Source: an uncultured Christensenella sp. (GTDB taxonomy: Bacteria > Bacillota > Clostridia > Christensenellales > UBA1242). Taken from it: a stretch of DNA of 64,000 bases. The position numbers and the translations under genes were made by a program. Where the stretch lies: NCBI GenBank assembly GCA_905195085.1, contig CAJJUK010000002.1, positions 19,569 through 83,568 on the forward strand, read 5' to 3'. The notes under the pieces were generated by a model, which was not told the origin of the DNA, searched no databases, and saw only the letters and a program-made list of their open reading frames with translations. Below, in pieces: positions 1 through 64,000 of this stretch. Each line of letters opens with the position of its first letter. Within the stretch, counting starts at the first letter, position 1.

Positions 1-1737
1 GATCTTGCATCACGCCCATTGAGAGCAGTAAGAGCGTCTCTTTGTCTTTGATAACTTTGAATATCAGCAAGTCCTTCTTGTGCTCGTTTTTCCTGTTTCG
101 CTTGTTTGCGTTCTTCAATCCTATTCCCAATGGCTTTTGCCCCACGATACATATTTACTGGTGCTTTAATCACTCCCTTTGCAGCACCAACTGTCATCTT
201 TGTTGCGGTTCCTGCAACAGCACCGACCTCTTCGGCAATTCCTTTTCCCGTTTCATTCGCGTCTGCACCACCAATAAGTCCAGATAACGTTGCGATGAAG
301 GCTTTGATAGTAACCAAACCAACAATGATGACCAACGATTGAGCAAAGTAATCTGCAATTGCAATATTAAAGAAATCTATTTCATTCATGTACGGCAATA
401 TTAGGAAGAATATATTCATGCCGACGACGGCTCCATAGGCCATCAAAACCTGCTTCATGAAGTTTTCTCGCCAACTGCTTCCAGCCTTTCCACCATCAAG
501 TGGAGCAAGACCAAACAATGGTGGTGCAACAAGGAACAAACCAATACACATAAACAGTCTTGCAATAAGCCCCATTATGATGTTAATAAACAATGTTGCG
601 CATACTATACAACCAGCAAAACCAACAATGAAGTTGAAACTCCACAAGTCATAGTAATACCAAATTAATCCAACATTAAATTTTGAAAAGGCACTGGCAT
701 TTTGAGTTAGGAAATTCGTAAAATATTTAAAACTAGTCCAAACCCCATTTGAATCACTAGAATCAGTTATATATTTCAGATCCATAGTATAATTTAAATG
801 CAAGTTACAAGCAAATGCTGTATCAATCATATCTGCACCCAATTCAGCATCATTTGCAGCCGCTGCATTAGCAAAAAGCTCATCTTCGCCAAAACCTGAC
901 ATTGCAGACATAGGCGTACCAATTCTGACACGATTGGCATTATAAGCCGCCACCTTAAACAGTGAACCAGAAAATGTTTGATTACTTGAACCGATTAAAG
1001 CAATCTCTTTTGCATCAGCATATAACCAAGTTGCATCAGCATTTGATCCATATGCAATTGCTCCACCAAAACCAAAAATATCATAATATATGTATGTCTT
1101 ATTCTTAGTATTAGACTCTTCTATTCCCGTTGCCGTTTTGGACGTGTCAACCTGCCTCAATAATGAAACCTTGTCACCATACATTGCAACAATATTTCCA
1201 CTTGTTATCGATGTCATGGAATCCAAAGCAGTCAAAATTGCCTGTGAAAGATAGAGCCCCAAAACAACTATGATTGGAACTGCAACCATATTTAAAACAG
1301 CCTTACCTGCTGTGTAAACATATTGCATTGGTCCCTTTGCAGCCTTATCATCATAACTGTAGTGACTTTTAACAATTGCAACAATTGTGCTTATAAAACA
1401 AATAATAATCCCAAAAACAATGAATGCCCAGAAAACTGTTGAAAGAGCAGAATATTCAAACCCATTTGGATTTATTCCCAATATGCCAGTAATAAAGTTT
1501 GTTACCAAATCACCCGCCACAGCTTCTCCATCAACGTAATAAACATCAAGCCCAGCGAGTTTACGGAAGAAAAGTTGCAAGACATCAAGCACACATGCAA
1601 GTGATGCATAAAGCAAATAAACAACCTTTGGGATAAGATCAAAAAGCGACTTAAAGAAATCGCCTATCCAATCAAAGATTCCCAACAGCATGGAAGTTGC
1701 CAAGATTCAACCCTCCTCTTCCTTTTATTTTTCTCAT
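1..1737 (-). CDS. Polytopic membrane protein of unknown function; 3' end runs off the left window edge (absent from the supplied ORF track because it has no in-window stop)
   Basis: Hand translation of the minus strand from the ATG at 1737 (MRKIKGRGGLNLGNFHAVGIFDWIGDFFKSLFDLIPKVVYLLYASLACVLDVLQLFF...) stays open for 579 codons to position 1 (...RIEERKQAKQEKRAQEGLADIQSYQRQRDALTALNGRDARS). It has several long hydrophobic segments (STVFWAFIVFGIIICFISTIVAIV; FNFIVGFAGCIVCATLFINIIMGLIARLFMCIGLFLVAPPLFGL; MNIFFLILPYM; SLVIIVGLVTIKAFIATL), a large hydrophilic loop and a charged C-terminal tail. The start is uncertain: there is no clear SD before 1737, and the in-frame TTG at 1710 directly abuts GGAGGG. 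Confidence 0.7.
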
Positions 1738-1851
1738 TATAACAAATAAAATTACAATTTACAACAATTTTCTAAAAAAATAAACAAAAATTTAATTATT
1801 GGTCATTGTCTATCATCTAACAAACCATCTTAATCAATTATAAAAGTTGTG

Positions 1852-1880
1852 TTGTATTTTTTTGATAAAACAATTATAAT
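1852..1880 (+). promoter_or_regulatory. Putative sigma-70-type promoter of uvrC with leaderless geometry
   Basis: TTGTAT (1852-1857), a 17-nt spacer, then TATAAT (1875-1880). Only 6 nt (atttgc) separate the -10 box from the uvrC ATG at 1887, and no SD is present. Confidence 0.35.
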
Positions 1881-1886
1881 ATTTGC

Positions 1887-3704
1887 ATGAATGATAAAAT
1901 CAGACAAAAACTTAAAACACTTACCACAAAGCCAGGCGTTTATGTAATGCGAAACAAAAGTGGCGAAATCATCTATATTGGAAAGGCCAAAAATCTAAAG
2001 AATCGTGTCAGCCAATATTTTCGCAATTCTCCAAAGCCTAGCAAGGTTCAAGCAATGGTCAACAATGTTGATGATTTTGACTATTTTATTGCCGTATCAG
2101 AACTTGACGCATTGGGACTTGAGAGCAATTTAATCCACAAGCATCAACCTTTTTACAACATTTTGTTAAAAGATGGAAAAGCCTTTCCATATATCAAAAT
2201 CGACCTTAAAGAAGATTTTCCTCGCCTTGAAATTGTTCGTAAAGTCAAAAAAAATGATGGCTGTAAATATTTTGGACCATATATTGCAGGAATCGATCCA
2301 AGAGAAATTTTAAAAACAATCAACATGGCCTTTAAAATTAGAACCTGCAAATTAAAAATCAATTCATCAACGCATGCGAAGAGAGAGTGTCTTAACTATT
2401 CTCTCGGACTTTGTCTTGCACCATGCACAGGCAGAACAACAAAGGAAGAATATGGTGAAGAGATCAAAAAAGTCGTTCGGTTCCTTAATGGCAATGATGA
2501 TGAAATAGAAAAAGTCTTAAAAGACAAAATGGGAATTGCATCAAACCTTCAGAACTTTGAAAGAGCAATTGAACTTAGGGAAAGCTTGAAAATGGTGGCA
2601 AAACTTAAACAAAGAGTTGTTGCCAATCTTCCAAAAGATGTCAATAAAGATGTCTTTGCCTATTACACTGACGGCATTAGTGGTGTTATCAATGTCATGG
2701 TTGTAAGAGGCGGAAAAATTTTGGGAATTGTAAATTTTGAGCAAAGCGATGCCGAACTAGAAGAATCAGACACCCTTTTCAACTTCATAAGTCAATATTA
2801 TGGAAATATGCTTGTTCCAAATGAAATTATCGTAAGCCACCCTATTGACGAAGAACTTTTAAAAAATTTCCTTGAAAAAAATGTTAAGGTGATTTCGAAT
2901 CCTCATGGAGTCAACTTGACTTTGCTTAAAATGGCAAAAGAAAATGCAGAAGAATATTTGGAAAAGAAAATGGAAAAAGAAAAAATTGCCTACAACAGCA
3001 GTATTGGAGCAATGAAAATGCTTCAAGAAAAACTTTCCCTTAAGAATTTGCCTAAAAGAATTGAATGTTATGACATTTCACACATCAGCGGAACTAATAA
3101 AGTGGCTTCAATGGTAGTTTTTGTCAACGGAACTGCAAAGAAGAAAGAATACAGAAAATTCAAAATTAAAACTGTTGAAGGCAATGATGATTTTGCTTCA
3201 TTGAAAGAAACCTTATCAAGAAGATTGCAAAGATACAAAGATCAAAACGGTGAAAGTTTCAAAGAAAAACCAGATTTGCTTGTTATAGATGGTGGAAAAG
3301 GACAACTTTCTTCGTGTTATGAAATTTTAAGATCTTTTAACCTTGAAAAAGAAATTGACATTATCTCTCTTGCAAAAAAGTTGGAAGAAGTTTACACTGT
3401 CCACAGCAACTTGCCAGTTATCCTAAAATATGGCAGTGCAGAATTGAAATTATTGCAAAGAGTGAGAGACGAGGCACACAGATTTGCCATAACCTTCCAT
3501 AGACAAATACGAACCAATGCTCAAACACATTTGGAACTTGAAGAAATCAAAGGACTTGGAAAAGTTAAAATCAATGCTTTGCTTAAAGCATTTGGCTCAA
3601 CTGAAAACATCAAAAATGCAAGCATAGAGGAACTATGTTTGGTTAAGGGAATTCACGAAGCTCTTGCACATGATATTAAAAAATTTTTTGACAATAAAAA
3701 ATAG
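1887..3704 (+). CDS. uvrC: Excinuclease ABC subunit C (UvrC)
   Basis: 605 aa. N-terminal GIY-YIG motif (KPGVYVMRNKSGEIIYIGKAKNLKNRVSQYF), central UvrC/RNase H-like region and a C-terminal helix-hairpin-helix region (LEEIKGLGKVKINALLKAFGS). Typical UvrC length. Confidence 0.97.
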   Translation: MNDKIRQKLKTLTTKPGVYVMRNKSGEIIYIGKAKNLKNRVSQYFRNSPKPSKVQAMVNNVDDFDYFIAVSELDALGLESNLIHKHQPFYNILLKDGKAFPYIKIDLKEDFPRLEIVRKVKKNDGCKYFGPYIAGIDPREILKTINMAFKIRTCKLKINSSTHAKRECLNYSLGLCLAPCTGRTTKEEYGEEIKKVVRFLNGNDDEIEKVLKDKMGIASNLQNFERAIELRESLKMVAKLKQRVVANLPKDVNKDVFAYYTDGISGVINVMVVRGGKILGIVNFEQSDAELEESDTLFNFISQYYGNMLVPNEIIVSHPIDEELLKNFLEKNVKVISNPHGVNLTLLKMAKENAEEYLEKKMEKEKIAYNSSIGAMKMLQEKLSLKNLPKRIECYDISHISGTNKVASMVVFVNGTAKKKEYRKFKIKTVEGNDDFASLKETLSRRLQRYKDQNGESFKEKPDLLVIDGGKGQLSSCYEILRSFNLEKEIDIISLAKKLEEVYTVHSNLPVILKYGSAELKLLQRVRDEAHRFAITFHRQIRTNAQTHLELEEIKGLGKVKINALLKAFGSTENIKNASIEELCLVKGIHEALAHDIKKFFDNKK

Positions 3705-3715
3705 AGAATTTATCT

Positions 3716-3961
3716 CTATTTTTCTTTCTTTTCGTCACTATCTTTGTTGCTTTCGCCTCTGACAGCATACGCAACACCGAGCCCTGTCAAAACAACTCCA
3801 GACAACATTGCAACAATGTATCCGATGTTGCTAAGCGCTGTTGCCAACTCAGTTCCATTGAAGCCAGTGCCCCAATTTATTCCTTGCAAAATGCTTCCAA
3901 CCAACACCATTGAAAGCCCGATTGACAAGATGATTATTGTTGTCATAATAACTTTTTTCAT
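3716..3961 (-). CDS. Small membrane protein (2 predicted TM helices), unknown function
   Basis: 81 aa. Strong SD (AAGAGGAGGAATTA then ATG) read on the minus strand. Two hydrophobic helices (IMTTIIILSIGLSMVLVGSIL; IGYIVAMLSGVVLTGLGVAYAV) and a charged tail. Confidence 0.7.
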   Translation of the reverse strand: MKKVIMTTIIILSIGLSMVLVGSILQGINWGTGFNGTELATALSNIGYIVAMLSGVVLTGLGVAYAVRGESNKDSDEKKEK

Positions 3962-4077
3962 AATTCCTCCTCTTTATATAATTATAAAGGGTCTTGTCGA
4001 ATTATGTCAAATGCAATTCAATATTCACCAGCAAATCATAAAAATTTATATAACTTTTCTCTTTTTATAAAAAACAA

Positions 4078-4106
4078 TTGAAATTTTAAAAAAAATATGA
4101 TATTAT
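4078..4106 (+). promoter_or_regulatory. Putative promoter of the tRNA-Arg gene
   Basis: TTGAAA (4078-4083), a 17-nt spacer ending in TGa (extended -10), then TATTAT (4101-4106), about 20 nt upstream of the tRNA 5' end. Confidence 0.45.
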
Positions 4107-4127
4107 TAATAGCGTCATCAAAATTTT

Positions 4128-4204
4128 GCACTCGTAGCTCAGCTGGATAGAGCGTTCGTCTACGGAACGAAAGGTCTTGGGTTCGAATCCCCACGAGTGC
4201 ACCA
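4128..4204 (+). tRNA. tRNA-Arg (anticodon ACG), CCA end encoded
   Basis: The 77-nt cloverleaf was folded by hand. Acceptor GCACTCG/CGAGTGC, D stem GCTC/GAGC, anticodon stem TTCGT/ACGAA with loop CTACGGA (anticodon ACG). T arm TTGGG-TTCGAAT-CCCCA has one U-C mismatch. Discriminator A followed by CCA. Confidence 0.9.
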
Positions 4205-4270
4205 AAACAACTTTTTTATTGTAATTTTATGCAAAAAAGTTATATGAAAACTTATAATTATCAATAAAAC

Positions 4271-4300
4271 AAAAAAACAGGAATCACAATCCTGTTTTTT
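4271..4300. terminator. Bidirectional rho-independent terminator (tRNA on +, GNAT gene on -)
   Basis: A-run, stem ACAGGA (4277-4282), loop atcacaa, stem TCCTGT (4290-4295), T-run. Lies between convergent genes. Confidence 0.6.
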
Positions 4301-4308
4301 CCTTTACA

Positions 4309-4965
4309 CTAACTACAAGTTTCATCTAGAGATCTTTCTAAGACTTTGGCTCTTTTTTTGCTTCCAGGCAAAAAACTGAATCTTGGTGTTAACAAGTTCT
4401 CTTGTATTTTATCATCAATAACTTCAGATAAGGAATTAATTTTTTTACTGAATTTTAAGTGAGTCTTAATCAATGTGTTCTTGATATATCCATAATTTGT
4501 GATTTGTCTATAACCAAGTGATTTATACCAATCTCCTACATTTGCTTTGGTATTTGCAAGAACAGAAATTTGGTCAACACCTTCTTTTTTCATTTCATGT
4601 TCAATGAATTTTACCAGTTGTGTTCCAATTCCTGAACCCCTGTAAGTACTATCAACTCTCACACGAATCAAGTTTGCAAATTTAAGCCCACCCTTTTTCT
4701 GAATGTCATACATTGCAGAACCACATTCTTTCAATTCAACACCATCATAAACTTTGAATCTTCCATTTTCATGGCACATGAAATAAGTGTCTCCTTCTTT
4801 GTTCTGTATGACTCTGATGACGCCATCCTTGTGTTGTTTCCTCAACTTAGCCAAATTTAGAATAATTGTTTTTGCTAATGTTTTGTCAGTAATTTTTTTC
4901 ATTTTATTTTGAAATTCATCTCCTTTTACGGCGGATATTATAGCACACTTTTTATATTTTTGCAA
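4309..4965 (-). CDS. GNAT-family N-acetyltransferase
   Basis: 218 aa. Acetyl-CoA binding motif region RVRVDSTYRGSGIGTQLVKFIEHEMKKEGVDQISVLAN...WYKSLGY. The track start at 4965 is a TTG preceded by AAGGGGGG. An internal ATG at 4902 is an alternative start. Confidence 0.8.
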   Translation of the reverse strand: MQKYKKCAIISAVKGDEFQNKMKKITDKTLAKTIILNLAKLRKQHKDGVIRVIQNKEGDTYFMCHENGRFKVYDGVELKECGSAMYDIQKKGGLKFANLIRVRVDSTYRGSGIGTQLVKFIEHEMKKEGVDQISVLANTKANVGDWYKSLGYRQITNYGYIKNTLIKTHLKFSKKINSLSEVIDDKIQENLLTPRFSFLPGSKKRAKVLERSLDETCS

Positions 4966-4981
4966 TACCCCCCTTGTGGAA

Positions 4982-5008
4982 CAAAAAAAACAGGAGCATC
5001 TCCTGTCT
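4982..5008 (-). terminator. Rho-independent terminator after the SufBD-family gene
   Basis: Stem ACAGGAG (4990-4996) / CTCCTGT (5000-5006). On the minus strand it is followed by a T-run (plus-strand A-run 4982-4990). The loop is short (3 nt). Confidence 0.5.
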
Positions 5009-5010
5009 TT

Positions 5011-5937
5011 TTATTTAAGAAATCCCTTGATGATTTGAGCTTGTGCTTCTTCTTCTGAAAGTCCCAGTGTTTGCAATTTGACAATTTGGTCTCCAGCAAT
5101 CTTTCCAATTGCCGCTTCATGAATGAGTGTTGCATTAATGTTTTGTGCAACAATTTTTGGGACACTTTCAATTTGTGCTTTATCCAAAATGATGCCATCA
5201 CATTCAACATGTCCAAAGCACTCATTCTGTCCTTTAATGTTTGAAATGAATTTTTGCTTGGATTTGTCTTTTGCAACACTTCTGCTTATCACTTCAACAC
5301 TAGAATTTTTTCCTTTCAAAACTACATTAAAGACCGTTTTGGCAACTTGCTTTTCACTTGTCAAAATTTTCTCTTTGATTATCAATTTTGTGTCATCATC
5401 AAGATAGGCATTCGTTTTCCTGTCAGAATATGAAACTCCACCAAGTTGAATGGTTTCCATTTCAAATTCACTTCCATTCTTCATGAAAATTTCAGTTGTT
5501 GGATTTAAAATTTTCTCACCCTGATTATTTCCAATTCCCAAATGCTTTTCAATGTATTTAACTTTGCAGTTTTCTTCCAAGTGGAATGTGTGAATTCCAT
5601 CATGTTCACTCCGTTTACCACTTGGGTTGTGAATTCCACAGCCAGCCACAATGAAAACTTCAGCACCTTTCCCAACATAGAAATCATTATAAACAAGGTC
5701 ATTGAAATCTCCAACTGTTATGATGACCGGAATGTGAACACTTTTGTTTTTGACACCTTCCTTGATTATGATGTCAATTCCACTTTTATCTTTCTTTGGA
5801 AGAATCGTGACTTCTTCATCTGATTTTCTGTCAACACTTTGTCCGTTTTTTCTTATATTAAAACTCCCTTGTGGAACAGAATGCATATCAGCAACCTGTT
5901 TCAAGAGGTCTTTATCAATTTGAGTTAACTTAGTCAT
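5011..5937 (-). CDS. SufB/SufD-family Fe-S cluster assembly protein (short form)
   Basis: 308 aa. C-terminal signature typical of SufB/SufD (ATLIHEAAIGKIAGDQIVKLQTLGLSEEEAQAQIIKGFL). It overlaps the upstream SufC-like ATPase gene by 8 nt, suggesting translational coupling. Confidence 0.85.
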   Translation of the reverse strand: MTKLTQIDKDLLKQVADMHSVPQGSFNIRKNGQSVDRKSDEEVTILPKKDKSGIDIIIKEGVKNKSVHIPVIITVGDFNDLVYNDFYVGKGAEVFIVAGCGIHNPSGKRSEHDGIHTFHLEENCKVKYIEKHLGIGNNQGEKILNPTTEIFMKNGSEFEMETIQLGGVSYSDRKTNAYLDDDTKLIIKEKILTSEKQVAKTVFNVVLKGKNSSVEVISRSVAKDKSKQKFISNIKGQNECFGHVECDGIILDKAQIESVPKIVAQNINATLIHEAAIGKIAGDQIVKLQTLGLSEEEAQAQIIKGFLK

Positions 5938-6652
5938 TTATTAGCCCTCCTAATTTTCTGCATTTTGGACTATTAAGAAGTGGAAGCATATCTTTTTTCT
6001 TTCCGATGACAGCATCTTTTGTGCTGTTTAAAAGCAAAATATAATCGGCATTATCAATCAACTTCTTTTGATGACTTACGATGATGACGGTTTTGTTTTT
6101 AAGCTCTTTGAAAATATCCACAAGACTGTCAAAACTCCAAAGGTCAATGCCTGCCTCTGGCTCATCAAACAAAAGCACATCGCCACCTTTTGCAAGAGCG
6201 ATTGCAAGTTCAATTCTTTTGAGTTCTCCACCTGACAAACGATCGTCAAGTTCGCGATCAATATAATCCTTTGCACAAAGTCCAACTTTTGCAAGAAACT
6301 CGCAAGCATCCGGAATGTTTGTGCTGGATTTGCTTGCCAAATTCAACAAATCTCTCACAGTCAATCCTTTGAATTTAACCGGTTGTTGAAAAGCAATTGT
6401 AATGCCCAAATTTGCTCTTTCATCAACTGAAAGGGAATTTATATTTTTTCCTCCAAACAAGATTTCTCCACTTGTTGGTTGAATCACTCCCATAATCAAC
6501 TTGATAAGTGTAGATTTCCCGCTCCCATTATGCCCAGTAATGATTGTGACCTTGTTTTTTGGAAAATCCAAACTTAAATCTTTGATAATATATTTTTCTT
6601 TGCCAGTTTCCTTGTCCAAAACCCTGTAGCTGACATTTTTAAGTTTAATCAT
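5930..6652 (-). CDS. SufC-like ABC ATPase
   Basis: 240 aa. Walker A GHNGSGKST, signature LSGGELKR, Walker B VLLFDEPEAGIDL. Size and motifs resemble SufC, and it is paired with the SufBD gene. Confidence 0.88.
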   Translation of the reverse strand: MIKLKNVSYRVLDKETGKEKYIIKDLSLDFPKNKVTIITGHNGSGKSTLIKLIMGVIQPTSGEILFGGKNINSLSVDERANLGITIAFQQPVKFKGLTVRDLLNLASKSSTNIPDACEFLAKVGLCAKDYIDRELDDRLSGGELKRIELAIALAKGGDVLLFDEPEAGIDLWSFDSLVDIFKELKNKTVIIVSHQKKLIDNADYILLLNSTKDAVIGKKKDMLPLLNSPKCRKLGGLIND

Positions 6653-6725
6653 TTTATCTCCTTATTGCTCTTTTATTATAAACTTTTTGTGGTCTTTTGT
6701 CCATAAATTATCATGAAATATTGTC

Positions 6726-6754
6726 TTGACTTGACATCAATATCATGATAAACT
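6726..6754 (+). promoter_or_regulatory. Putative promoter of the LRR/transglutaminase-like gene
   Basis: TTGACT (6726-6731), a 17-nt spacer ending TGa, then TAAACT (6749-6754). An SD GGAGG lies 4 nt before the ATG at 6774. Confidence 0.45.
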
Positions 6755-6773
6755 GAAGATATATGGAGGATTT

Positions 6774-8015
6774 ATGAATTCCGTGGATCTAGATTTGAAA
6801 CTTGGAACCGCAGTGCGAAGCTTTTTGAACAAAAAATTTAAAGGCAAAAACGCACCACCAAAAGTCCCTAATGCCTATAATTACAACCAAACTTTTTCTC
6901 AAGAAGAATTGGAAGCTGTCACAGACTTGCAACTGATTGATTTTCAAAATTTTTCAGAGCTTTCTTTATTTCCAAATTTAAAAAATTTGACAATCTCAAC
7001 ATCAAAAAACCTAAAACTAAGTGAACAAGACATAGAAACTTTGAAAAAAATTACCACACTCGAAAGTTTGTCAATCAACGGGTATAGCGGTTTCAAGACA
7101 ATTGACTGCCATGACTTCAGCACAAAACTCTACTCACTTTCCCTTACCAATTGTCCGGATTTGGAAAGAGTAGAAAATCTCAATGCCAATATTGATTTCT
7201 TTAAATGCGTTGGGAATTATTCAATAAAAAATGTTCAAGAAATAGTATCCAACACAATTCACAACAGAGATTTCATAACCGACTATGTTCTTGATGTTTC
7301 CTATGCCCCTGCATTTTTTAAGAGATTGAAGTCTCTGGAAGGACGCATAAGACCTGAGGCCCTCGAATTGATGAAGTTGAATATCCGATTTGGAGAAGAA
7401 ATATCAAGGAAAATTCATGTTCATGATTTCAATGTTATCAACGCAATACAAAAGAAAACAGAAGAAATTTCCTCAAGAATCATTTCTCCACAAGACGACG
7501 AATTGACCAAATTTTCAAACTTATATCTTTGGGTCTGCAAAAATGTAAAATACGACTTTGACGGATTGGAACATTCTCACAGAATGGCAAGTTCCAATGG
7601 TCTGACCCAGGGTGAAAAGATGGGAACAAACAATTATCTCAACGGCCTGTTGTATGGAAAATGTGTATGTGAAGGTTTCTCAAAAACACTGCAATATCTC
7701 TGTGCTTACAACAACATTCCAACAAATCTTGTTTTGTGTCATGCAGGCAATGAACTTCCAGACAATGTATTTGATCACTCAATTTTGCAATATGAAGAAC
7801 ATGGAAAAGCCCGTTTTTGTGATATAACATGGGACGCCATGGCTTATCAAAAAGGTCAAAAAGACTTTAGATATTTTCTGCTTTCTAAAGAAGAAATGTC
7901 AAAAGATCACAAACTTATTACATCAACCAGGCCTTTGGCGTCTGCATCAGAAATTGATGGTGCGACAAAAACAACTTTGATTACAAAAGCAGAGAATCGA
8001 TTTTTATCAGACTAA
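6774..8015 (+). CDS. Leucine-rich-repeat protein with C-terminal transglutaminase-like cysteine protease core
   Basis: 413 aa. N-terminal half has LRR-like periodicity (LSLFPNLKNLTISTSKNLKL...LTNCPDLERVENL). C-terminal half carries a Cys-His-Asp arrangement typical of transglutaminase-like cores (GKCVCEGFSKTL...FDHSILQYEE...FCDITWDA). No N-terminal signal peptide is visible. Confidence 0.72.
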   Translation: MNSVDLDLKLGTAVRSFLNKKFKGKNAPPKVPNAYNYNQTFSQEELEAVTDLQLIDFQNFSELSLFPNLKNLTISTSKNLKLSEQDIETLKKITTLESLSINGYSGFKTIDCHDFSTKLYSLSLTNCPDLERVENLNANIDFFKCVGNYSIKNVQEIVSNTIHNRDFITDYVLDVSYAPAFFKRLKSLEGRIRPEALELMKLNIRFGEEISRKIHVHDFNVINAIQKKTEEISSRIISPQDDELTKFSNLYLWVCKNVKYDFDGLEHSHRMASSNGLTQGEKMGTNNYLNGLLYGKCVCEGFSKTLQYLCAYNNIPTNLVLCHAGNELPDNVFDHSILQYEEHGKARFCDITWDAMAYQKGQKDFRYFLLSKEEMSKDHKLITSTRPLASASEIDGATKTTLITKAENRFLSD

Positions 8016-8022
8016 ATAAAAC

Positions 8023-8056
8023 AAAAAAAGGTGTGAAAGTTTCACATCTTTTTTTA
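8023..8056. terminator. Bidirectional terminator between convergent genes
   Basis: A-run, imperfect hairpin AAGGTGTGAA/TTCACATCTT, T-run. Confidence 0.5.
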
Positions 8057-8073
8057 TTTTTGGAACTCAGCAA

Positions 8074-8913
8074 TTAAGCATCAACGTTAACCAATTTAAC
8101 CCCCTTAATAAGGTTTGCAACTGCTGTTTCATATTCTGCGCCCATTTCTGTCTCGCTCATTTTTACTTCAACTGTTGAAGCACCTTCGTAAGTGAAAGTT
8201 TTGCCTTCGTTGTTGAAGTTAAGCATTGGATAGAAACCAGCGATGAGTTCTTCTTCAATTCCAGTCCAATCAATCTTAACATTGTTGAATTTGATTGTTC
8301 CTGTGCTTGCACCAGAAGCTGTAATTCTACCTTTATTCAAATTAACATTTTCCAAAGTAACAGTTCCAACATCGCCTGCTTCATTTCCATCAATTCCTTG
8401 TTGGTTGAAGTAAATTGAACCAGCAAAATCATAGTCACTTGGAGCATTGAATGTCATATCTTTGATGGTTACATTTTTTCCCAAAACTTCAACAGCTTTG
8501 TTGACTTCTTTCTTGCAAACAACTGTCAAGTTTTTGATTGTAACATTGTCTCCAACAACTGTAATGAAGTTTTGACTTGCCCAAGCTGCATTTGGAGTGT
8601 CATGAGTAGACATCAAAGTCACATCACCTTCTCCCCTGATTGTGATGCCATTTGCAACAATTGGCAAATACCAACCTGTTTGGTCGCCATAGATGATTGT
8701 TGTTGCATTTGGATCAAGATCATATGTGCCTGCTTCCAAAACCCAATATTCATTATCTTTTTGATTGTTGATTGCTTCAACAAGTTCTGTTGAATTTGAA
8801 ATATATTTTGCATCACTTGGAATTTTGTCTTTTGAATCACCACAAGCCGCAAGTGCAACTCCGCCCACAAGAACCATAACCAAGCAAGCCATAACTGATA
8901 AAAATTTTTTCAT
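8074..8913 (-). CDS. Lipoprotein with parallel beta-helix-like repeats
   Basis: 279 aa. Strong SD (AAAGGAGGATTTT then ATG). Signal peptide with lipobox (MKKFLSVMACLVMVLVGGVALAAC-GDS). Recurrent NVTIKNLTVV / NVTIKDMTFN / VTLENVNLN / IKFNNVKID rungs. Confidence 0.8.
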   Translation of the reverse strand: MKKFLSVMACLVMVLVGGVALAACGDSKDKIPSDAKYISNSTELVEAINNQKDNEYWVLEAGTYDLDPNATTIIYGDQTGWYLPIVANGITIRGEGDVTLMSTHDTPNAAWASQNFITVVGDNVTIKNLTVVCKKEVNKAVEVLGKNVTIKDMTFNAPSDYDFAGSIYFNQQGIDGNEAGDVGTVTLENVNLNKGRITASGASTGTIKFNNVKIDWTGIEEELIAGFYPMLNFNNEGKTFTYEGASTVEVKMSETEMGAEYETAVANLIKGVKLVNVDA

Positions 8914-9088
8914 AAAATCCTCCTTTATGTTTTTCTCTTTTCTTTATATCATGAAGAGATTTTGTCAAAACATTTTGAAATCTTTGACATATATATTTTA
9001 TCACATCATCGAATTTTTCACAAAACAAAAACCAAAAAAAGCAAAAAGAATTTTTGTCGAAAATCTCAATCAACTTTCCCTTTTTTGT

Positions 9089-9118
9089 TTGACTGAGAAA
9101 ATTGAATTGTGAGATAAT
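9089..9118 (+). promoter_or_regulatory. Putative promoter of the IMPase-family gene with leaderless geometry
   Basis: TTGACT (9089-9094), an 18-nt spacer, then GATAAT (9113-9118). Six nt (atacgc) follow before the ATG at 9125, with no SD. Confidence 0.35.
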
Positions 9119-9124
9119 ATACGC

Positions 9125-9907
9125 ATGAAATCATTAAATTATTTAGATATGGCAAAATATTTGCTAAAATTAGAGAAAATCGCATATAAAAAATGTTCAA
9201 AGGAAAAAATTGATGTCAAAGACAAAGGCTCTCATGACCTTTTGACAACCCTAGATACATCTTTGGAAAAATTCATCATCAAAGACCTAAACAAAAACTT
9301 TCCAAGCGTGAAAATCGTCAGTGAAGAATTCAACAGTTCCGCAAAAGCCCGTGGAACATATTTTGTTATTGACCCGGTAGATGGGACAATCAATTTTGCA
9401 AACAGCATTTGCCTCTGGGGAATTCAAATCGCTTATATTGAAGATGATGTGACTGTTGCGAGTGCTATATACAGCCCTGCCATGGGAGAATATATGGCAG
9501 CAAAAGGTTTGGGGTCTTACAAAAACAATAAAAAATTTACAATCACACCAAAAGATGCAATTCACTCGTTGACATGTTTGGATATAAATGACTTTGAATT
9601 TGAATATGCAATGATGAAAAGTCTCAGAGATAAAGTTTTAAAGTTTCGTGTAACTGGTGCTTGCTGTATAAACTGCATATTCATGGCTGAGGGCTGTTAT
9701 GGTGCTTATGTTCAATTTGATGCAAACCCATGGGATATGTTGCCAGGATTTTTGCTTATTGAAGAAGCTGGCGGATTGCATGAAACAGTTGATGGTTATC
9801 ATCTTTTTGCTTCAAAACCGGAGACAATGGAAATGCTGAAAAAGAACATTAAAACCAACACAAAAAAACTAACTTCAACAAAAACAAAAAAGAAAAAAGA
9901 GGTTTAA
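9125..9907 (+). CDS. Inositol monophosphatase family protein (SuhB-like) with Lys/Thr-rich C-terminal tail
   Basis: 260 aa. Motifs VIDPVDGTINF and WDMLPGFLLIEEAGG are typical of the IMPase/FIG superfamily. Unusual tail KKNIKTNTKKLTSTKTKKKKEV. Confidence 0.9.
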   Translation: MKSLNYLDMAKYLLKLEKIAYKKCSKEKIDVKDKGSHDLLTTLDTSLEKFIIKDLNKNFPSVKIVSEEFNSSAKARGTYFVIDPVDGTINFANSICLWGIQIAYIEDDVTVASAIYSPAMGEYMAAKGLGSYKNNKKFTITPKDAIHSLTCLDINDFEFEYAMMKSLRDKVLKFRVTGACCINCIFMAEGCYGAYVQFDANPWDMLPGFLLIEEAGGLHETVDGYHLFASKPETMEMLKKNIKTNTKKLTSTKTKKKKEV

Positions 9908-9938
9908 ACCCTGTGAAAATACAAAAAATAAAACTGAA

Positions 9939-11030
9939 TTATTTGTCAGTTTTATTTTTTAAATATTCTCTCAAATTTTTTCTTAAATTAATTTCTGTGT
10001 TTTTTATGTTTTCTTCAAGCGATAAATTTCTATCATTTATGCTTATAATTTCAAAATCATTTTCTTTTGAATTGTTTACACCGCAAAATGCAACAAAATT
10101 TTTGTCATTACACTTCTTTTTAAGAGAATAAACAACCTTTCCAAACTTTGATTGGCTATCGATTTTTCCTTCACCAGTAATCACCAAATCTGCTCTTTTT
10201 ATTTTGTTTTCAATATTCATAAGATTAAAAAAGGTTTCAATTCCACTTTGAAGTTGAGCATCCAAAAAGAACATGGCACCGGCTCCAAGACCGCCCGCAG
10301 CACCTGCTCCTTCAACAGAGGAAAAATCTTGTCCATAAGACTTACAAACTGAACTGAAAGCTTTCAGATTGTCGTCCAAAAAAACAGCTTCCTCATCAGT
10401 GGCACCTTTTTGCTTTGCATAGACAAATGCCGCTCCAGTCTTTCCATATAAAACATTTTTAACATCACATAAAGCAACAAACTTAACTTCTTTATTATTT
10501 TTCGGAAAAATGATTTTTTTAATCTGACTCAATGAACCACCCGTTGGAACAAACTCTTCGCCTTTTTCATTAAGAAATTTGTAACCAACACCAGCAGCCA
10601 TTCCGCATCCGGCATCATTTGTTGAACTTCCACCCAACGTCAAGTAAATCAATTTCGCACCTTTTTGTATGGCATCAGAAATTTGCTCGCCCATTCCAAA
10701 AGTGGTTGTTTTTAGTGGATTTTTAAATTTCGTTTTTAACAGACCTGCCGTTTCTGCACACTCAATAAATGCAACATCACCCTTAATTGCATAACGAGCC
10801 TCTGTTTTTTCGAAGTTTGCGTTGGCAAATTTCTTTTGAATAATTTTTGCATTTAGATTCCTTACAAAGCAGTCTAAACTTCCTTCCCCACCATCTGCAA
10901 GTGGGCAAACAATAACTTCAATTTTTTCATCAAACTTTTTTATTTCATCTCTTGCGATTTCACAAAATTGCTCCGCCGTCAAACTTCCCTTAAATTTATC
11001 TGGAGCCACTAAAACAGTTTTTAATTTCAT
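9939..11030 (-). CDS. Glycerate kinase
   Basis: 363 aa. N-terminus VLVAPDKFKGSLTAEQ and overall glycine-rich motifs (LADGGEGS, GEGKIDSQS) are characteristic of the GlxK/GarK family. There is a 1-nt gap to the upstream gene. Confidence 0.92.
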   Translation of the reverse strand: MKLKTVLVAPDKFKGSLTAEQFCEIARDEIKKFDEKIEVIVCPLADGGEGSLDCFVRNLNAKIIQKKFANANFEKTEARYAIKGDVAFIECAETAGLLKTKFKNPLKTTTFGMGEQISDAIQKGAKLIYLTLGGSSTNDAGCGMAAGVGYKFLNEKGEEFVPTGGSLSQIKKIIFPKNNKEVKFVALCDVKNVLYGKTGAAFVYAKQKGATDEEAVFLDDNLKAFSSVCKSYGQDFSSVEGAGAAGGLGAGAMFFLDAQLQSGIETFFNLMNIENKIKRADLVITGEGKIDSQSKFGKVVYSLKKKCNDKNFVAFCGVNNSKENDFEIISINDRNLSLEENIKNTEINLRKNLREYLKNKTDK

Positions 11031-11031
11031 G

Positions 11032-12261
11032 TCAAAAACCTTTGTATTCTTTACTTAAAATTCTAGTTTTCTTATTCCAGTAATTTCTAAAATATAATCC
11101 GCCATGAATGTGAATCTTTTTATCTTTAACTCTGTCAAGATAGGAGTCAACAAAGGCATTTTCCTTATCAAAACAATACTCAGAAACCTTTGCAAGTTCA
11201 GTTTCATTTTTTGCATCTGATGCTTTTCTGATGAATTCTTCTTGCAATTGTTCTGCAGCTTGCAAATATTCATCAACATCTATGTTCCCACTCATGATGT
11301 GTCTATTCAATTTTTCATGCTTAAGCCAATATTTCAAAGCAACTTCTTCATCTTCAGGCAAAATTTCTGCATCTTTTGTAAGTGGTTTGTAAATTGAAAG
11401 ACATGGAAAAGATGAACCAGTAACAAAATACATCTTATTTATTTCTCCAAAATAACTTCCCGTTGTTTGATCTCCAAAAAGATTTCCTGCATGCATACAA
11501 ACACTATCGGTTGAACTTTTGTTGACATCAACCTTATTGGAACTATGGCAGCATAATGTTTTTTTCATCAAATCAAAAGGCTCTCCTTCTTGCGTCAAAG
11601 CATCAAAAGTTGCCTTTTTTCTTTTTTCAGCACCAGCCACTAATGTGAAAAGATTGTTTTGAAATTTCTTTTTGAAATCTCCTTCAAAATTTGATGATTT
11701 TCGATCATAATCTTCTCCAATGCTTAAACAATTGGAAATCGTTGCAATGTCCATAACTTTTTTTACGACATAATTTCTTCCAGCTGTTTCAAGAACATAT
11801 GCTTCATCGTTGTCAGCAATTAAGAACGCATTATCATAATAAAATTTTTTATCAAATCCACAGTTGCCGTGTTGCCCATAAGTCTCAAGCAGGGAGATTA
11901 TGCAATCCACTGCCTCGCTTGATGTTTTGCATCTTTCCAATGCAAGACGCAACATATCCATGCCAATAAGTCCATTTTGTTTTTCTCTCTTGACATTCGT
12001 AAAAACTGCCTCATTACCAATGTTGAGACCAAACTCATTCCAACCCATTTCAGCACCCCAAATCCAATGCGGTTTTAAAAGCACGCACGCATTTGTATAC
12101 TCCACCTGTGGAATTTCAATATAAGTTGTTTTTACCATTTCACCTTTTTTAAAATTTCTTTCAGGTTCCCTAATCATAAGGTGGGCCTCATTTGGTGAAC
12201 GGTCACTATTTTTGCCGAAATAACTTTTCCCATTCCTTTTAAAATAAATAGTATCACACAT
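11032..12261 (-). CDS. C69-family (Ntn-hydrolase type) dipeptidase
   Basis: 409 aa. N-terminal MCDT with a Cys2 nucleophile, followed by FGKNSDRSPNE, as in peptidase family C69. Confidence 0.78.
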   Translation of the reverse strand: MCDTIYFKRNGKSYFGKNSDRSPNEAHLMIREPERNFKKGEMVKTTYIEIPQVEYTNACVLLKPHWIWGAEMGWNEFGLNIGNEAVFTNVKREKQNGLIGMDMLRLALERCKTSSEAVDCIISLLETYGQHGNCGFDKKFYYDNAFLIADNDEAYVLETAGRNYVVKKVMDIATISNCLSIGEDYDRKSSNFEGDFKKKFQNNLFTLVAGAEKRKKATFDALTQEGEPFDLMKKTLCCHSSNKVDVNKSSTDSVCMHAGNLFGDQTTGSYFGEINKMYFVTGSSFPCLSIYKPLTKDAEILPEDEEVALKYWLKHEKLNRHIMSGNIDVDEYLQAAEQLQEEFIRKASDAKNETELAKVSEYCFDKENAFVDSYLDRVKDKKIHIHGGLYFRNYWNKKTRILSKEYKGF

Positions 12262-12353
12262 AATCTATCCTCCTTCAAATTATGTTTTGAAACTTATTAA
12301 AGCCGTTTCTGAAATTGGTAAAATTCAAATTTGCAATCATCGTTTCTTTCTTT

Positions 12354-13469
12354 TTAGAACAATCTGTTTCCGTATCTTTTGACAACCTTTTCAAAAGGTA
12401 GTTTTTTGAAATCTCTCATAAATCTTGCTCTCTCATATGACTTAAGCGTTGAGCGTTTAATCATTGGGTTGTGTTTTATTGCCTTGTCAAAATCCACTTG
12501 ACGGTAAGTTGTTTTGTCTTTAATCTCATCAAACAACTCCTGCCCTTTTTGAGAATGAATCAAAACCAGAGAAATTCCTTTTCCATCATTCAAATCAGGG
12601 ACAACCCTTTTTGCTCCCCAAAAGTCTGCCAGTGTTATGTCACTTGGTCTATGAATGTCTTTGAAAGCACATTTGTGACATGATGGTCTGAGACATTTGT
12701 TGAAGAAAAAGAATTTCATCATCGGATCTTTGTAATTTGGTGACTTGATATATTCAGTCCCATTATCAAAAGACATATAAAAAGAAGTTTTCTTTTGTCC
12801 TTCAATTTTCTTTCGGAAAGAAACACTTGTCACTTTTGCCTGGGCATCATTCTCTCGATATTGCACATAGTTTTCCCAAACTTTTGGAGAAGGAACACCA
12901 TGACAAATTATATCCTGTGTATATAAGTTTTCATAAGGTTTGACCAAGAACTTCAAAAGCCCGCCGATTTGACAAGGAGTTCCCGTAAACAAAACTTTTC
13001 TGCCAGAGTCAAGAAATTTTTTTGCGTCTTTATAACATTCTCCGATTCGACTTTGGACATATTTTGAAACTCTCAACTTTTTCAAATCTTCAACTTTTTC
13101 AATGCCAATATGTTCAACTCCAAAGTTCTCATTGAAAGCAGCACCAAAAACAACTCCACCCTGTGACAAAACACATTCTGCAAGCAAAGAAAATGCACCA
13201 CCCGAAGAAGAATTCAATCTCACTTGCAAATCATTGTTGACAACGGCATAGGCCTTTGGAAATTCGTTTATCTGACTTTGTTCGATTTTTTGTTTATGCA
13301 AAATAGGACAAATCCTTTCACACAAACCACAATTAATACAACGCTCCATGTCAATTTTTGGATATAAAAATCCTTCATCGTCATAGACCATTTCAATACA
13401 TTGTTTGGGGCAAATGCTTGCACAAGCATGACAGCCACAACACTTTCTCTTGTCTGTTATGGCAATCAT
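12354..13469 (-). CDS. FrhB-like (coenzyme F420 hydrogenase/dehydrogenase beta-like) 4Fe-4S protein
   Basis: 371 aa. Two ferredoxin-type motifs (CCGCHACASICP; CINCGLCERICP) followed by an FrhB-like body. Its start abuts the stop of the pyruvyl transferase gene (0-nt gap). Confidence 0.78.
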   Translation of the reverse strand: MIAITDKRKCCGCHACASICPKQCIEMVYDDEGFLYPKIDMERCINCGLCERICPILHKQKIEQSQINEFPKAYAVVNNDLQVRLNSSSGGAFSLLAECVLSQGGVVFGAAFNENFGVEHIGIEKVEDLKKLRVSKYVQSRIGECYKDAKKFLDSGRKVLFTGTPCQIGGLLKFLVKPYENLYTQDIICHGVPSPKVWENYVQYRENDAQAKVTSVSFRKKIEGQKKTSFYMSFDNGTEYIKSPNYKDPMMKFFFFNKCLRPSCHKCAFKDIHRPSDITLADFWGAKRVVPDLNDGKGISLVLIHSQKGQELFDEIKDKTTYRQVDFDKAIKHNPMIKRSTLKSYERARFMRDFKKLPFEKVVKRYGNRLF

Positions 13470-14525
13470 TTATGTCCCCCCCCCACGAGTTTCAATGCTG
13501 TTTAAAGCATTTTTGAGGAAGGAAAGACTCTTCTCTCTTTCTTGTTTGATTTTTTCTCTCACTTCTGAATAATCCAACGCAAAATAATCTTTTTCTTGCA
13601 GTTTTTCCCAGTTTCTATCTTCAAGATCAGTCATTTTCAAAAGAGTTTTAATTCTTGATTTTGTGCTTTTGAAAGATAAGAAAGACACAAAAGGTTTTTC
13701 CAAAATGATTGACATGGCATGTCCATGGAAAGAATTTGTGCAAACCAGTTTTGCACCAAGAAGCAAATCAATAAATTGACTTGGGTTTGCTTTGTAGAAC
13801 TTATCAAATGATTTGTTCATGTTGACAACTTCAAGGTTATATTTTTTTGCAATTTCTTTGACTTTTTGCTTATATTCTTTCTTTGGCGCAAGGAAATATG
13901 TCACAATATAATCTTTTGGTTTGTTTTTGACAGGTTCCGCAAACTTCTCCCAATCTTTTTTCTCCAAAAGGAAAGTTGGGTCAACAACCAATTCTGCTTT
14001 TCCAGCACCAATTTGCTTCTCAATGATGTTCTTCCCTTCATTTTCTCTGACGGAAAGATATTTGATATGAGAAAGTCCCTCAGAAAATTCACCTTTCAAT
14101 TTTTCTGGCAAACTTTCAATCCCAAAACTTGGAGCATAAGCAACACATTTTTCTTTGTCAGCAAATTTCAAAAAACTAACAAATTTGTTTGCCATATATT
14201 TCGGATTCCAAACCTGATCACTTCCAATGATGAAAGCATCAAACTCGTCGTTAAGTTTTTCCAATTTTTTCTTGGAATAGTTGTTGATTATGACATTGTG
14301 AAAATGTTTTTTGGTATGTTTTTTTGATTTGTTCATTCTGCTTATAACAGGAATGAAAGGCAAACAACCTGCAACAGGCAAAACATAGGCATAAACTTTC
14401 TTTGGTGTGATTGCAAAAGTGGTAACTTCATGACCCATTTTGATCAATGTTTGCTCCAAAGCATAGTTTTGCAGTCTATTCCCATGATTAAAGAAATCAT
14501 AAATTGTGACAATCCCAACTTTCAT
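13470..14525 (-). CDS. Polysaccharide pyruvyl transferase family protein
   Basis: 351 aa. N-terminus MKVGIVTIYDFFNHGNRLQNYALEQ and overall pattern match the PS_pyruv_trans family as I recognise it. This family classically sits next to FrhB-like genes. Confidence 0.78.
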   Translation of the reverse strand: MKVGIVTIYDFFNHGNRLQNYALEQTLIKMGHEVTTFAITPKKVYAYVLPVAGCLPFIPVISRMNKSKKHTKKHFHNVIINNYSKKKLEKLNDEFDAFIIGSDQVWNPKYMANKFVSFLKFADKEKCVAYAPSFGIESLPEKLKGEFSEGLSHIKYLSVRENEGKNIIEKQIGAGKAELVVDPTFLLEKKDWEKFAEPVKNKPKDYIVTYFLAPKKEYKQKVKEIAKKYNLEVVNMNKSFDKFYKANPSQFIDLLLGAKLVCTNSFHGHAMSIILEKPFVSFLSFKSTKSRIKTLLKMTDLEDRNWEKLQEKDYFALDYSEVREKIKQEREKSLSFLKNALNSIETRGGGT

Positions 14526-14537
14526 TTTTTTGTCCTT

Positions 14538-15524
14538 TTATTTTGTCTTTTGTGCCGACTTTTTGCGTTTTTTAAGTTTCTTCCCCACCATAAAGAAATT
14601 TGTTCTCTTGTTTGAATAGAAAATCACAATCAAAGATGCAAAAAGAACAATGGAAATCAAAATAACCAAAACCATCCAACCCGCGGTGATTTTATGTCCG
14701 AAGAAATCCAAATTGAAGTAACTATCAAGCAGGTTTGTCAACACATCTTCTGGAATGTCCAAATGTCTAATGATTCCACCCATAAAATAATTTCTGAATA
14801 GTCCCGCAGAATATGTCCCTGGGATGAAACAAGCAATGTATTGCATATAATTTGGAAGCATAGAAAATGGAAGATATGCTCCAATCAAAAATCCTATTGC
14901 CGCACTAAACACACCATTAAGCGCCGCCAATGCACTTGTTGACTTGATGAATCCGCAAATAAGCACCATAAAGAATGATGAAGACAGAACTGAAATGACC
15001 ATGACGCAAACTATTGTCAAGAAATCGGCAAAACTCATCATAAGCCCACCAGTTCCGGCAAGATAGCAAATTGCAAGCATCAAAACAATGAAGCAAATTG
15101 TGAAAGTAATCAAGAAGCAAGAAATGATGTAACTCAAATAAAGCACCCATCTCTTGACAGGAGAAGAAATGATGTCGTTGACATTTCCACTCATTCTGTC
15201 ACGAACCATGACGATGTTGGCATTCAATGCAACGGTGATGCAAGAAACACCCATAACACCAGAAATCATCCAGTTGTTGACAATTGCTTTGACTTCTGTG
15301 TCGGTGATCATTCCTGCATATCCTTGAGACTCGAACATATCCATAATGGAATTTGCTTGCAAATCTCCCAAAAACAAAATATAAACCAAAAGAATGATGA
15401 TAGGTGCCAAAACAGAGAAGAACACCGTCATCTTGTCCTTCATATACAACTTGATGTTTCTTTTGATCAAAACACCGAGCGATAACCAATTGCTACATTT
15501 ATTCGTTGTTTTCTCCATGTTCAA
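14538..15524 (-). CDS. ABC-2 type transporter permease
   Basis: 328 aa, about 6 TM helices. It overlaps the upstream ATPase gene by 26 nt. The start is TTG at 15524 or ATG at 15518. Confidence 0.8.
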   Translation of the reverse strand: MNMEKTTNKCSNWLSLGVLIKRNIKLYMKDKMTVFFSVLAPIIILLVYILFLGDLQANSIMDMFESQGYAGMITDTEVKAIVNNWMISGVMGVSCITVALNANIVMVRDRMSGNVNDIISSPVKRWVLYLSYIISCFLITFTICFIVLMLAICYLAGTGGLMMSFADFLTIVCVMVISVLSSSFFMVLICGFIKSTSALAALNGVFSAAIGFLIGAYLPFSMLPNYMQYIACFIPGTYSAGLFRNYFMGGIIRHLDIPEDVLTNLLDSYFNLDFFGHKITAGWMVLVILISIVLFASLIVIFYSNKRTNFFMVGKKLKKRKKSAQKTK

Positions 15525-16431
15525 AATTCTTCCCCGTAATACTTAGGAACACGTCGTCCATGTCCCCTTTTAATATTTCAAAATCTGTCAGATATTTGTC
15601 GTACTTATTCAAATAATATTTTGCCTCTTCACTGTTTTTGATTTTAATCTTGTAATATTCTCCAGAATATTCCAACTTTTTCCCTGTGTCCTTTTTGAAC
15701 TCATCTTCAAAGTCTTCATTTTCTGGCATAAATGCTTTGATGTAATCTCCAGCATAAAGAGTTTTCAACTTGTGTGGAGTGTCATTCGCAACAATATGTC
15801 CTGAGTCCAACATAACCACCCTGTCTGCCTTGTTTGCTTCTTCCATATAGTGCGTTGTCAAAAAAACTGTCATTTTTCTTGATTGACGCAAGTCTTCAAT
15901 CAAGTTCCAAATCTTTCTTCTGGTTTGTGGGTCAAGTCCTGTTGTAGGTTCGTCCAAAATCAAAATCTTTGGATAGTTGATAAGCGCTCTTGCAATGTCC
16001 ACTCTTCTTCTTTGCCCGCCACTAAGATTTTTCACGGTCTTTTTCAAAAGTTTTCCAAGATCAAGAAGTTCTGTGATTTCCCAAACTCTTTCCTTCAAGG
16101 CTTTGCCTTTGAGTCCATAGAAACCACCCCTGATCATCAAGTTTTCTTTGACAGTCAAAATTCCGTCAAGTGTAGAATTTTGGAAAACAACACCGATCAA
16201 GTGTTTGATTTCATTGGCGTCCTTGTCCAAATCAAGCCCATTAATCAAAATTTGTCCACTATCCTTTTTGAGAATCGAACAAATGATATTGATTGTGGTG
16301 GATTTCCCCGCCCCATTCAATCCAAGAAAAGCAAAAAGACTACCTTCTTTCACATTGAAAGAAATTCCATCGACCGCTTTAACATCACCATAATATTTTT
16401 TCAGGTCGTGTATTTCAATTATATTTTTCAT
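15499..16431 (-). CDS. ABC transporter ATP-binding protein (DrrA/ABC-2 exporter type)
   Basis: 310 aa. Walker A GLNGAGKST, signature LSGGQRRR, Walker B ILILDEPTTGLD, plus a C-terminal accessory domain. Confidence 0.92.
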   Translation of the reverse strand: MKNIIEIHDLKKYYGDVKAVDGISFNVKEGSLFAFLGLNGAGKSTTINIICSILKKDSGQILINGLDLDKDANEIKHLIGVVFQNSTLDGILTVKENLMIRGGFYGLKGKALKERVWEITELLDLGKLLKKTVKNLSGGQRRRVDIARALINYPKILILDEPTTGLDPQTRRKIWNLIEDLRQSRKMTVFLTTHYMEEANKADRVVMLDSGHIVANDTPHKLKTLYAGDYIKAFMPENEDFEDEFKKDTGKKLEYSGEYYKIKIKNSEEAKYYLNKYDKYLTDFEILKGDMDDVFLSITGKNFEHGENNE

Positions 16432-16628
16432 TCCATATCCTTATAGATAGTTAATTTTTCTTATACATTATATCACACACAAGCCAAATCGCCAAAAGAA
16501 TACTGCTTTATGCAGGAATATTTTTTAAATTAATTTGTCAATTATATTGCAAAAATCGACAAAATAGTCTATACTATATATAGAATAAATTTTATGCAAG
16601 AATACAATATTAAGGGGGTTGAAGAATT

Positions 16629-17039
16629 ATGGGACTTTTCGGAAAAAAGAAAAAAGAAAAAGTTGAAGAAAAAAAGGTAGAAAAAAAAGAAAAAGAAGTT
16701 GAAACAACAACTCCAAAAGCATCATCTTCTTCAAAAACCACAACAGCAAAAAGCACAAGAACAACCACTGCAAAAGCAAAAGCTGAAACTGCGACAAAAA
16801 CAGAGAAAGAAGAAACCGTAAAATCAGAACCTGCAAAGAAAACAGGCAAAAAACCAATTTACAGAGTTCTGTACGACAAAGAAGCAAGAGTTTGGGTAAT
16901 CAAAAAAGATGGTGCAAAAAGAACAATCGCTTCTTATGTGACCAAAGAAGAAGCATTAAACAGAGTTAAAGAACTTTCTGCATCAAATGATTTGAACTTT
17001 ATTGTTCACAAAAAAGATGGAAAATTTCAAAAAAAATAA
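16629..17039 (+). CDS. DUF2188-like small protein with 75-aa Lys/Thr/Glu-rich N-terminal extension
   Basis: 136 aa. C-terminal 60 aa (YRVLYDKEARVWVIKKDGAKRTIASYVTKEEALNRVKELSASNDLNFIVHKKDGKFQ) match the DUF2188 pattern as I recall it. SD AAGGGGG lies upstream. A possible promoter is TTGCAA-17-TATACT. Confidence 0.75.
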   Translation: MGLFGKKKKEKVEEKKVEKKEKEVETTTPKASSSSKTTTAKSTRTTTAKAKAETATKTEKEETVKSEPAKKTGKKPIYRVLYDKEARVWVIKKDGAKRTIASYVTKEEALNRVKELSASNDLNFIVHKKDGKFQKK

Positions 17040-17052
17040 AGGCATCAAACCT

Positions 17053-17634
17053 TTATTTTTCTTCTGGAAACTTTTTGAGTTTGATAATTTCCATCTCAGC
17101 TGTGTATAACTTCAGCAGTGTTATTCTTTTTCTTTTAAGTTCCGCACGTTGCAGGAAAAACGAATCAACCGCCTCCCAAATAAACACCCATGTTGCAATT
17201 TCAACAACAATCTCAAGATATACATTATAAAAATAGACATGCATCAGCAAAAGTAGTGACATAAATGCAAGTCCAAGCAAAAGCATAATCAAAGAAAAAA
17301 TGGCATTGCGTTTAAGTTCGTTTCTTGTTTCGATGTATTCTTTTTTGTAATTGTTTTTAATTGCATCAACAACTTCTTGCTCGTCAGTTTTTGTGTTTGT
17401 GTAAAGTTTGATTTTGATGTCTTTGGCCATTGGAACAAATCTGGCCTTATCCCAAATGAATTCATCAAGCTCCGCATTAAGTTTTTCATTGCTGTCATAG
17501 TTGTAAGTTGAAAAAATTTGTTCATCTTCTTCAGCTTTGATACTTATGATTGCTCTGTCATCGCTTCCCTCAATGTAATCCTTGTCTTGCAAAATTTCTT
17601 TGTCTGCTTTTCTTAAATTTTTTCTGAAAATCAT
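17053..17634 (-). CDS. Membrane protein, unknown function (soluble N-terminal domain plus C-terminal TM helices)
   Basis: 193 aa. A perfect extended -10 (TGaTATAAT, plus-strand 17652-17660) and SD GGAG lie upstream. Hydrophobic segments AIFSLIMLLLGLAFMSLLLLM and VVEIATWVFIWEAV. Confidence 0.65.
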   Translation of the reverse strand: MIFRKNLRKADKEILQDKDYIEGSDDRAIISIKAEEDEQIFSTYNYDSNEKLNAELDEFIWDKARFVPMAKDIKIKLYTNTKTDEQEVVDAIKNNYKKEYIETRNELKRNAIFSLIMLLLGLAFMSLLLLMHVYFYNVYLEIVVEIATWVFIWEAVDSFFLQRAELKRKRITLLKLYTAEMEIIKLKKFPEEK

Positions 17635-17785
17635 TTCGTCTCCTTGTCTTTATTATATCACAATGAACAGTTTTTAAAAAATAGAAATTAAAAGTTATAT
17701 AATAAATTTGCAAACATAACTTAAATTGGTGGTTTTTTATATAGTTTTGTGATACAATCAAGCGAGAATAGCCACTGGAGATAAT

Positions 17786-18586
17786 ATGCTTAATGCCGTT
17801 TTTAGTTTTTATGATTGGTTGATTGAAAATGCAGATGTCATGGGTGATGGCCCTGGACTATGGTGCCCGTTGCACATCTCACTTATGTGTCTTCTTGCTG
17901 CATGGCTTGTCGCATGTTGGTTTTTGTGCAAAAAGTATAAAAAATTCGCTTTGAAAATGACATTTGTGCTTTGCATAATCATGTTGTTCTTCCGAGTTTT
18001 CAGAATGTGTTTGTTATATTTTTCAGGGACACAAACTTTTGTGGAAATCTTGCCTTGGCATTTGTGTCATGTCATGAGTTTTGTCTTCCCTGCATTTTTC
18101 CTTACAAAAACAAAAAAGTTCTTCCTTCCTGTGCTTGTCGTGACCTTCTTTGGCGGAATCTTGACTTTTATTTTTGGAGATTATTACTACCTTTCCACCC
18201 TTTCTTTCTTGCACTATGAAAGTCTGCTTTTGCATTTCATCATGCCAACTGTCGTCATCGCCTGTATAGCAAGTGGCTATTTCAAAGTTCAGGTCAAAGA
18301 ATTTTGGCAAGCATTTGTAGGAATCGTTCTTCTTGCAGGTTGGTCAATGATTGGAAATTCTTTGATTGACGGCGCAAACTACCTTTACTTGATGGAAAAT
18401 GGACTTCCTTTTGACTTATTCTCGTTCATGAATTGGCAGTATTCATATTTGCTCACTTACGCTGTGCTGGTTTTTGTGATCGCCGTCATAAGCATAACTC
18501 CATTTTATGTCTATGAAAAAGTCAAGAAAAGAAATTCGGATAAGAACTTTGAAATAATTATGAATGCAATAAAAGCCCAACTATAA
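17786..18586 (+). CDS. Polytopic membrane protein (possibly YwaF/TIGR02206-TMEM164-like)
   Basis: 266 aa, about 7 TM helices. The LPWHLCHV motif resembles the family signature. SD GGAG lies 5 nt upstream, with an extended -10 TGaTACAAT at 17750-17758. The family assignment rests on memory only. Confidence 0.7.
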   Translation: MLNAVFSFYDWLIENADVMGDGPGLWCPLHISLMCLLAAWLVACWFLCKKYKKFALKMTFVLCIIMLFFRVFRMCLLYFSGTQTFVEILPWHLCHVMSFVFPAFFLTKTKKFFLPVLVVTFFGGILTFIFGDYYYLSTLSFLHYESLLLHFIMPTVVIACIASGYFKVQVKEFWQAFVGIVLLAGWSMIGNSLIDGANYLYLMENGLPFDLFSFMNWQYSYLLTYAVLVFVIAVISITPFYVYEKVKKRNSDKNFEIIMNAIKAQL

Positions 18587-18588
18587 AA
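18505..18588 (+). repeat. Direct repeat copy A (3' end of the membrane-protein gene)
   Basis: 84 nt starting ttatgtctatgaaaaagtcaagaaaagaaattcggataag... A diverged copy recurs at 19111-19192. By hand alignment there are 7 substitutions and one 2-nt indel. Confidence 0.85.
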
Positions 18589-18609
18589 TTTGTAAACATG
18601 GGAGAGAAT

Positions 18610-19122
18610 ATGAAAGTCGAAACAAATAGATTAATCATACAAAAATTCAGTTTAAAACATATGAAAGACTTTAGGGACATAATTAAAGATTTTAACAATT
18701 CCAAATATGTGGCCTACGACAGACCTTTCCCAAAATCTGACAAAGAAATAGAACTTTTGGCCGAAAAGTTTTCAAACAATGATTTGTTTTTTGAAGTGGT
18801 TCTCAAAGACACTTCCAAAATGATTGGCTATGTATGTTTCTATAATAATCAAAATGATTTTGACATCGGTTATTGCTTTCATTCATGCTATTCAAAAAAG
18901 GGCTATGCTTTTGAAAGTTGCAGTGCTTTGATAAAATGGATAGAAGATAATTGCCATGTTCATAAATTTACAGCTGGCACTGCCATTGAAAACAAACCTT
19001 CTGTCAACTTGCTAATAAAACTGGGATTTAATTTAGTGAACACAGAAAAAATATCCTTTCAAAAGGATAGCAGTGGAAATGATATTGTATTTAATGGCGG
19101 AAATTTCGAATTATGTCTATGA
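18610..19122 (+). CDS. GNAT-family N-acetyltransferase (RimJ/RimL-like)
   Basis: 170 aa from the second ATG (GGGAGAG SD; the track start 18598 is less likely). Pattern RLIIQKFSLKH...IGYVCFYNN...GYCFHSCYSKKGYAFES...NKPSVNLLIKLGF. The last codons and the stop lie inside direct repeat copy B. Confidence 0.85.
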   Translation: MKVETNRLIIQKFSLKHMKDFRDIIKDFNNSKYVAYDRPFPKSDKEIELLAEKFSNNDLFFEVVLKDTSKMIGYVCFYNNQNDFDIGYCFHSCYSKKGYAFESCSALIKWIEDNCHVHKFTAGTAIENKPSVNLLIKLGFNLVNTEKISFQKDSSGNDIVFNGGNFELCL

Positions 19123-19192
19123 AAAACAAGAAAAGAAATTCGGATAAAAACTTTGAAATGATTATGAGTGCAATAAAAACTAAAATATAAAA
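19111..19192 (+). pseudogene. Direct repeat copy B: frameshifted remnant of the 3' end of the upstream membrane-protein gene
   Basis: 82 nt, about 89% identical to 18505-18588. A 2-nt deletion breaks the frame of the ...YVYEKVKKRNSDKNFEIIMNAIKAQL tail. The remnant would read RNSDKNFEMIMSAIKTKI in the shifted frame. Confidence 0.75.
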
Positions 19193-19221
19193 AAGAGAAC
19201 AAGATTATGTTCTCTTTTTTT
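19189..19221. terminator. Bidirectional rho-independent terminator
   Basis: A-run, stem AGAGAAC (19194-19200), loop aagattat, stem GTTCTCT (19209-19215), T-run. Lies between convergent genes. Confidence 0.65.
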
Positions 19222-19223
19222 CA

Positions 19224-19724
19224 CTATATATCAGTCTTTTTCTTGCTCTTATAATCAACAAGCATACAAACTCCCACAACGCTCAATGCAACGAGTGCAG
19301 TGATTAACTGGGTTCTCAAATCTAACATATAGATATAAAATTCAGTTGCCAATTGCAGTTTGTCTGAATCAGAATAGTAAGTAATATTAAAAAATGAAAC
19401 AATAATCAATCCAATCAAACACGCAACTGTCAAACTGATTATAACTGTCGACAGCCATTTAACCCCTTTTTTATCCACAAACATCTTCAACAGCAATGAT
19501 ATTAATGTTAAAAAAATAAAAGAAAATGCAAGCCAACTCATCACAATAAATTGCGTGTTGTAAAATTGACTTTGATCATGGGTCCAAAATGGATGATAAT
19601 TATAAAATGCTAGCTGTGTGTAATTGATCGCTGAAAACAGCAACATCACACACGTCAACACGCAGACAAACAATGCTATTGCGTATATTATATTAAAGAT
19701 TTTTTTCTTTTCAAGCATTTTCAA
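19224..19724 (-). CDS. Membrane protein (4-5 TM helices), unknown function
   Basis: 166 aa, highly hydrophobic ORF. SD (GGAGG in the revcomp of 19725-19735) is present. Sits in an operon-like position after the DUF1667 gene. Confidence 0.65.
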   Translation of the reverse strand: MKMLEKKKIFNIIYAIALFVCVLTCVMLLFSAINYTQLAFYNYHPFWTHDQSQFYNTQFIVMSWLAFSFIFLTLISLLLKMFVDKKGVKWLSTVIISLTVACLIGLIIVSFFNITYYSDSDKLQLATEFYIYMLDLRTQLITALVALSVVGVCMLVDYKSKKKTDI

Positions 19725-19733
19725 ACCTCCAAC

Positions 19734-20093
19734 CTAATCGTTTGCCGTCACCACAACATCAGCGCCGGTGTTCAAAACATTTTTGATGATAACTTGACCA
19801 AACTTAACCTTTTTAAGTCGCAGTTTTTCAATTTCTTTCATGCAATCAAAAATCATGCTTTTTGGAATGGCAGTGGTGGTTTTGCAAGACTTGACGCCAT
19901 GTTCTGTTTTGACAGAAGTTGTCACAATTCTCTTTGGGCATGTGATTTCTTCTTTTGCAAAAACAACTCCACGATTGCAACTGTTGCCCGTGACTTCAAC
20001 CGCATCGCCATTTTGTTTGACTGTGAGATGACAACCCATAGGACACATTATGCAAATCATTTCTCTAACTTTTTCACTCATATTCCACCTCAA
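19734..20093 (-). CDS. DUF1667 domain protein (third subunit of the GlpA-like oxidoreductase trio)
   Basis: 119 aa. Cys motifs ICIMCPMGCHL...GNSCNRG are typical of DUF1667. It overlaps the upstream gene by 4 nt. Confidence 0.85.
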   Translation of the reverse strand: MRWNMSEKVREMICIMCPMGCHLTVKQNGDAVEVTGNSCNRGVVFAKEEITCPKRIVTTSVKTEHGVKSCKTTTAIPKSMIFDCMKEIEKLRLKKVKFGQVIIKNVLNTGADVVVTAND

Positions 20094-21313
20094 TCTATTT
20101 CGATCTGAATTTTTCCTGTTGCACCATTTTTGTCAAAGGTCAAATTCATCATTTCACCAGGAACACCAGCCATAATGAATTTCTTTCCCAAAATGACATC
20201 ATTGCATTTTGCAACAATGGTCTTTTTGACAACTTTTTCTCTCAGTCTGAACTTGATTTCTGTCTGCCCAGTGCCTTCATAAAGTGTGCTTGGCAAAACA
20301 TAGGAAAAGTCCTTTGTCCATTCAACATCAATCTTTTTGTTGTGCTCAGGAAGTTTTCCCTGTGCATACAAACTGGCAAATTTCCCTGCTTGTTTTGCTT
20401 CCAATGCAACATTGTCCACCAAATCATGCACGTGCAAAATGTTCCCACATGAGAACAACCATTCTTTTTCGGTTTGATAAAACTCGTTGACAATTGCACC
20501 ATTTGTCACTTTTGAAATTGGAACAAATTTTGCCATTTGCATCTCAGGAACAAGCCCCACAGACAAAACAACAGTGTCACATTTTTGAAATTTCTTTGTG
20601 CTTTCGATAGGTTGGAAATTTTCATCAACCTGTCCATACCAAACCCCTTCAACTCTATCTTTTCCCACAACCTCAAAGATTGTTGTGTTGAAATAAAGAG
20701 GAATGTTGAAATCTTCAAGACATTGCATGATGTTTCTTCTAAGTCCACTGCTTGTCTTGTTGATTTCGAAAACTGCATGAACTTTTGCTCCTTCCAATGT
20801 CAGTCTTCTTGCCATAATAAGTCCGATGTCACCGCTTCCCAAAATGACAACATCTTTTCCGACCATTTTGCCATCAATGTTGACCATTTTTTGCACTGTG
20901 CCAGCGGTCAAAATTCCCATAGGACGCGTTCCGCACAAACTTATATTTCCAGCCGTTCTTTCTCGGCAACCCATTGCAAGAACAATTGCCTTTGCACAAA
21001 TTGTGTCAATTCCAGCCTTTCCCATTATGTCAACTTTCTTGTCCTTAATCTCTGTGACAAGTGTGTTTGTGAAGACTGTAATGTTATTGTCCTTTTCCAC
21101 CATTTTTCTGAAACGATGAGCAAACTCTGGGCCTGTGAGTTCTTCATTGAAATAATGAAGACCAAACCCATTGTGAATACATTGATTCAAAATTCCACCA
21201 AGGCAAGCATCTCTTTCCACCAATATGACTTTTGATCCACTTTCCGATGCGGACAGTGCGGCACTCATTCCGGCAGGTCCACCACCTATCACCAAAACAT
21301 CTGTTTTAATCAT
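20090..21313 (-). CDS. FAD/NAD(P)-binding pyridine-nucleotide-disulfide-type oxidoreductase
   Basis: 407 aa. N-terminal dinucleotide fold DVLVIGGGPAGMSAAL and a second GSGDIGL fold. It overlaps the upstream gene by 8 nt. Confidence 0.85.
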   Translation of the reverse strand: MIKTDVLVIGGGPAGMSAALSASESGSKVILVERDACLGGILNQCIHNGFGLHYFNEELTGPEFAHRFRKMVEKDNNITVFTNTLVTEIKDKKVDIMGKAGIDTICAKAIVLAMGCRERTAGNISLCGTRPMGILTAGTVQKMVNIDGKMVGKDVVILGSGDIGLIMARRLTLEGAKVHAVFEINKTSSGLRRNIMQCLEDFNIPLYFNTTIFEVVGKDRVEGVWYGQVDENFQPIESTKKFQKCDTVVLSVGLVPEMQMAKFVPISKVTNGAIVNEFYQTEKEWLFSCGNILHVHDLVDNVALEAKQAGKFASLYAQGKLPEHNKKIDVEWTKDFSYVLPSTLYEGTGQTEIKFRLREKVVKKTIVAKCNDVILGKKFIMAGVPGEMMNLTFDKNGATGKIQIEID

Positions 21314-22733
21314 GGTTCACCTCCCTTATGTCACCAATGCAAACTTCACTGCCACGGTTCTCTTTCTTGACTTCTTCAGAAGGAATATGTCTTTGCTCTG
21401 CAATTGTTCTGACAACATGAGTAAAACAAAAACCGCCTTGACATCGTCCCATGCCAGCATTTGTTCGGCGCTTGACTCCATCAACCGAACTTATTTTCAG
21501 CGGACGATTTAACGCTCTGATAACATCGCCTTTTGTGATTTGTTCACACTTGCAAACAATGGCACTGTAATTTTTGTCAGCAGTTGCAAGTTCTTTTTGT
21601 TTTGTCTTTGGCAAATCTTTGAACATGACATAAGGTTCAATTTGTTTCAAATTTGAAAGTTCCTTGTCTTTATATCCCAAAAGTTTGACAACCATTTCTG
21701 CAATTGCTGGAGCGCTTGAAAGCCCAGGAGAACAAATCCCTGCAAGATTGATTACTCCGTCAACTTTCTTAGATTTCTCAACAATAAAGTCATCTCCACA
21801 TATTGTTCTGAGTCCAGCAAATTCTCTTATTGCATTTTTGAAATTTAAGTTTGAAACAATCATTCCAGATTTTGCTTTTATGTCTGCAAGTCCTGCATTT
21901 GTTGTTGCAGTGCTGTTTTCGCTTTCTTCACTTGTTGGCCCAACAAGATAGTTTCCATCAATTGTCGGCGTGACCAAAACACCCTTTCCAAGTTTTGTTG
22001 GAAGTGGAAAAATTGTGCAAGGAACATTCAAATCTGTCCCCTTGTCAAAGACAAAATATTCTCCTCTTCTAAGTTCAATTGGATATTCTTCTGCCCCCAA
22101 AATTTGAGCAACATCATTATATCCGCTTCCCGCACTGTTGATGACATGTTTTGCATAGAAGATGTTTTTCTTGGTCTTGATTTCAAACACATCTTCTTTT
22201 TTTGACACACTCACCAAATCTTCTTCCAAACTCACTTTTCCCCCGTTGAGCACTGCTTCATCAGTGAGAGCAATCGTGAAAAGATATGGGCTGACAATGT
22301 AGGCATCTCTTGCATAGAGTGCAACTGTTATGTGTTCATTGATGGTTGGGACTTTTTGTCTGATTTGTTCTTGGTTCCAAATCTCAACATAGACACCATT
22401 TTGTTTTCCCCTTTCATAAAGTGCCTTAACTTTTTCTTCATCATCTCCAACAACCAACGCACCACATTTTTTCAGTTTGATTCCAAGGCGTTTGCAAATC
22501 TTTGGATATAGATGATTCCCCCTTACATTCAAAATTGCCTTAAGGGTTCCAGGCTTTGGGTCATAACCCGCATGCACAAGCCCGCTGTTTGCCTTGCTTG
22601 CTCCTGTGGCAACATCGCTGGCTTTGTCTATCAAAAGACATTTCTTACCAATTCGGACAAGTTTGTTGAAAATTGAAGCTCCAACAACCCCACCGCCGAC
22701 GATAAGACAGTCAAAAATTGTTTTCTTTTCCAT
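21306..22733 (-). CDS. FAD-dependent glycerol-3-phosphate dehydrogenase/oxidase-like protein with BFD-like [2Fe-2S] domain
   Basis: 475 aa. DCLIVGGGVVGASI FAD fold. C-terminal CKCEQITKGDV...GMGRCQGGFC BFD-like motif. SD GGAGGA upstream. Divergent from glpK. Confidence 0.85.
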   Translation of the reverse strand: MEKKTIFDCLIVGGGVVGASIFNKLVRIGKKCLLIDKASDVATGASKANSGLVHAGYDPKPGTLKAILNVRGNHLYPKICKRLGIKLKKCGALVVGDDEEKVKALYERGKQNGVYVEIWNQEQIRQKVPTINEHITVALYARDAYIVSPYLFTIALTDEAVLNGGKVSLEEDLVSVSKKEDVFEIKTKKNIFYAKHVINSAGSGYNDVAQILGAEEYPIELRRGEYFVFDKGTDLNVPCTIFPLPTKLGKGVLVTPTIDGNYLVGPTSEESENSTATTNAGLADIKAKSGMIVSNLNFKNAIREFAGLRTICGDDFIVEKSKKVDGVINLAGICSPGLSSAPAIAEMVVKLLGYKDKELSNLKQIEPYVMFKDLPKTKQKELATADKNYSAIVCKCEQITKGDVIRALNRPLKISSVDGVKRRTNAGMGRCQGGFCFTHVVRTIAEQRHIPSEEVKKENRGSEVCIGDIREVNHD

Positions 22734-22783
22734 TTCTCCTCCAAAAATATTCTAACTTTAAATGAAATTAAATGTCAAACAAA

Positions 22784-22825
22784 ACAAAAACTTTTGTTTT
22801 TTGTTTTTATAATAAAAACTTTTGT
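22784..22825. promoter_or_regulatory. Twin operator-like palindromes in the divergent glp intergenic region
   Basis: ACAAAA-AC-TTTTGT (22784-22797, perfect 6+6 inverted repeat) and ATAAAA-AC-TTTTGT (22812-22825), 28 nt apart. The second starts at the end of a TATAAT box (22808-22813). Confidence 0.4.
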
Positions 22826-22885
22826 GCTAAAATTAAAGCAGAAGAGCAAAAGATTGTAGGCTGTCAAATTTATTTGGAGATGTCT

Positions 22886-24340
22886 ATGAGAAAATTTATT
22901 TTGGGAATAGATGAAGGGACGACAAATCTCAGAAGTGTGTTGTATGATGTAACCAAAAAGAAAATCATCGACACCGAAAGCAAAAGGTTCAAACAATACT
23001 ATCCACAAAGCGGCTGGGTGGAACAAGATGCTGATGAGATTTTCAAGAAAACCCTTTCAACAGCAAAAGATGTCCTTTCTCGCAATAATGTGCAAAAGGA
23101 CGAACTGCTTGGAATTGGAATAACAAATCAAAGAGAAACAGTTGTGGCATGGGACAGAGAAACTGGCGAACCGGTGTATAAAGCAATCGTTTGGCAATGT
23201 CGCAGAACAACTGACATGATAAACAATCTTTCAAAACAAACCAAACAGACAATCAAAGAAAAAACGGGGCTGATTCCAAACCCATATTTCAGTGCGTCAA
23301 AAATGAAATGGATTTTGGAAAATGTCAAAGGCACAAAATCTTTGGCACGCTCTGGAAGATTGTGTTTTGGAACCATTGACAGTTTCTTGACTTTCAAACT
23401 CACTGGCAATCACTACACCGACACAACAAATGCAAGCAGAACAATGCTTATGAATTTGCACACATTGCAATGGGACGATGAACTTTTGGAAATTTTCAAC
23501 ATTCCAAAGAACTCCCTTCCAGAAATCAAAGCATCAGACAGCAACTTTGGAAACGCCAAGAGACTTTTGAATGCACCAATCAGAGGAATTGTTGGTGACC
23601 AGATGTCAAGTATGTTTGGACAAGGTGCAGTCAGATACGGAAACACAAAAGTGACCTTTGGAACTGGTGGTTTCATTTTGACAAACATTGGAAGTAACAG
23701 CACAAGAAATCTTCCAAACCTGCTCACAACAGTTGCAAGCACAATTGGCAAGAAAACTTGCTATGCAATTGAAGGAAGCATCTACAGCGCCTGCAGTGCG
23801 TTAAATTGGTTGCAAGAAAAATTGGAAGTCTATGATGATGTGACAGAAACAGAATCTATGGCAACCTCCCTTGAAAACAATGAAGGAGTCTATCTTGTTC
23901 CTGCGTTCACAGGCCTTGGCGCACCATATTGGAATGACAACGCAAGAGCCTGCATCGTTGGAATGAATTTAAACACTGGCAAAGAACACCTGGTTCGCGC
24001 CTGCCTTGAAAGCATGGTCTACAACACAAAAGCCATTGTCGATGAAATGAAACACGACGGATTGAAATTCAAACTCATAAGCGTTGATGGTGGTGGCAGC
24101 AAAAATGGTTTTGTTTTGCAGTTCTTGGCAGATATGTTGAATCATGATATTGTGAAAAGCAAATATTCCGAATCCACTGTTTTAGGTGCAATCTTTATGG
24201 CAATGATTTCTTTGAAACTGATAACCCTAAATGACATAAAGACAATGACAGAAAGTGAAACATTGTATTCCCCTAAGATGTCCGAATCCGAAAGGAAGAA
24301 GAACTATCAAGGTTGGGAAGATGCAATAAAGAAAATATAG
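22886..24340 (+). CDS. glpK: Glycerol kinase
   Basis: 484 aa from the ATG at 22886 (SD GGAG 6 nt upstream). MRKFILGIDEGTTNLRSVLYD..., GWVEQDADEI and GITNQRETVVAWD are canonical FGGY/GlpK motifs. The 38-codon upstream extension in the ORF track (start 22772) is not GlpK-like. Confidence 0.95.
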   Translation: MRKFILGIDEGTTNLRSVLYDVTKKKIIDTESKRFKQYYPQSGWVEQDADEIFKKTLSTAKDVLSRNNVQKDELLGIGITNQRETVVAWDRETGEPVYKAIVWQCRRTTDMINNLSKQTKQTIKEKTGLIPNPYFSASKMKWILENVKGTKSLARSGRLCFGTIDSFLTFKLTGNHYTDTTNASRTMLMNLHTLQWDDELLEIFNIPKNSLPEIKASDSNFGNAKRLLNAPIRGIVGDQMSSMFGQGAVRYGNTKVTFGTGGFILTNIGSNSTRNLPNLLTTVASTIGKKTCYAIEGSIYSACSALNWLQEKLEVYDDVTETESMATSLENNEGVYLVPAFTGLGAPYWNDNARACIVGMNLNTGKEHLVRACLESMVYNTKAIVDEMKHDGLKFKLISVDGGGSKNGFVLQFLADMLNHDIVKSKYSESTVLGAIFMAMISLKLITLNDIKTMTESETLYSPKMSESERKKNYQGWEDAIKKI

Positions 24341-24348
24341 GAGGAAAA

Positions 24349-25398
24349 ATGGAAAAGGAAAACAAAAGCACAGCAAAGGCTAAGCCCACAACAAAGAAAA
24401 GTGCAAAACCCGCAACAGAAACAATAAAGAAAAAAGTGACGACTGCAAAAAAGAATGCAGAAGTCAAACCAAAAACAACAAAAGCAAAATCTGAAAAAAA
24501 AGTTTCGGAAAATCAAGAGCCTAAAAATTTGAAAATACTTGGTTTTAATGATTTGGAACTCAACACTTATGTCTATGACAATGTTGAAAATCCAAAAGCC
24601 GTTGTGATCATCATTCATGGCATGCAAGAACACTGCTTGAGATACAAAAATTTTGCCCAGTATCTCAATAAAAACAATTTCATTGTGATTGCAAGTGACC
24701 TTAGAGGACATGGACACACAGCTATAAGCAAAGAATATCTCGGCTTTGGCGAAAAAGACATCTTCACCGAGACACTGAAGGACCAACTCAACATCATTGA
24801 TTATGCAAATCAAACCTACAACCTGCCAATCTATGTGTTTGGACATTCTTATGGTTCGATGTTGTCGCAAGTTTTGATTCAACTCACTCCACTTGTGGAA
24901 AAGTGTGTTTTGTGTGGAACCGCAAATGGAAGCAGTGCAATCATGAAACTTGGCAACATGGTTGTAAATTTGTTGACACCTTTCAAAAAACCAAATTCCA
25001 AGGGTGGAATGATTGAAAAAATGTGCATCAAGTCTTATGGTAAAAAATTTGAAAGAGGAAATTGGTTGACAAGAGATGAGAGTGTTTTTGATGCATATCT
25101 CAAAGATGAATATTGTGGTGGTTCCTTCCCATTCAGTTTTTATAAGAGCATGATTAACAACATGCACAAGGCAAACAAAGGAATTCAAAAAATTGGAAGC
25201 AAAAAGATTTTCTTGATTGCTGGCGATCATGACCCTGTTGGAAACAATGGAAAACAAGTGGCAAAACTTTATAAGACTTATCTTAAAAACAACATAAACG
25301 CAAAAATTAAGTTATACAAAGGTGCAAGACACGAACTTATTAATGAGACAAACAAAGAAGAAGTCTACAGAGATGTTGTAGATTTCTATAACGAATAG
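24349..25398 (+). CDS. Alpha/beta hydrolase (lysophospholipase / monoacylglycerol-lipase-like) with 60-aa Lys/Thr/Ala-rich N-terminal extension
   Basis: 349 aa from the ATG at 24349 (AGGAGG SD 4 nt upstream). Oxyanion HG (IIIHGMQEH), nucleophile elbow GHSYG, Asp in AGDHDPV, His in GARHELINE. Confidence 0.85.
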   Translation: MEKENKSTAKAKPTTKKSAKPATETIKKKVTTAKKNAEVKPKTTKAKSEKKVSENQEPKNLKILGFNDLELNTYVYDNVENPKAVVIIIHGMQEHCLRYKNFAQYLNKNNFIVIASDLRGHGHTAISKEYLGFGEKDIFTETLKDQLNIIDYANQTYNLPIYVFGHSYGSMLSQVLIQLTPLVEKCVLCGTANGSSAIMKLGNMVVNLLTPFKKPNSKGGMIEKMCIKSYGKKFERGNWLTRDESVFDAYLKDEYCGGSFPFSFYKSMINNMHKANKGIQKIGSKKIFLIAGDHDPVGNNGKQVAKLYKTYLKNNINAKIKLYKGARHELINETNKEEVYRDVVDFYNE

Positions 25399-25410
25399 GA
25401 GGTTAATAAA

Positions 25411-26109
25411 ATGATAGGTAGCATAGTTTTTGGAGTTTTCAGCATAATCTTTTGTGTTCTGTTTTGTTGGTTCAGAGCAGAAAAAGCGACGGTTTACTCT
25501 CTCATATTAAAAACAACATCTTCTGTCTGCTTCATACTTTGTGGCATCTTTGCCATTGATGCAGTCGGCTCAAGCAACATCAATTTGTTGATTATTGTTG
25601 GATTGGTTTTGGGGCTTATTGGCGACATCATTCTCGACTTAAAAATCATGTATCCAGAACAATCAAATCAATATTTTGTTTTTGGAACCTGCTCTTTTGC
25701 AGTTGGACACTTCTTCTATTTCCTTTCAGCAGTGCTCTACAACAGTGCAACAATCCCATCTCATCTTCCATGGAACATTCTTGCTTCAATTGGAGTGGCA
25801 ATTGTGTTAACTCTTGTGATCATGCTTTCATCAAAGAAACTCAAGATGGATTTTGGAAAAATGACATATATTGTTGCCTTCTACAGTTTCATTTTGACAT
25901 TCATGGTTGCATTCACAGTTTCAATTGCAATCTTTGTGCCTATGTATTGGATTTTTGCAGCTGGAATGATTTTGTTCTTCCTTTCAGACTTGGTTCTTTC
26001 AATGCAATATTTTGGTGGAAGAACAGAAAAGGTTTGGATTTATGTAAATCACATTCTCTATTATCTTGCACAAGTTTTCTTAGCATTCTCAATTTTGTAT
26101 TTGGTTTAA
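25411..26109 (+). CDS. YhhN-family (lysoplasmalogenase-like) membrane protein
   Basis: 232 aa, about 8 TM helices. Paired motifs GLVLGLIGDIILDL and FFLSDLVLS are characteristic of YhhN/TMEM86. SD AGGAGG upstream. Confidence 0.8.
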   Translation: MIGSIVFGVFSIIFCVLFCWFRAEKATVYSLILKTTSSVCFILCGIFAIDAVGSSNINLLIIVGLVLGLIGDIILDLKIMYPEQSNQYFVFGTCSFAVGHFFYFLSAVLYNSATIPSHLPWNILASIGVAIVLTLVIMLSSKKLKMDFGKMTYIVAFYSFILTFMVAFTVSIAIFVPMYWIFAAGMILFFLSDLVLSMQYFGGRTEKVWIYVNHILYYLAQVFLAFSILYLV

Positions 26110-26120
26110 ATCAAACCATA

Positions 26121-26152
26121 AAAATAAAAGACCAAAAATTTGGTCTTTTTTT
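26121..26152. terminator. Bidirectional rho-independent terminator
   Basis: A-run, stem AAGACCAA/TTGGTCTT (26128-26147), T-run. Lies between convergent genes. Confidence 0.6.
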
Positions 26153-26190
26153 ATGACTCACAAATATATTTTGCAGATTTCTCATTTTTA

Positions 26191-26823
26191 TTATTTTTTA
26201 TATCTCTCATCAAATGTATCTCTAATGAATTTCGCAATTTCTTCTTTGCTTTTTGATGCGTCAACAATGACAACTCTTTCCGGATTTTTCTTCGCGATCT
26301 TCAAATATCCTTCTCTAACTTTGTCGTGGTATGCTTTTCCTTTTTTCTCCATTCTATCAAGTTCTGCAAGTTTTTCGTCTTTTGATTTTCTTTTCATCGC
26401 TTCGTCATAACTCAAATCAAGCAAAAAAGTTAAATCAGGTTTTGTGCCTTGAATGGCAAATTCTGTGATGTTTTCAATATCTTTGATTGGCAAATCCCCA
26501 GCATAACCTTGATATGTATAAGAGGAATCATAAAACCTATCCAAAATCATGACCTTGCCCTCTTGCAAAGCGGGTTTCACAACTTTTTCTACAATAGTCG
26601 CTCTGCTTGCACTAAAAAGCAAAAATTCTGCCACACTTGAAATATCGTGTGTGGAATTGAGCAAGATTTTTCTTATGTCTTCCCCAAGAGGAGTTCCGCC
26701 GGGTTCTCTTGAACAAATGAAATCAATATTGCTCTCAGTTAAATATTTCTTAAAAAGTTCAAGTTGCGTGCTTTTTCCACAACCATCTCCACCTTCAAAT
26801 GTAACCAAAAATCCCTTTTTCAT
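26191..26823 (-). CDS. tmk: Thymidylate (dTMP) kinase
   Basis: 210 aa. FLVTFEGGDGCGKSTQ P-loop, DRF/Y motif (LDRFYDSSYTYQG) and a lid region. SD GGGGGGAG upstream. Confidence 0.95.
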   Translation of the reverse strand: MKKGFLVTFEGGDGCGKSTQLELFKKYLTESNIDFICSREPGGTPLGEDIRKILLNSTHDISSVAEFLLFSASRATIVEKVVKPALQEGKVMILDRFYDSSYTYQGYAGDLPIKDIENITEFAIQGTKPDLTFLLDLSYDEAMKRKSKDEKLAELDRMEKKGKAYHDKVREGYLKIAKKNPERVVIVDASKSKEEIAKFIRDTFDERYKK

Positions 26824-26844
26824 AAGTTATCTCCCCCCTATTCA

Positions 26845-26876
26845 GAAAAAATTGTTCGATTAACGAACAATTTTTG
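26845..26876 (-). terminator. Rho-independent terminator after the DapB-like oxidoreductase gene
   Basis: 12-bp stem AAAAATTGTTCG / CGAACAATTTTT with loop attaa. A T-run follows on the minus strand. Confidence 0.6.
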
Positions 26877-26886
26877 TTTTGTATTT

Positions 26887-28038
26887 TTATTTGTCGCAAC
26901 CACAGTGGTCATGACCATCATGACAATCACAATCATCACCACATTCACAGTCATCATATGTCATGATGTATTTTTCAAGACTTTCGGTCTTATAGAAATT
27001 CTCTGGCATATATTCGGTTGTGAAGTAACCTGCTGGTGCAGTCAAAACTTCTGGGATTCTGTTGACAACTGTTGCACATGTAAGTTCCACAGTTGAAGGT
27101 CTTTCAATCACAACTCTTGTGTTTGGTTCTCCCTCAATTGTCCAATCATTGCAATCAAAGTCAGTTTTGTCATAAACCTTTCCGATGCATTCAGTTTCAA
27201 GCACAATTCCTTCCTTTGTTTCTGTTGTAACAACAGCACTCATACCAGTGCAAGCGCCTTTTGGAATTGTCATTCCAAGAGTTGAACTTTTGATTGCTTT
27301 CTTTGCAATTTGAGGAACGCATTTTTGAGATTGTCTTTTCACAGTCAAACCAAGTTTACTGCAAAGCCAACCATTGACATTCCACATATAACTTGGAGAA
27401 TATTTTCCGGATTTGATGATTTTGTTTCTTTCTTTGTCGCTGATTTCATCAACGGAAGCAACATCTCTTTCAAATTCTTCAACAGAAAGACCAGCACCAT
27501 GAGCACGAGCAAGCGCAATGCCATAGTCTTCAACATTATAACTACTTCTGCCTCTGATTTTGGTGATTTTGTGAGTTGCTCCTGCAAGCACACTGATGAG
27601 ATTGCCCCAGAACACATCTTGATATCCACTTCCGCAGATTGTACATTCATTTTCAACTGCAAGATCGTCAATTTGTTTAAACAATTTTGGATTGCTGTTT
27701 TGAGGGAAAAATGCTTCTTCACAAGTTGTGATTGCATTAACCCCGCATCTTGCACAAGTCAAAAGCGCTTCGCCAACATCAGCAAGCAAACTCATTGTTG
27801 TGACGATGACAATGTCAACTTCGTGATTTTGCAAATATTTTTCAAAATCCTTTGCATTTTGAACCTTAACTTTGTAAGTTTTGTTATCCCCTATGATTTC
27901 TCCAATGTCTTTTCCAATGACACTTTCGTCAATGTCAAATGCCCCAACAATCTTTGCACCTTTCTCAAAGACATAGCGCATTGTGTAGACACTCATCTTT
28001 CCACAGCCATATTGAACAACTTTAATTTTACTATTCAT
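26887..28038 (-). CDS. DapB-N-like NAD(P)-binding oxidoreductase (amine dehydrogenase / 2,4-diaminopentanoate dehydrogenase-like family) with Cys/His/Asp-rich C-terminal tail
   Basis: 383 aa. N-terminal Rossmann motif KVVQYGCGKMS. The overall pattern resembles the NAD(P)H-dependent amine dehydrogenase family, a call made from memory. Tail YDDCECGDDCDCHDGHDHCGCDK. Confidence 0.6.
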   Translation of the reverse strand: MNSKIKVVQYGCGKMSVYTMRYVFEKGAKIVGAFDIDESVIGKDIGEIIGDNKTYKVKVQNAKDFEKYLQNHEVDIVIVTTMSLLADVGEALLTCARCGVNAITTCEEAFFPQNSNPKLFKQIDDLAVENECTICGSGYQDVFWGNLISVLAGATHKITKIRGRSSYNVEDYGIALARAHGAGLSVEEFERDVASVDEISDKERNKIIKSGKYSPSYMWNVNGWLCSKLGLTVKRQSQKCVPQIAKKAIKSSTLGMTIPKGACTGMSAVVTTETKEGIVLETECIGKVYDKTDFDCNDWTIEGEPNTRVVIERPSTVELTCATVVNRIPEVLTAPAGYFTTEYMPENFYKTESLEKYIMTYDDCECGDDCDCHDGHDHCGCDK

Positions 28039-28161
28039 AAATCCTCCCTTTTATGTAGTTATGAAAATTCTGTTCAAATTTTCAATACTAGTTTATAATA
28101 TTTTGGTTAAAATTCAAAATAAAAATTCGCAAAAATTTTAACTTGCAAAAATATTTTTCAA

Positions 28162-28195
28162 CAAAAAAAGAGAGCTGATTAAGCTCTCTTTTTTT
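28162..28195 (-). terminator. Rho-independent terminator of the giant gene
   Basis: Immediately after the TAG stop (28196-28198). Stem AGAGAGC (28169-28175) / GCTCTCT (28183-28189), loop tgattaa, flanked by A- and T-runs. Confidence 0.7.
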
Positions 28196-31100
28196 CTATT
28201 GTTTACTCATAATCTTCTGTTTTTCTTTACGTCTTCTTCTGATAATCAACAAGATGATTATTATCAAAATCAGCAGGATTAACAATCCAATTATGATGTA
28301 AATCCACCACATGCTTGTTTCTTGTTCTTCCCAAACTGCATACAAGTTCAGGTCGTTATCAAAATCAACTGTGATTTCTGCACCGTCGAAGTAAACAATA
28401 TCTCCATTTTCACTCAATGCCCAACCAAGGAACTTCATGTTGCCATTCTTGAATGTGTTTTCTCTCAATCGAATTGTTGAGTTGTAGTAAGCCTGCATCT
28501 CAATAACTTCACTTGTTCCGTTGTTTGGATTGAATCTGATTGTGATTTGTTTTGTGATTGCGACTGCTTTCAAAGTAAAGTCCTCGCCTCTCACGTCAAA
28601 CAGATATCCACGAGATTGATTTGAATTGTTTTCAGGTGTCTTGTTGTCGTTCAAAACCCAACCATACAATTCATATCCAGGTTCAAGTTCAACACTCAAA
28701 CTCAATCTCTTTGTGTATTTAGATTGATATGTGTAAACCATACCGGCTGGATCATATCCTATAAGTTCAAGATCATCAGAACTGTTGTAACCTTCAACAG
28801 TAACTGACTTGATTCCGCTTGAATATGAAACTGTGAATGTCACAGATTTAAGGTTGTAGTAAAGTTGAACAACAGTTGAACCGTCACCAATGATTGTGTA
28901 TCCACTGTCACCGTTTCCATTATGAGAATATTCAAAACCATCTTCTGATTTGAGCAAGCTTTCAATGTCAATAACACTTTCTGTCACACCTGTGAATTCT
29001 TCTGAATACTTCATTTCATAGCCTTCATCAAGCACTTCAAAATAGTGTTCAACTTTGTAAGTTGCTTCTCCAACATCTGAAACAACAACAAGTTCAATGT
29101 CAACTTCTTTGTCAAGAATGAAAGTATATTCTTCTTCTTTGATTTGTTGTCCATCAATCAACCAGTGATCAAATTTATATCCAGGTTTTGCTGTCGCTGT
29201 GACAGTAACTTCAGAACCATAAGCATAAGAACCTTGTCCTGAAACTGAAGCGATTTGATCTTCGTCATAGTCAATTGAAACATTGATCATTTTTCTCATA
29301 TAGTAGAACTTGAACACTGTTGAACCATCGCCAGCAATGTAAGCAAAATCAGTTGCATCTTCGCCTGCGATTGTGACTGTGTAATAAGCATAGTCAAATC
29401 CAGTGAACACTCCGTCTTCATATCCTGGCAAGTCATCAACATTGTCAACAAAGTCAGTTTTGATTGTCTCAGGAGCAAAATATTGATGGGTTTTTCCTCT
29501 TCTTGTCACTTCAAATGCTTTCTCAAACACAGTTTGTGACGAGCCTTCAATCAATTGTTCTTTGTAGTATTCCAACTTATATTCTGTATTGTCATTTGCA
29601 ATGATTGTAATCTTGACTGTGATATCCTCTGTGCCCATCACATAGGTGAGTTTTGTTCCATCAACATTGTCAATTTGCAATTTGTTATTAACTTCAAATC
29701 CACCAAATGTGAAACCGCTTGAAATATCAAATGAGATTTCAATTGTTTGTCCGTAAGCAACACTGTAGGTGTTTCCTTCAATGATTGTTGCATCAACTCC
29801 ATTGACAAGAACTTTATATGATTCTGAAATCAAACCGTTCATTTCATCTTCAAATGTGACAGTCATCTTGAATGGAAGTCTGTCATAGTAGATGTAAACA
29901 ATTGTGCTTCCATCACCTGCGATAGCAACATCTCCATTGTCAACAGAACTGTAGTTAACCTTGAATCCAGCAACTTCAACAGAGCCAAATCCGATGTCAT
30001 CTCTCGTGAGAATATGATCTGTTTCTCCAGTCTTAGGAACACTTGGATAATTTGAGTCTTCTTCATAGTTTGCTCCAAGGTCGGTCGTCTGGAACATATA
30101 AACAACTGAGTAAGCAGTATCTTTGTTTGTTTCAGGCATAACTTTGAGAACGAAGTCTTTGCTTGGAATCTTCAAAACAACTGTGTAATCCTTTGTTCCG
30201 AGAGAATTGCCAAGTTCTGTCACATCAAATTCAACATCTTCAATAGGTTGACCTTCATCATCAACAATGGCAAATCCTGCATCTTTATCCAAAGAATAGC
30301 CTTTGTTCAATGTAAACTTAAGGATAACTTCTTCTTCAAACAGATATCTTCCATCGGTTGCTTCTGTTGTGATTGCTTTTTCGTTTTCAACACTCAAGTC
30401 AACATAGTAATAATTTCTTGTGTAATAAAGTTTAACGATTGTAGAGCCATCACCAGCAATGGTATTTCCGTTTTCAAATGATGTCATTGAATATGTGAAG
30501 CCATTGAAATCATAAGATTCATTTCCTTCAACCAAAGTCTTGACAGCATCTTCATCAATCTCGGTTCCTGTTTCTCCAGTTGAATAGGTTATATATGTTG
30601 GAGTTTCATCATATCCAAGTTCAAGATTTTGCTTGAACACTTGAATTGTGTATCTTGTATCCTTGTTTGCAACAGCAACAGTGTTAACTGTGATGTCTCC
30701 AGCAAGTTGTTCTCCATCTTTTTGACCTTTCATGTAGAGAGAAACTCCGTCAGATTCCAAAGCTGCTCCCTCAACTGATGCCAACAAGTCAATTTCAAAG
30801 TAACCATTTCCATAGCCCGCAGCTTCTTGCAAACTCATTGTCACTTTGTCTTCGTACTTGACATTGTAAATCACAAAATCTTCAGCATTTGTATCAATTG
30901 AATGAGAACCAGTTGAAGTTTCGATTGAAACTGATTCAATGTTTTCACCCTTATTGATTGTGAGTTTGTATGATTGTCTTGCATAGTAAACCAAAACCAT
31001 TGATGTTCCATTTCCAGAAATCACTTGACTGTCTTCTGCGTGAGCAGTGTCATATGCAAAACCTGTGATGTTTTCATATTCTGTTCCAACAATGAATTCG

Positions 31101-34100
31101 TCATAAGCGATACGGCTTGTCACTGTGCTTTCTGTTTCGATTTGATTGTCACTTATGTCAACATAGTTACCTTCTGTTGCGCCATAGTTGCCATTAAGTG
31201 TTTCAAGAAGAATTCTGATCTTGAATGTTGTCATGCCTTTGCCCCAAATTGCATAAAGCACAACTTCTTTATCTTCAACAAGTGTAAGATTTGAAACAGA
31301 TGGAGTGTCGCTTATTCCGCAACGAATTTCTTGTCTTTCACCTTCATCGTCCAAATAATACCAACCAGCGAATTCATAACCAGCATTGACCCAACCAAGA
31401 GTGTTGAATGCAGGCAATGCGTATTCTTTTCCATATTCCATCTCGCCAAGATCTTTTGTTATGTCGCCATCTTCTTCCATTGAGAGTGTCACTGTGTATT
31501 TCAATGGTTCCCAATAAGCGTAGACTACAATTTCATTGTTTGCAACAGTGTCTCCAGCAAGATTGAATGCGTAATACTTACCTTCGCTTGTTACATAGTA
31601 AATTCCAGCACTTTGAATTTCGTCTTTGTTTGTAACTTCAATTGTTGTGTTTTCTTCAACAGAAGTTGACCAACCCACGAATGAGAATCCTTTCTTTGTG
31701 AAATCTGAATGATCATCCAACTCGACAAGTTCATCATAAGAAACTTCTTTATCTTCAATGGTTCCTTCTCCACCATTGTTGTTGTATTTGATTGTATATT
31801 TGTTTGCTTCCCAAACGCCATACAAATCAAGGCCTTCTGTTCTGTCATAAACCGCAATAGTGTCATTGAGTTCGTAAACCACTTCTTCACTTTCTGCACT
31901 TGTTGCCCAACCCAAAAGTGTGTAACCAGTTTCAACAAACATTTCTGCAAGTTTAACATTTTCTTCCAAATATGTCACATATTGAGTTGTTGTGTCTTCA
32001 CCCTTCAAATTCTTATGGTATGTGATGACATAGGTCTCATTTTCAATTTCAACCTTGATGTTGAGTGCATATTCAGGCATTGTATATGAAATGTAACCCT
32101 GTTCATCAGCATCTTCTGATGTGTAAACTCTGTACAAGTCATCAGCAGTGATTGTGATTTGTTTGAATGTGTAACCAGCAACAGTTGCAACCTTAATCTT
32201 GAAGTTTGCTGTGTATTGAACAGAAACTGAAGAACCATTTGAAACATTGGCTGTCTTGTCTTCGCCATCTGTTGAATTGTAGATGAATTCAACATTGTCA
32301 ATTCCAACAAAGACTTCTCCATCTTCATTTGTCATGTCAAACACAACATTGAATGATGCCAAGTTGTATTCAACATTAACAACTGTTGAACCGTCTCCAG
32401 CAATAACTGGTTCAGATTCTCTGATTCTGTTATATACATAACCTTCTCTTGTGATTTCAACTTGTGCAAAACCTTCTTGAACCATTTCATCAGTGATTGC
32501 TGAATTTGTATAGCCTTGAAGTTCGGCACTTCCAACCAAATCATAAGTTCCGTCAATCTTTTGAGCATAGTAGTTCACAGTGTATTTTGTGTCAGGATTT
32601 GCTTCCCAGTTTGCAACTGCTTCCAAATCTTTTACAAAGTTATATGTGAACAATTCTTCATCATTCAAAGTCAAAACTGTTTCATCATCAACTGTGATTG
32701 TCCAGTTCTTGAATGTGTATCCCTGAAGTTCAAACTTAACAGGTGTCAAGTTTGAAGATGTAAGATATGTGAATTCTTGAGTGTAAGTGTCTTTTTCTTG
32801 CATGTCTGATTCATCAACAAATGTTCCGCCATTACCCTTGAATGTGAGCGTGTATGTCTTTGGTGTTGTCAAAACATTGATGCTGATGTCAGAGATTGGC
32901 ATCTCAAACTCGCCACTTGTAACATCAGTTCCAGTCAAACTCTCTTCTTCGTAACCAGCAAAATCATATCCTGCGTTGAGAGTGTAATCAAGTGTCACTG
33001 TTGCACCATGTTTAACTTTTGCAGTAAACACTGAAGTTCCCAAGTTTTCTTCTCTGATGTAGTCAGATTCAGCAGTGATTACAGAGATACCTGCATCGAA
33101 GTTAACTGTCATTGTGTACCAAACTCTTGTGTAGTAAACTTTCAAAACAAGAGCATCGTCTGGCAAAATGTTTCCACTGAGAACATTGTTTTCATTGTCG
33201 GCATCAAACTCATAACCAAGTTTTTCAATTTCTTCATATTCAACAAAATCATCAGTTTTTCCTGTGTATGTCTTTGTCAAACTTGAATCAATTTCAAATT
33301 GTCCGTCAAGAGTTTCGAAATAATACTCAATTGTATAGTCATTGTCTTCTGCTGACCAAACTGCCCAAAGTTCAACATTTTCATAGAAGTTGAATGCTGG
33401 GAATTCCAAATCATTCAGATCTTCAAATTCATATTGAAGAACTTGTGCTTCAGCATTTTCTTTAGAGTTTGCCCAACCAAGGAATTCATATCCTGGTTTG
33501 CTCCATGTCAATGTGTTTGCATGCTTAATTGTGTAAGCAGTGTTATAAACAACATATTCACTTGTCTTTTCTTCATCTTCATCATTAAGGTTTCTGTGAT
33601 AGATGATTTGATATGTGTTTGCAGAAGATGATGTTGTGATTGTGATGTTGTATGCTGGCATCTTGTCAACAACATACATTTCTTTTTCTTCATCATAAAC
33701 AAGTCCCAAAACTTTTGTGTCACCATAATAATATCCATCTTCGCCTGCAGTCAATGTCCACTTTGTTCCTTCGCCGAGGCTTACAGAACCTTGAGTATAT
33801 TCTGCTTCAACGGTGAATGATTTGAATGAATATCCATTGAACATTTCAAGATTGATATCAAATGGAGTTTCAAAGTAAACTTGATAATCTCCTTCAATTG
33901 CTGTGATTGAATCTTCAATTGTTTCAACAGGAGTGAATGTTCTGACTCCTTCAGATGAAACCATTGTAAGTTTGTAAGGAAGTCTTGCATATTTGATGTA
34001 GATTGTTGTTGTATAGCCTTCTTCTGTGTCGTTGCCATATTTGATTGTAACAGTTTCACTTCCGTCTTGATCTTCAAATGCTGAATATACAAAACCTTCA

Positions 34101-37100
34101 TAACTGTTAATCAAACCAAGTCCGTTCAAATAGCCATAGTTAACTGCAATGTCGGTTGTTCCGTTTTCAACAAGTTTTTCATCAACATCTGTGTAACCTG
34201 TTCCAACCAAATCTTTTGTTTGGTAAACAACCTTAAATCTTGTGTCATTTCTTGGAGTTGATGTCAAAACAACAGTTGTGTTTCCATGGAATGTAAATTC
34301 ATAATATTCTCCAGTTCCAACAACACTTTCTCCAACCTTAAATCCAGCAAAGTCATAACCGCCCTTGACAACAGTTGATGTTCCTTCCTCATCAGTGTAG
34401 GTGTAGTAAATCCTAACTGTGCTGTCATAGTCAATCAACATCTTGTCTTCAAGAACAATCTTTTCGCCATTTACAGTCACAACAGCTTTGCTGATGTCGA
34501 TACCTGCGTCACCTTCCAAAGTCAAATCATATCCAATTGGACGCCATACTGCGTAAAGGTCAACATTTTCACTGTAAGTTGTCATCACGAATGTTGCTTC
34601 TTCAGCATAGTCATAAATTCTCTTGTCAGCATCTTCTTCGCTGAGAGCCCAACCTCTGAATGTGTAACCTTCATTTGAGAACAAGTTTGCAGTGAGTGTA
34701 ACCTCTGCTCTGTAAACAACTTCTGCACCAGATTGTGTGTAAACATCCAATCCATCGGCTGTCATTCCACCATTTCCATGGAATGTGATTGTGTATGGTT
34801 TAGGATCGGTTGTTGCTGTAACTTCAGCATCTCCAGCAATCATTGTAAACTTGTTATCTGTGATTGTTTCAATTTCATCACTTACATATCCAGCAAAGTC
34901 ATAACCATTGTCAGAGATTGTGTGGTTGAGAACAACTGTTGCTTCGTATCTTACGCTGTAGGTTCCATCTTCATTATCCCTGATGTAGAATCCTTCTTCA
35001 GTTGATTGTTCTTCAGTTGTTGCAGTGAATTCTCCCACACCGTCTTCAACGCTCAAAGTCAATGTGAAGTAATCTCTTTCATACTTAACAGTCACAACTG
35101 TGCTTCCATCTGCAGCGATTGTTGCAAGTTCAACTGCTTCAAACTTGTATCCAGCAATTGTTGGATATGCCCCACCTGTCAAAGCAACAATCATTTCTTC
35201 TGTGATTTGAGTGTCAGTTGTTCCTTGACTTGTGATTGATTCTTGCAAATCTGTTCTAAGTTCATAGGTCTGTCCATCAAGACTTTCAAACCTATATTCA
35301 ACAGTAAACTTAGTGTCAGTTTTTGCTGTCCACTTAGCAAACAACGTTGTGTTTTCCGTGATCTTAACAATCATTTCTTCTGTGATTAAATCAGCATCAT
35401 TGAGGTCAGCTGTCAAATACCAACCAGCAAAGTCATAGCCTTGACGTGTTGGTGTTGGAAGTCCAACTGTCAAATTGTCAGAGCCTTCAACCTCAACATA
35501 AGCATCAGCATATGTGCTGTCATAAACAACCTTGACTGTTGTGTATTCAATTGATGCTCTTGAAGAACCTTCCGCATCATTAAGATTGAATGTCAAATCA
35601 TAGACATTTGCATTATAGATAACATGATATGTCTTTCCATCAACTGAATCCATTGTGTCTTTGATTTCTTTTTGATCAGGTGTGTAACCTTCAATATCTG
35701 GAGAAGCCACGGTGAATTCAGATCCATAAAGAACTTCTTCGGTGTAAGTCTTGTAAGCTTCGTCCCCATTTGCATATTGATAAGTAATTGTCAATGTGTA
35801 GCGGTTTGTTGACCACTTAGCTTGCAATGTGACATTGCCATAAACACCCTTGCTGATTGTGTTGTCTGTCAAAGTTGAAAGCGCAATATCTCCATCAACT
35901 TTTTCTGCCCAGTTTCCAGAGATTTCACTGAATGAATATCCAATGAGTGTGTGTCCAACTTTTGTCAACATATCTCCAGCAATCAAAACAATATCATCTT
36001 CAATTGTGAAGGTTGTCTTGTATGTTCCATCATCTTCCAATTGAAGTGAAGAATCAAATGTTCCATCATTTGGAAGATATGTGATTGTGTATTCTGTTGC
36101 GGTCCATTTTGCTGTCAATACAACAACTTTTCCATCAGTTGCAGTCAAATTCTTAACTGTCTCTTCGTCTGCCAAGTCGTGATTTGTGCCTGCATCATCT
36201 TGATATGTCCAACCTGCAAAATCATATCCAGTCTTTGTGAATGTAGATTTTGTCAACTTAACTTCAGTGTCATAGTTGACACCTTCCATTGTTGCCATTT
36301 CTCCGCTTCCGCCATTGTTTGCAAAAGCAATGCTGTATGTGATTGGTGTCCAAACTGCATAAAGCACAACACTTCCATCAACATCAGTTGTCAATCTGTT
36401 TACTGTGTCGCCTGCTCTAAGCAAAATTCCAGAGCCATCGGCACTTCTTGACCAACCAACAAACTTGTAACCTGTCACAGCAAATTCCAAACCAGTTGCA
36501 CTTGCATCTTTAATCAAGATATCTGCTGTGTATCCATAAGTTTCTGGATCTGATGTCTTGTCAGTGACATCACTTGTCACAGATGAGTAGTTTGAATTGT
36601 AGGTCAATGTGTATTGGTTTTCAAGCCATACTGCATAGAGTGTGACCGTCTTGCCATTTGTTGCAGTCAAATTCTTGGCTTTTGTTGTGTCTTTGCTGAT
36701 TGTTTTGATTGTTGTGTCATCAGCTTCATAAGTCCAACCATTGAATGTGTATCCTGTGAATGTGAATTGATTTTCGTTCAAATCAAATTCTTGATCATAA
36801 ACAATGTCTGTGTGACCGGTCATCACTCCGTCACCGCCATTTGAATTGTATTCAACATTATACTTGATTGGTGTCCAAACTGCGTAGAGTTCAAGATCTC
36901 CAATGATTGAATAAACAAATTCTTGTTCGTCTGTGTATTCAACCTCTCCCTCAGGATCTGTTGACCAGCCTTGGAAGATGTATCCTTCACGAGTGAAGAT
37001 GTTCTTTGTCAAGACAACACTTCTGTTATAGACAACATCTTGTGTGATTTCAGTGATTGTTTCCGTAACAGCATCAGTATCTTCAGTTCCCTCTGTCACA

Positions 37101-40100
37101 ACCTTGATGTATTGTCCACCATTTCCATAGAATGTGATGATGTATGGATTGTTTGTTGCGGTTGCAGAGATGTTGAAGTCAGTTGTATCTGCGATGATAT
37201 AGTATGTGCCAGCATCTTCTTGCACACCACCGGTCCAGCCTGCAAAACTGTAACCTGTTTCATCATTAACTTTTGTAAGTTCATAGGTCAAAATGACCTT
37301 TGCACCATATTTAACTGAGAATGTTCCAGCTGATGTAAATTCTTTTGTGAATGCATAAGCACCATCTTCTTCGCTGACAGTTGCAACAACTTTTGCAATA
37401 CCTTCTGTCATAGAAACGTTCACATCAATTGAATTTCTCAGATAGTAAACATCAAGAACTGTGCTTCCATCTCCATTGATGATCACTCCACTTGCAAATG
37501 TAGAGTAAGTAAATCCTGGAATTTCTCTCAAGTTCAAGTTGTCAACACTTTCAATTTCTTCGTCAGTGTAACCTTGTTTTGTTTCGTCATATTGACTGTC
37601 ATAAACATAATCATTTTCAAAGTCGCTTCCACCACTGCTGCTCATCTTTTCCAAATGATAGTGAACAGTGAAATCAACTTGCATTGTGGTTGCATTGATA
37701 TAAATTGTAAGGTTTTCATCTGGCATTTCTGCAATAACAAATCCAGTTTCTTCATCTCCTGTCACATAAGCAGATGACCAACTTTCAAATTCAAATCCAT
37801 CTCTGATGTCATAAATCAATCTAACTTCTGCACCATAACGAACTGAATATTGTTTTTCGTTTTCTGGCACATCTTCTGTGATTTCAACAACATAGAAGTC
37901 ATCTTTTTCTGCAGTAAGACTTGAAATACCTTTTGTTGTTTGCAATGTCAATGTGTAGCTGTTTCTTGAGTAGTAAACATTAACAATTGTTGTGTTGTTT
38001 TCTGGTTTAACAGTGATTCCTGTTTCCATTCTATCGTATGTAAATCCGTCAAACTCAACCAATTTTTCGGAAATCATATCATAAGTGATTTCTGTGTCAA
38101 CATTTGCTGAAAGAATTGCATCAGCCACATCAGGATCTGTTTCATAACCTGTTCCATCCAACTTTTCAAAATTGTATCTGATGTTGTATTCAAATGGCAA
38201 TGCTGTCACAGTCACAACAAATGTCATGTTTGAATCGATTTCAAATTCATATGGCAAATCTTCAGAAGTCAAAACTCCGTCTTGTCCATATGTGATTTGG
38301 TCAAGTACATATCCGTCAGAAACTTCAACAGAAACTGACACAGTTGCACCAAATTTGTATTCTCCGTCACCTGTGACTGACTTAACTCCAAGTCTTGGTG
38401 TCACGAAGTCAACAGTGTAGATTTCTCTTGTGTAATACAATCTCAAAACAAGTGAAGAATCTCCAGCAACAACACCGCTCAAAAGTGTGTTTTCATGGTT
38501 TAGATTGATTTCGAATCCTTCAATTGTCAGTTGTTCGATTTCAACTTCTGTTCCTGTGACACTGTCAATGAATTTGCTTCGAGTTGAATCAAGTGTGTAT
38601 TCATCATTGTCAACATTTTCGAGATAGTATTCAACTTTATATTGTGCTGCGCCAACTGACCAAATTGCATAAACAACAACTTCGCCATTATCTTCGCTTG
38701 TCAGGTTGAACACATAATACTTGCCTTCAAACAAGTAGATTCCACCTTCTTTGCCTTCTCCAATCAGATAAGCAGTAAGGTTTTCATATTCTCCAATGTC
38801 TGCAACACTTTCAAAGTCAGCAGACGTTCCATTTGTAGTTGACCAACCAACAAAGTTGTATCCTGCTCTGTTTGTTGTTCCAACAATCTCAACTGCTTGG
38901 TCATAGACTGCAGGCAAGTTTTCAACTGCAGAACCAAGGTTTGTCTCAAATGTCACAACATAGTCGTTTGGTGTCCAAACAGCCTTCATTGTAACTTCGC
39001 CATTGTCAACATCAGTCAAGTTTCTAACTGAAGCGCCAAGAGCATAACTTGTGTCATCATATGACCAGCCAGTAAGTGTGTAACCTTCTCTGCTGAAACC
39101 TTCGCCATTGCTCAAGTTAACATCTTCACCATAAGCAACACTTTCAGATGCAATCATACCTTCTCCACCATTAGGATCATAGTGGATTGTGTATTGATTT
39201 GCTTCAACGTTGGCACGAATTGTCACATCACCAGCAGTTTCATATTTATAATCAAATGTTTCTACTGTTGATTCAATTTCATCTTCAACTGTCCAGTTGC
39301 TGAAATGATATCCAGCATATACTGAAGCTGTCAATCTTACTCTTGTGTCAAATACAACTGTATATTGATTTGCAATTCCTTCAACAGGAGTTGCTCCAAG
39401 AACTATGATGTCCAATTGTTCCAAATTCTTATCAACCGTAAGTGTGAATGTCTTTGGAGTCCAAATTGCATAAACTGTGGTTGCAGTTGTTGTGTCACAC
39501 ATTTCACTGCTCAAAATTTCATCAGTTCCGTCAAGATTTGAAGAGAATTTAACAAAATCATAACCATCTCTTGTCACACTCAAAAGGTTTGCAAATTCAA
39601 CATAATCTGTGCCCGTTTGAGATGTGTAGAGAATTGAATAGTCGCTGTCGTATGTTGCATAGAGTGTCAAAACTCCCTTATTGATCAAATCTTTCAAAGC
39701 AACATCTTCGTTTGTTGTCACATCAAATGTTGCTGTGGTTGAACCATTGTTGAAGTTCACATCATTCAAATTGAAGTTCACTGCATAGCGTCTTGCTTGC
39801 CATTGAGCCGTCAATGTGTCATCTCCAACACCATAAGTGTATGTGTATCCAGTGTCAGTTTCAACCAAATTGCCATGGAAATCTGCACTCTTGCTCCAAC
39901 CTGTGAATGTGTATCCTTCTCTTGAAGGAGTCAAAACTGCATAAGTGCTTGCGTAGTTTTGTGTAACTTCAAACAAATCAGCACTTCCATTATACAAACC
40001 ACCTGCTGGGTCAATTGTCAAAGTGAATGTCCTGATTGTTGCTTGAGCGGTAAGAGTTGCATTTCCAAGTCCCATTGTCACTGTTTGACTTAATTCACTT

Positions 40101-43100
40101 GCATCAAATCCAGTTGGTTCAGTTCCTGAAACTGCAAAGTTACCCCATGTGTATCCTGAAGATACAGTAACTTCAATCTTGATGCTTTCTTCAAAGTAGA
40201 ATTGTCCAGTTGTAAACTCATTATCATTGACCTTAACACTTGTCACACCTTCTTGCTTGTTGATGGTCAATGTGTATTGATTTCTTGAGAAGTAAACATT
40301 GATTTCCAATGTTCCGTCAGCTTTAACAATAAATTCGCCTTCAACTGTGTTGTTTGATGTTGTCTTTTCTTCTTCATAAGTGAAGCCATCTGGAGCATAA
40401 GTAACATCATTGATTGTCACGCCAGTTCCAGACTTGCCAACATTAACAGGACTGTCAGTTGTTCCGTCATTTCTTGTCACTTCTGTCTTTTCATAGTTAT
40501 CTCTACCAGCAGTTGTTTGCTTGTAGATATTAACCTTATATCCAGTGTTTGTGTTTTCTGTCCAAGTTGCTGTCAATGTCACATTTCCATACATTCCAGC
40601 AGAAACTGTGTTTTCGGTGTAAATGTCATTTTGTTTCCAATTTCCTAATGTCAAATCTCCACCAAAATCAGTTGTAACTTTCCAGCCTGCAAAGGTGTAA
40701 CCAACCTTAATTATGCTTGGAAGGTTGATGTCAACTTCCTTAGTGTAGTTTGTTGTGTAATCTGTTCCAGCCACACCACTTATTGTTCCGCCATCTTCCA
40801 CATAAGAAATTGTGTAAGGATTTGCGGTATAAACAACAGTGATTGTCTCGTTGCTTGCTGGCATATTTGCAAAACCTACTCTTGTTTGATCTGCAGTGTA
40901 ACCATAAAGCACTGGGCTGTCAATGTATGCTTCTGCACCAAATTTGACTGTGATTGATTGATCTTCAAATGCCTTTGTTCCAGCAATTCCCTCAACACTT
41001 TCTTCTGAATAAACATATTCAACTGTCAATGTGTAAGAATTAATTGTCCAGTAAGCAAAGATTTCGCTTTCTGCAGTGAGATCAAATTTTGTAGTTGCCA
41101 AAATTTCTGTTGCGTCAGCAGTGCTTTCATCAGCCTCTATAGGTGTTGTGAACCAACCTTCAAATGAATGACCTTCTCTTTGAAGTCCAAGACTTTCAAG
41201 AGTTACTGCTGTTCCGTCAGCGGTGTAGAGAGTTCCATAAGTTCCGTTGTATTCTCCATACAAAGTGATGATTCCGTCAACAACAGGAGCATCAACATTT
41301 TCACTTACAACTTCATCTGCTCCAGCATTTACATTCAATTTAACAACATATCTGTTTGCAGATGCTGTTGCAACCAATTGAACTGTTGTGCTTGGCATAG
41401 TGAGCATTGCAGTTGCTTTTGTGTTTTCTTCTGTGATTTCCAAATTATCTACTGCATATCCAGTGAAGCCAGTCATTGAATATCCTGTATTTGATGTTGC
41501 AGTAAGAGTGATGTTTGCACCATATTGAACCAAATATGCTTTTGCATTGACTGCATCTTCATCAGGTTCTTGTTCAATCAAGCCTGTTCCACTTGCAGTT
41601 GCCGCAGCCACACCTGTTCCAGCTTCCAAAGTGAGAGCATACTCTTCTCTTGCATAATAATATGTGATTGATGCATTTCCGTCAGCTGTGATTGTCAACT
41701 GTTGAAGAGCAGGAGCTCTGAAACCTGTGTAGGTCTTAGTTGCTGGTGTAACCACGCTGTCTGTTGCACCACTCAATGTGTCAGTGTCAATCAATGTGCT
41801 GTTTTCGTCTGTAAAGTTGTCATAAACTCCAACATTTACTTGGCGATGATATACTTTGTATGCAGTGTTTTCATTTGCTGTCCAATATGCATACAATACA
41901 GTTTCGTTATTTGCTGTCGCAAAGGCTGTGTCAGCAGCAATCTTCTCGCCTGTGACTGACTCAGTTCCAAGAAGGTTTCTCGCTGTGTAGAATCCGTTGA
42001 ATGTGTATCCTTCTCTTGCGATTGTGATGTCATCAATGCTGTAAGCCGTTTCACTTTCAGTTTCTGATGCATTGATAAACATTTCAGAATAATTTGTTCC
42101 ATATGTCACATACAATTCAACCTTTCCGTTGTTAACTGTTCCAACACTGCTTGTTGCAGCGGTTGTTCCATTTCCAGCAACGACATCGTTGAGGTCTAAT
42201 GTGACTTTGTATCTGTTAACTTTCCATGTTGCAGTCAAAGTATCATTTCCTGCACCAAATGTGTAAACAGAACCATTTTCATTTTCTTCAAGATTTCCCT
42301 TGAAGTCTGCACTCTTGCTCCAACCTGTGAATGTGTATCCTTCTCTTGTTGGCGACAAAACTGCATAAGTGCTTCCATAGTTTTGTATAACTTCAAATTC
42401 GTCTGCACTATCACCATACAATCCACCTGCTGGGTCGATTGTCAATGTGAAGCTTCTGATTGTTGCTTGAGCGGTAAGGGTTGCATTTCCAAGTCCCATT
42501 GTCACTGTTTGACTTAATGCACTTGCATCAAATCCAGTTGGTTCAGTTCCTGAAACTGCAAAGTTACCCCATGCGTATCCTTCAGAAACAGTGACATCAA
42601 TCTTGATGCTTGCGCCATACAAGAATTCGCCTGTTGTGAATTCAACATCATTAACTTTGACACTTGTTACACCTTCTTGCTTGTCAATTGTCAATGTGTA
42701 AGGTATTCTGTCAAAGTAAACTTGAACAACCAAACTTCCATCTGCAACAACAACTGTTGAGTTGTCGGTTTTGTTTGTTGCAAACTTGCCGGCATTATAT
42801 CTAAATCCGTCAAATGCATATGTAACATCATTGATTGTCACACTTGTGCTTGTTGAAGAAATTGCCAAAGCTTCGTCTGTTGTTCCGTCGATTCTTGACA
42901 TTGTGTCAAGCAATTGATAATTGTCTCCACCAGCAGTTGTCTGTTGATAGATTTCAACCTTATATCCAGTGTTTGTATTTGCTGTCCAAACAGCATACAA
43001 GTCAACAACAACTCCATCTTCAGTTGTCAAGTCGATGACATTTGCTTTATCAGCAAAGTCAACATTTGAACTTCCTTGAGTTCTTGTCCAACCTTGGAAT

Positions 43101-46100
43101 GTAAATCCAGGTTTCACAAATGTATTTGCTGGCAAGTCTTTTGCAACACCATATGTCATTGCCAAATCGTCCATATCTCCTGTTCCGGTGTTTGCATTGA
43201 ATCTGATTGTATATTCATGAACTTTCCAACTTGCATACAAGGTTGTTCCGCTTGCAAGAATCCAGTTTCCGCTTTCATCTGTGTAACCTTCAACACCTGC
43301 TTGCAATGTTCCATCTGTTCCAATAACAACATCACCAGTGTTCAAACCTGTTGTCCAGCCAAGGAATGTGTGTCCTGTTCTTTCTGGATTGTCGATTGAA
43401 GAACCAAGTGTTGGGCTGTCATATGTTGCAACAACAGATTTTGTTCCCTCTGTGGTTGCACTGTTTTGATCAAGTGTAATTGTGTATTCATTTGCTTTCC
43501 ATTGTGCAGTAAGTGTGATGCTTCCATATGTATCAACTGAAATTGTCAAAACTCCAGTGTTCAATGTTGGAAGAGTTGAAGAATGAACATCATCTGTCCA
43601 ACCAACTGTCCAACCTTGGAAGCTGTATCCTGACTTGCTTGGAGAAGCAATTGTGAATGTCTTTTCATTTATTGATGTATAGTAAACAAGAATGTTAGAA
43701 TCATCATTTTCACCACCATCAAGTTCATAATTGACATCAAAAGCTTTTCCTGTGAAGTTCAACACAACAACAATGTTTTCACTATACATATCAAATGTGA
43801 TTTCTGCAAAGGTTGTCACATCACTTTCAGCAAGAGTTGTTCCGCCTTCAATGCTGTAACCTGCATAATCATATCCTGCATAGAGTGTCAAGTTGTTGAT
43901 TGTTATTGTCGCTCCAAAGTCAACCATCAGATTTCTGTCGTTCACACCAGTAACTTCACCAACACCTTCAATTGTGATGTTGAATGTGTTCAATCCTGTT
44001 GTGTCACTGAGAGTATCTTCAGAGTAACTGTTGAACAAACCTTTAATGTCAAGAGCGTATTGATTTCTTGTGTAGTAATAATTTACAACAGTTGAGCCAT
44101 CCGCCTTAACCGTCACAGTCTGTGTTGATGGAGATGTAAATCCATCATAAGACTTAACAGCTGGTGTCACATTTTCGTCTGTTGTTCCATCTGTGAACAC
44201 TTCTGTTCCATCTTCTGCCAATTCCCAATGGTCAGGATTTGCAGTGTCTGGTGTTTCAATACCAACTTTTTCAAGATAATGATTTACCGTATATTTTGTA
44301 TTTGAGTTCTTTGTCCAATATGCGTAGATCACAGTGTCATTATTTGCTGTTGCAAATCCTGTTGCACTTGTGATTTGTGTTGCACCTTCAGTGCTTTCAC
44401 CAATCATAATCGCTTTGTCAAAGAAGCCTGCAAAAGTATATCCAGCTCTTGTCAAAGTTTCTGATGTGAAATCTGCAAATGTCACAACTTCATCATCAGC
44501 ATTATACAATGTTTCGTATGTTCCATTATAAACTGCATAAAGAACAATCTTTCCATTGACAACTTCTGCATTTGCAACGATTGTGCTTGCAGCAGTTGTT
44601 CCGTTTCCGACTGTAACATCGTTCAAGTCGATTGTAACCATAAACTTATCTGCATGCCATGTTGCAACCAAAGTGTCGTTTCCTGCACCAAATCTATACA
44701 AACCATCTTGCAATGTTCCAAAGGCTTCTCCGCCTGCTGTTGCAGAAAGTGACCAACCATCAAACACATATCCTGTGCGTGTTGGGTTGGAAATTGTGAG
44801 AGTTGAGTTGTAGTTTTGAGTGATTGTAATCACTTCAGAACTGCCTTCATAAATTCCTTCTGCAGGATTGATTGTCAATGTGTAGCTGTTGATTGTTGCT
44901 GTGGCCATAATTGTAAATTCATCAGTATAGTCACTGACAACAACGCTGTAAACTCCATTTTCTTCAGAAACTGAACTGATTGTTGCAGTTCCACCTGTCA
45001 CTGTGAAGGCAATTCCAGTTGCTCCATAACCGGTGTTTGCCTTTGCATAGATTGTCAAAGTTGTTCCTGTCGAAACTGTTGTCTCAACCGAAGTCTCAAA
45101 ACTTAAATTATCAATGCTTACAGTTGTGTTTGTTGAATTGATTGTTGCTTTGTAAGAATTTGCTGTTGCAACCACTGTGATTTCAACATCACCAACAATA
45201 AACTCTCCACTGATTGAGATAACTCCAGTTGTTTGAGTGTAAGTATATTCATCAGCTTCCAAAGTTCTATCCCCAACAACCACAGTGATGCTTCCTGGAA
45301 GTGAATATCCTACATTTGCTGAAATTTTTGCTTCAAAATCTGTTCCACTGGCAATTTCATCATTTTCTGGTCCGCTAACCAAAACTGCATTTGTAAGACG
45401 ATATGTGATTGAATTTGTTTCAGCTTTCCATTGTGCTGTGAGAGTCACATCTCCGTAAGCACCTTTGTTGATCATTGTTGTAAATTCATCACCCATCTTG
45501 AATGATGTTTCATCGGCAACTTTTGTTACTTCCCAATGTGAGAATGTGAAGCCTGTCTTTGTTGGTTGAAGCAATGTCACATCATTTTCAATTGTGAACT
45601 TCTGGCTGTCGGAAGAAACTTCTCCGCCATTAGCATCATAAGTCAAAGTATATTCAATTGCTGTGTAGTAAACATTCTCTACAACATCTGCACCGTCAAT
45701 TGTGCAAGAAACTGAATCTCTGTCCGCTGTGTATCCTGTGATGACAGGAGATGTTTCTGTGTGAGATTCTTCATGTTTCAAAGTCATAGAAAATTCAGAT
45801 GTGATTGGTGTAGTTGTGTCAACATAATAATAGTTGATTGTGAATGTGTATGACATTCTTGCATAGTAAACATAAACCACGCTTGAACCGTCACCTTTGA
45901 TTGTGACAACGTTGTATGTGCCGTCTTCTTCATTCAACACACCAAAGTTGCTGTATTCAAATCCCTTAACTGTTGGAATTGAACCAGTTTCTTCATCTTC
46001 TCCTTTGTTTGCTTCTTCAATCATCGCACGAGTGATGATGCTCTCTGTTTGTCCATGTCCAACTTTTCCAAAGTCTGCAGAAAGTTCTGCGTCTTCAACG

Positions 46101-49100
46101 AACTCTCCGTCAAGACTTTCGAAGAGATATACAATGTTGAATGCTGTGTCTGCATTCTTTGTTGTGCTTGCTGTCAAAGTGAAGTTTCCAGCTGGCATAG
46201 TGAATGTGTATGAGTAAACATTGCCTTGAACTGTACATTGTTCAGCAGAAACATTTCCAAACAAGCTTGGATTGCTTGAAGCAAATCCTGCGAATGTGTA
46301 GCCCACATTGATTGTTGCTGTGATTGTCACTTGTTTTCCAAAGTCATAAATTGCACTTCCAGTAACTCCAGCGACACCATTATCTCCAGCAACAGAGTTA
46401 ACTGTCAAGGTGTAAGCATTTCTTGTGTACCATAAGTTGATTTCCAAACTTCCGTCATTGATAACCACAACGGCATTTGCCTTGTTTGTTGTGAATCCAG
46501 CATATTCAAATCCGGTTCTTACTGTCACATAATCATTGACTGTCACAGAAGAGCCTGTCAATGCTTCATATGTGTTGTTTGCAACAAGAGTAAAGTTGTC
46601 TGTGTTAAATTCATCACTTGCAGCATCAATTTTTTGTTCATAAACATTGACTTTATATTCAACTTCAGTTGCGTTCCAAATTGCATACAATGTCACAGCA
46701 TTATCACCTGCCACTCCTGTTGCCAATTTGTTTGGAGTATCTGTTGCAAGATATGTCACACCAGTTCCATCTGCTTCTGTGTTCCAAGAAACAAACTCAT
46801 ATCCCTCTCTTGTGTAGATTGATGTCAAGTCTGCATTTTCAGTTTCATATTTCAATACTTGAGTTGCACTCTTTCCTTCAATCAAAACTGCACTGCCTTG
46901 ATATCCGCTTCCATCATTTCCGTCAAGAGTCAATGTGTATGTATTTTCTTGCCAGATTGCATAAATTGTGATTTCTCCTTCTTCAGTCAAATTATAAGCA
47001 GAATAATTTGTTCCGTCAAAGTAGATACCTTTTGTTGTTGCATTTTCAACATTTTCGAATTCTGTTGCATTAGCATCTGTTGACCAACCAACAAATGTAT
47101 ATCCAGTTCTCACAAAGCTGTTGGCAGTAAGTTGCACTGGTTCGTCATAGGTCGCAACAGTGTTTGACATTGTTCCAGAACCCTTGTTTGCATTATAAAC
47201 AATTGTGTATGTGTTTTCGCCCCATACAGCAAACAATTCCATGTCTCCCACAATGTCATATTTGAATGTTGCTTCGTCAGCATATGCAACTTCCCCATCA
47301 TCAGTCTTAGACCAACCAAGGAAAGTGTAACCTGCTTTCTCAAAGGTGTTTGCTGGCAATGTCACATCAGAGTCAAATGTTACAGGCACATCAATCTCTG
47401 TTTGACTTGAAGATGTTTGACCACCATTTCCTTTCAATGTGATTGTGTAAGCATTAGCATTTGCAGTTGCTGTCAAAACGACTGCCCTTGTTGGCATTGT
47501 GAATGTTTGTGCATCACTTACAGAAACTTTGCTGTTTTCAGCACTGTCAACCCAACCTGTGAATGAATAACCATTTGATGTCAATGTGTGAGCAAGTTGA
47601 ACTGTCACATTATACATAACATCATATGTATTTGCTTCGTCAGCCTTGCTGATTCCAGGTCCAACGATTGCAGTTGCTATCGCAACGCCGACACTTGTGT
47701 TGAGCGTCAATTTGTATGTTTCACGAACATAATACAAGTTGATAACAAGACTGTCATCGCCGTCAATGTTGAGATTTCCGTTTGTAACAGGTTTGCTATC
47801 TGCCCCTGTATTTCCATTTGATGTTGAAACAACTGTATAGTAAGAATATTGCATTCCAACATAATTTACCGCACTCAATGTGTCAATAGGAGCCAATGTG
47901 TCAGTTGTTCCTGTCTTGCCTGCAGTGTTGGTTGCAATTAAATATTCATCAAATGCACTGTCAAGCACGAAACTCAAATCAGTTTTTTGAACATAATAGT
48001 TCACTTGATATGCAGTGTCACTGTCCGCTGTTGCGTTTGCAGTAAGCATAACTGTTCCAGCAGCCATAGTAAATGTTGCACCTGTGCTTGATGTTTCATT
48101 TGAGATGATAACATTTGCACTTCCGGCATCTTTTGTCCAGTTTGCAAAAGTATAACCAGATTTTGTGGTCGCAGAAAGAGTTACAGTGTCCCCATATCTC
48201 ACACTGTATGTGTTTTCTGTGTTTGTCACGGTTCCTGTTGCGTCAAGGCTCACATTTGCAATGCCTTTGTTTGCTGAAAGCACAACAGAATAACTGTTTC
48301 TTGTGTAATAAAGTCTGATTACAAGATTTCCTTCACCATTGATGTTGAGAGAGCCATTCAATTCTTCGTCATCACTGGTTGTGATTCCCACTGTATAGTG
48401 GTCATAAGCAAAACCTTCATAGGTTGTGTTGCTGTAATTTGAGATGTCAACCAAAGTATCTGTTGTTCCAGTTTGTGTTTGTCTTGAACCAAAGATTGTG
48501 TAGTTGTCATCTGCGATGTTTTGTTGATAGTATTCAACATAATAGTTAACATTTTGAGCAGTTGCAGTTGCTGTCAAGTAAACGCCAAGTGTTGTGTCTG
48601 GCATTGTGAACTTGTTGTCCACAACTTCAACTGATGTGTATCCTTCTTGATTTACCCAAGAGTTGAATGCATAACCAGGTTTAAGGTTCGCTTTCAAAGT
48701 TACTTCTGCTTGATATTTAACAGTGTAAACTCCGTCAGCCCCACCAGAAACACCAGTTCCCGTTGCTTCAACACTGTCAACACCTTTGCTTGTAGCCAAT
48801 GTCAAGGTGTAGGTCTGTCTTGTGTAGAATGCATAGATTTTTGTAATTCCGACAGACACACCTTCTTGTTCTTCTGCTTGAATGGTATCCCCATTATATT
48901 CATAATATTTATAACTAAAACCAGTATAGTCATATTTATAGATATAATTTTCTACCTTATCTGCAATCAAAGCATTATTATGTGTCTCTGCTCTAACCTG
49001 CAAATATGTCACACCATTATAGTTTACTTTCGTTGGAACTTCAGGATATTTATCATCTGCTGTTGCTCCATTTTCATCTTTTTGATAATCGGCAAAATCT

Positions 49101-52100
49101 GGTGCAGAAGCATCATAAGACAATTCTTCCAAATAATAGTAAACTGTGTAAGAAATATCTGTTCTTCCAATCCATGTTGCGTACAATGTCAAGCCTTCAT
49201 CTCCAATATCCCATACAACATCATTTGCATCAACAAATGAATTTTGGACTGTCTCAACCAAGACAAGGGTTGTACTTGGAGTATTGTCTTCATTTCTTTC
49301 AACATAAACATACTTGACAGCGTCAGAACCTTCTCCTCTTTCAAAGATGTATTCTTCTCCAATATCTTCTTCTGGAGTTGCTCCATCAAGATCTAAATAT
49401 TGTTCCAAAGACAAGGCACGATACATATCACTTGTCGACCAACCATCAAAGTAATAACCCGCAAGTGAAGGTGTTGGCCAGAACCCATCTTGTCCGAAGG
49501 TTTGTGCATAATAAACCGTCTTTGATGTTTCTGAAATTGTAATATCTGAACCATCAGAAGGTTTAGTAGTAATCACATCAAAGTTAACCGTATAAGCCTT
49601 TGGTGAATAATTTGCATGAACAACCAAATCATTTGCATAAGCCCAAATTCCATTGTCTGTGATTATGCTTGCTGCGGTCGCATTGTTTTGCAATACACCA
49701 CTGTTGTCAAACAACATTGTTCCACCATTTGCAGTTGTAAAGAAGCCTGTCAAGTTGTAACCTGTCTTGCTGTATTTTGAAACGTCAGTAATAAGTTTTC
49801 CACTTGTGTAATCATTTCCATAAACAACAGACAATGTGTCAACTGTTGCTCCGTCTTCTTGAACTTGAATTTCAAAAGTTTGTGCTTGCCAAATTGCATA
49901 CAATGTTGTATTTCCAGCAACTTGGTAAACGAATTTGTTGTTTTCTGCAGTGTATGTTGGAGTTGTCGCATTTGGATTTTCATCCCAACCCAAGAATGTG
50001 TAACCAGTGATTGAGAATCCGTTCTCTGCAACTGTCACTTCTTGTCCATAAACTGCAGGTGTTGAAGCTGTTGAGCCTTCAACATTTCCATACAAGGCAG
50101 TCTGATTTGATGCAATTGTGTTTGCATTGTAAATGATGTTATATGTGTTTGCTTTCCATACTGCATACAATGTCAAATCGCCATCAATTGTATAGTTTAT
50201 TTTGCTTCCAACTGTGTATTCTGCTGAGGTTGCAGAATCTGAAGTGGACCAACCAAGGAAGGTGTGTCCTTCTTTTGTCCAACCCATTCCGTTTTCAGCC
50301 GTATTGTCAAGGAATGTATATTCACTGTCATAAGTTGCACCATCAGCATCTGTCTTGCTTTGTGATTGTCCATTATTTGAATTGTAAATCACATCATATT
50401 TGTTTGCAGTCCAGATTGCATACAAAACAAGGTTTGAGGTTGTTGTGTGAGTGTAATCTGCACCAGCAACATAGTCCTCTCCAGTTCCGTCTGCCTTGGT
50501 GTTCCATCTGTCAAATGTATAACCTGTTCTTGTTGCAGTGCTTGCTTCAAGAATGTTTGTAGGTTCATTGAAGATTACTTTTTGATTGTAAGTTTCAGCT
50601 CCGTTGACAAAACCGTTGTTACCATTATAGATAACTTGGAATCCAACCGCTTCCGAAACACCATTGATTGTCAAGTTGCTTGCTGGCATAATGAAGGTGT
50701 TGTTTGAAACTGTGACAATGTCATCTTCAACTTCCCAACGAGCAAAGCTGTAACCAGTCTGAATTGAAGTGTAAGAAAGTTCAACTGAAGCCGTAACTTT
50801 GATTGTGTAAACATTTCCTTCTTTCAAACTTACACCAACACCTGTTGCTTTCACTCCGTTGATGCGTTCGTCAGCTGTCAAAGTAAGTTCATATGTTTCA
50901 AGTTTGTAATAAACAAAGAGCTCCAAACTTCCATCACCAGCAATGTTTCCACTCAAGAGAGTTCCTTCAACATTGCTGTCATGTTGATAATTTGTATAAT
51001 CCTTCACAGTAGCTGTTGCAGTTGTATCTGTTGTTCCAGTCAAGTTTTCTGTTTCAAACAAATCAAATCCACCCGCAAGGTTTTCTCTGTAATGGTAAAC
51101 TGTGTAAGGAGTGTTTGTGTTTGGTTCTGCATAAACTTCAACAGTAACTGCTTGATTTGGCATTGTGAACACTGTAGGATTTGTTGAAGTTTCAGTTGCT
51201 CCTGTAAGTGTGATTACAGCGTTTGTTGCATAACCAGCTTTTGTAACCACTGTAACTGTCAAAACTTCTCCAAAGAAAACTTCAACAGTGTCATTTGATG
51301 TGAATGAATTTCCATCTTCCCTTGTTGAGTAAGAAATGTCAACACTGACAATTCCCGCTCCAATTTCAACAGAAACATCATTTGAATTTCTTGTGTAGAG
51401 CAAGTAAACTTCCAAACTTCCATCTGCAAGAATAATGATGCTGTTGCTTCCAGAGTTTGTCAACATTGTTCCCATTGATGTGAATCCATCAATAGACTTA
51501 AAGTCATAAACCGCATTAGTTCCTGTCTTTCCGGTTTTTGTTTCTGAATCAATAATTGTAAAGTTATTTCTGTTTTCAACAGTAAAGTCTGTCAAATCAT
51601 TTCTTGCTGCATCAACTGTCTGTCCATAGTAAATAACTTTGTATGTCACATCACTTGATGTCCAAACTGCGTACAATGTGATGCTTCCACCATCTGTTTC
51701 AACAAGTCCAGTTGGTTTATCTGTCGCCAAGAAGTCAGGGCTTGCTGCTTCTGCGTCATAAGCCCAACCAGCGAATGTGTAACCTGTTCTTGTGTAGATT
51801 TCACCCAAATCTGCTGCTGCAGTGTATTTCAATGTTTGAGTTTTGCTCTTTCCAGCAATAAGTTCTGCAGAACCTTGATAGTTTGCATCATTTGCATCAA
51901 GTGTCAATGTGTAAGAATTTTCTGACCATACCGCAAACAATTCCATGTTGCCGGCTTTCGAATATGTGAATTTTGCCCCGTCAACGTAGTCTGCACTTGT
52001 TGCATCTGAGTTTTCACTCCAGCCAAGGAAGGTGTAACCTGTTCTTACAAATGCGTTTGCCGTCAATGTGACTTCTGTGTTGAATGTCACATCAATTGGA

Positions 52101-55100
52101 TCCATCGTTCCACTTGTTGAATTATTTCCATTAAAGGTGATTTGATATTGATTTGCACCCCAAATTGCGTACAAGTTGAACACACCACTTTCTGCAAGTC
52201 TTGAAACTGATTGTCCATCGGTATAAGCTGCATCAGTTGACTGTGGAGAAAGTCCCCAACCACCAAATGCATAACCATCTCTTGACCAACCAAGAGTTTC
52301 AATTGTGGTCAAATTGATTGGTGTGTCATACTTAGCATTCAAATCAACTGTTTGAGTTGAACCAGTTCCACCATTCAAATTAAATCTGATAATGTAATCA
52401 TTTTCATTTGATGTAACTTGAATTCCAACATTTCCAGCAGGCATAGTGAATGCATTGTCAGAAACTGTGACTTGTGTTTCTCCAACACTTTCATATCCTT
52501 TAAAGTTGAATCCACCATAAAGTTTGTATGTGATTGTCACAGATGTTCCATAGACAACAGTATAAACTCCATCTGTTCCACCAGAAACACCTGTTCCTGT
52601 TGCAGTGACACTTTCAAAACCTTTATCCTTTGTCAAAGTCAAGGTGTAAGAAAGGATATCCCACTCTGCTGTCAAAGTGTCATTTCCTGCACCAAATGTA
52701 TAGATTTTTGATTCTTCGTCAAATGAACCAACTCCATTGAACGTCCAACCGCCAAAGTCGAAACCTTCGCGCGAAACATCCAGAACTTGGTAAGTTGTTT
52801 GATAGTATTGTCTGATTGTTGTGCTTGTTCCAGCATAAGTTCCGCCGTTTGTATTGATTGTCAATGTGTATTGGTTTCTGCTGAAATAAATTGCAATGTT
52901 TGTTGTTCCATCTGCAGAAATAGTCATAACTGTATCATTATCAATTGATGATCTTGTTGCGTCATAACTAAATCCTGTATATTCATACTTCTTTCCATTG
53001 ATTGTGATTGAAGTATTTGATGTTGCAAAAGTAATTCTCGAATCACTTGTCCCTGTTCTTGGATCTGTCAAAGTTGCTGTTGCTTCATAAGCACCTGTTG
53101 TGTTTGCTTGATAGATTGTCACCGTGTATGGAGTGTTTGCATCAGCGCCCCAAACAGCATGCAAGTTGATTGTTGCACCATCAGTTTCAGTCAAGTTGAT
53201 AACTTGTGCTTCATCTGCATAAACAACTTCTCCACCAGCACTTTCTGCCCAACCAAGGAATGAGTAACCAGTTTTTACAAATGCATTCTTTGTCAAATTC
53301 TTTGCAACGCCATAAGTCATTGACAAATCAGTCATAGTTCCACTTGTTGAACCATTTCCGTTGAACACGATTGTGTATGTGTGAGCTCTCCAAGAAGCAT
53401 AAAGAGTTGTCTCTTCTGCTCTTGCCCACTTGCCACCAGAAGTATATCCTGCAACATCGGAAACCAAACTTCCATCTGTGTTAATAACAAGTGTTCCACC
53501 ATTCATTTCAGTTGTCCAACCAAGGAAGGTGTGTCCAACTTTTTGTGGATTTGTGATTGTGAAACTTGTTGTTTCTTCATATTTTGCAACAACACTCAAT
53601 GTTCCTTCAGTTGTTGCACCATTTTGATTGAGATTGATTGTGATATCGTTTGCTGTCCACTTTGCAGTCAACGTGATGTTTCCGTAGGTGTTTGCGGGTA
53701 TTGTCAAAGTGTTCTTTGTTTCAGAATCAACTGTTGTTTGTTCAATTGTTGGGAGTGTGTCAGAGTGAGTTCCGTCTGTCCATGATACAACATCCCATCC
53801 AGCAAATGTATATCCCGTTCTTGTTGGATTAGAAAGAGTGAAAGTCTGTTCTCCAGCAAAAGTTGTCTCATAACTTGTTGGATTCCCAGAACCATTTACA
53901 CCACCATTTCCAAGTTCGTATGAAATTTGATATTCAACTGACTCAAGGAAAATGTAAAGACGATCACTATTTTCAGTTTTTACAAAAGGATTATATGGAT
54001 ATTCAGTCGAATCTGGTGTCAATGCATCGAGGTTTGTACTATATCCTTTATATTCATATCCATTTGCCACAACCAAATTAGAATATGTAACTGTCGCTCC
54101 ATAATCTACCAATCTATAGATATCTCCACCTGTTGCTGTAAATATTTCAGTTCCATCTTCATCTGTAATTGTTACAGTTATAGAAAATGCACTAAAATTT
54201 GAACTATACCCGTTCAAGGCTCCATAAGTTGTCAATTTTAAGTTTGTATCAATATAGTATTGATTTCTTGTGTAGTAATAGTTCACAACTGTGCTTCCAT
54301 CTGCTTTGACAACAACAGTTTGTGTTGTTGGTGATGTGAAGCCTGTGTATGTCTTAACATATGGAGTAACTTCACTGTCCGTTGTTCCAACCAAATTGTC
54401 TGTGTCTTTTAAATCCCAGTGAATTGAATTTGTTGTGCTTGGATTTGAAATTCCAATTTTTTCTTGATAGTGATTTACGATGTATGGTGTATCTGGATTT
54501 GCTGTCCATTGTGCAGTCAATTGCAAGTTGTCGGTGTAAATCCAGTTTCCATTTTCATCAGTATAACCAGAAACTCCAACTTTCAAAGCACCAGTTTCTG
54601 TGATGACTTGTGTTGCACCAGCACCCCAACCAGCAAATTGATAGCCTTGTCTTTCTGCTCTTGGAGCAACCTCATTTGAAAGCACACCATTTGTGTTTGT
54701 CATGTAAATCTTGTTGCTGTCATATTGAACATAAACAGTTTGAGCAACACCATCAAGCATATTCCCACCATTTGTATCCAATGTGATTGTGTAGATATTT
54801 GCTGTCCAATGTGCAAACAATGTGTGATTGTCTGGGTTTGTCACTGTTGTCGAACTTGTCACTTGTGTTCCAGCAGTTGCATCTGTCCACCAACCAGCAA
54901 ATGTATATCCTGTTCTTGTTGGTGTTGGGATTGTCCCATATGTGTTTGCAAATGTCACTATCATAGTTGCAAGTGAAACATTTCCACCATTTGCATCAAG
55001 AGTGACCGTGAGTTGTTTTGCCACACCACTTGCAGTAATCACAATGTTTCCATTGATAAAGTCTTTCTTGATTGTCACTGCACCAGTTGTTGAACTGTAT

Positions 55101-58100
55101 GTGTAACCATCATCAACAACCAATGTTGTGGTTCCAACAACGACTGTGATTGTTGTTGGCAAATTGTATCCAGCATCTGGTGTGATTGTGAAGTTAACAT
55201 CATTTGCATAAGTGATTACTGTCTTTGGAGCATCGGCATTTTCGCTCAAGTTTGTCAAATTGTATGTGATTGTGTTTGTATCTGCGCTCCAAATTGCATA
55301 CAAAGTAACTGTTGAGCCGTCAGCTGTTGTGAGAGCGTCTTCGATCAGTTGTCCATCTGTAAATTCAACAGTTGAAGCACCTGAAGTTCTGTTCCAACCT
55401 AAGAATGAATAACCAGTCTTTGTGAATGTGTTTGTTGTAAGTGCCTTGTCTGTGAAGTAGTCCATTTCCAAGTTATCCATTGTTCCAACGCCAGTGTTGT
55501 TGTTGAAAGCAATTGTATATCTAAGAACTCTGCTTGTCACGACGATATAATATGCAACCTCTCCGTTTGCACTTGCAGTATAATTGAATGTAAAGTTGTA
55601 TGTTGCACTGAATTTGTCACCGGCAATTGTTCCAACTCCGCTTGTTGGAGCACTTGTTGTTCCGCCGGTCATCTTGTCGATAACATATCCAGTTTTTGTT
55701 GTCACAGTGATTGAAACTTCACTGCCATAAACAATGTTTGCTGTTCCACTTTGTGTGTAATCTGTTCCGTTGATTGTAATTTTTTCAATTTGATCACTGT
55801 CAATTGTGAAATTCAATCCATAACTGTTTGTTGACCATTTTGCATAGAGAACGACATTTGCTGAAGCATTTTGCCATTTTCCGTCTGCTGTTGTGTATCC
55901 TTCAATTCCAGCAATCAATTTTCCGTCAACACCAACCACAACAACTCCAGCATTTTGTGCAGTTGTCCAACCTTCAAAAGTTGCACCTGTCTTTTGTGGA
56001 TTTGTGATTGTAAAGCCTGTTGTTGTTTCATAAATTGCTTGAACTGAAGATGTTCCTGGAACTGTTGCTCCATTTGAATCAAGAGAGATTGTGTATGTGT
56101 TTGCTGACCAATCTGCGTAGAAGGTCTTGTTTCCAAGGCTTCCTACAGGAATTGATGTGACAACATCGTCATCTAATGTTTCAGACTCATACCAACCAGC
56201 AAATGTATATCCAGTTTTTGTCAAGTTTGCAGCAACTGGAAGTGTCACACTTTGAGTTGTCTTATATGATGTTGTTGGATTGAATCCTGTTGTCCATGCA
56301 CCACCATTAAGAACATAGTCAATTGTGTAATCTACTGCTGTGAATTTGGCATACAAATTGAAATGTCCTGTTGAACCAAACGCATATTCATATTGAGCAT
56401 TTGTAGAGATTGCATCGCCTGAGCAAGAAGAATTTGTGAACCAACCATCAAAGCGATATCCTTCTTTTGCATCAGCGAAGATTTGTGTTGTTTGTGTTGG
56501 TCCAGTGTAACCCCAACTGTAAGATGTTGTAGCCTCACTTGTGTCGCCTTCATAAACTCTCACAGTTCCACCAGAAGCATCGCCAGATTTTCCTTCTGTG
56601 ACGGCAGTTGCAGTTCCTGTAACCAAATAGCACGCACGAATTTCAATTGTGATTCCAGCATCAGTGTCTGCTTCAGAAATTGCATACACTCCGTCTGAAA
56701 GTGTTGTTGAACCCCATTCAGTTCCTAAAACCCATTTGCTGAATGAGTAGAGTGCATTTGCGCCATTCATCTTTGGAGAGTATGAAAGAGTAATGACATC
56801 TCCTGTTTTGTATGTCGCAGTGTATTCTCCAGTATCAGATCCCATGACAGAACCTTCATAGGCTCCACCAGAGAAGTTTGCAATGTGCACTTGAACAGTT
56901 TTTGCTGTCCAATATGCATACAATGTGTGATTTTCTTCTCTTGTCACACTTGTTGTTTCTTCGATCTTTGTCTTTCCAGAAACGCTTGCATTGTCAGCAA
57001 GTTTTTCTGTGTACCAACCAGCAAAGTTATAACCAGCCTTTGTTGGAGTTGGAAGTGTTCCATAAGTTTCTGCAAATGTAACCGTCTTGCTTGCAGTTCC
57101 AACAGTTCCACCATTTGCGTCAAATGTCACAGTTGGTGTCTTTGGAGTTGCACTTGCAGTGATTACAATGTTTCCAACAACCTTATCTGCAAAGATATTG
57201 ATTGTTGCGTTTTGTTTGTCTGTGTCAACCACATATGTGTAATCAGTGTTAACGTTTGCTGCCTGACCATTGATTGTCACTGAAATTGAGTTTGGCAAAT
57301 CATATCCATAAACTCTGTGAAGATATGCACTGTAAGCTACACCACTTGTTGCAGAATCAGAGCCTGTGTATGTGATATTCTCCAAATCGAATGTCACAGT
57401 GTTAACACCTGCAACGCCAGTAATGATGATTTCAACATTTTCATTGATATATCCGCTGTTGATTGTAAGTGTTGCAGATTTGTTTTCATTTGTTCTTGTG
57501 TAAGTATAACCAGAATCAATAACTGAATTTCCAACCTTAACAATGATTGTTGAAGGCAAAGAATATCCAGTGTTTGCTGTGAATGTTGCAGTCACATTTG
57601 CACTGTGAGATGCAACTGATTTTGTTGAATTTTCTCCAACTGTCACATTTTGAGTTGTGTATGTCACAGTTTGAGTGTTTGCTGTCCATTTTGCATACAA
57701 AGTATGATTGCTTGAGTTTACAACTTGTGTTGAACTTGTAACTTCGTTTATGCAACCAGCTTCTTTGAACCAACCACCAAATGTGTATCCAATTCTTGTT
57801 GCTGTTGCAAGTTCTCCATAAGTTCCATTGAATGCAACAACTTTTGAACTTGGAGAAATTGAAACATTATCTCTTGCGTAAGATGTTGTGATGTTTGAGT
57901 CAAATGTAACAACGATGTTGTCTTTTGCTGTCCATTGTGCAAACAATTCGCTGTCGCTTGTTGCAATCCAGTTTCCGCTTGCATCAGTCCAACCTGAAAC
58001 ATTTGCAATCAAAGCACCAGCATTTGAGATCACTTGAACTCCACCACTTGCAACAGTCCACCAACCATTGAAGTTGTATCCGTCTCTGCTTGCAACTGGA

Positions 58101-61100
58101 GAGATTTTTGAACCAGAAATTTCATTAGGGAATGTTGATGCAGTTCTGCCTGTGTAGAAACTTGTGTCAGCGTATGCAATGTAAACCAAACCATTAGAAG
58201 GAGTGATTGTAACATCTGAAGTTCCTGTTCCTTGGTTTGCATTCAATTTAACTTCATAAACGTTTGCTTGCCACAATGCATTCAAAGTTACATCGCCATA
58301 CATTCCACCAAGATTCTTTTGTGCTGGATATTCTGTGTTTAATACCCAGTTTCCTTCAACATCTGTAGCTTTCCAATTCATAAATGAATAACCACTTCTT
58401 GTGATGTTTGGAAGGGAATCACCACTTTCGATTGTATAAGTTGTCACAGCAGAAGGATCCAGTGTTCCGCCATCATTAACATAAGTGATGGTGTAATCAA
58501 TGATGTCCCAATGAGCATAAAGAACTTGACCATCAAGATTTGATGTTGTCCAGTTGTTTTCAAGCACACCATTGCTGTTGATAACCATTGTTCCATCTGT
58601 TTCGTCTGTAAACCAACCAAGGAAGTCATAACCATTTCTTTGTGCCTTTGGAGCAATCACATCTCCTTCAGGAGCATAAGGATATGCATCTCCCGTTCTT
58701 GCAGCATAGATGTTTTTGCTGTCATATGTGATGTAAATTGTTCCGTCTGTTTCAACAAAACTTGGTTGTGATTTTGTTGAAGAATCATAATTAAGATTCA
58801 ATGTAACTTCAACAGTGTTTGCATTCCAATTTGCTGTTAAAACACTGTTTCCAGCACCAAATGTGAATGTTGTTCCACTGAGATTTCCAAAACCACCTGT
58901 AAGTGTCCAGCCAGAGAAAGTATATCCTGCTCTATCTGGATTGTTTACAGTATAGGTTTCTTCAAAATATCTTGTAATTTGTGTATCTTCACTTGAAGAA
59001 TCATACTGACCACCATTAGGTTTGATTGTCAATGTGTATTGATTTCTTGAATAGTAAAGTTTGAATACAGTTGTTCCAACAACTTGACCATCACGATATT
59101 CAGCAGTCAAAACTTTCGTCATATCTTCAGCAGTTGTTTTATTGTTATCGAATGAGAACCCTGCCTTTGTGTAAACTGTTGAGCTGATTGTAATTTCAGT
59201 GTTGATAAGTCCAGAAAGTCCATTGGTAATCACTTCTGAAGGAGCGCTATCTTCTGGATAATTTCCATTTGTATCCATCAAATATACATTGATTTTGTAA
59301 GTAACCTGTCCTGGTGTTGCCACTACTGAAAGTGAAACATTTGAAGCAGGCATACCAAATGAATTTGATGAGAATGCCAAACCTTCTGGAGAAATCACTG
59401 CAAAGCTTGGATTTGTGTAACCTGCCAAAAGTCCAGCAGAAACTGTGACTGTTTCACCAAAGAAAATTCCACTGAATGTCACATTCTTTCCAGAAGTGCT
59501 TCCGGATAATGTTCTTGTTCCGTTTGTTTGTGTGTCTTTTGCTGTTGCAGAAACAGATGCAATTCCTGTCTGCATTTCAACAGTCATTGAATATGCATCT
59601 CTTGTGTAGAGCAAATAAACCCTAAGTGAACCATCTGCTTGAACAACAAGACTGTTTCCTGCGACATTTGTCACAACGGTTGAAGATTTGGTAAATCCAG
59701 TCAAAGTTTTGTAATAAGAATTGATTGTATCTTCAGAAATTGTTGAACCACTTATACCCTGTTTTGTTTCTGCACTGCCTGTCAATGTGTAGTTTGACAT
59801 ATCAGAAACGCTGAATTCTGTTCTGCCATTCTTTGCTGCATCAATTGTCTGTGTATAGTGGTAAACAGTGTAATCAACAGAACCAGCAGTCCAGATTGCA
59901 TACAATGTTATACTTCCACCATCGTTTGCAACAAGACCTGTGTTGTTGCTTGATGTGATTGTTGTTCCAGTTCCATCTGCCTTTGTGTTCCAAGAAGCAA
60001 AAGCATAGCCCGCTCTGTCATATCTTGAAGAAATGTCAACTGCTTGATTGTAATAATATTCCGCAACCTTTGACATTCCGTCTTTTAAAACGGCTGTTCC
60101 TTGATAGTTGCTATCATTTGGATCGTATGTCACAGTATAAGAATTTGCTTGTCTGATTGCATAAAGATTGAGATTTCCATTGATTGTGTAGGTCATATCG
60201 CCAGGATTATATATTGTTCCACCTGTTGAACTTGTTGCCCAATATTGGAAAGTCCAACCAGTCACATCGAAATTAAACAAACCGTTATTAATGCCAAGAA
60301 CAGTGTATGTTTGGTCAAACGTAGCCTTCAAAGTGTCTGCTTGATTTGTTGTCGTGTCGTCAAAGTTCTTAAAGTATGTAACAGTAAACTGTCTTGCTGT
60401 CCAATGAGCATACAAGGTGATTTTGTATGTTCCGTCCTCATAAACAACGCCAGTTCCAACAACGGACTCATTTGTAATTTGTGTTCCGCTTGTTGCATCT
60501 GTAAACCAACCACTGAAGCTGTACCCATCTCTAGATGCATTAACAAGTCCAATCTTGCTTGTTGAAGAATTTGCCTTGTCATAAATTGCCTCAGAATAGT
60601 TTGTCCCATATTTCACATAAAGTGTTGTGTGAGAAACTGTAGGAGTTGTACTTCCAGTTCCTTTGTTTACATTCAAAGTAACTTCAACATAATCTGCTTC
60701 CCAAATTGCATATATGTCAATATTGCCAGAATTTGCGAGATTCAAAACAGAGTTGTTTGTTGAGCTGAAAGTTCCGTTATTTCCAGAGATTGCTCCATTT
60801 GTCAAACCTGTAATTTGAGAACCATCACTGTTGAACCAACCTTTGAATGTGTAACCCGTTCTCTTAACTCCAGCAGTGAATGTTCCTGTTTGATCAAATG
60901 TTGCAGTGAGTTGAGAATTTGCAACAGAAACTGTAACATTGTTTCCTGCTGTCAAACTTGTGATAGTTCCACCATTTCCATTCAAGGTGATGGTGTATTT
61001 GTTTGCTGTCCATTGTGCATAAAGGGTTGTTGCAGTCGCTGTTGTCCAGTTGGAAATCAAAGTTCCGTCTGCATTGATAACTTTTGTTCCATCTTTTGCT

Positions 61101-64000
61101 GCAGTAAACCAACCGTTGAAAGAATATCCATTTCTGCTTGCAACTGGAGCAATGGTATCTGAAGAACTCTGTCCTGCATAAATATCTTTGCTGTCATATT
61201 TGATGTAAATTTTGTTGTCTGTCAAACTTGGTGTTATGGTTGCAGATGTTGATCCATTGCCACTGTTAACATCATTGACATTCAAAGTTACTTCAATCTT
61301 ATTTGCGGTCCAAGTCGCAACATAAGTTCTATTTCCCAAACTTTGTGTTGGAATGGTTGAAGCCTTTTCACTAGCTGTGATAACACAATTTCTTTCATCG
61401 CTGCTTGCACCAGCATAGAACAATATGTAAACCACGCAATTTTCTGTTGCAGTATAAGTTGAAGAACTGCTCAAATTTCCCAAATAATTTCCTGAGAAGT
61501 CAAAGATTCTCCATCTCACATTTGCATTTCCACCAGTGATTGTGTATGTCACACCAGCCTTCAAACTTATTGCTTCAGAATAGATTGAATTTGGATATGA
61601 TGAATCAGGTCCAAATACACCTGTGTTCAAACCGATAAATCCATTATACCAATTCTTGATTGTGAATGTTTCTGTCCAACCTGCAAATGAATATCCAGAT
61701 CTTGAAACATTTGAAGCCGTAGGTAAAGTTATTGCACTTGATGTGTAAGTGTAACTTGTTGGTGCGGTATAACTTGAAGCCCAAGCACCATTATTAAGAT
61801 TATAAGAAATTGTAAATTGTTTTGGTGTCCAAGCTGCGGTCAAAACCACATTTCCGTATTTGCCATTTGACACCGAGGAACCTTGTTCAATTGCTGTAGT
61901 TCCCCAATTTCCAGTGCCATTTGGAGTCCAGCTTGTAAGATCATAACCGATTCTTATTACATGATCAACACCTTTCAATTCAATATTGTCATGAATTGTG
62001 TATTGTTGAGTCGATGTCGAACCATTAATCCATGTTCCAGTTTGTCCCGTAGGGAATGTATATGTGATTGTGTAAGTTGAATAATTGTAGTCAAGTTCAA
62101 TAACCAAAGAACCATCACCACGAACAGTAAATTGTTGAACATTGCTTCCCGAAGGTGTTGAACTTCCACCAATGTAATATCTGTTTGTTGCATATTGATA
62201 TCCATTGATTGTTCCAACCATTTCTCTGATTTCATCAAGAGTCAAAACTGTGTCAGTTGGAGCTTTAGCCTGAACTGCAGTGGTTGCATTCGTGTATGAA
62301 CCATCTTTATTTTGAGTTCTGTATTGAACTTTGTAATCAACTTCGACAGCATTTGAATGTGAAGCCACATAGTAAACACTTGAAGGTGACAAATATCCAT
62401 TATCAGTTGGTCCAAACAAACTGTAGTCAAAAGTGAACGTATAAGTTGCTGTTCCATTTTCAGAGTCAATGCTACCAACTTGAGCAGTTGGATTTTGGCT
62501 TGTTCCAGCTGTCCAATTTTGGATTGTATAACCAGTTTTTGGAGCGGCAGTTACTGTCACACTTGTTCCATAGGCAATTTGAATTGTTCCATTTGCTTGG
62601 ATTTGTCCACTTTGTCCCGAAATGGAAATACTGTCAACACCAGTTCCAACAGTGTAGTTCAAAGTGTATGTATTAACAGTCCATTGAGCATATAATGTCA
62701 CTCTAGTGTTTGCATTTTTCCAAATACCACCAGTTTCCAACCAACCACTGATATCTCTATCTTTAACAACAGAACCATCTGCATTAAAGATTTTTTCTCC
62801 TTTTCCATTTTCTGCAGCGGTATAGAAACCATTAAATGTGTAACCAGTTCTCCAAGCAACTGCATTTGTGATTTCGCTTGGTTGAGTATCAAGTTTTTTG
62901 ATATTTTCAGGAACATTGTCATACTGTGCAGTATGTGATGTCGGACCATAACCCCCACCATTCATATCAAAATTAATCGTGATTTGAGATGTGTTTGCAG
63001 TCCAAACGGATTCCAAGGTCACATGACCATATTCAGAATGTCCTTCAGCCAGAGAATATCCTCCAGCAATGTAACCATCGACATTGGCAGCGTTGGTCCA
63101 AAGTGTAGATGCTCCGGTTGAATTTGTTGCTCTCCATCTAAGAGAATATCCTGTCTTATTGATTTGACTTCCAACATTATATAATGTAACAGCATTGCCG
63201 ATTTGATATGTTTGAGTGTTTGAAACTCCATTAAAGGTTGCTCCATCAGTCAAAACATATGTGATTATAAATGTTGCTTTCTCCCATTGTGCATAAATTG
63301 TTGTTGTCGTTGAAATTGCCCAATTGTTAATCAACGCACCTGCTGCAGAAATGTATTGAGTTCCACCAGATGTTGCTGAGAACCAACCAAGGAAATTATA
63401 ACCATTTCTTCTTGCTCTAGGAATTGCTGTCGCACTTCCTGTTGCACTTGTATAAATGTTTTTGGAACCATATTCAATCCAAACTGTATTGTTTGTAATT
63501 GTGTTAGAGTCAGAATAAATTTCTCCGTTTTCAGCTGAAAGAACAACTTCCACCCTGTTTGCTGTCCAAATTGCATACAAAGTTGTATTTCCGGCTGTTG
63601 TATAGGTGTATTCAGTTGAAGCTTTTTGATATGCACCAGCAAGTGAAGTTTGGCTTGTGCTCCAACCTGCAAATGTATAACCAGTTCTGCTGAATGTGTT
63701 GTTTGGAGCAGTTGTAAACACCGCATCATAGGTTACATTTTGAGTTGTTGTAGTTGCCGTTCCATAGTTTGAATTATAAGTAATAACATATGGATTTGCT
63801 GTCCAAATTGCATACAAAGTTGTGCTTCCTGCTGTTGTGTAAGTATATTCAGTTGAAGCTTTTTGATATCCACCAGCAAGTGAAGTTTTGCTTGTACTCC
63901 AGCCTGCAAAGGTATAGCCAGTTCTTGTGAAGGTGTTGCTTGCTTTTGTTGTGAACCTAGCATTGAAGTTTATATTAACAGTTTGGTCAGCACCCGTTCC
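28196..64000 (-). CDS. Giant modular repeat surface protein (>=11,934 aa; 5' end outside the window): InlB-B/Listeria-Bacteroides repeats, divergent InlB-B repeats and MucBP-like modules, with a C-terminal transmembrane tail anchor
   Basis: - Frame: one frame is open for 35,805 nt. The track start at 63817 is a TTG inside a repeat.
- 5' edge: I translated 63818-64000 by hand and it stays open, continuing the repeat (GTGADQTVNINFNARFTTKASNTFTRTGYTFAGWSTSKTSLAGGYQKASTEYTYTTAGSTTLYAIWTAN).
- Other frames: all five are broken into ORFs of 197 aa or less.
- Repeat signature: dozens of copies of ...R.GY.F.GW.........LYA.W.
- C-terminus: ETSMWWIYIIIGLLILLILIIIILLIIRRRRKEKQKIMSKQ.
- A terminator follows the stop. 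Confidence 0.95.
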   Translation of the reverse strand, partial: GTGADQTVNINFNARFTTKASNTFTRTGYTFAGWSTSKTSLAGGYQKASTEYTYTTAGSTTLYAIWTANPYVITYNSNYGTATTTTQNVTYDAVFTTAPNNTFSRTGYTFAGWSTSQTSLAGAYQKASTEYTYTTAGNTTLYAIWTANRVEVVLSAENGEIYSDSNTITNNTVWIEYGSKNIYTSATGSATAIPRARRNGYNFLGWFSATSGGTQYISAAGALINNWAISTTTTIYAQWEKATFIITYVLTDGATFNGVSNTQTYQIGNAVTLYNVGSQINKTGYSLRWRATNSTGASTLWTNAANVDGYIAGGYSLAEGHSEYGHVTLESVWTANTSQITINFDMNGGGYGPTSHTAQYDNVPENIKKLDTQPSEITNAVAWRTGYTFNGFYTAAENGKGEKIFNADGSVVKDRDISGWLETGGIWKNANTRVTLYAQWTVNTYTLNYTVGTGVDSISISGQSGQIQANGTIQIAYGTSVTVTAAPKTGYTIQNWTAGTSQNPTAQVGSIDSENGTATYTFTFDYSLFGPTDNGYLSPSSVYYVASHSNAVEVDYKVQYRTQNKDGSYTNATTAVQAKAPTDTVLTLDEIREMVGTINGYQYATNRYYIGGSSTPSGSNVQQFTVRGDGSLVIELDYNYSTYTITYTFPTGQTGTWINGSTSTQQYTIHDNIELKGVDHVIRIGYDLTSWTPNGTGNWGTTAIEQGSSVSNGKYGNVVLTAAWTPKQFTISYNLNNGAWASSYTAPTSYTYTSSAITLPTASNVSRSGYSFAGWTETFTIKNWYNGFIGLNTGVFGPDSSYPNSIYSEAISLKAGVTYTITGGNANVRWRIFDFSGNYLGNLSSSSTYTATENCVVYILFYAGASSDERNCVITASEKASTIPTQSLGNRTYVATWTANKIEVTLNVNDVNSGNGSTSATITPSLTDNKIYIKYDSKDIYAGQSSSDTIAPVASRNGYSFNGWFTAAKDGTKVINADGTLISNWTTATATTLYAQWTANKYTITLNGNGGTITSLTAGNNVTVSVANSQLTATFDQTGTFTAGVKRTGYTFKGWFNSDGSQITGLTNGAISGNNGTFSSTNNSVLNLANSGNIDIYAIWEADYVEVTLNVNKGTGSTTPTVSHTTLYVKYGTNYSEAIYDKANSSTSKIGLVNASRDGYSFSGWFTDATSGTQITNESVVGTGVVYEDGTYKITLYAHWTARQFTVTYFKNFDDTTTNQADTLKATFDQTYTVLGINNGLFNFDVTGWTFQYWATSSTGGTIYNPGDMTYTINGNLNLYAIRQANSYTVTYDPNDSNYQGTAVLKDGMSKVAEYYYNQAVDISSRYDRAGYAFASWNTKADGTGTTITSSNNTGLVANDGGSITLYAIWTAGSVDYTVYHYTQTIDAAKNGRTEFSVSDMSNYTLTGSAETKQGISGSTISEDTINSYYKTLTGFTKSSTVVTNVAGNSLVVQADGSLRVYLLYTRDAYSMTVEMQTGIASVSATAKDTQTNGTRTLSGSTSGKNVTFSGIFFGETVTVSAGLLAGYTNPSFAVISPEGLAFSSNSFGMPASNVSLSVVATPGQVTYKINVYLMDTNGNYPEDSAPSEVITNGLSGLINTEITISSTVYTKAGFSFDNNKTTAEDMTKVLTAEYRDGQVVGTTVFKLYYSRNQYTLTIKPNGGQYDSSSEDTQITRYFEETYTVNNPDRAGYTFSGWTLTGGFGNLSGTTFTFGAGNSVLTANWNANTVEVTLNLNYDSSTKSQPSFVETDGTIYITYDSKNIYAARTGDAYPYAPEGDVIAPKAQRNGYDFLGWFTDETDGTMVINSNGVLENNWTTSNLDGQVLYAHWDIIDYTITYVNDGGTLDPSAVTTYTIESGDSLPNITRSGYSFMNWKATDVEGNWVLNTEYPAQKNLGGMYGDVTLNALWQANVYEVKLNANQGTGTSDVTITPSNGLVYIAYADTSFYTGRTASTFPNEISGSKISPVASRDGYNFNGWWTVASGGVQVISNAGALIANVSGWTDASGNWIATSDSELFAQWTAKDNIVVTFDSNITTSYARDNVSISPSSKVVAFNGTYGELATATRIGYTFGGWFKEAGCINEVTSSTQVVNSSNHTLYAKWTANTQTVTYTTQNVTVGENSTKSVASHSANVTATFTANTGYSLPSTIIVKVGNSVIDSGYTYTRTNENKSATLTINSGYINENVEIIITGVAGVNTVTFDLENITYTGSDSATSGVAYSAYLHRVYGYDLPNSISVTINGQAANVNTDYTYVVDTDKQNATINIFADKVVGNIVITASATPKTPTVTFDANGGTVGTASKTVTFAETYGTLPTPTKAGYNFAGWYTEKLADNASVSGKTKIEETTSVTREENHTLYAYWTAKTVQVHIANFSGGAYEGSVMGSDTGEYTATYKTGDVITLSYSPKMNGANALYSFSKWVLGTEWGSTTLSDGVYAISEADTDAGITIEIRACYLVTGTATAVTEGKSGDASGGTVRVYEGDTSEATTSYSWGYTGPTQTTQIFADAKEGYRFDGWFTNSSCSGDAISTNAQYEYAFGSTGHFNLYAKFTAVDYTIDYVLNGGAWTTGFNPTTSYKTTQSVTLPVAANLTKTGYTFAGWYESETLDDDVVTSIPVGSLGNKTFYADWSANTYTISLDSNGATVPGTSSVQAIYETTTGFTITNPQKTGATFEGWTTAQNAGVVVVGVDGKLIAGIEGYTTADGKWQNASANVVLYAKWSTNSYGLNFTIDSDQIEKITINGTDYTQSGTANIVYGSEVSITVTTKTGYVIDKMTGGTTSAPTSGVGTIAGDKFSATYNFTFNYTASANGEVAYYIVVTSRVLRYTIAFNNNTGVGTMDNLEMDYFTDKALTTNTFTKTGYSFLGWNRTSGASTVEFTDGQLIEDALTTADGSTVTLYAIWSADTNTITYNLTNLSENADAPKTVITYANDVNFTITPDAGYNLPTTITVVVGTTTLVVDDGYTYSSTTGAVTIKKDFINGNIVITASGVAKQLTVTLDANGGNVSLATMIVTFANTYGTIPTPTRTGYTFAGWWTDATAGTQVTSSTTVTNPDNHTLFAHWTANIYTITLDTNGGNMLDGVAQTVYVQYDSNKIYMTNTNGVLSNEVAPRAERQGYQFAGWGAGATQVITETGALKVGVSGYTDENGNWIYTDNLQLTAQWTANPDTPYIVNHYQEKIGISNPSTTNSIHWDLKDTDNLVGTTDSEVTPYVKTYTGFTSPTTQTVVVKADGSTVVNYYYTRNQYYIDTNLKLTTYGALNGYSSNFSAFSITVTITDEDGTEIFTATGGDIYRLVDYGATVTYSNLVVANGYEYKGYSTNLDALTPDSTEYPYNPFVKTENSDRLYIFLESVEYQISYELGNGGVNGSGNPTSYETTFAGEQTFTLSNPTRTGYTFAGWDVVSWTDGTHSDTLPTIEQTTVDSETKNTLTIPANTYGNITLTAKWTANDITINLNQNGATTEGTLSVVAKYEETTSFTITNPQKVGHTFLGWTTEMNGGTLVINTDGSLVSDVAGYTSGGKWARAEETTLYASWRAHTYTIVFNGNGSTSGTMTDLSMTYGVAKNLTKNAFVKTGYSFLGWAESAGGEVVYADEAQVINLTETDGATINLHAVWGADANTPYTVTIYQANTTGAYEATATLTDPRTGTSDSRITFATSNTSITINGKKYEYTGFSYDATRSSIDNDTVMTISADGTTNIAIYFSRNQYTLTINTNGGTYAGTSTTIRQYYQTTYQVLDVSREGFDFGGWTFNGVGSFDEESKIYTFGAGNDTLTAEWDILSYTLTLTKDKGFESVTATGTGVSGGTDGVYTVVYGTSVTITYKLYGGFNFKGYESVGETQVTVSDNAFTMPAGNVGIQVTSNENDYIIRFNLNGGTGSTQTVDLNAKYDTPINLTTIETLGWSRDGYAFGGWGLSPQSTDAAYTDGQSVSRLAESGVFNLYAIWGANQYQITFNGNNSTSGTMDPIDVTFNTEVTLTANAFVRTGYTFLGWSENSDATSADYVDGAKFTYSKAGNMELFAVWSENSYTLTLDANDANYQGSAELIAGKSKTQTLKYTAAADLGEIYTRTGYTFAGWAYDAEAASPDFLATDKPTGLVETDGGSITLYAVWTSSDVTYKVIYYGQTVDAARNDLTDFTVENRNNFTIIDSETKTGKTGTNAVYDFKSIDGFTSMGTMLTNSGSNSIIILADGSLEVYLLYTRNSNDVSVEIGAGIVSVDISYSTREDGNSFTSNDTVEVFFGEVLTVTVVTKAGYATNAVITLTGATETSTNPTVFTMPNQAVTVEVYAEPNTNTPYTVYHYRENLAGGFDLFETENLTGTTDTTATATVKDYTNYQHDSNVEGTLLSGNIAGDGSLELFVYYKLETYELTLTADERINGVKATGVGVSLKEGNVYTIKVTASVELSYTSIQTGYSFARWEVEDDIVTVSNNTFIMPASNLTINGVSEAVGFQVIYNGNNGFVNGAETYNQKVIFNEPTNILEASTATRTGYTFDRWNTKADGTGEDYVAGADYTHTTTSNLVLYAIWTANKYDVIYNSNNGQSQSKTDADGATYDSEYTFLDNTAENGMGWTKEGHTFLGWSTSDSATSAEYTVGSKINYTIDGDLTLYAVWKANTYNIIYNANTIASNQTALYGNVEGSTASTPAVYGQEVTVAENGFSITGYTFLGWDENPNATTPTYTAENNKFVYQVAGNTTLYAIWQAQTFEIQVQEDGATVDTLSVVYGNDYTSGKLITDVSKYSKTGYNLTGFFTTANGGTMLFDNSGVLQNNATAASIITDNGIWAYANDLVVHANYSPKAYTVNFDVITTKPSDGSDITISETSKTVYYAQTFGQDGFWPTPSLAGYYFDGWSTSDMYRALSLEQYLDLDGATPEEDIGEEYIFERGEGSDAVKYVYVERNEDNTPSTTLVLVETVQNSFVDANDVVWDIGDEGLTLYATWIGRTDISYTVYYYLEELSYDASAPDFADYQKDENGATADDKYPEVPTKVNYNGVTYLQVRAETHNNALIADKVENYIYKYDYTGFSYKYYEYNGDTIQAEEQEGVSVGITKIYAFYTRQTYTLTLATSKGVDSVEATGTGVSGGADGVYTVKYQAEVTLKANLKPGYAFNSWVNQEGYTSVEVVDNKFTMPDTTLGVYLTATATAQNVNYYVEYYQQNIADDNYTIFGSRQTQTGTTDTLVDISNYSNTTYEGFAYDHYTVGITTSDDEELNGSLNINGEGNLVIRLYYTRNSYSVVLSANKGIANVSLDATGTVTNTENTYSVRYGDTVTLSATTKSGYTFANWTKDAGSANVIISNETSSTGATFTMAAGTVMLTANATADSDTAYQVNYYVQKTDLSFVLDSAFDEYLIATNTAGKTGTTDTLAPIDTLSAVNYVGMQYSYYTVVSTSNGNTGADSKPVTNGNLNIDGDDSLVINLYYVRETYKLTLNTSVGVAIATAIVGPGISKADEANTYDVMYNVTVQLAHTLTSNGYSFTGWVDSAENSKVSVSDAQTFTMPTRAVVLTATANANAYTITLKGNGGQTSSSQTEIDVPVTFDSDVTLPANTFEKAGYTFLGWSKTDDGEVAYADEATFKYDIVGDMELFAVWGENTYTIVYNANKGSGTMSNTVATYDEPVQLTANSFVRTGYTFVGWSTDANATEFENVENATTKGIYFDGTNYSAYNLTEEGEITIYAIWQENTYTLTLDGNDGSGYQGSAVLIEGKSATQVLKYETENADLTSIYTREGYEFVSWNTEADGTGVTYLATDTPNKLATGVAGDNAVTLYAIWNATEVEYKVNVYEQKIDAASDEFNTDNFTLVANNTYEALTGSSVTVNDYVTVRTGFEYAGFTTNKANAVVVINDGSLEINLWYTRNAYTLTVNSVAGDNGVAGVTGSAIYDFGKQVTITATINVGYTFAGFASSNPSLFGNVSAEQCTVQGNVYSYTFTMPAGNFTLTASTTKNADTAFNIVYLFESLDGEFVEDAELSADFGKVGHGQTESIITRAMIEEANKGEDEETGSIPTVKGFEYSNFGVLNEEDGTYNVVTIKGDGSSVVYVYYARMSYTFTINYYYVDTTTPITSEFSMTLKHEESHTETSPVITGYTADRDSVSCTIDGADVVENVYYTAIEYTLTYDANGGEVSSDSQKFTIENDVTLLQPTKTGFTFSHWEVTKVADETSFKMGDEFTTMINKGAYGDVTLTAQWKAETNSITYRLTNAVLVSGPENDEIASGTDFEAKISANVGYSLPGSITVVVGDRTLEADEYTYTQTTGVISISGEFIVGDVEITVVATANSYKATINSTNTTVSIDNLSFETSVETTVSTGTTLTIYAKANTGYGATGIAFTVTGGTATISSVSEENGVYSVVVSDYTDEFTIMATATINSYTLTINPAEGIYEGSSEVITITQNYNSTLTISNPTRTGYVFDGWSLSATAGGEAFGTLQDGLYRFGAGNDTLVATWHADKFMVTIDLNDVTVGNGTTAASTIVANAEVVNGKIVLYAVYNGTYETLYNADDEVVTFADFTSETLTRAGYTFAGFFDKAIMIGESTEGATQITSATGFATANNDTVIYAYWTKNSNTKYTVNHYLEKVGIETPDTANPDHWELAEDGTEVFTDGTTDENVTPAVKSYDGFTSPSTQTVTVKADGSTVVNYYYTRNQYALDIKGLFNSYSEDTLSDTTGLNTFNITIEGVGEVTGVNDRNLMVDFGATITINNLTLYAGYDYAGYSIEGGTTLAESDVTTFAEITFDMYSENIVVVLNFTGKAFDVNYELDGGENDDSNILVYYTSINEKTFTIASPSKSGYSFQGWTVGWTDDVHSSTLPTLNTGVLTISVDTYGSITLTAQWKANEYTITLDQNSATTEGTKSVVATYDSPTLGSSIDNPERTGHTFLGWTTGLNTGDVVIGTDGTLQAGVEGYTDESGNWILASGTTLYASWKVHEYTIRFNANTGTGDMDDLAMTYGVAKDLPANTFVKPGFTFQGWTRTQGSSNVDFADKANVIDLTTEDGVVVDLYAVWTANTNTGYKVEIYQQTTAGGDNYQLLDTMSRIDGTTDEALAISSTSTSVTINDVTYAFDGFRYNAGKFATNKTDNSTVVVADGSLVVQVYFDRIPYTLTIDKQEGVTSVKVNDVEFTTGEFLYGASIKIDVTVSEGYAWGNFAVSGTEPTGFDASALSQTVTMGLGNATLTAQATIRSFTLTIDPAGGLYGDSADEFEVIQNYGSTYAVLSPTREGYTFTGWSKSADFKGNLEENENGSVYTFGAGNDTLTATWKVNRYKVTLDLNDVVAGNGTTAATSSVGTVNNGKVELYVTYGTNYSEMFINASETESETAYSIDDITIAREGYTFNGFYTARNLLGTESVTGEKIAADTAFATANNETVLYAYWTANENTAYKVYHRQVNVGVYDNFTDENSTLIDTDTLSGATDSVVTPATKTYTGFRAPALQQLTITADGNASITYYYAREEYALTLEAGTGVAAATASGTGLIEQEPDEDAVNAKAYLVQYGANITLTATSNTGYSMTGFTGYAVDNLEITEENTKATAMLTMPSTTVQLVATASANRYVVKLNVNAGADEVVSENVDAPVVDGIITLYGEYNGTYGTLYTADGTAVTLESLGLQREGHSFEGWFTTPIEADESTADATEILATTKFDLTAESEIFAYWTINSYTLTVEYVYSEESVEGIAGTKAFEDQSITVKFGAEAYIDSPVLYGYTADQTRVGFANMPASNETITVVYTANPYTISYVEDGGTISGVAGTDYTTNYTKEVDINLPSIIKVGYTFAGWKVTTDFGGDLTLGNWKQNDIYTENTVSAGMYGNVTLTATWTENTNTGYKVNIYKQTTAGRDNYEKTEVTRNDGTTDSPVNVGKSGTGVTINDVTYAPDGFTYEEEKTTSNNTVEGEFIVKADGTLEINVYFSRNQYTLTINKQEGVTSVKVNDNEFTTGQFYFEESIKIEVTVSSGYTWGNFAVSGTEPTGFDASELSQTVTMGLGNATLTAQATIRTFTLTIDPAGGLYNGSADLFEVTQNYASTYAVLTPSREGYTFTGWSKSADFHGNLVETDTGYTYTYGVGDDTLTAQWQARRYAVNFNLNDVNFNNGSTTATFDVTTNEDVALKDLINKGVLTLYATYDSDYSILYTSQTGTDYVEFANLLSVTRDGYDFVKFSSNLDGTDEILSSEMCDTTTATTVYAIWTPKTFTLTVDKNLEQLDIIVLGATPVEGIANQYTVVFDTRVRLTASVYAGYHFSNWTVEDEIESTVETFDYKYETAGDVTIRANVEANQYTIHYDPNGGEGMIASESVAYGEDVNLSNGEGFSREGYTLTGWSYDDTSYALGASVRNLTDVDNGEVTMKAVWTPNDYVVTFETNLGSAVENLPAVYDQAVEIVGTTNRAGYNFVGWSTTNGTSADFESVADIGEYENLTAYLIGEGKEGGIYLFEGKYYVFNLTSEDNGEVVVYAIWSVGAAQYKVEYYLENVDNDEYTLDSTRSKFIDSVTGTEVEIEQLTIEGFEINLNHENTLLSGVVAGDSSLVLRLYYTREIYTVDFVTPRLGVKSVTGDGEYKFGATVSVSVEVSDGYVLDQITYGQDGVLTSEDLPYEFEIDSNMTFVVTVTALPFEYNIRYNFEKLDGTGYETDPDVADAILSANVDTEITYDMISEKLVEFDGFTYDRMETGITVKPENNTTIVNVYYSRNSYTLTLQTTKGISSLTAEKDDFYVVEITEDVPENEKQYSVRYGAEVRLIYDIRDGFEFESWSSAYVTGDEETGFVIAEMPDENLTIYINATTMQVDFTVHYHLEKMSSSGGSDFENDYVYDSQYDETKQGYTDEEIESVDNLNLREIPGFTYSTFASGVIINGDGSTVLDVYYLRNSIDVNVSMTEGIAKVVATVSEEDGAYAFTKEFTSAGTFSVKYGAKVILTYELTKVNDETGYSFAGWTGGVQEDAGTYYIIADTTDFNISATATNNPYIITFYGNGGQYIKVVTEGTEDTDAVTETITEITQDVVYNRSVVLTKNIFTREGYIFQGWSTDPEGEVEYTDEQEFVYSIIGDLELYAVWTPIKYNVEYNSNGGDGVMTGHTDIVYDQEFDLNENQFTFTGYTFNGWTYEADDTTIKTISKDTTKAKNLTATNGKTVTLYAVWLENQYTLTYNSNYSSVTSDVTDKTSDPETYGYTADILIKDASATGLEFAVTGYKFVGWSRSADGSGILLRAGDTVNRLTTDVDGSVVLYAVWTPITYSIAFANNGGSGEMATMEGVNYDTEVKLTKSTFTKTGYDFAGWTYQDDAGTNHDLADEETVKNLTATDGKVVVLTAKWTATEYTITYLPNDGTFDSSLQLEDDGTYKTTFTIEDDIVLIAGDMLTKVGHTLIGYSFSEISGNWAEKVDGDIALSTLTDNTISKGVYGNVTLQAKWSTNRYTLTITYQYANGDEAYKTYTEEVLYGSEFTVASPDIEGYTPDQKEIKDTMDSVDGKTYHVIYNANVYDLTFNLNDAEGSSRASIEYTTVKVVYDSTYADAYVEVEGSDNLTVGLPTPTRQGYDFAGWYLTADLNDADLITEEMIVKITENTTLFAKWTAKTDTKFTVEYRFESLDGQTYELRTDLQESITSQGTTDTQITEEMIVALTGGAYPTIAGYKFEAVELATIAADGSTVVTVKYERDYFTLTLSVEDGVGEFTATTEEQSTEEGFYIRDNEDGTYSVRYEATVVLNHTISDNGYDFAGYVSDEIETITDNKFTMIAGDAEVTATTDPKPYTITFHGNGGMTADGLDVYTQSGAEVVYRAEVTLTANLFSNEGYTFRGWALSEEDADKRIYDYAEEATFVMTTYSENVDLYAVWRPIGYDLTLEGDAGIDISKAVVTVNGEKIVLEDKMLIDYDSTVRIYYTYTDEEGTSTVVKGGYDFAGFKVGESVVGTGEYYEFTFHGNTTVVLTSTPRNDTRFKVVYQTKDLVGTGYTDVDEKLVENGTTDIAVNYGYLNGLGLINSYEGFVYSAFEDQDGSETVTIKYGNDTEEGYTTTIYIKYARLPYKLTMVSSEGVRTFTPVETIEDSITAIEGDYQVYFETPFDINLEMFNGYSFKSFTVEAEYTQGSVSLGEGTKWTLTAGEDGYYYGDTKVLGLVYDEEKEMYVVDKMPAYNITITTSSSANTYQIIYHRNLNDEDEEKTSEYVVYNTAYTIKHANTLTWSKPGYEFLGWANSKENAEAQVLQYEFEDLNDLEFPAFNFYENVELWAVWSAEDNDYTIEYYFETLDGQFEIDSSLTKTYTGKTDDFVEYEEIEKLGYEFDADNENNVLSGNILPDDALVLKVYYTRVWYTMTVNFDAGISVITAESDYIREENLGTSVFTAKVKHGATVTLDYTLNAGYDFAGYEEESLTGTDVTSGEFEMPISDISINVLTTPKTYTLTFKGNGGTFVDESDMQEKDTYTQEFTYLTSSNLTPVKFELQGYTFKNWTITVDDETVLTLNDEELFTYNFVKDLEAVANWEANPDTKYTVNYYAQKIDGTYDLVGSAELQGYTNSAITDEMVQEGFAQVEITREGYVYNRIRESEPVIAGDGSTVVNVEYNLASFNVVFDMTNEDGEVFVGIDNVEFIYNSTDGEDKTANVSNGSSVSVQYTANFKIKVATVAGYTFKQITITADDLYRVYTSEDADEQGYISYTMPEYALNIKVEIENETYVITYHKNLKGEDTTTQYVTYLEENVKLAEMFVETGYTLLGWATSAESEEVVYELNDTIAVYDRTEGLDLYGVWEANKYTIKYNNNGGEGTIEDKEVSYDELVELDDHSDFTKKGFSFVGWSTSVEENTTIEVTNKDEIQSAGIYYVTSEGKYYAFNLAGDTVANNEIVVYAYWEPLKYTVTLSMEEDGDITKDLGEMEYGKEYALPAFNTLGWVNAGYEFAGWYYLDDEGERQEIRCGISDTPSVSNLTLVEDKEVVLYAIWGKGMTTFKIRILLETLNGNYGATEGNYVDISDNQIETESTVTSRIAYDEFIVGTEYENITGFAYDTAHAEDSQVISGNGTSMVLVYYARQSYKLTINKGENIESVSIETSTGSHSIDTNAEDFVIYNVKYEDKVTMSLQEAAGYGNGYFEIDLLASVEGAALESDGVSLYMKGQKDGEQLAGDITVNTVAVANKDTRYTIQVFKQNLELGYDETPTYITYSTGETGTEIDEDAVKTLVEGNESYDFNGFTYSMTSFENGNTIAGDGSTIVKLYYTRNYYYVDLSVENEKAITTEATDGRYLFEEEVILKFTLNKGYSLDKDAGFAIVDDEGQPIEDVEFDVTELGNSLGTKDYTVVLKIPSKDFVLKVMPETNKDTAYSVVYMFQTTDLGANYEEDSNYPSVPKTGETDHILTRDDIGFGSVEVAGFKVNYSSVDNGDVAIAGDGSTIVYIYYDRLPFKMTVTFEDEMNGLISESYKVLVNGVDATIIEGNTYSVAYGQTIEISFDISSGFTFGGFEVNNKLQIDNVDGTKLTYVMGTEDITVKITIIANDNTEYKLEYYKEQLIEGSSQTVFEKAFEVTRRGKTHQYFAPETIKTDFVDNVDDLPGYEDGVFTGFDYAYYTVTIAGEDATDFAYIAGDGSTVFKFYYMRKMINVSIDYDEDQIASVSGQGSYAYGSEVTVTATAKPGYKFDHWLIDGQQIKEEEYTFILDKEVDIELVVVSDVGEATYKVEHYFEVLDEGYEMKYSEEFTGVTESVIDIESLLKSEDGFEYSHNGNGDSGYTIIGDGSTVVQLYYNLKSVTFTVSYSSGIKSVTVEGYNSSDDLELIGYDPAGMVYTYQSKYTKRLSLSVELEPGYELYGWVLNDNKTPENNSNQSRGYLFDVRGEDFTLKAVAITKQITIRFNPNNGTSEVIEMQAYYNSTIRLRENTFKNGNMKFLGWALSENGDIVYFDGAEITVDFDNDLNLYAVWEEQETSMWWIYIIIGLLILLILIIIILLIIRRRRKEKQKIMSKQ
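28241..28309 (-). other. C-terminal transmembrane anchor of the giant protein (followed by the basic tail at 28199-28240)
   Basis: WWIYIIIGLLILLILIIIILLII (23 hydrophobic residues), then RRRRKEKQKIMSKQ. No LPXTG-like motif in the preceding residues (…DNDLNLYAVWEEQETSM). Confidence 0.85.
28550..31235 (-). repeat. Membrane-proximal stalk: five consecutive pairs of M-type (~95 aa) and D-type (divergent InlB-B, ~85 aa) modules
   Basis: Hand parse from MTTFKIRILLETLNG... to ...FTLKAVAITK. The order is strictly alternating M-D-M-D-M-D-M-D-M-D, then one canonical repeat and the TM helix. Confidence 0.65.
40032..40149 (-). repeat. Near-identical 118-nt island, copy B (partner at 42456-42573)
   Basis: 116 of 118 nt are identical to 42456-42573 by hand alignment. 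The offset is 2,424 nt (808 codons, in frame). It lies inside ~0.8 kb paralogous module sets (39760-40565 and 42181-42990) whose flanks are clearly more diverged. Confidence 0.9.
42456..42573 (-). repeat. Near-identical 118-nt island, copy A (partner at 40032-40149)
   Basis: See the partner feature. Both copies encode ...GNFAVSGTEPTGFDAS(A/E)LSQTVTMGLGNATLTAQATIR. Confidence 0.9.
61345..61675 (-). other. Single-copy ~105-aa non-repeat insertion inside one Listeria-Bacteroides repeat of the giant protein
   Basis: A repeat that starts normally (…SRSGYSFAGW) is interrupted by TETFTIKNWYNGFIGLNTGVFGPDSSYPNSIYSEAISLKAGVTYTITGGNANVRWRIFDFSGNYLGNLSSSSTYTATENCVVYILFYAGASSDERNCVITASEK. It then resumes (…STIPTQSLGNRTYVATWTAN). 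I found no second copy in the visible protein. Confidence 0.7.
63561..64000 (-). repeat. Tandem 237-bp (79-codon) coding repeats at the 5'-most visible part of the giant gene
   Basis: The string gctgtccaaattgcatacaaagttgt recurs at 63561 and 63798 (period 237 nt). The first ~140 nt of the two units are roughly 90% identical by hand alignment. Confidence 0.8.

Follow-up and report, generated by a model that had tools for sequence, protein, structure and literature searches.

The window, that is, the whole 64,000-nucleotide stretch of DNA that was analyzed, is dominated by the 3' part of one giant gene on the minus strand, which takes up 35,805 of the 64,000 bases (56%, the share given in the first-pass annotation). 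As also recognized at the outset, the encoded protein ends in a predicted transmembrane helix with a basic tail, and the gene is followed by a clean terminator:

28196..64000, minus strand: 3' part of the giant coding sequence (35.8 kb; 11,934 codons plus the stop; open-frame translation)
28163..28195, minus strand: intrinsic terminator hairpin immediately downstream of the stop codon (stem of 14 pairs, loop of 5, A and T runs)
28199..28240, minus strand: basic tail RRRRKEKQKIMSKQ, read as cytoplasmic (aa 11921-11934; identical in six strains)
28241..28309, minus strand: single C-terminal transmembrane helix of 23 residues, WWIYIIIGLLILLILIIIILLII (aa 11898-11920)

On the minus strand, no stop interrupts the 11,934 codons between the window edge at position 64000 and the TAG at 28196-28198. 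The mechanical ORF list begins at a TTG at position 63817 (11,873 aa), but the same frame stays open up to the window edge, in agreement with the initial view that this TTG is not the end of the frame and that the N-terminus of this continuous ORF lies outside the window. The other five frames consist of short pieces, as noted previously, with the trivial difference that the longest open stretch within 28196-64000 is 201 aa rather than 197 aa. Hairpin sites of the terminator type are rare in shuffled sequence (0.1 expected), and because the terminator is palindromic, with runs of both A and T, it could act in both directions.

The full length of the protein was taken from gene calls located beside an identical neighbor gene, which is present in 89 contig blocks; the calls in six assemblies are 14,096, 14,102, 14,100, 14,065, 14,099 and 14,102 aa long. 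Thus, ~2,130-2,140 aa are encoded upstream of the window, the in-window part extends from residue ~2,132 or ~2,143 to the end, and ~6.4 kb at the 5' end lie past the window edge. The window carries the 3' 85% of a 42-kb gene, with a product of ~14,100 aa and ~1.5 MDa. Bacterial proteins of more than 10,000 aa are rare, and almost none have been studied. A homology search for the full-length protein yielded a 698-aa fragment along with unrelated Flg_new proteins, and the giant itself was absent from the matches.

This ORF is a real, conserved gene, neither an artefact nor a pseudogene. The gene is repetitive and metagenome assemblies are the source of all the data, so that a collapsed or chimeric assembly of repeats, or else a decaying pseudogene that is open by chance, has to be considered, and the first-pass annotation had accordingly called for a check on mis-assembly and a comparison of gene lengths among related genomes. 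The outcome leaves virtually no room for either explanation. The six assemblies are independent and their calls fall within 37 aa of each other. The gene lacks long near-identical DNA repeats, the best internal ones being 84% identical over 76 nt, 80% over 206 nt and 77% over 300 nt, and the identity among paralogous modules has a median of 31% and a maximum of 69%. No frame breaks were found between strains, and the 3,280 aa compared showed nothing but substitutions and single-codon indels; between the window and an NCBI MAG contig (CAYCYJ010000007.1), 2 nt out of 9,843 are different. At 38% G+C, a run of 11,934 stop-free codons is beyond chance, and the other frames stay short. Finally, the dN/dS values over more than 6,000 codons, namely 0.10 in the comparison with ortholog L007 (dS 0.28), 0.14 with L003 and 0.16 with L009 (dS 0.94), indicate purifying selection, and the orthologs in three species are colinear and syntenic. 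A metagenome scan with the C-terminus found no contig beyond one already known.

The orthologs come from three species representatives, with 92%, 75% and 55% identity, and share the upstream genes ZupT, NrdD, NrdG and dut. L007 and the window protein are colinear, with residue numbers shifted by 2,142 aa. Gains and losses of blocks were observed only between species and not between strains. The near-identical tandem repeats with strain-dependent copy number that define periscope proteins are not seen here, given the low identity among modules and the narrow range of strain lengths (14,065-14,102 aa). The block that differs between species and the latest internal duplication map as follows:

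53624..56074, minus strand: block of ~816 aa and ~9 modules (aa 2643-3459) present here and in L007 and absent from the more distant L009, whose offset drops from 2107 to 1291 at this point
39713..43006, minus strand: latest internal duplication (aa 6999-7288 versus aa 7807-8096, 66-69% identical, offset of 808 aa or 2,424 nt)

The start of the gene, which lies outside the window, is accessible through the N-termini of the three orthologs. A promoter (TTGACT-17-TATAAT) upstream of the gene is kept in all three species, as are a ribosome-binding site and a start that begins with MDRLKRKFGFYIMASIFMLSSAFGFGMM. The N-terminus consists of a basic n-region and a hydrophobic core, which by eye resemble a Sec-type signal peptide. 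The first-pass annotation, which had proposed an upstream search for the start and a signal peptide, stated that nothing in the window explains export; this is true of the window itself, and the conserved signal peptide of the orthologs provides part of the answer.

The first 30 residues are unusually well conserved for a cleaved signal peptide (27 of the 30 are invariant across the three species), so that this segment could remain in place as a second anchor. On that reading, the protein would be tethered at both ends through an uncleaved N-terminal segment, forming a giant loop, or it would be cut after export into released pieces. The textbook A-x-A cleavage site is indeed absent from the N-terminal segment of the orthologs; however, signal peptidase I could plausibly recognize the S-S-A at residues 20-22, with possible cleavage after residue 22. 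Furthermore, no protease or autoprocessing domain was matched in Pfam, either in the window protein or in the ortholog N-terminus, and no periodic cleavage motif was noticed. We therefore regard tethering at both ends or processing as quite improbable.

The putative signal peptide is followed in the orthologs by a non-repetitive head of ~200 aa that is 66-70% identical across species, and the Flg_new modules begin around residue 253. The head has no homolog beyond the orthologs and no Pfam or PDB match, and the AlphaFold model obtained for it from a single sequence (P0020) has a pLDDT of only 36, so any binding activity of this region is purely conjectural.

The remainder of the protein is an array of small modules. 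Competitive classification with class-specific profiles assigned 128 modules in the window, close to the ~130 originally parsed by hand, plus a few segments without a class, and 146 modules in the composite full-length protein. The in-window modules comprise 66 of class A (Flg_new), 30 of class B (Flg_new_2), 28 of class M and four of class C, a rare fourth type. The M modules, which make up about one quarter of the total and are not represented in Pfam, are directly followed by a B module in 24 of 28 cases. Iterated self-built HMMs had also been tried as the classifier but drifted until one profile covered nearly all modules, and they were replaced. The regions of the array that stand out are as follows:

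62324..64000, minus strand: distal end of the in-window array, built exclusively of A modules (aa 1-559; M modules appear from aa 560 onward)
61181..61666, minus strand: insert-bearing segment of ~160 aa (aa 779-940), with ~110 aa apparently located inside a loop of an A module
31778..32818, minus strand: A-M-B-A segment modelled with AlphaFold2 (aa 10395-10741; pLDDT 81, pTM 0.63)
28541..31207, minus strand: five consecutive membrane-proximal M-B di-modules (aa 10932-11820), the most acidic and least Thr-rich part of the protein

The insert-bearing segment holds two of the nine Cys residues of the in-window protein and is conserved in the orthologs; sequence searches of Pfam and PDB returned nothing for it.

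The repeat was originally identified as the Listeria-Bacteroides or InlB B-repeat, and the profile searches bear this out for two of the module classes but not for the array as a whole, which includes four classes rather than one family. In the three pieces into which the window protein was divided for the search, Pfam Flg_new (PF09479) matched 50 stretches (23+16+11; 488, 309 and 276 bits against a cutoff of 27; E = 4e-150, 5e-94 and 7e-84), and Flg_new_2 (PF18998) matched 12 stretches (26, 135 and 141 bits against a cutoff of 23.6; E down to 1e-41). TIGR02543, the NCBIfam name originally given for this repeat, is the correct one, although its sole match, in the ortholog N-terminus, is marginal at 20.0 bits, just below the cutoff of 20.95; NCBIfam gave no match on the C-terminal 1,100 aa. 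Alignments of the A and B modules match each other in hhalign (probability 92.5%, E = 4.8e-7), whereas the M modules reach a probability of only 11.7% against Flg_new and 1.6% against Flg_new_2. The third family proposed for checking, MucBP, was not found: neither MucBP (PF06458) nor Muc_B2 (PF17966) matched the three pieces of the window protein at E <= 0.01. An assignment of the M modules to MucBP was rejected as well, given that 27 copies scanned singly yielded no Pfam match at E <= 1, which leaves only a resemblance at the level of the fold. The sole PDB sequence match of an M module, to the designed propeller Tako8, was judged spurious. The M module is widespread, being present in 6,208 cluster representatives; in the relatives P0008 and P0019, a MucBP match comes straight after M, in the place taken here by Flg_new_2.

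Structure prediction for the modules, which the first-pass annotation had suggested, produced small beta-rich domains. In the model of the A-M-B-A segment, the M module has a beta-beta-alpha-beta-beta-beta topology, and the B and A modules are all-beta. Foldseek matched the model to tetra-ubiquitin (5b83), the Mub type-2 repeat (3i57), YwfG (7yl4), InlB (7nms), SdrD B domains and pilins; the match to InlB 36-392 (7nms) has E = 8.7e-4 and a probability of 1.00. The TM-scores are low because the query holds four domains. As modelled, the modules adopt a beta-grasp-like, tandem ubiquitin-like stalk fold.

The composition is as originally described, rich in Thr (14.4%, the highest), Gly (8.8%), Val (8.0%), Ala (7.5%), Ser (7.3%), Tyr (7.2%) and Asn (7.0%) and poor in Cys. 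The in-window part has a mass of 1.30 MDa and a pI of 4.2, with D+E climbing to 18% near the membrane, and contains 190 N-x-S/T sequons.

The last ~80 aa of the protein are 100% identical between strains. We read the C-terminal helix as a putative stop-transfer anchor in the membrane rather than a wall anchor. There is no LPXTG in the residues that precede the helix (...LNLYAVWEEQETSM) and no match to Gram_pos_anchor (PF00746), which is present in the related protein P0014; no SLH domain (PF00395) was matched in the window protein or in the ortholog N-terminus, whereas another M-module protein, P0039, has three. No sortase signal or other wall-binding module was found in the protein, and no genes for accessory secretion, sortase or glycosylation were found flanking the gene.

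Taken together, the protein is best interpreted as a fibrillar adhesin-like tether of ~150 beta-rich modules that is exported by Sec and anchored as a type I membrane protein, a reading to which we assign a probability of roughly 65%. Export would begin with the N-terminal Sec-type signal peptide, and the chain of ~150 modules would then be threaded out, each module folding in turn outside the cell. The C-terminal helix would stop the transfer, with the RRRRKEKQK tail staying in the cytoplasm, which is the topology of a type I membrane protein. The product would be an extended, sub-micrometre fibre with the conserved orphan head of ~200 aa at the far tip and the acidic M-B di-modules beside the membrane. 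Such a fibre would most likely serve as a fibrillar adhesin or tether, with host material, particles or partner cells as the possible targets. Features by which fibrillar adhesins are recognized are present, namely a stalk of tandem domains, an export signal (in the orthologs, by eye) and a cell-surface anchor in the form of the membrane helix. Distal to that anchor lies a conserved non-repeat head without a family or PDB match, a candidate for the adhesive domain. The anatomy fits the original proposal of a fibrillar adhesin or surface protein; the adhesive part of that proposal we infer from the architecture.

The surface coat that had been offered as an alternative deserves consideration in this context. 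An acidic, Thr-rich brush of fibres could protect against phage, predators or host factors, or keep neighbors at a set distance, with no specific ligand. The low overall pI, the acidity of the membrane-proximal part and the lack of a recognizable adhesive domain are compatible with such a role, and the Thr, Ser and Asn residues together with the numerous sequons could bear glycans. However, no glycosyltransferase genes are adjacent, and the S-layer (SLH) modules of some other M-module proteins are missing. Moreover, the head is the best conserved part of the protein between species (66-70% identity compared to 53-58% for the next stretch in L009), which fits a specific function at the tip. A non-specific coat or spacer thus appears rather unlikely, and a tether with a dedicated tip is the reading that we prefer.

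Although remarkable in size, the protein is a very large example of a kind already described and not a new kind of system. Other giant bacterial adhesins, such as Ebh (~10,000 aa), SiiE (5,559 aa) and MpIBP (~1.5 MDa), string large numbers of small tandem domains into a very long rod, which places the binding region at a great distance from the cell. The domain families of these proteins are unrelated to those described here, and secretion and anchoring differ as well: SiiE and MpIBP use type I secretion, and the repeats of all three are often far more alike than the 31% median in this case.

Closer counterparts can be found among proteins with related modules. The InlB B-repeat of Listeria monocytogenes (7nms), the founding Flg_new structure, matches by both sequence family and structure; InlB has a single repeat beside the LRR receptor-binding domain and GW anchoring modules, compared to ~110 copies here if Flg_new_2 is included. 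The Mub/MucBP proteins of lactobacilli (3i57) and YwfG (7yl4) similarly consist of tandem ubiquitin-like beta-grasp domains in two-domain repeat units (Foldseek probability 0.99), but the protein analyzed here has neither a Pfam MucBP or Muc_B2 match nor LPXTG. Flg_new is among the stalk domains listed for fibrillar adhesins (Monzon and Bateman, bioRxiv 10.1101/2021.12.07.471604), with which our protein shares the N-terminal signal, the distal non-repeat region, the long stalk of small domains and the C-terminal anchor. It differs in being far longer than the modelled example of 1,500 residues (bioRxiv 10.1101/2021.12.07.471604), in having a membrane helix in place of LPXTG, and in carrying an orphan tip without a known adhesive family.

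Predicted proteins of 10,000-30,000 aa with Listeria-Bacteroides repeats have been mentioned in passing in gut Clostridia, where the repeat was called propeller-forming and a role in binding other cells was proposed (West-Roberts et al. 2023, bioRxiv 10.1101/2023.11.21.568195). The organism class, the gut metagenome habitat (mammalian and animal), the size range, the dominant Pfam repeat and the proposed role are the same as in the present case; here, however, each module is modelled as a stalk domain of its own with a beta-grasp-like fold, and the full anatomy is described, from the putative signal peptide and the orphan head through the four classes of modules to the predicted membrane anchor. 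The giant genes of Omnitrophota, for which cell-cell interaction was proposed, encode many transmembrane regions, divergent SecA DEAD domains and mixed enzymatic domains (bioRxiv 10.1101/2023.11.21.568195). The extreme length and the proposed cell-cell role are shared with these proteins, but our protein combines a single C-terminal helix with one hydrophobic segment at the N-terminus, and Pfam finds only Flg_new and Flg_new_2.

The host is an uncultured gut Clostridia bacterium, with Candidatus Caccovivens (Christensenellales, family UBA1242) as the closest named relative. Genomes of UBA1242 are mostly smaller than 1 Mb, so that, if membership in this family is true, ~4% of the genome would be spent on one 42-kb gene. 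The lineage is probably related to the genome-reduced gut Christensenellales that are thought to depend on other cells (PMC12306168), and the target of the fibre could therefore reveal whom these bacteria live on. We tentatively suggest a scenario, doubtful at present, in which a genome-reduced, putatively partner-dependent UBA1242 cell is tethered by the fibre to a partner microbe or the host, the head represents a new adhesive family, and M, as the partner of Flg_new_2, defines a new family of stalk modules. The gene is unusually well supported, with many assemblies, orthologs in three species and purifying selection, and offers a good test case for the production, export and use of a 1.5-MDa fibre in a monoderm gut bacterium. 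It also provides two leads, the orphan tip domain and the widespread stalk module M that has no Pfam entry. An Rfam scan of the window and of the ortholog leader gave nothing beyond a tRNA and a microRNA match attributed to chance; the 5' leader is conserved and structured, and might aid transcription through the 42 kb of the gene.

The minus-strand frame of the giant gene runs without a stop through 11,934 codons, from position 64000 down to the TAG at 28196-28198 (translation of the window), as stated in the first-pass annotation, and the other five frames between 28196 and 64000 are indeed chopped up, with open stretches of at most 201 aa. The TTG at 63817, where the mechanical ORF list starts the gene, is merely the first start-like codon and was correctly dismissed as the true start because the frame stays open to 64000 and exits the window. 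The in-window part of the protein (1.30 MDa, pI 4.2) shows the anticipated composition, with 14.4% Thr, abundant Gly, Val, Ala, Ser, Tyr and Asn, and 9 Cys. The membrane helix, basic tail and clean terminator that had been described at its end are also present:

C-terminus of the giant protein, minus strand (translation): 23-residue hydrophobic helix, then RRRRKEKQKIMSKQ
28163-28195: strong palindromic hairpin with T runs, directly 3' of the giant-gene stop codon
26887-28038: downstream neighbour gene, 383 aa, present with identical sequence in 89 public contig blocks

The gene adjoining the 383-aa neighbour is called at 14,096, 14,102, 14,100, 14,065, 14,099 and 14,102 aa in six independent assemblies, which bears out the claim of one real giant gene and gives a length range across strains of 14,065-14,102 aa. 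Only 2 nt in the last 9,843 nt separate the window from the NCBI MAG contig CAYCYJ010000007.1 (GCA_964320195.1), the one with the 14,065-aa call; the window therefore represents this genome or a near-identical strain. In the remaining strains, the last 3,280 residues are 95-96% identical to the window protein, differ by substitutions and single-codon indels only, and contain no stop codons. The best DNA repeats within the gene are 84% identical over 76 nt, 80% over 206 nt and 77% over 300 nt, and paralogous protein stretches show a median identity of 31% (66-69% over ~290 aa for the single best pair); given this divergence, collapse in short-read assembly is not expected. Mis-assembly is ruled out by the six agreeing assemblies and the lack of long similar repeats. 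The Nei-Gojobori method gave the following dN/dS values for the window against a strain contig (L003) and two species-level orthologs (L007, L009):

L007, 3,000 codons: dN/dS 0.10, dS 0.28
L003, 3,280 codons: dN/dS 0.14, dS 0.13
L009, one 500-codon block: dN/dS 0.16, dS 0.94

Against L007, the ratio is 0.08-0.13 across all 500-codon windows. These values indicate purifying selection that is steady along the gene and, together with the absence of stops among strains, rule out a pseudogene.

When one genome was scanned for each species, three orthologs were found, L007 (92% identity), L008 (75%) and L009 (55%; isolate UMGS1447), all labeled as uncultured Clostridia or Clostridiales. A ZupT-like transporter is encoded upstream in all three, accompanied in L009 by NrdD, NrdG and dUTPase. 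The orthologs are colinear with the window, with L007 residue 2,143 corresponding to window residue 1, and in 3/3 the frame remains open beyond the window edge for a further ~2,100-2,170 aa, up to an ATG beginning MDRLKRKFGFYIMASIFMLSSAFGFGMM... that is preceded by a conserved AAGGAG ribosome-binding site (3/3 species). This N-terminus, with a basic n-region, a hydrophobic core and a possible S-S-A cleavage site, was read by eye as a putative Sec-type signal peptide; the orthologs supply the start that was to be sought upstream. The signal sequence is followed by a head without repeats (residue ~50 to ~250) that shows 66-70% identity between species and includes the invariant blocks NVSADVYFENVIFEM and AWDFE.KWGY. 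No homologs of the head were found outside the orthologs, and it has no match in Pfam, NCBIfam or PDB sequences. Flg_new-like sequence begins at ~residue 253. A promoter (TTGACT-17-TATAAT) and a leader of ~165 nt are conserved in the three species:

L007:3584-3778, upstream of the giant gene and outside the window: near-consensus promoter (11/12) and 5' leader, 83% mean column identity

The leader, which has no Rfam match, could be a candidate regulatory or read-through element for the 42-kb transcript. Among the three sequences, a 10-bp leader hairpin (UCUCUCAAAU/AUUUGAGAGA) is retained through G-U changes and an outer helix shows one compensatory pair; the folding z-score is -1.9.

The Pfam scan of the window protein detected Flg_new in 50 stretches, in agreement with the earlier assignment of the recurring GY.F.GW/LYA.W unit to the Listeria-Bacteroides / InlB B-repeat, and Flg_new_2 in 12, and nothing else; of the families previously suggested, MucBP was not matched by sequence. 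Competing class-specific profiles made from the giant protein itself assigned 128 modules in the window, consistent with the manual estimate of roughly 130:

Class A, 66 in the window: Flg_new, ..R.GY.F.GW...LYA.W..
Class B, 30 in the window: Flg_new_2-like
Class M, 28 in the window (28823-62323), also found in proteins P0036-P0185 from our searches: Y.V.YY...G.TD...GF.Y...I.gDGS.vv.vYY.R..Y.lT
Class C, 4 in the window: GY.LP..I.V.VG...GYTY...I.G.I.I.A

A composite of the L007 N-terminus and the window (14,076 aa) contains 146 modules, with 1,087 aa outside them, 302 of which are the signal peptide and head. Classes A and B are homologous (hhalign probability 92.5%); a relation of M to A or B is not demonstrable by hhalign (11.7% and 1.6%), none of 27 M copies matches Pfam at E <= 1, and there is no credible match among PDB sequences. 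A B module directly follows 24 of the 28 M modules. The module order is polar, with 36 A, 3 M and 2 B in the first third of the composite and 21 A, 14 M and 16 B in the last; the protein ends with five M-B pairs and one A module before the membrane helix. In parallel with this change from Flg_new-only modules to M-B pairs, D+E rises toward the membrane from 6% to 18% and Thr falls from 16-17% to 9-11%. The main rival to an adhesin or tether role, a non-specific acidic coat, appears unlikely to us. One Flg_new module appears to carry an insertion:

61181-61666, minus strand (aa 779-940): ~110 aa apparently inserted in a loop of the module

This segment, conserved in the orthologs, carries 2 of the 9 Cys, has no match among PDB sequences or in the whole-protein Pfam scan, and may be a small extra binding domain.

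The profile of M, searched against 1.84 billion proteins, retrieved 6,208 cluster representatives at E <= 0.001 (2,163 at E <= 1e-10); the best 150 of the 6,208 reach 6,801 aa at most, with a median of ~2,440 aa. In the matches examined, M recurs every 136-150 aa next to Flg_new and Flg_new_2, sometimes with SLH, VWA, DUF7507 or an LPXTG anchor. Two relatives (P0008 and P0019) have a Pfam MucBP match directly after M, the place of Flg_new_2 in the giant protein. M may represent a new domain family, with Flg_new_2 or MucBP as its partner.

Structure prediction of module types, as proposed earlier, was carried out with AlphaFold2 for an A-M-B-A segment (aa 10395-10741), the input alignment consisting of paralogous modules from the window itself (mean pLDDT 81, pTM 0.63; M and B modules mostly 80-94). 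In the model, M has a strand-strand-helix-strand order, which is typical of beta-grasp domains. Foldseek matches in the PDB include linear tetra-ubiquitin (5b83), SdrD B domains, YwfG (7yl4), Ruminococcus gnavus IbpA (7kpj), the Mub type-2 repeat (3i57), InlB (7nms) and Gram-positive pilins, with low TM-scores because four domains were compared together. At the level of fold class only, the matches support a stalk that is a chain of ubiquitin-like or Ig-like domains. From position and fold, and not from sequence homology, we infer that M-B pairs correspond to the two-domain Mub repeat.

The length of the protein is stable within the species, with blocks gained or lost between species: L008 carries an extra ~167 residues around window aa 1707, and ~816 residues (aa 2643-3459) are missing from L009. 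Old segmental duplications have offsets of ~808 aa and ~3,400 aa. The array is diverged and slowly remodelled rather than a homogenised, strain-variable "periscope" repeat.

We propose that the N-terminal signal would start Sec-dependent export and the modules would fold one by one outside the cell; low identity of neighbouring modules would limit misfolding, as in multidomain proteins generally. The C-terminal helix would then halt transfer, the basic tail remaining intracellular, and the product would be a fibre anchored in the membrane as a type I protein and tipped by the conserved head. Such domains measure ~3-4.5 nm each, and by a rough estimate an extended fibre of ~150 modules would reach ~0.4-0.7 micrometre. 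Translating one molecule at 15-20 residues per second would take, roughly, over ten minutes. We assign a probability of about 0.65 to the giant protein being a putative fibrillar adhesin or tether exported and anchored in this manner. The nearest literature description is a passing remark on genes of the class Clostridia in mammalian gut metagenomes, whose products of 10,000-30,000 aa contain Listeria-Bacteroides repeats and might attach to host or prey surfaces (bioRxiv 10.1101/2023.11.21.568195); the giant protein fits that kind. Flg_new has previously been treated as a stalk domain in fibrillar adhesins (bioRxiv 10.1101/2021.12.07.471604). Tests for membership among LPXTG, MucBP (by sequence), periscope, SLH and Omnitrophota-type giants were negative. 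Newly described here are the anatomy as set out above, including the orphan head, an M module that is absent from Pfam, the rule by which M pairs, the polarity in composition and the conservation evidence. The protein is notable for its size and the quality of the evidence; its category will not surprise a specialist.

The flanks in the window are housekeeping genes (UvrC, SufBD, glycerate kinase, thymidylate kinase, and glycerol kinase with a glycerol-3-phosphate dehydrogenase-like set), and no sortase, accessory Sec or glycosyltransferase genes were found adjacent to the giant gene. UvrC shares 79% identity with a protein assigned by name to Candidatus Caccovivens sp.; Caccovivens is GTDB UBA11517, Christensenellales, family UBA1242 (PMC8035907), a family described as having genomes mostly <1 Mb and as likely to depend on other cells (PMC12306168). 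This one marker gene suggests that the host organism belongs to UBA1242. Other features of the window are:

22772-24340, plus: FGGY kinase, facing the next three genes, in a glycerol-use cluster (19734-24340)
21306-22733, minus: DAO/BFD-type oxidoreductase, same cluster
20090-21313, minus: Pyr_redox_2 protein, same cluster
19734-20093, minus: DUF1667 gene, same cluster
12354-16431, minus: polysaccharide pyruvyl transferase, FrhB/FdhB-like iron-sulfur protein, ABC-2 permease and ABC ATPase
4128-4204, plus: tRNA-Arg (ACG); no other RNA gene was found in the window

Together, the three minus-strand genes of the cluster look like an anaerobic glycerol-3-phosphate dehydrogenase set; in strain L002 the kinase has a 484-aa call in place of 522 aa. 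The four-gene run may modify or export surface polysaccharide. A GNAT acetyltransferase (174 aa, 18598-19122, plus) is present in the window and the near-identical MAG contig and absent from the called genes at that position in four other strain contigs (L001, L002, L003, L005), and is a small insertion that varies between strains. Finally, a 413-aa ORF (6774-8015, plus) may encode another surface protein; its leucine-rich-repeat and MAG6410-family transglutaminase-related lipoprotein matches are weak and fall well short of the family cutoff.
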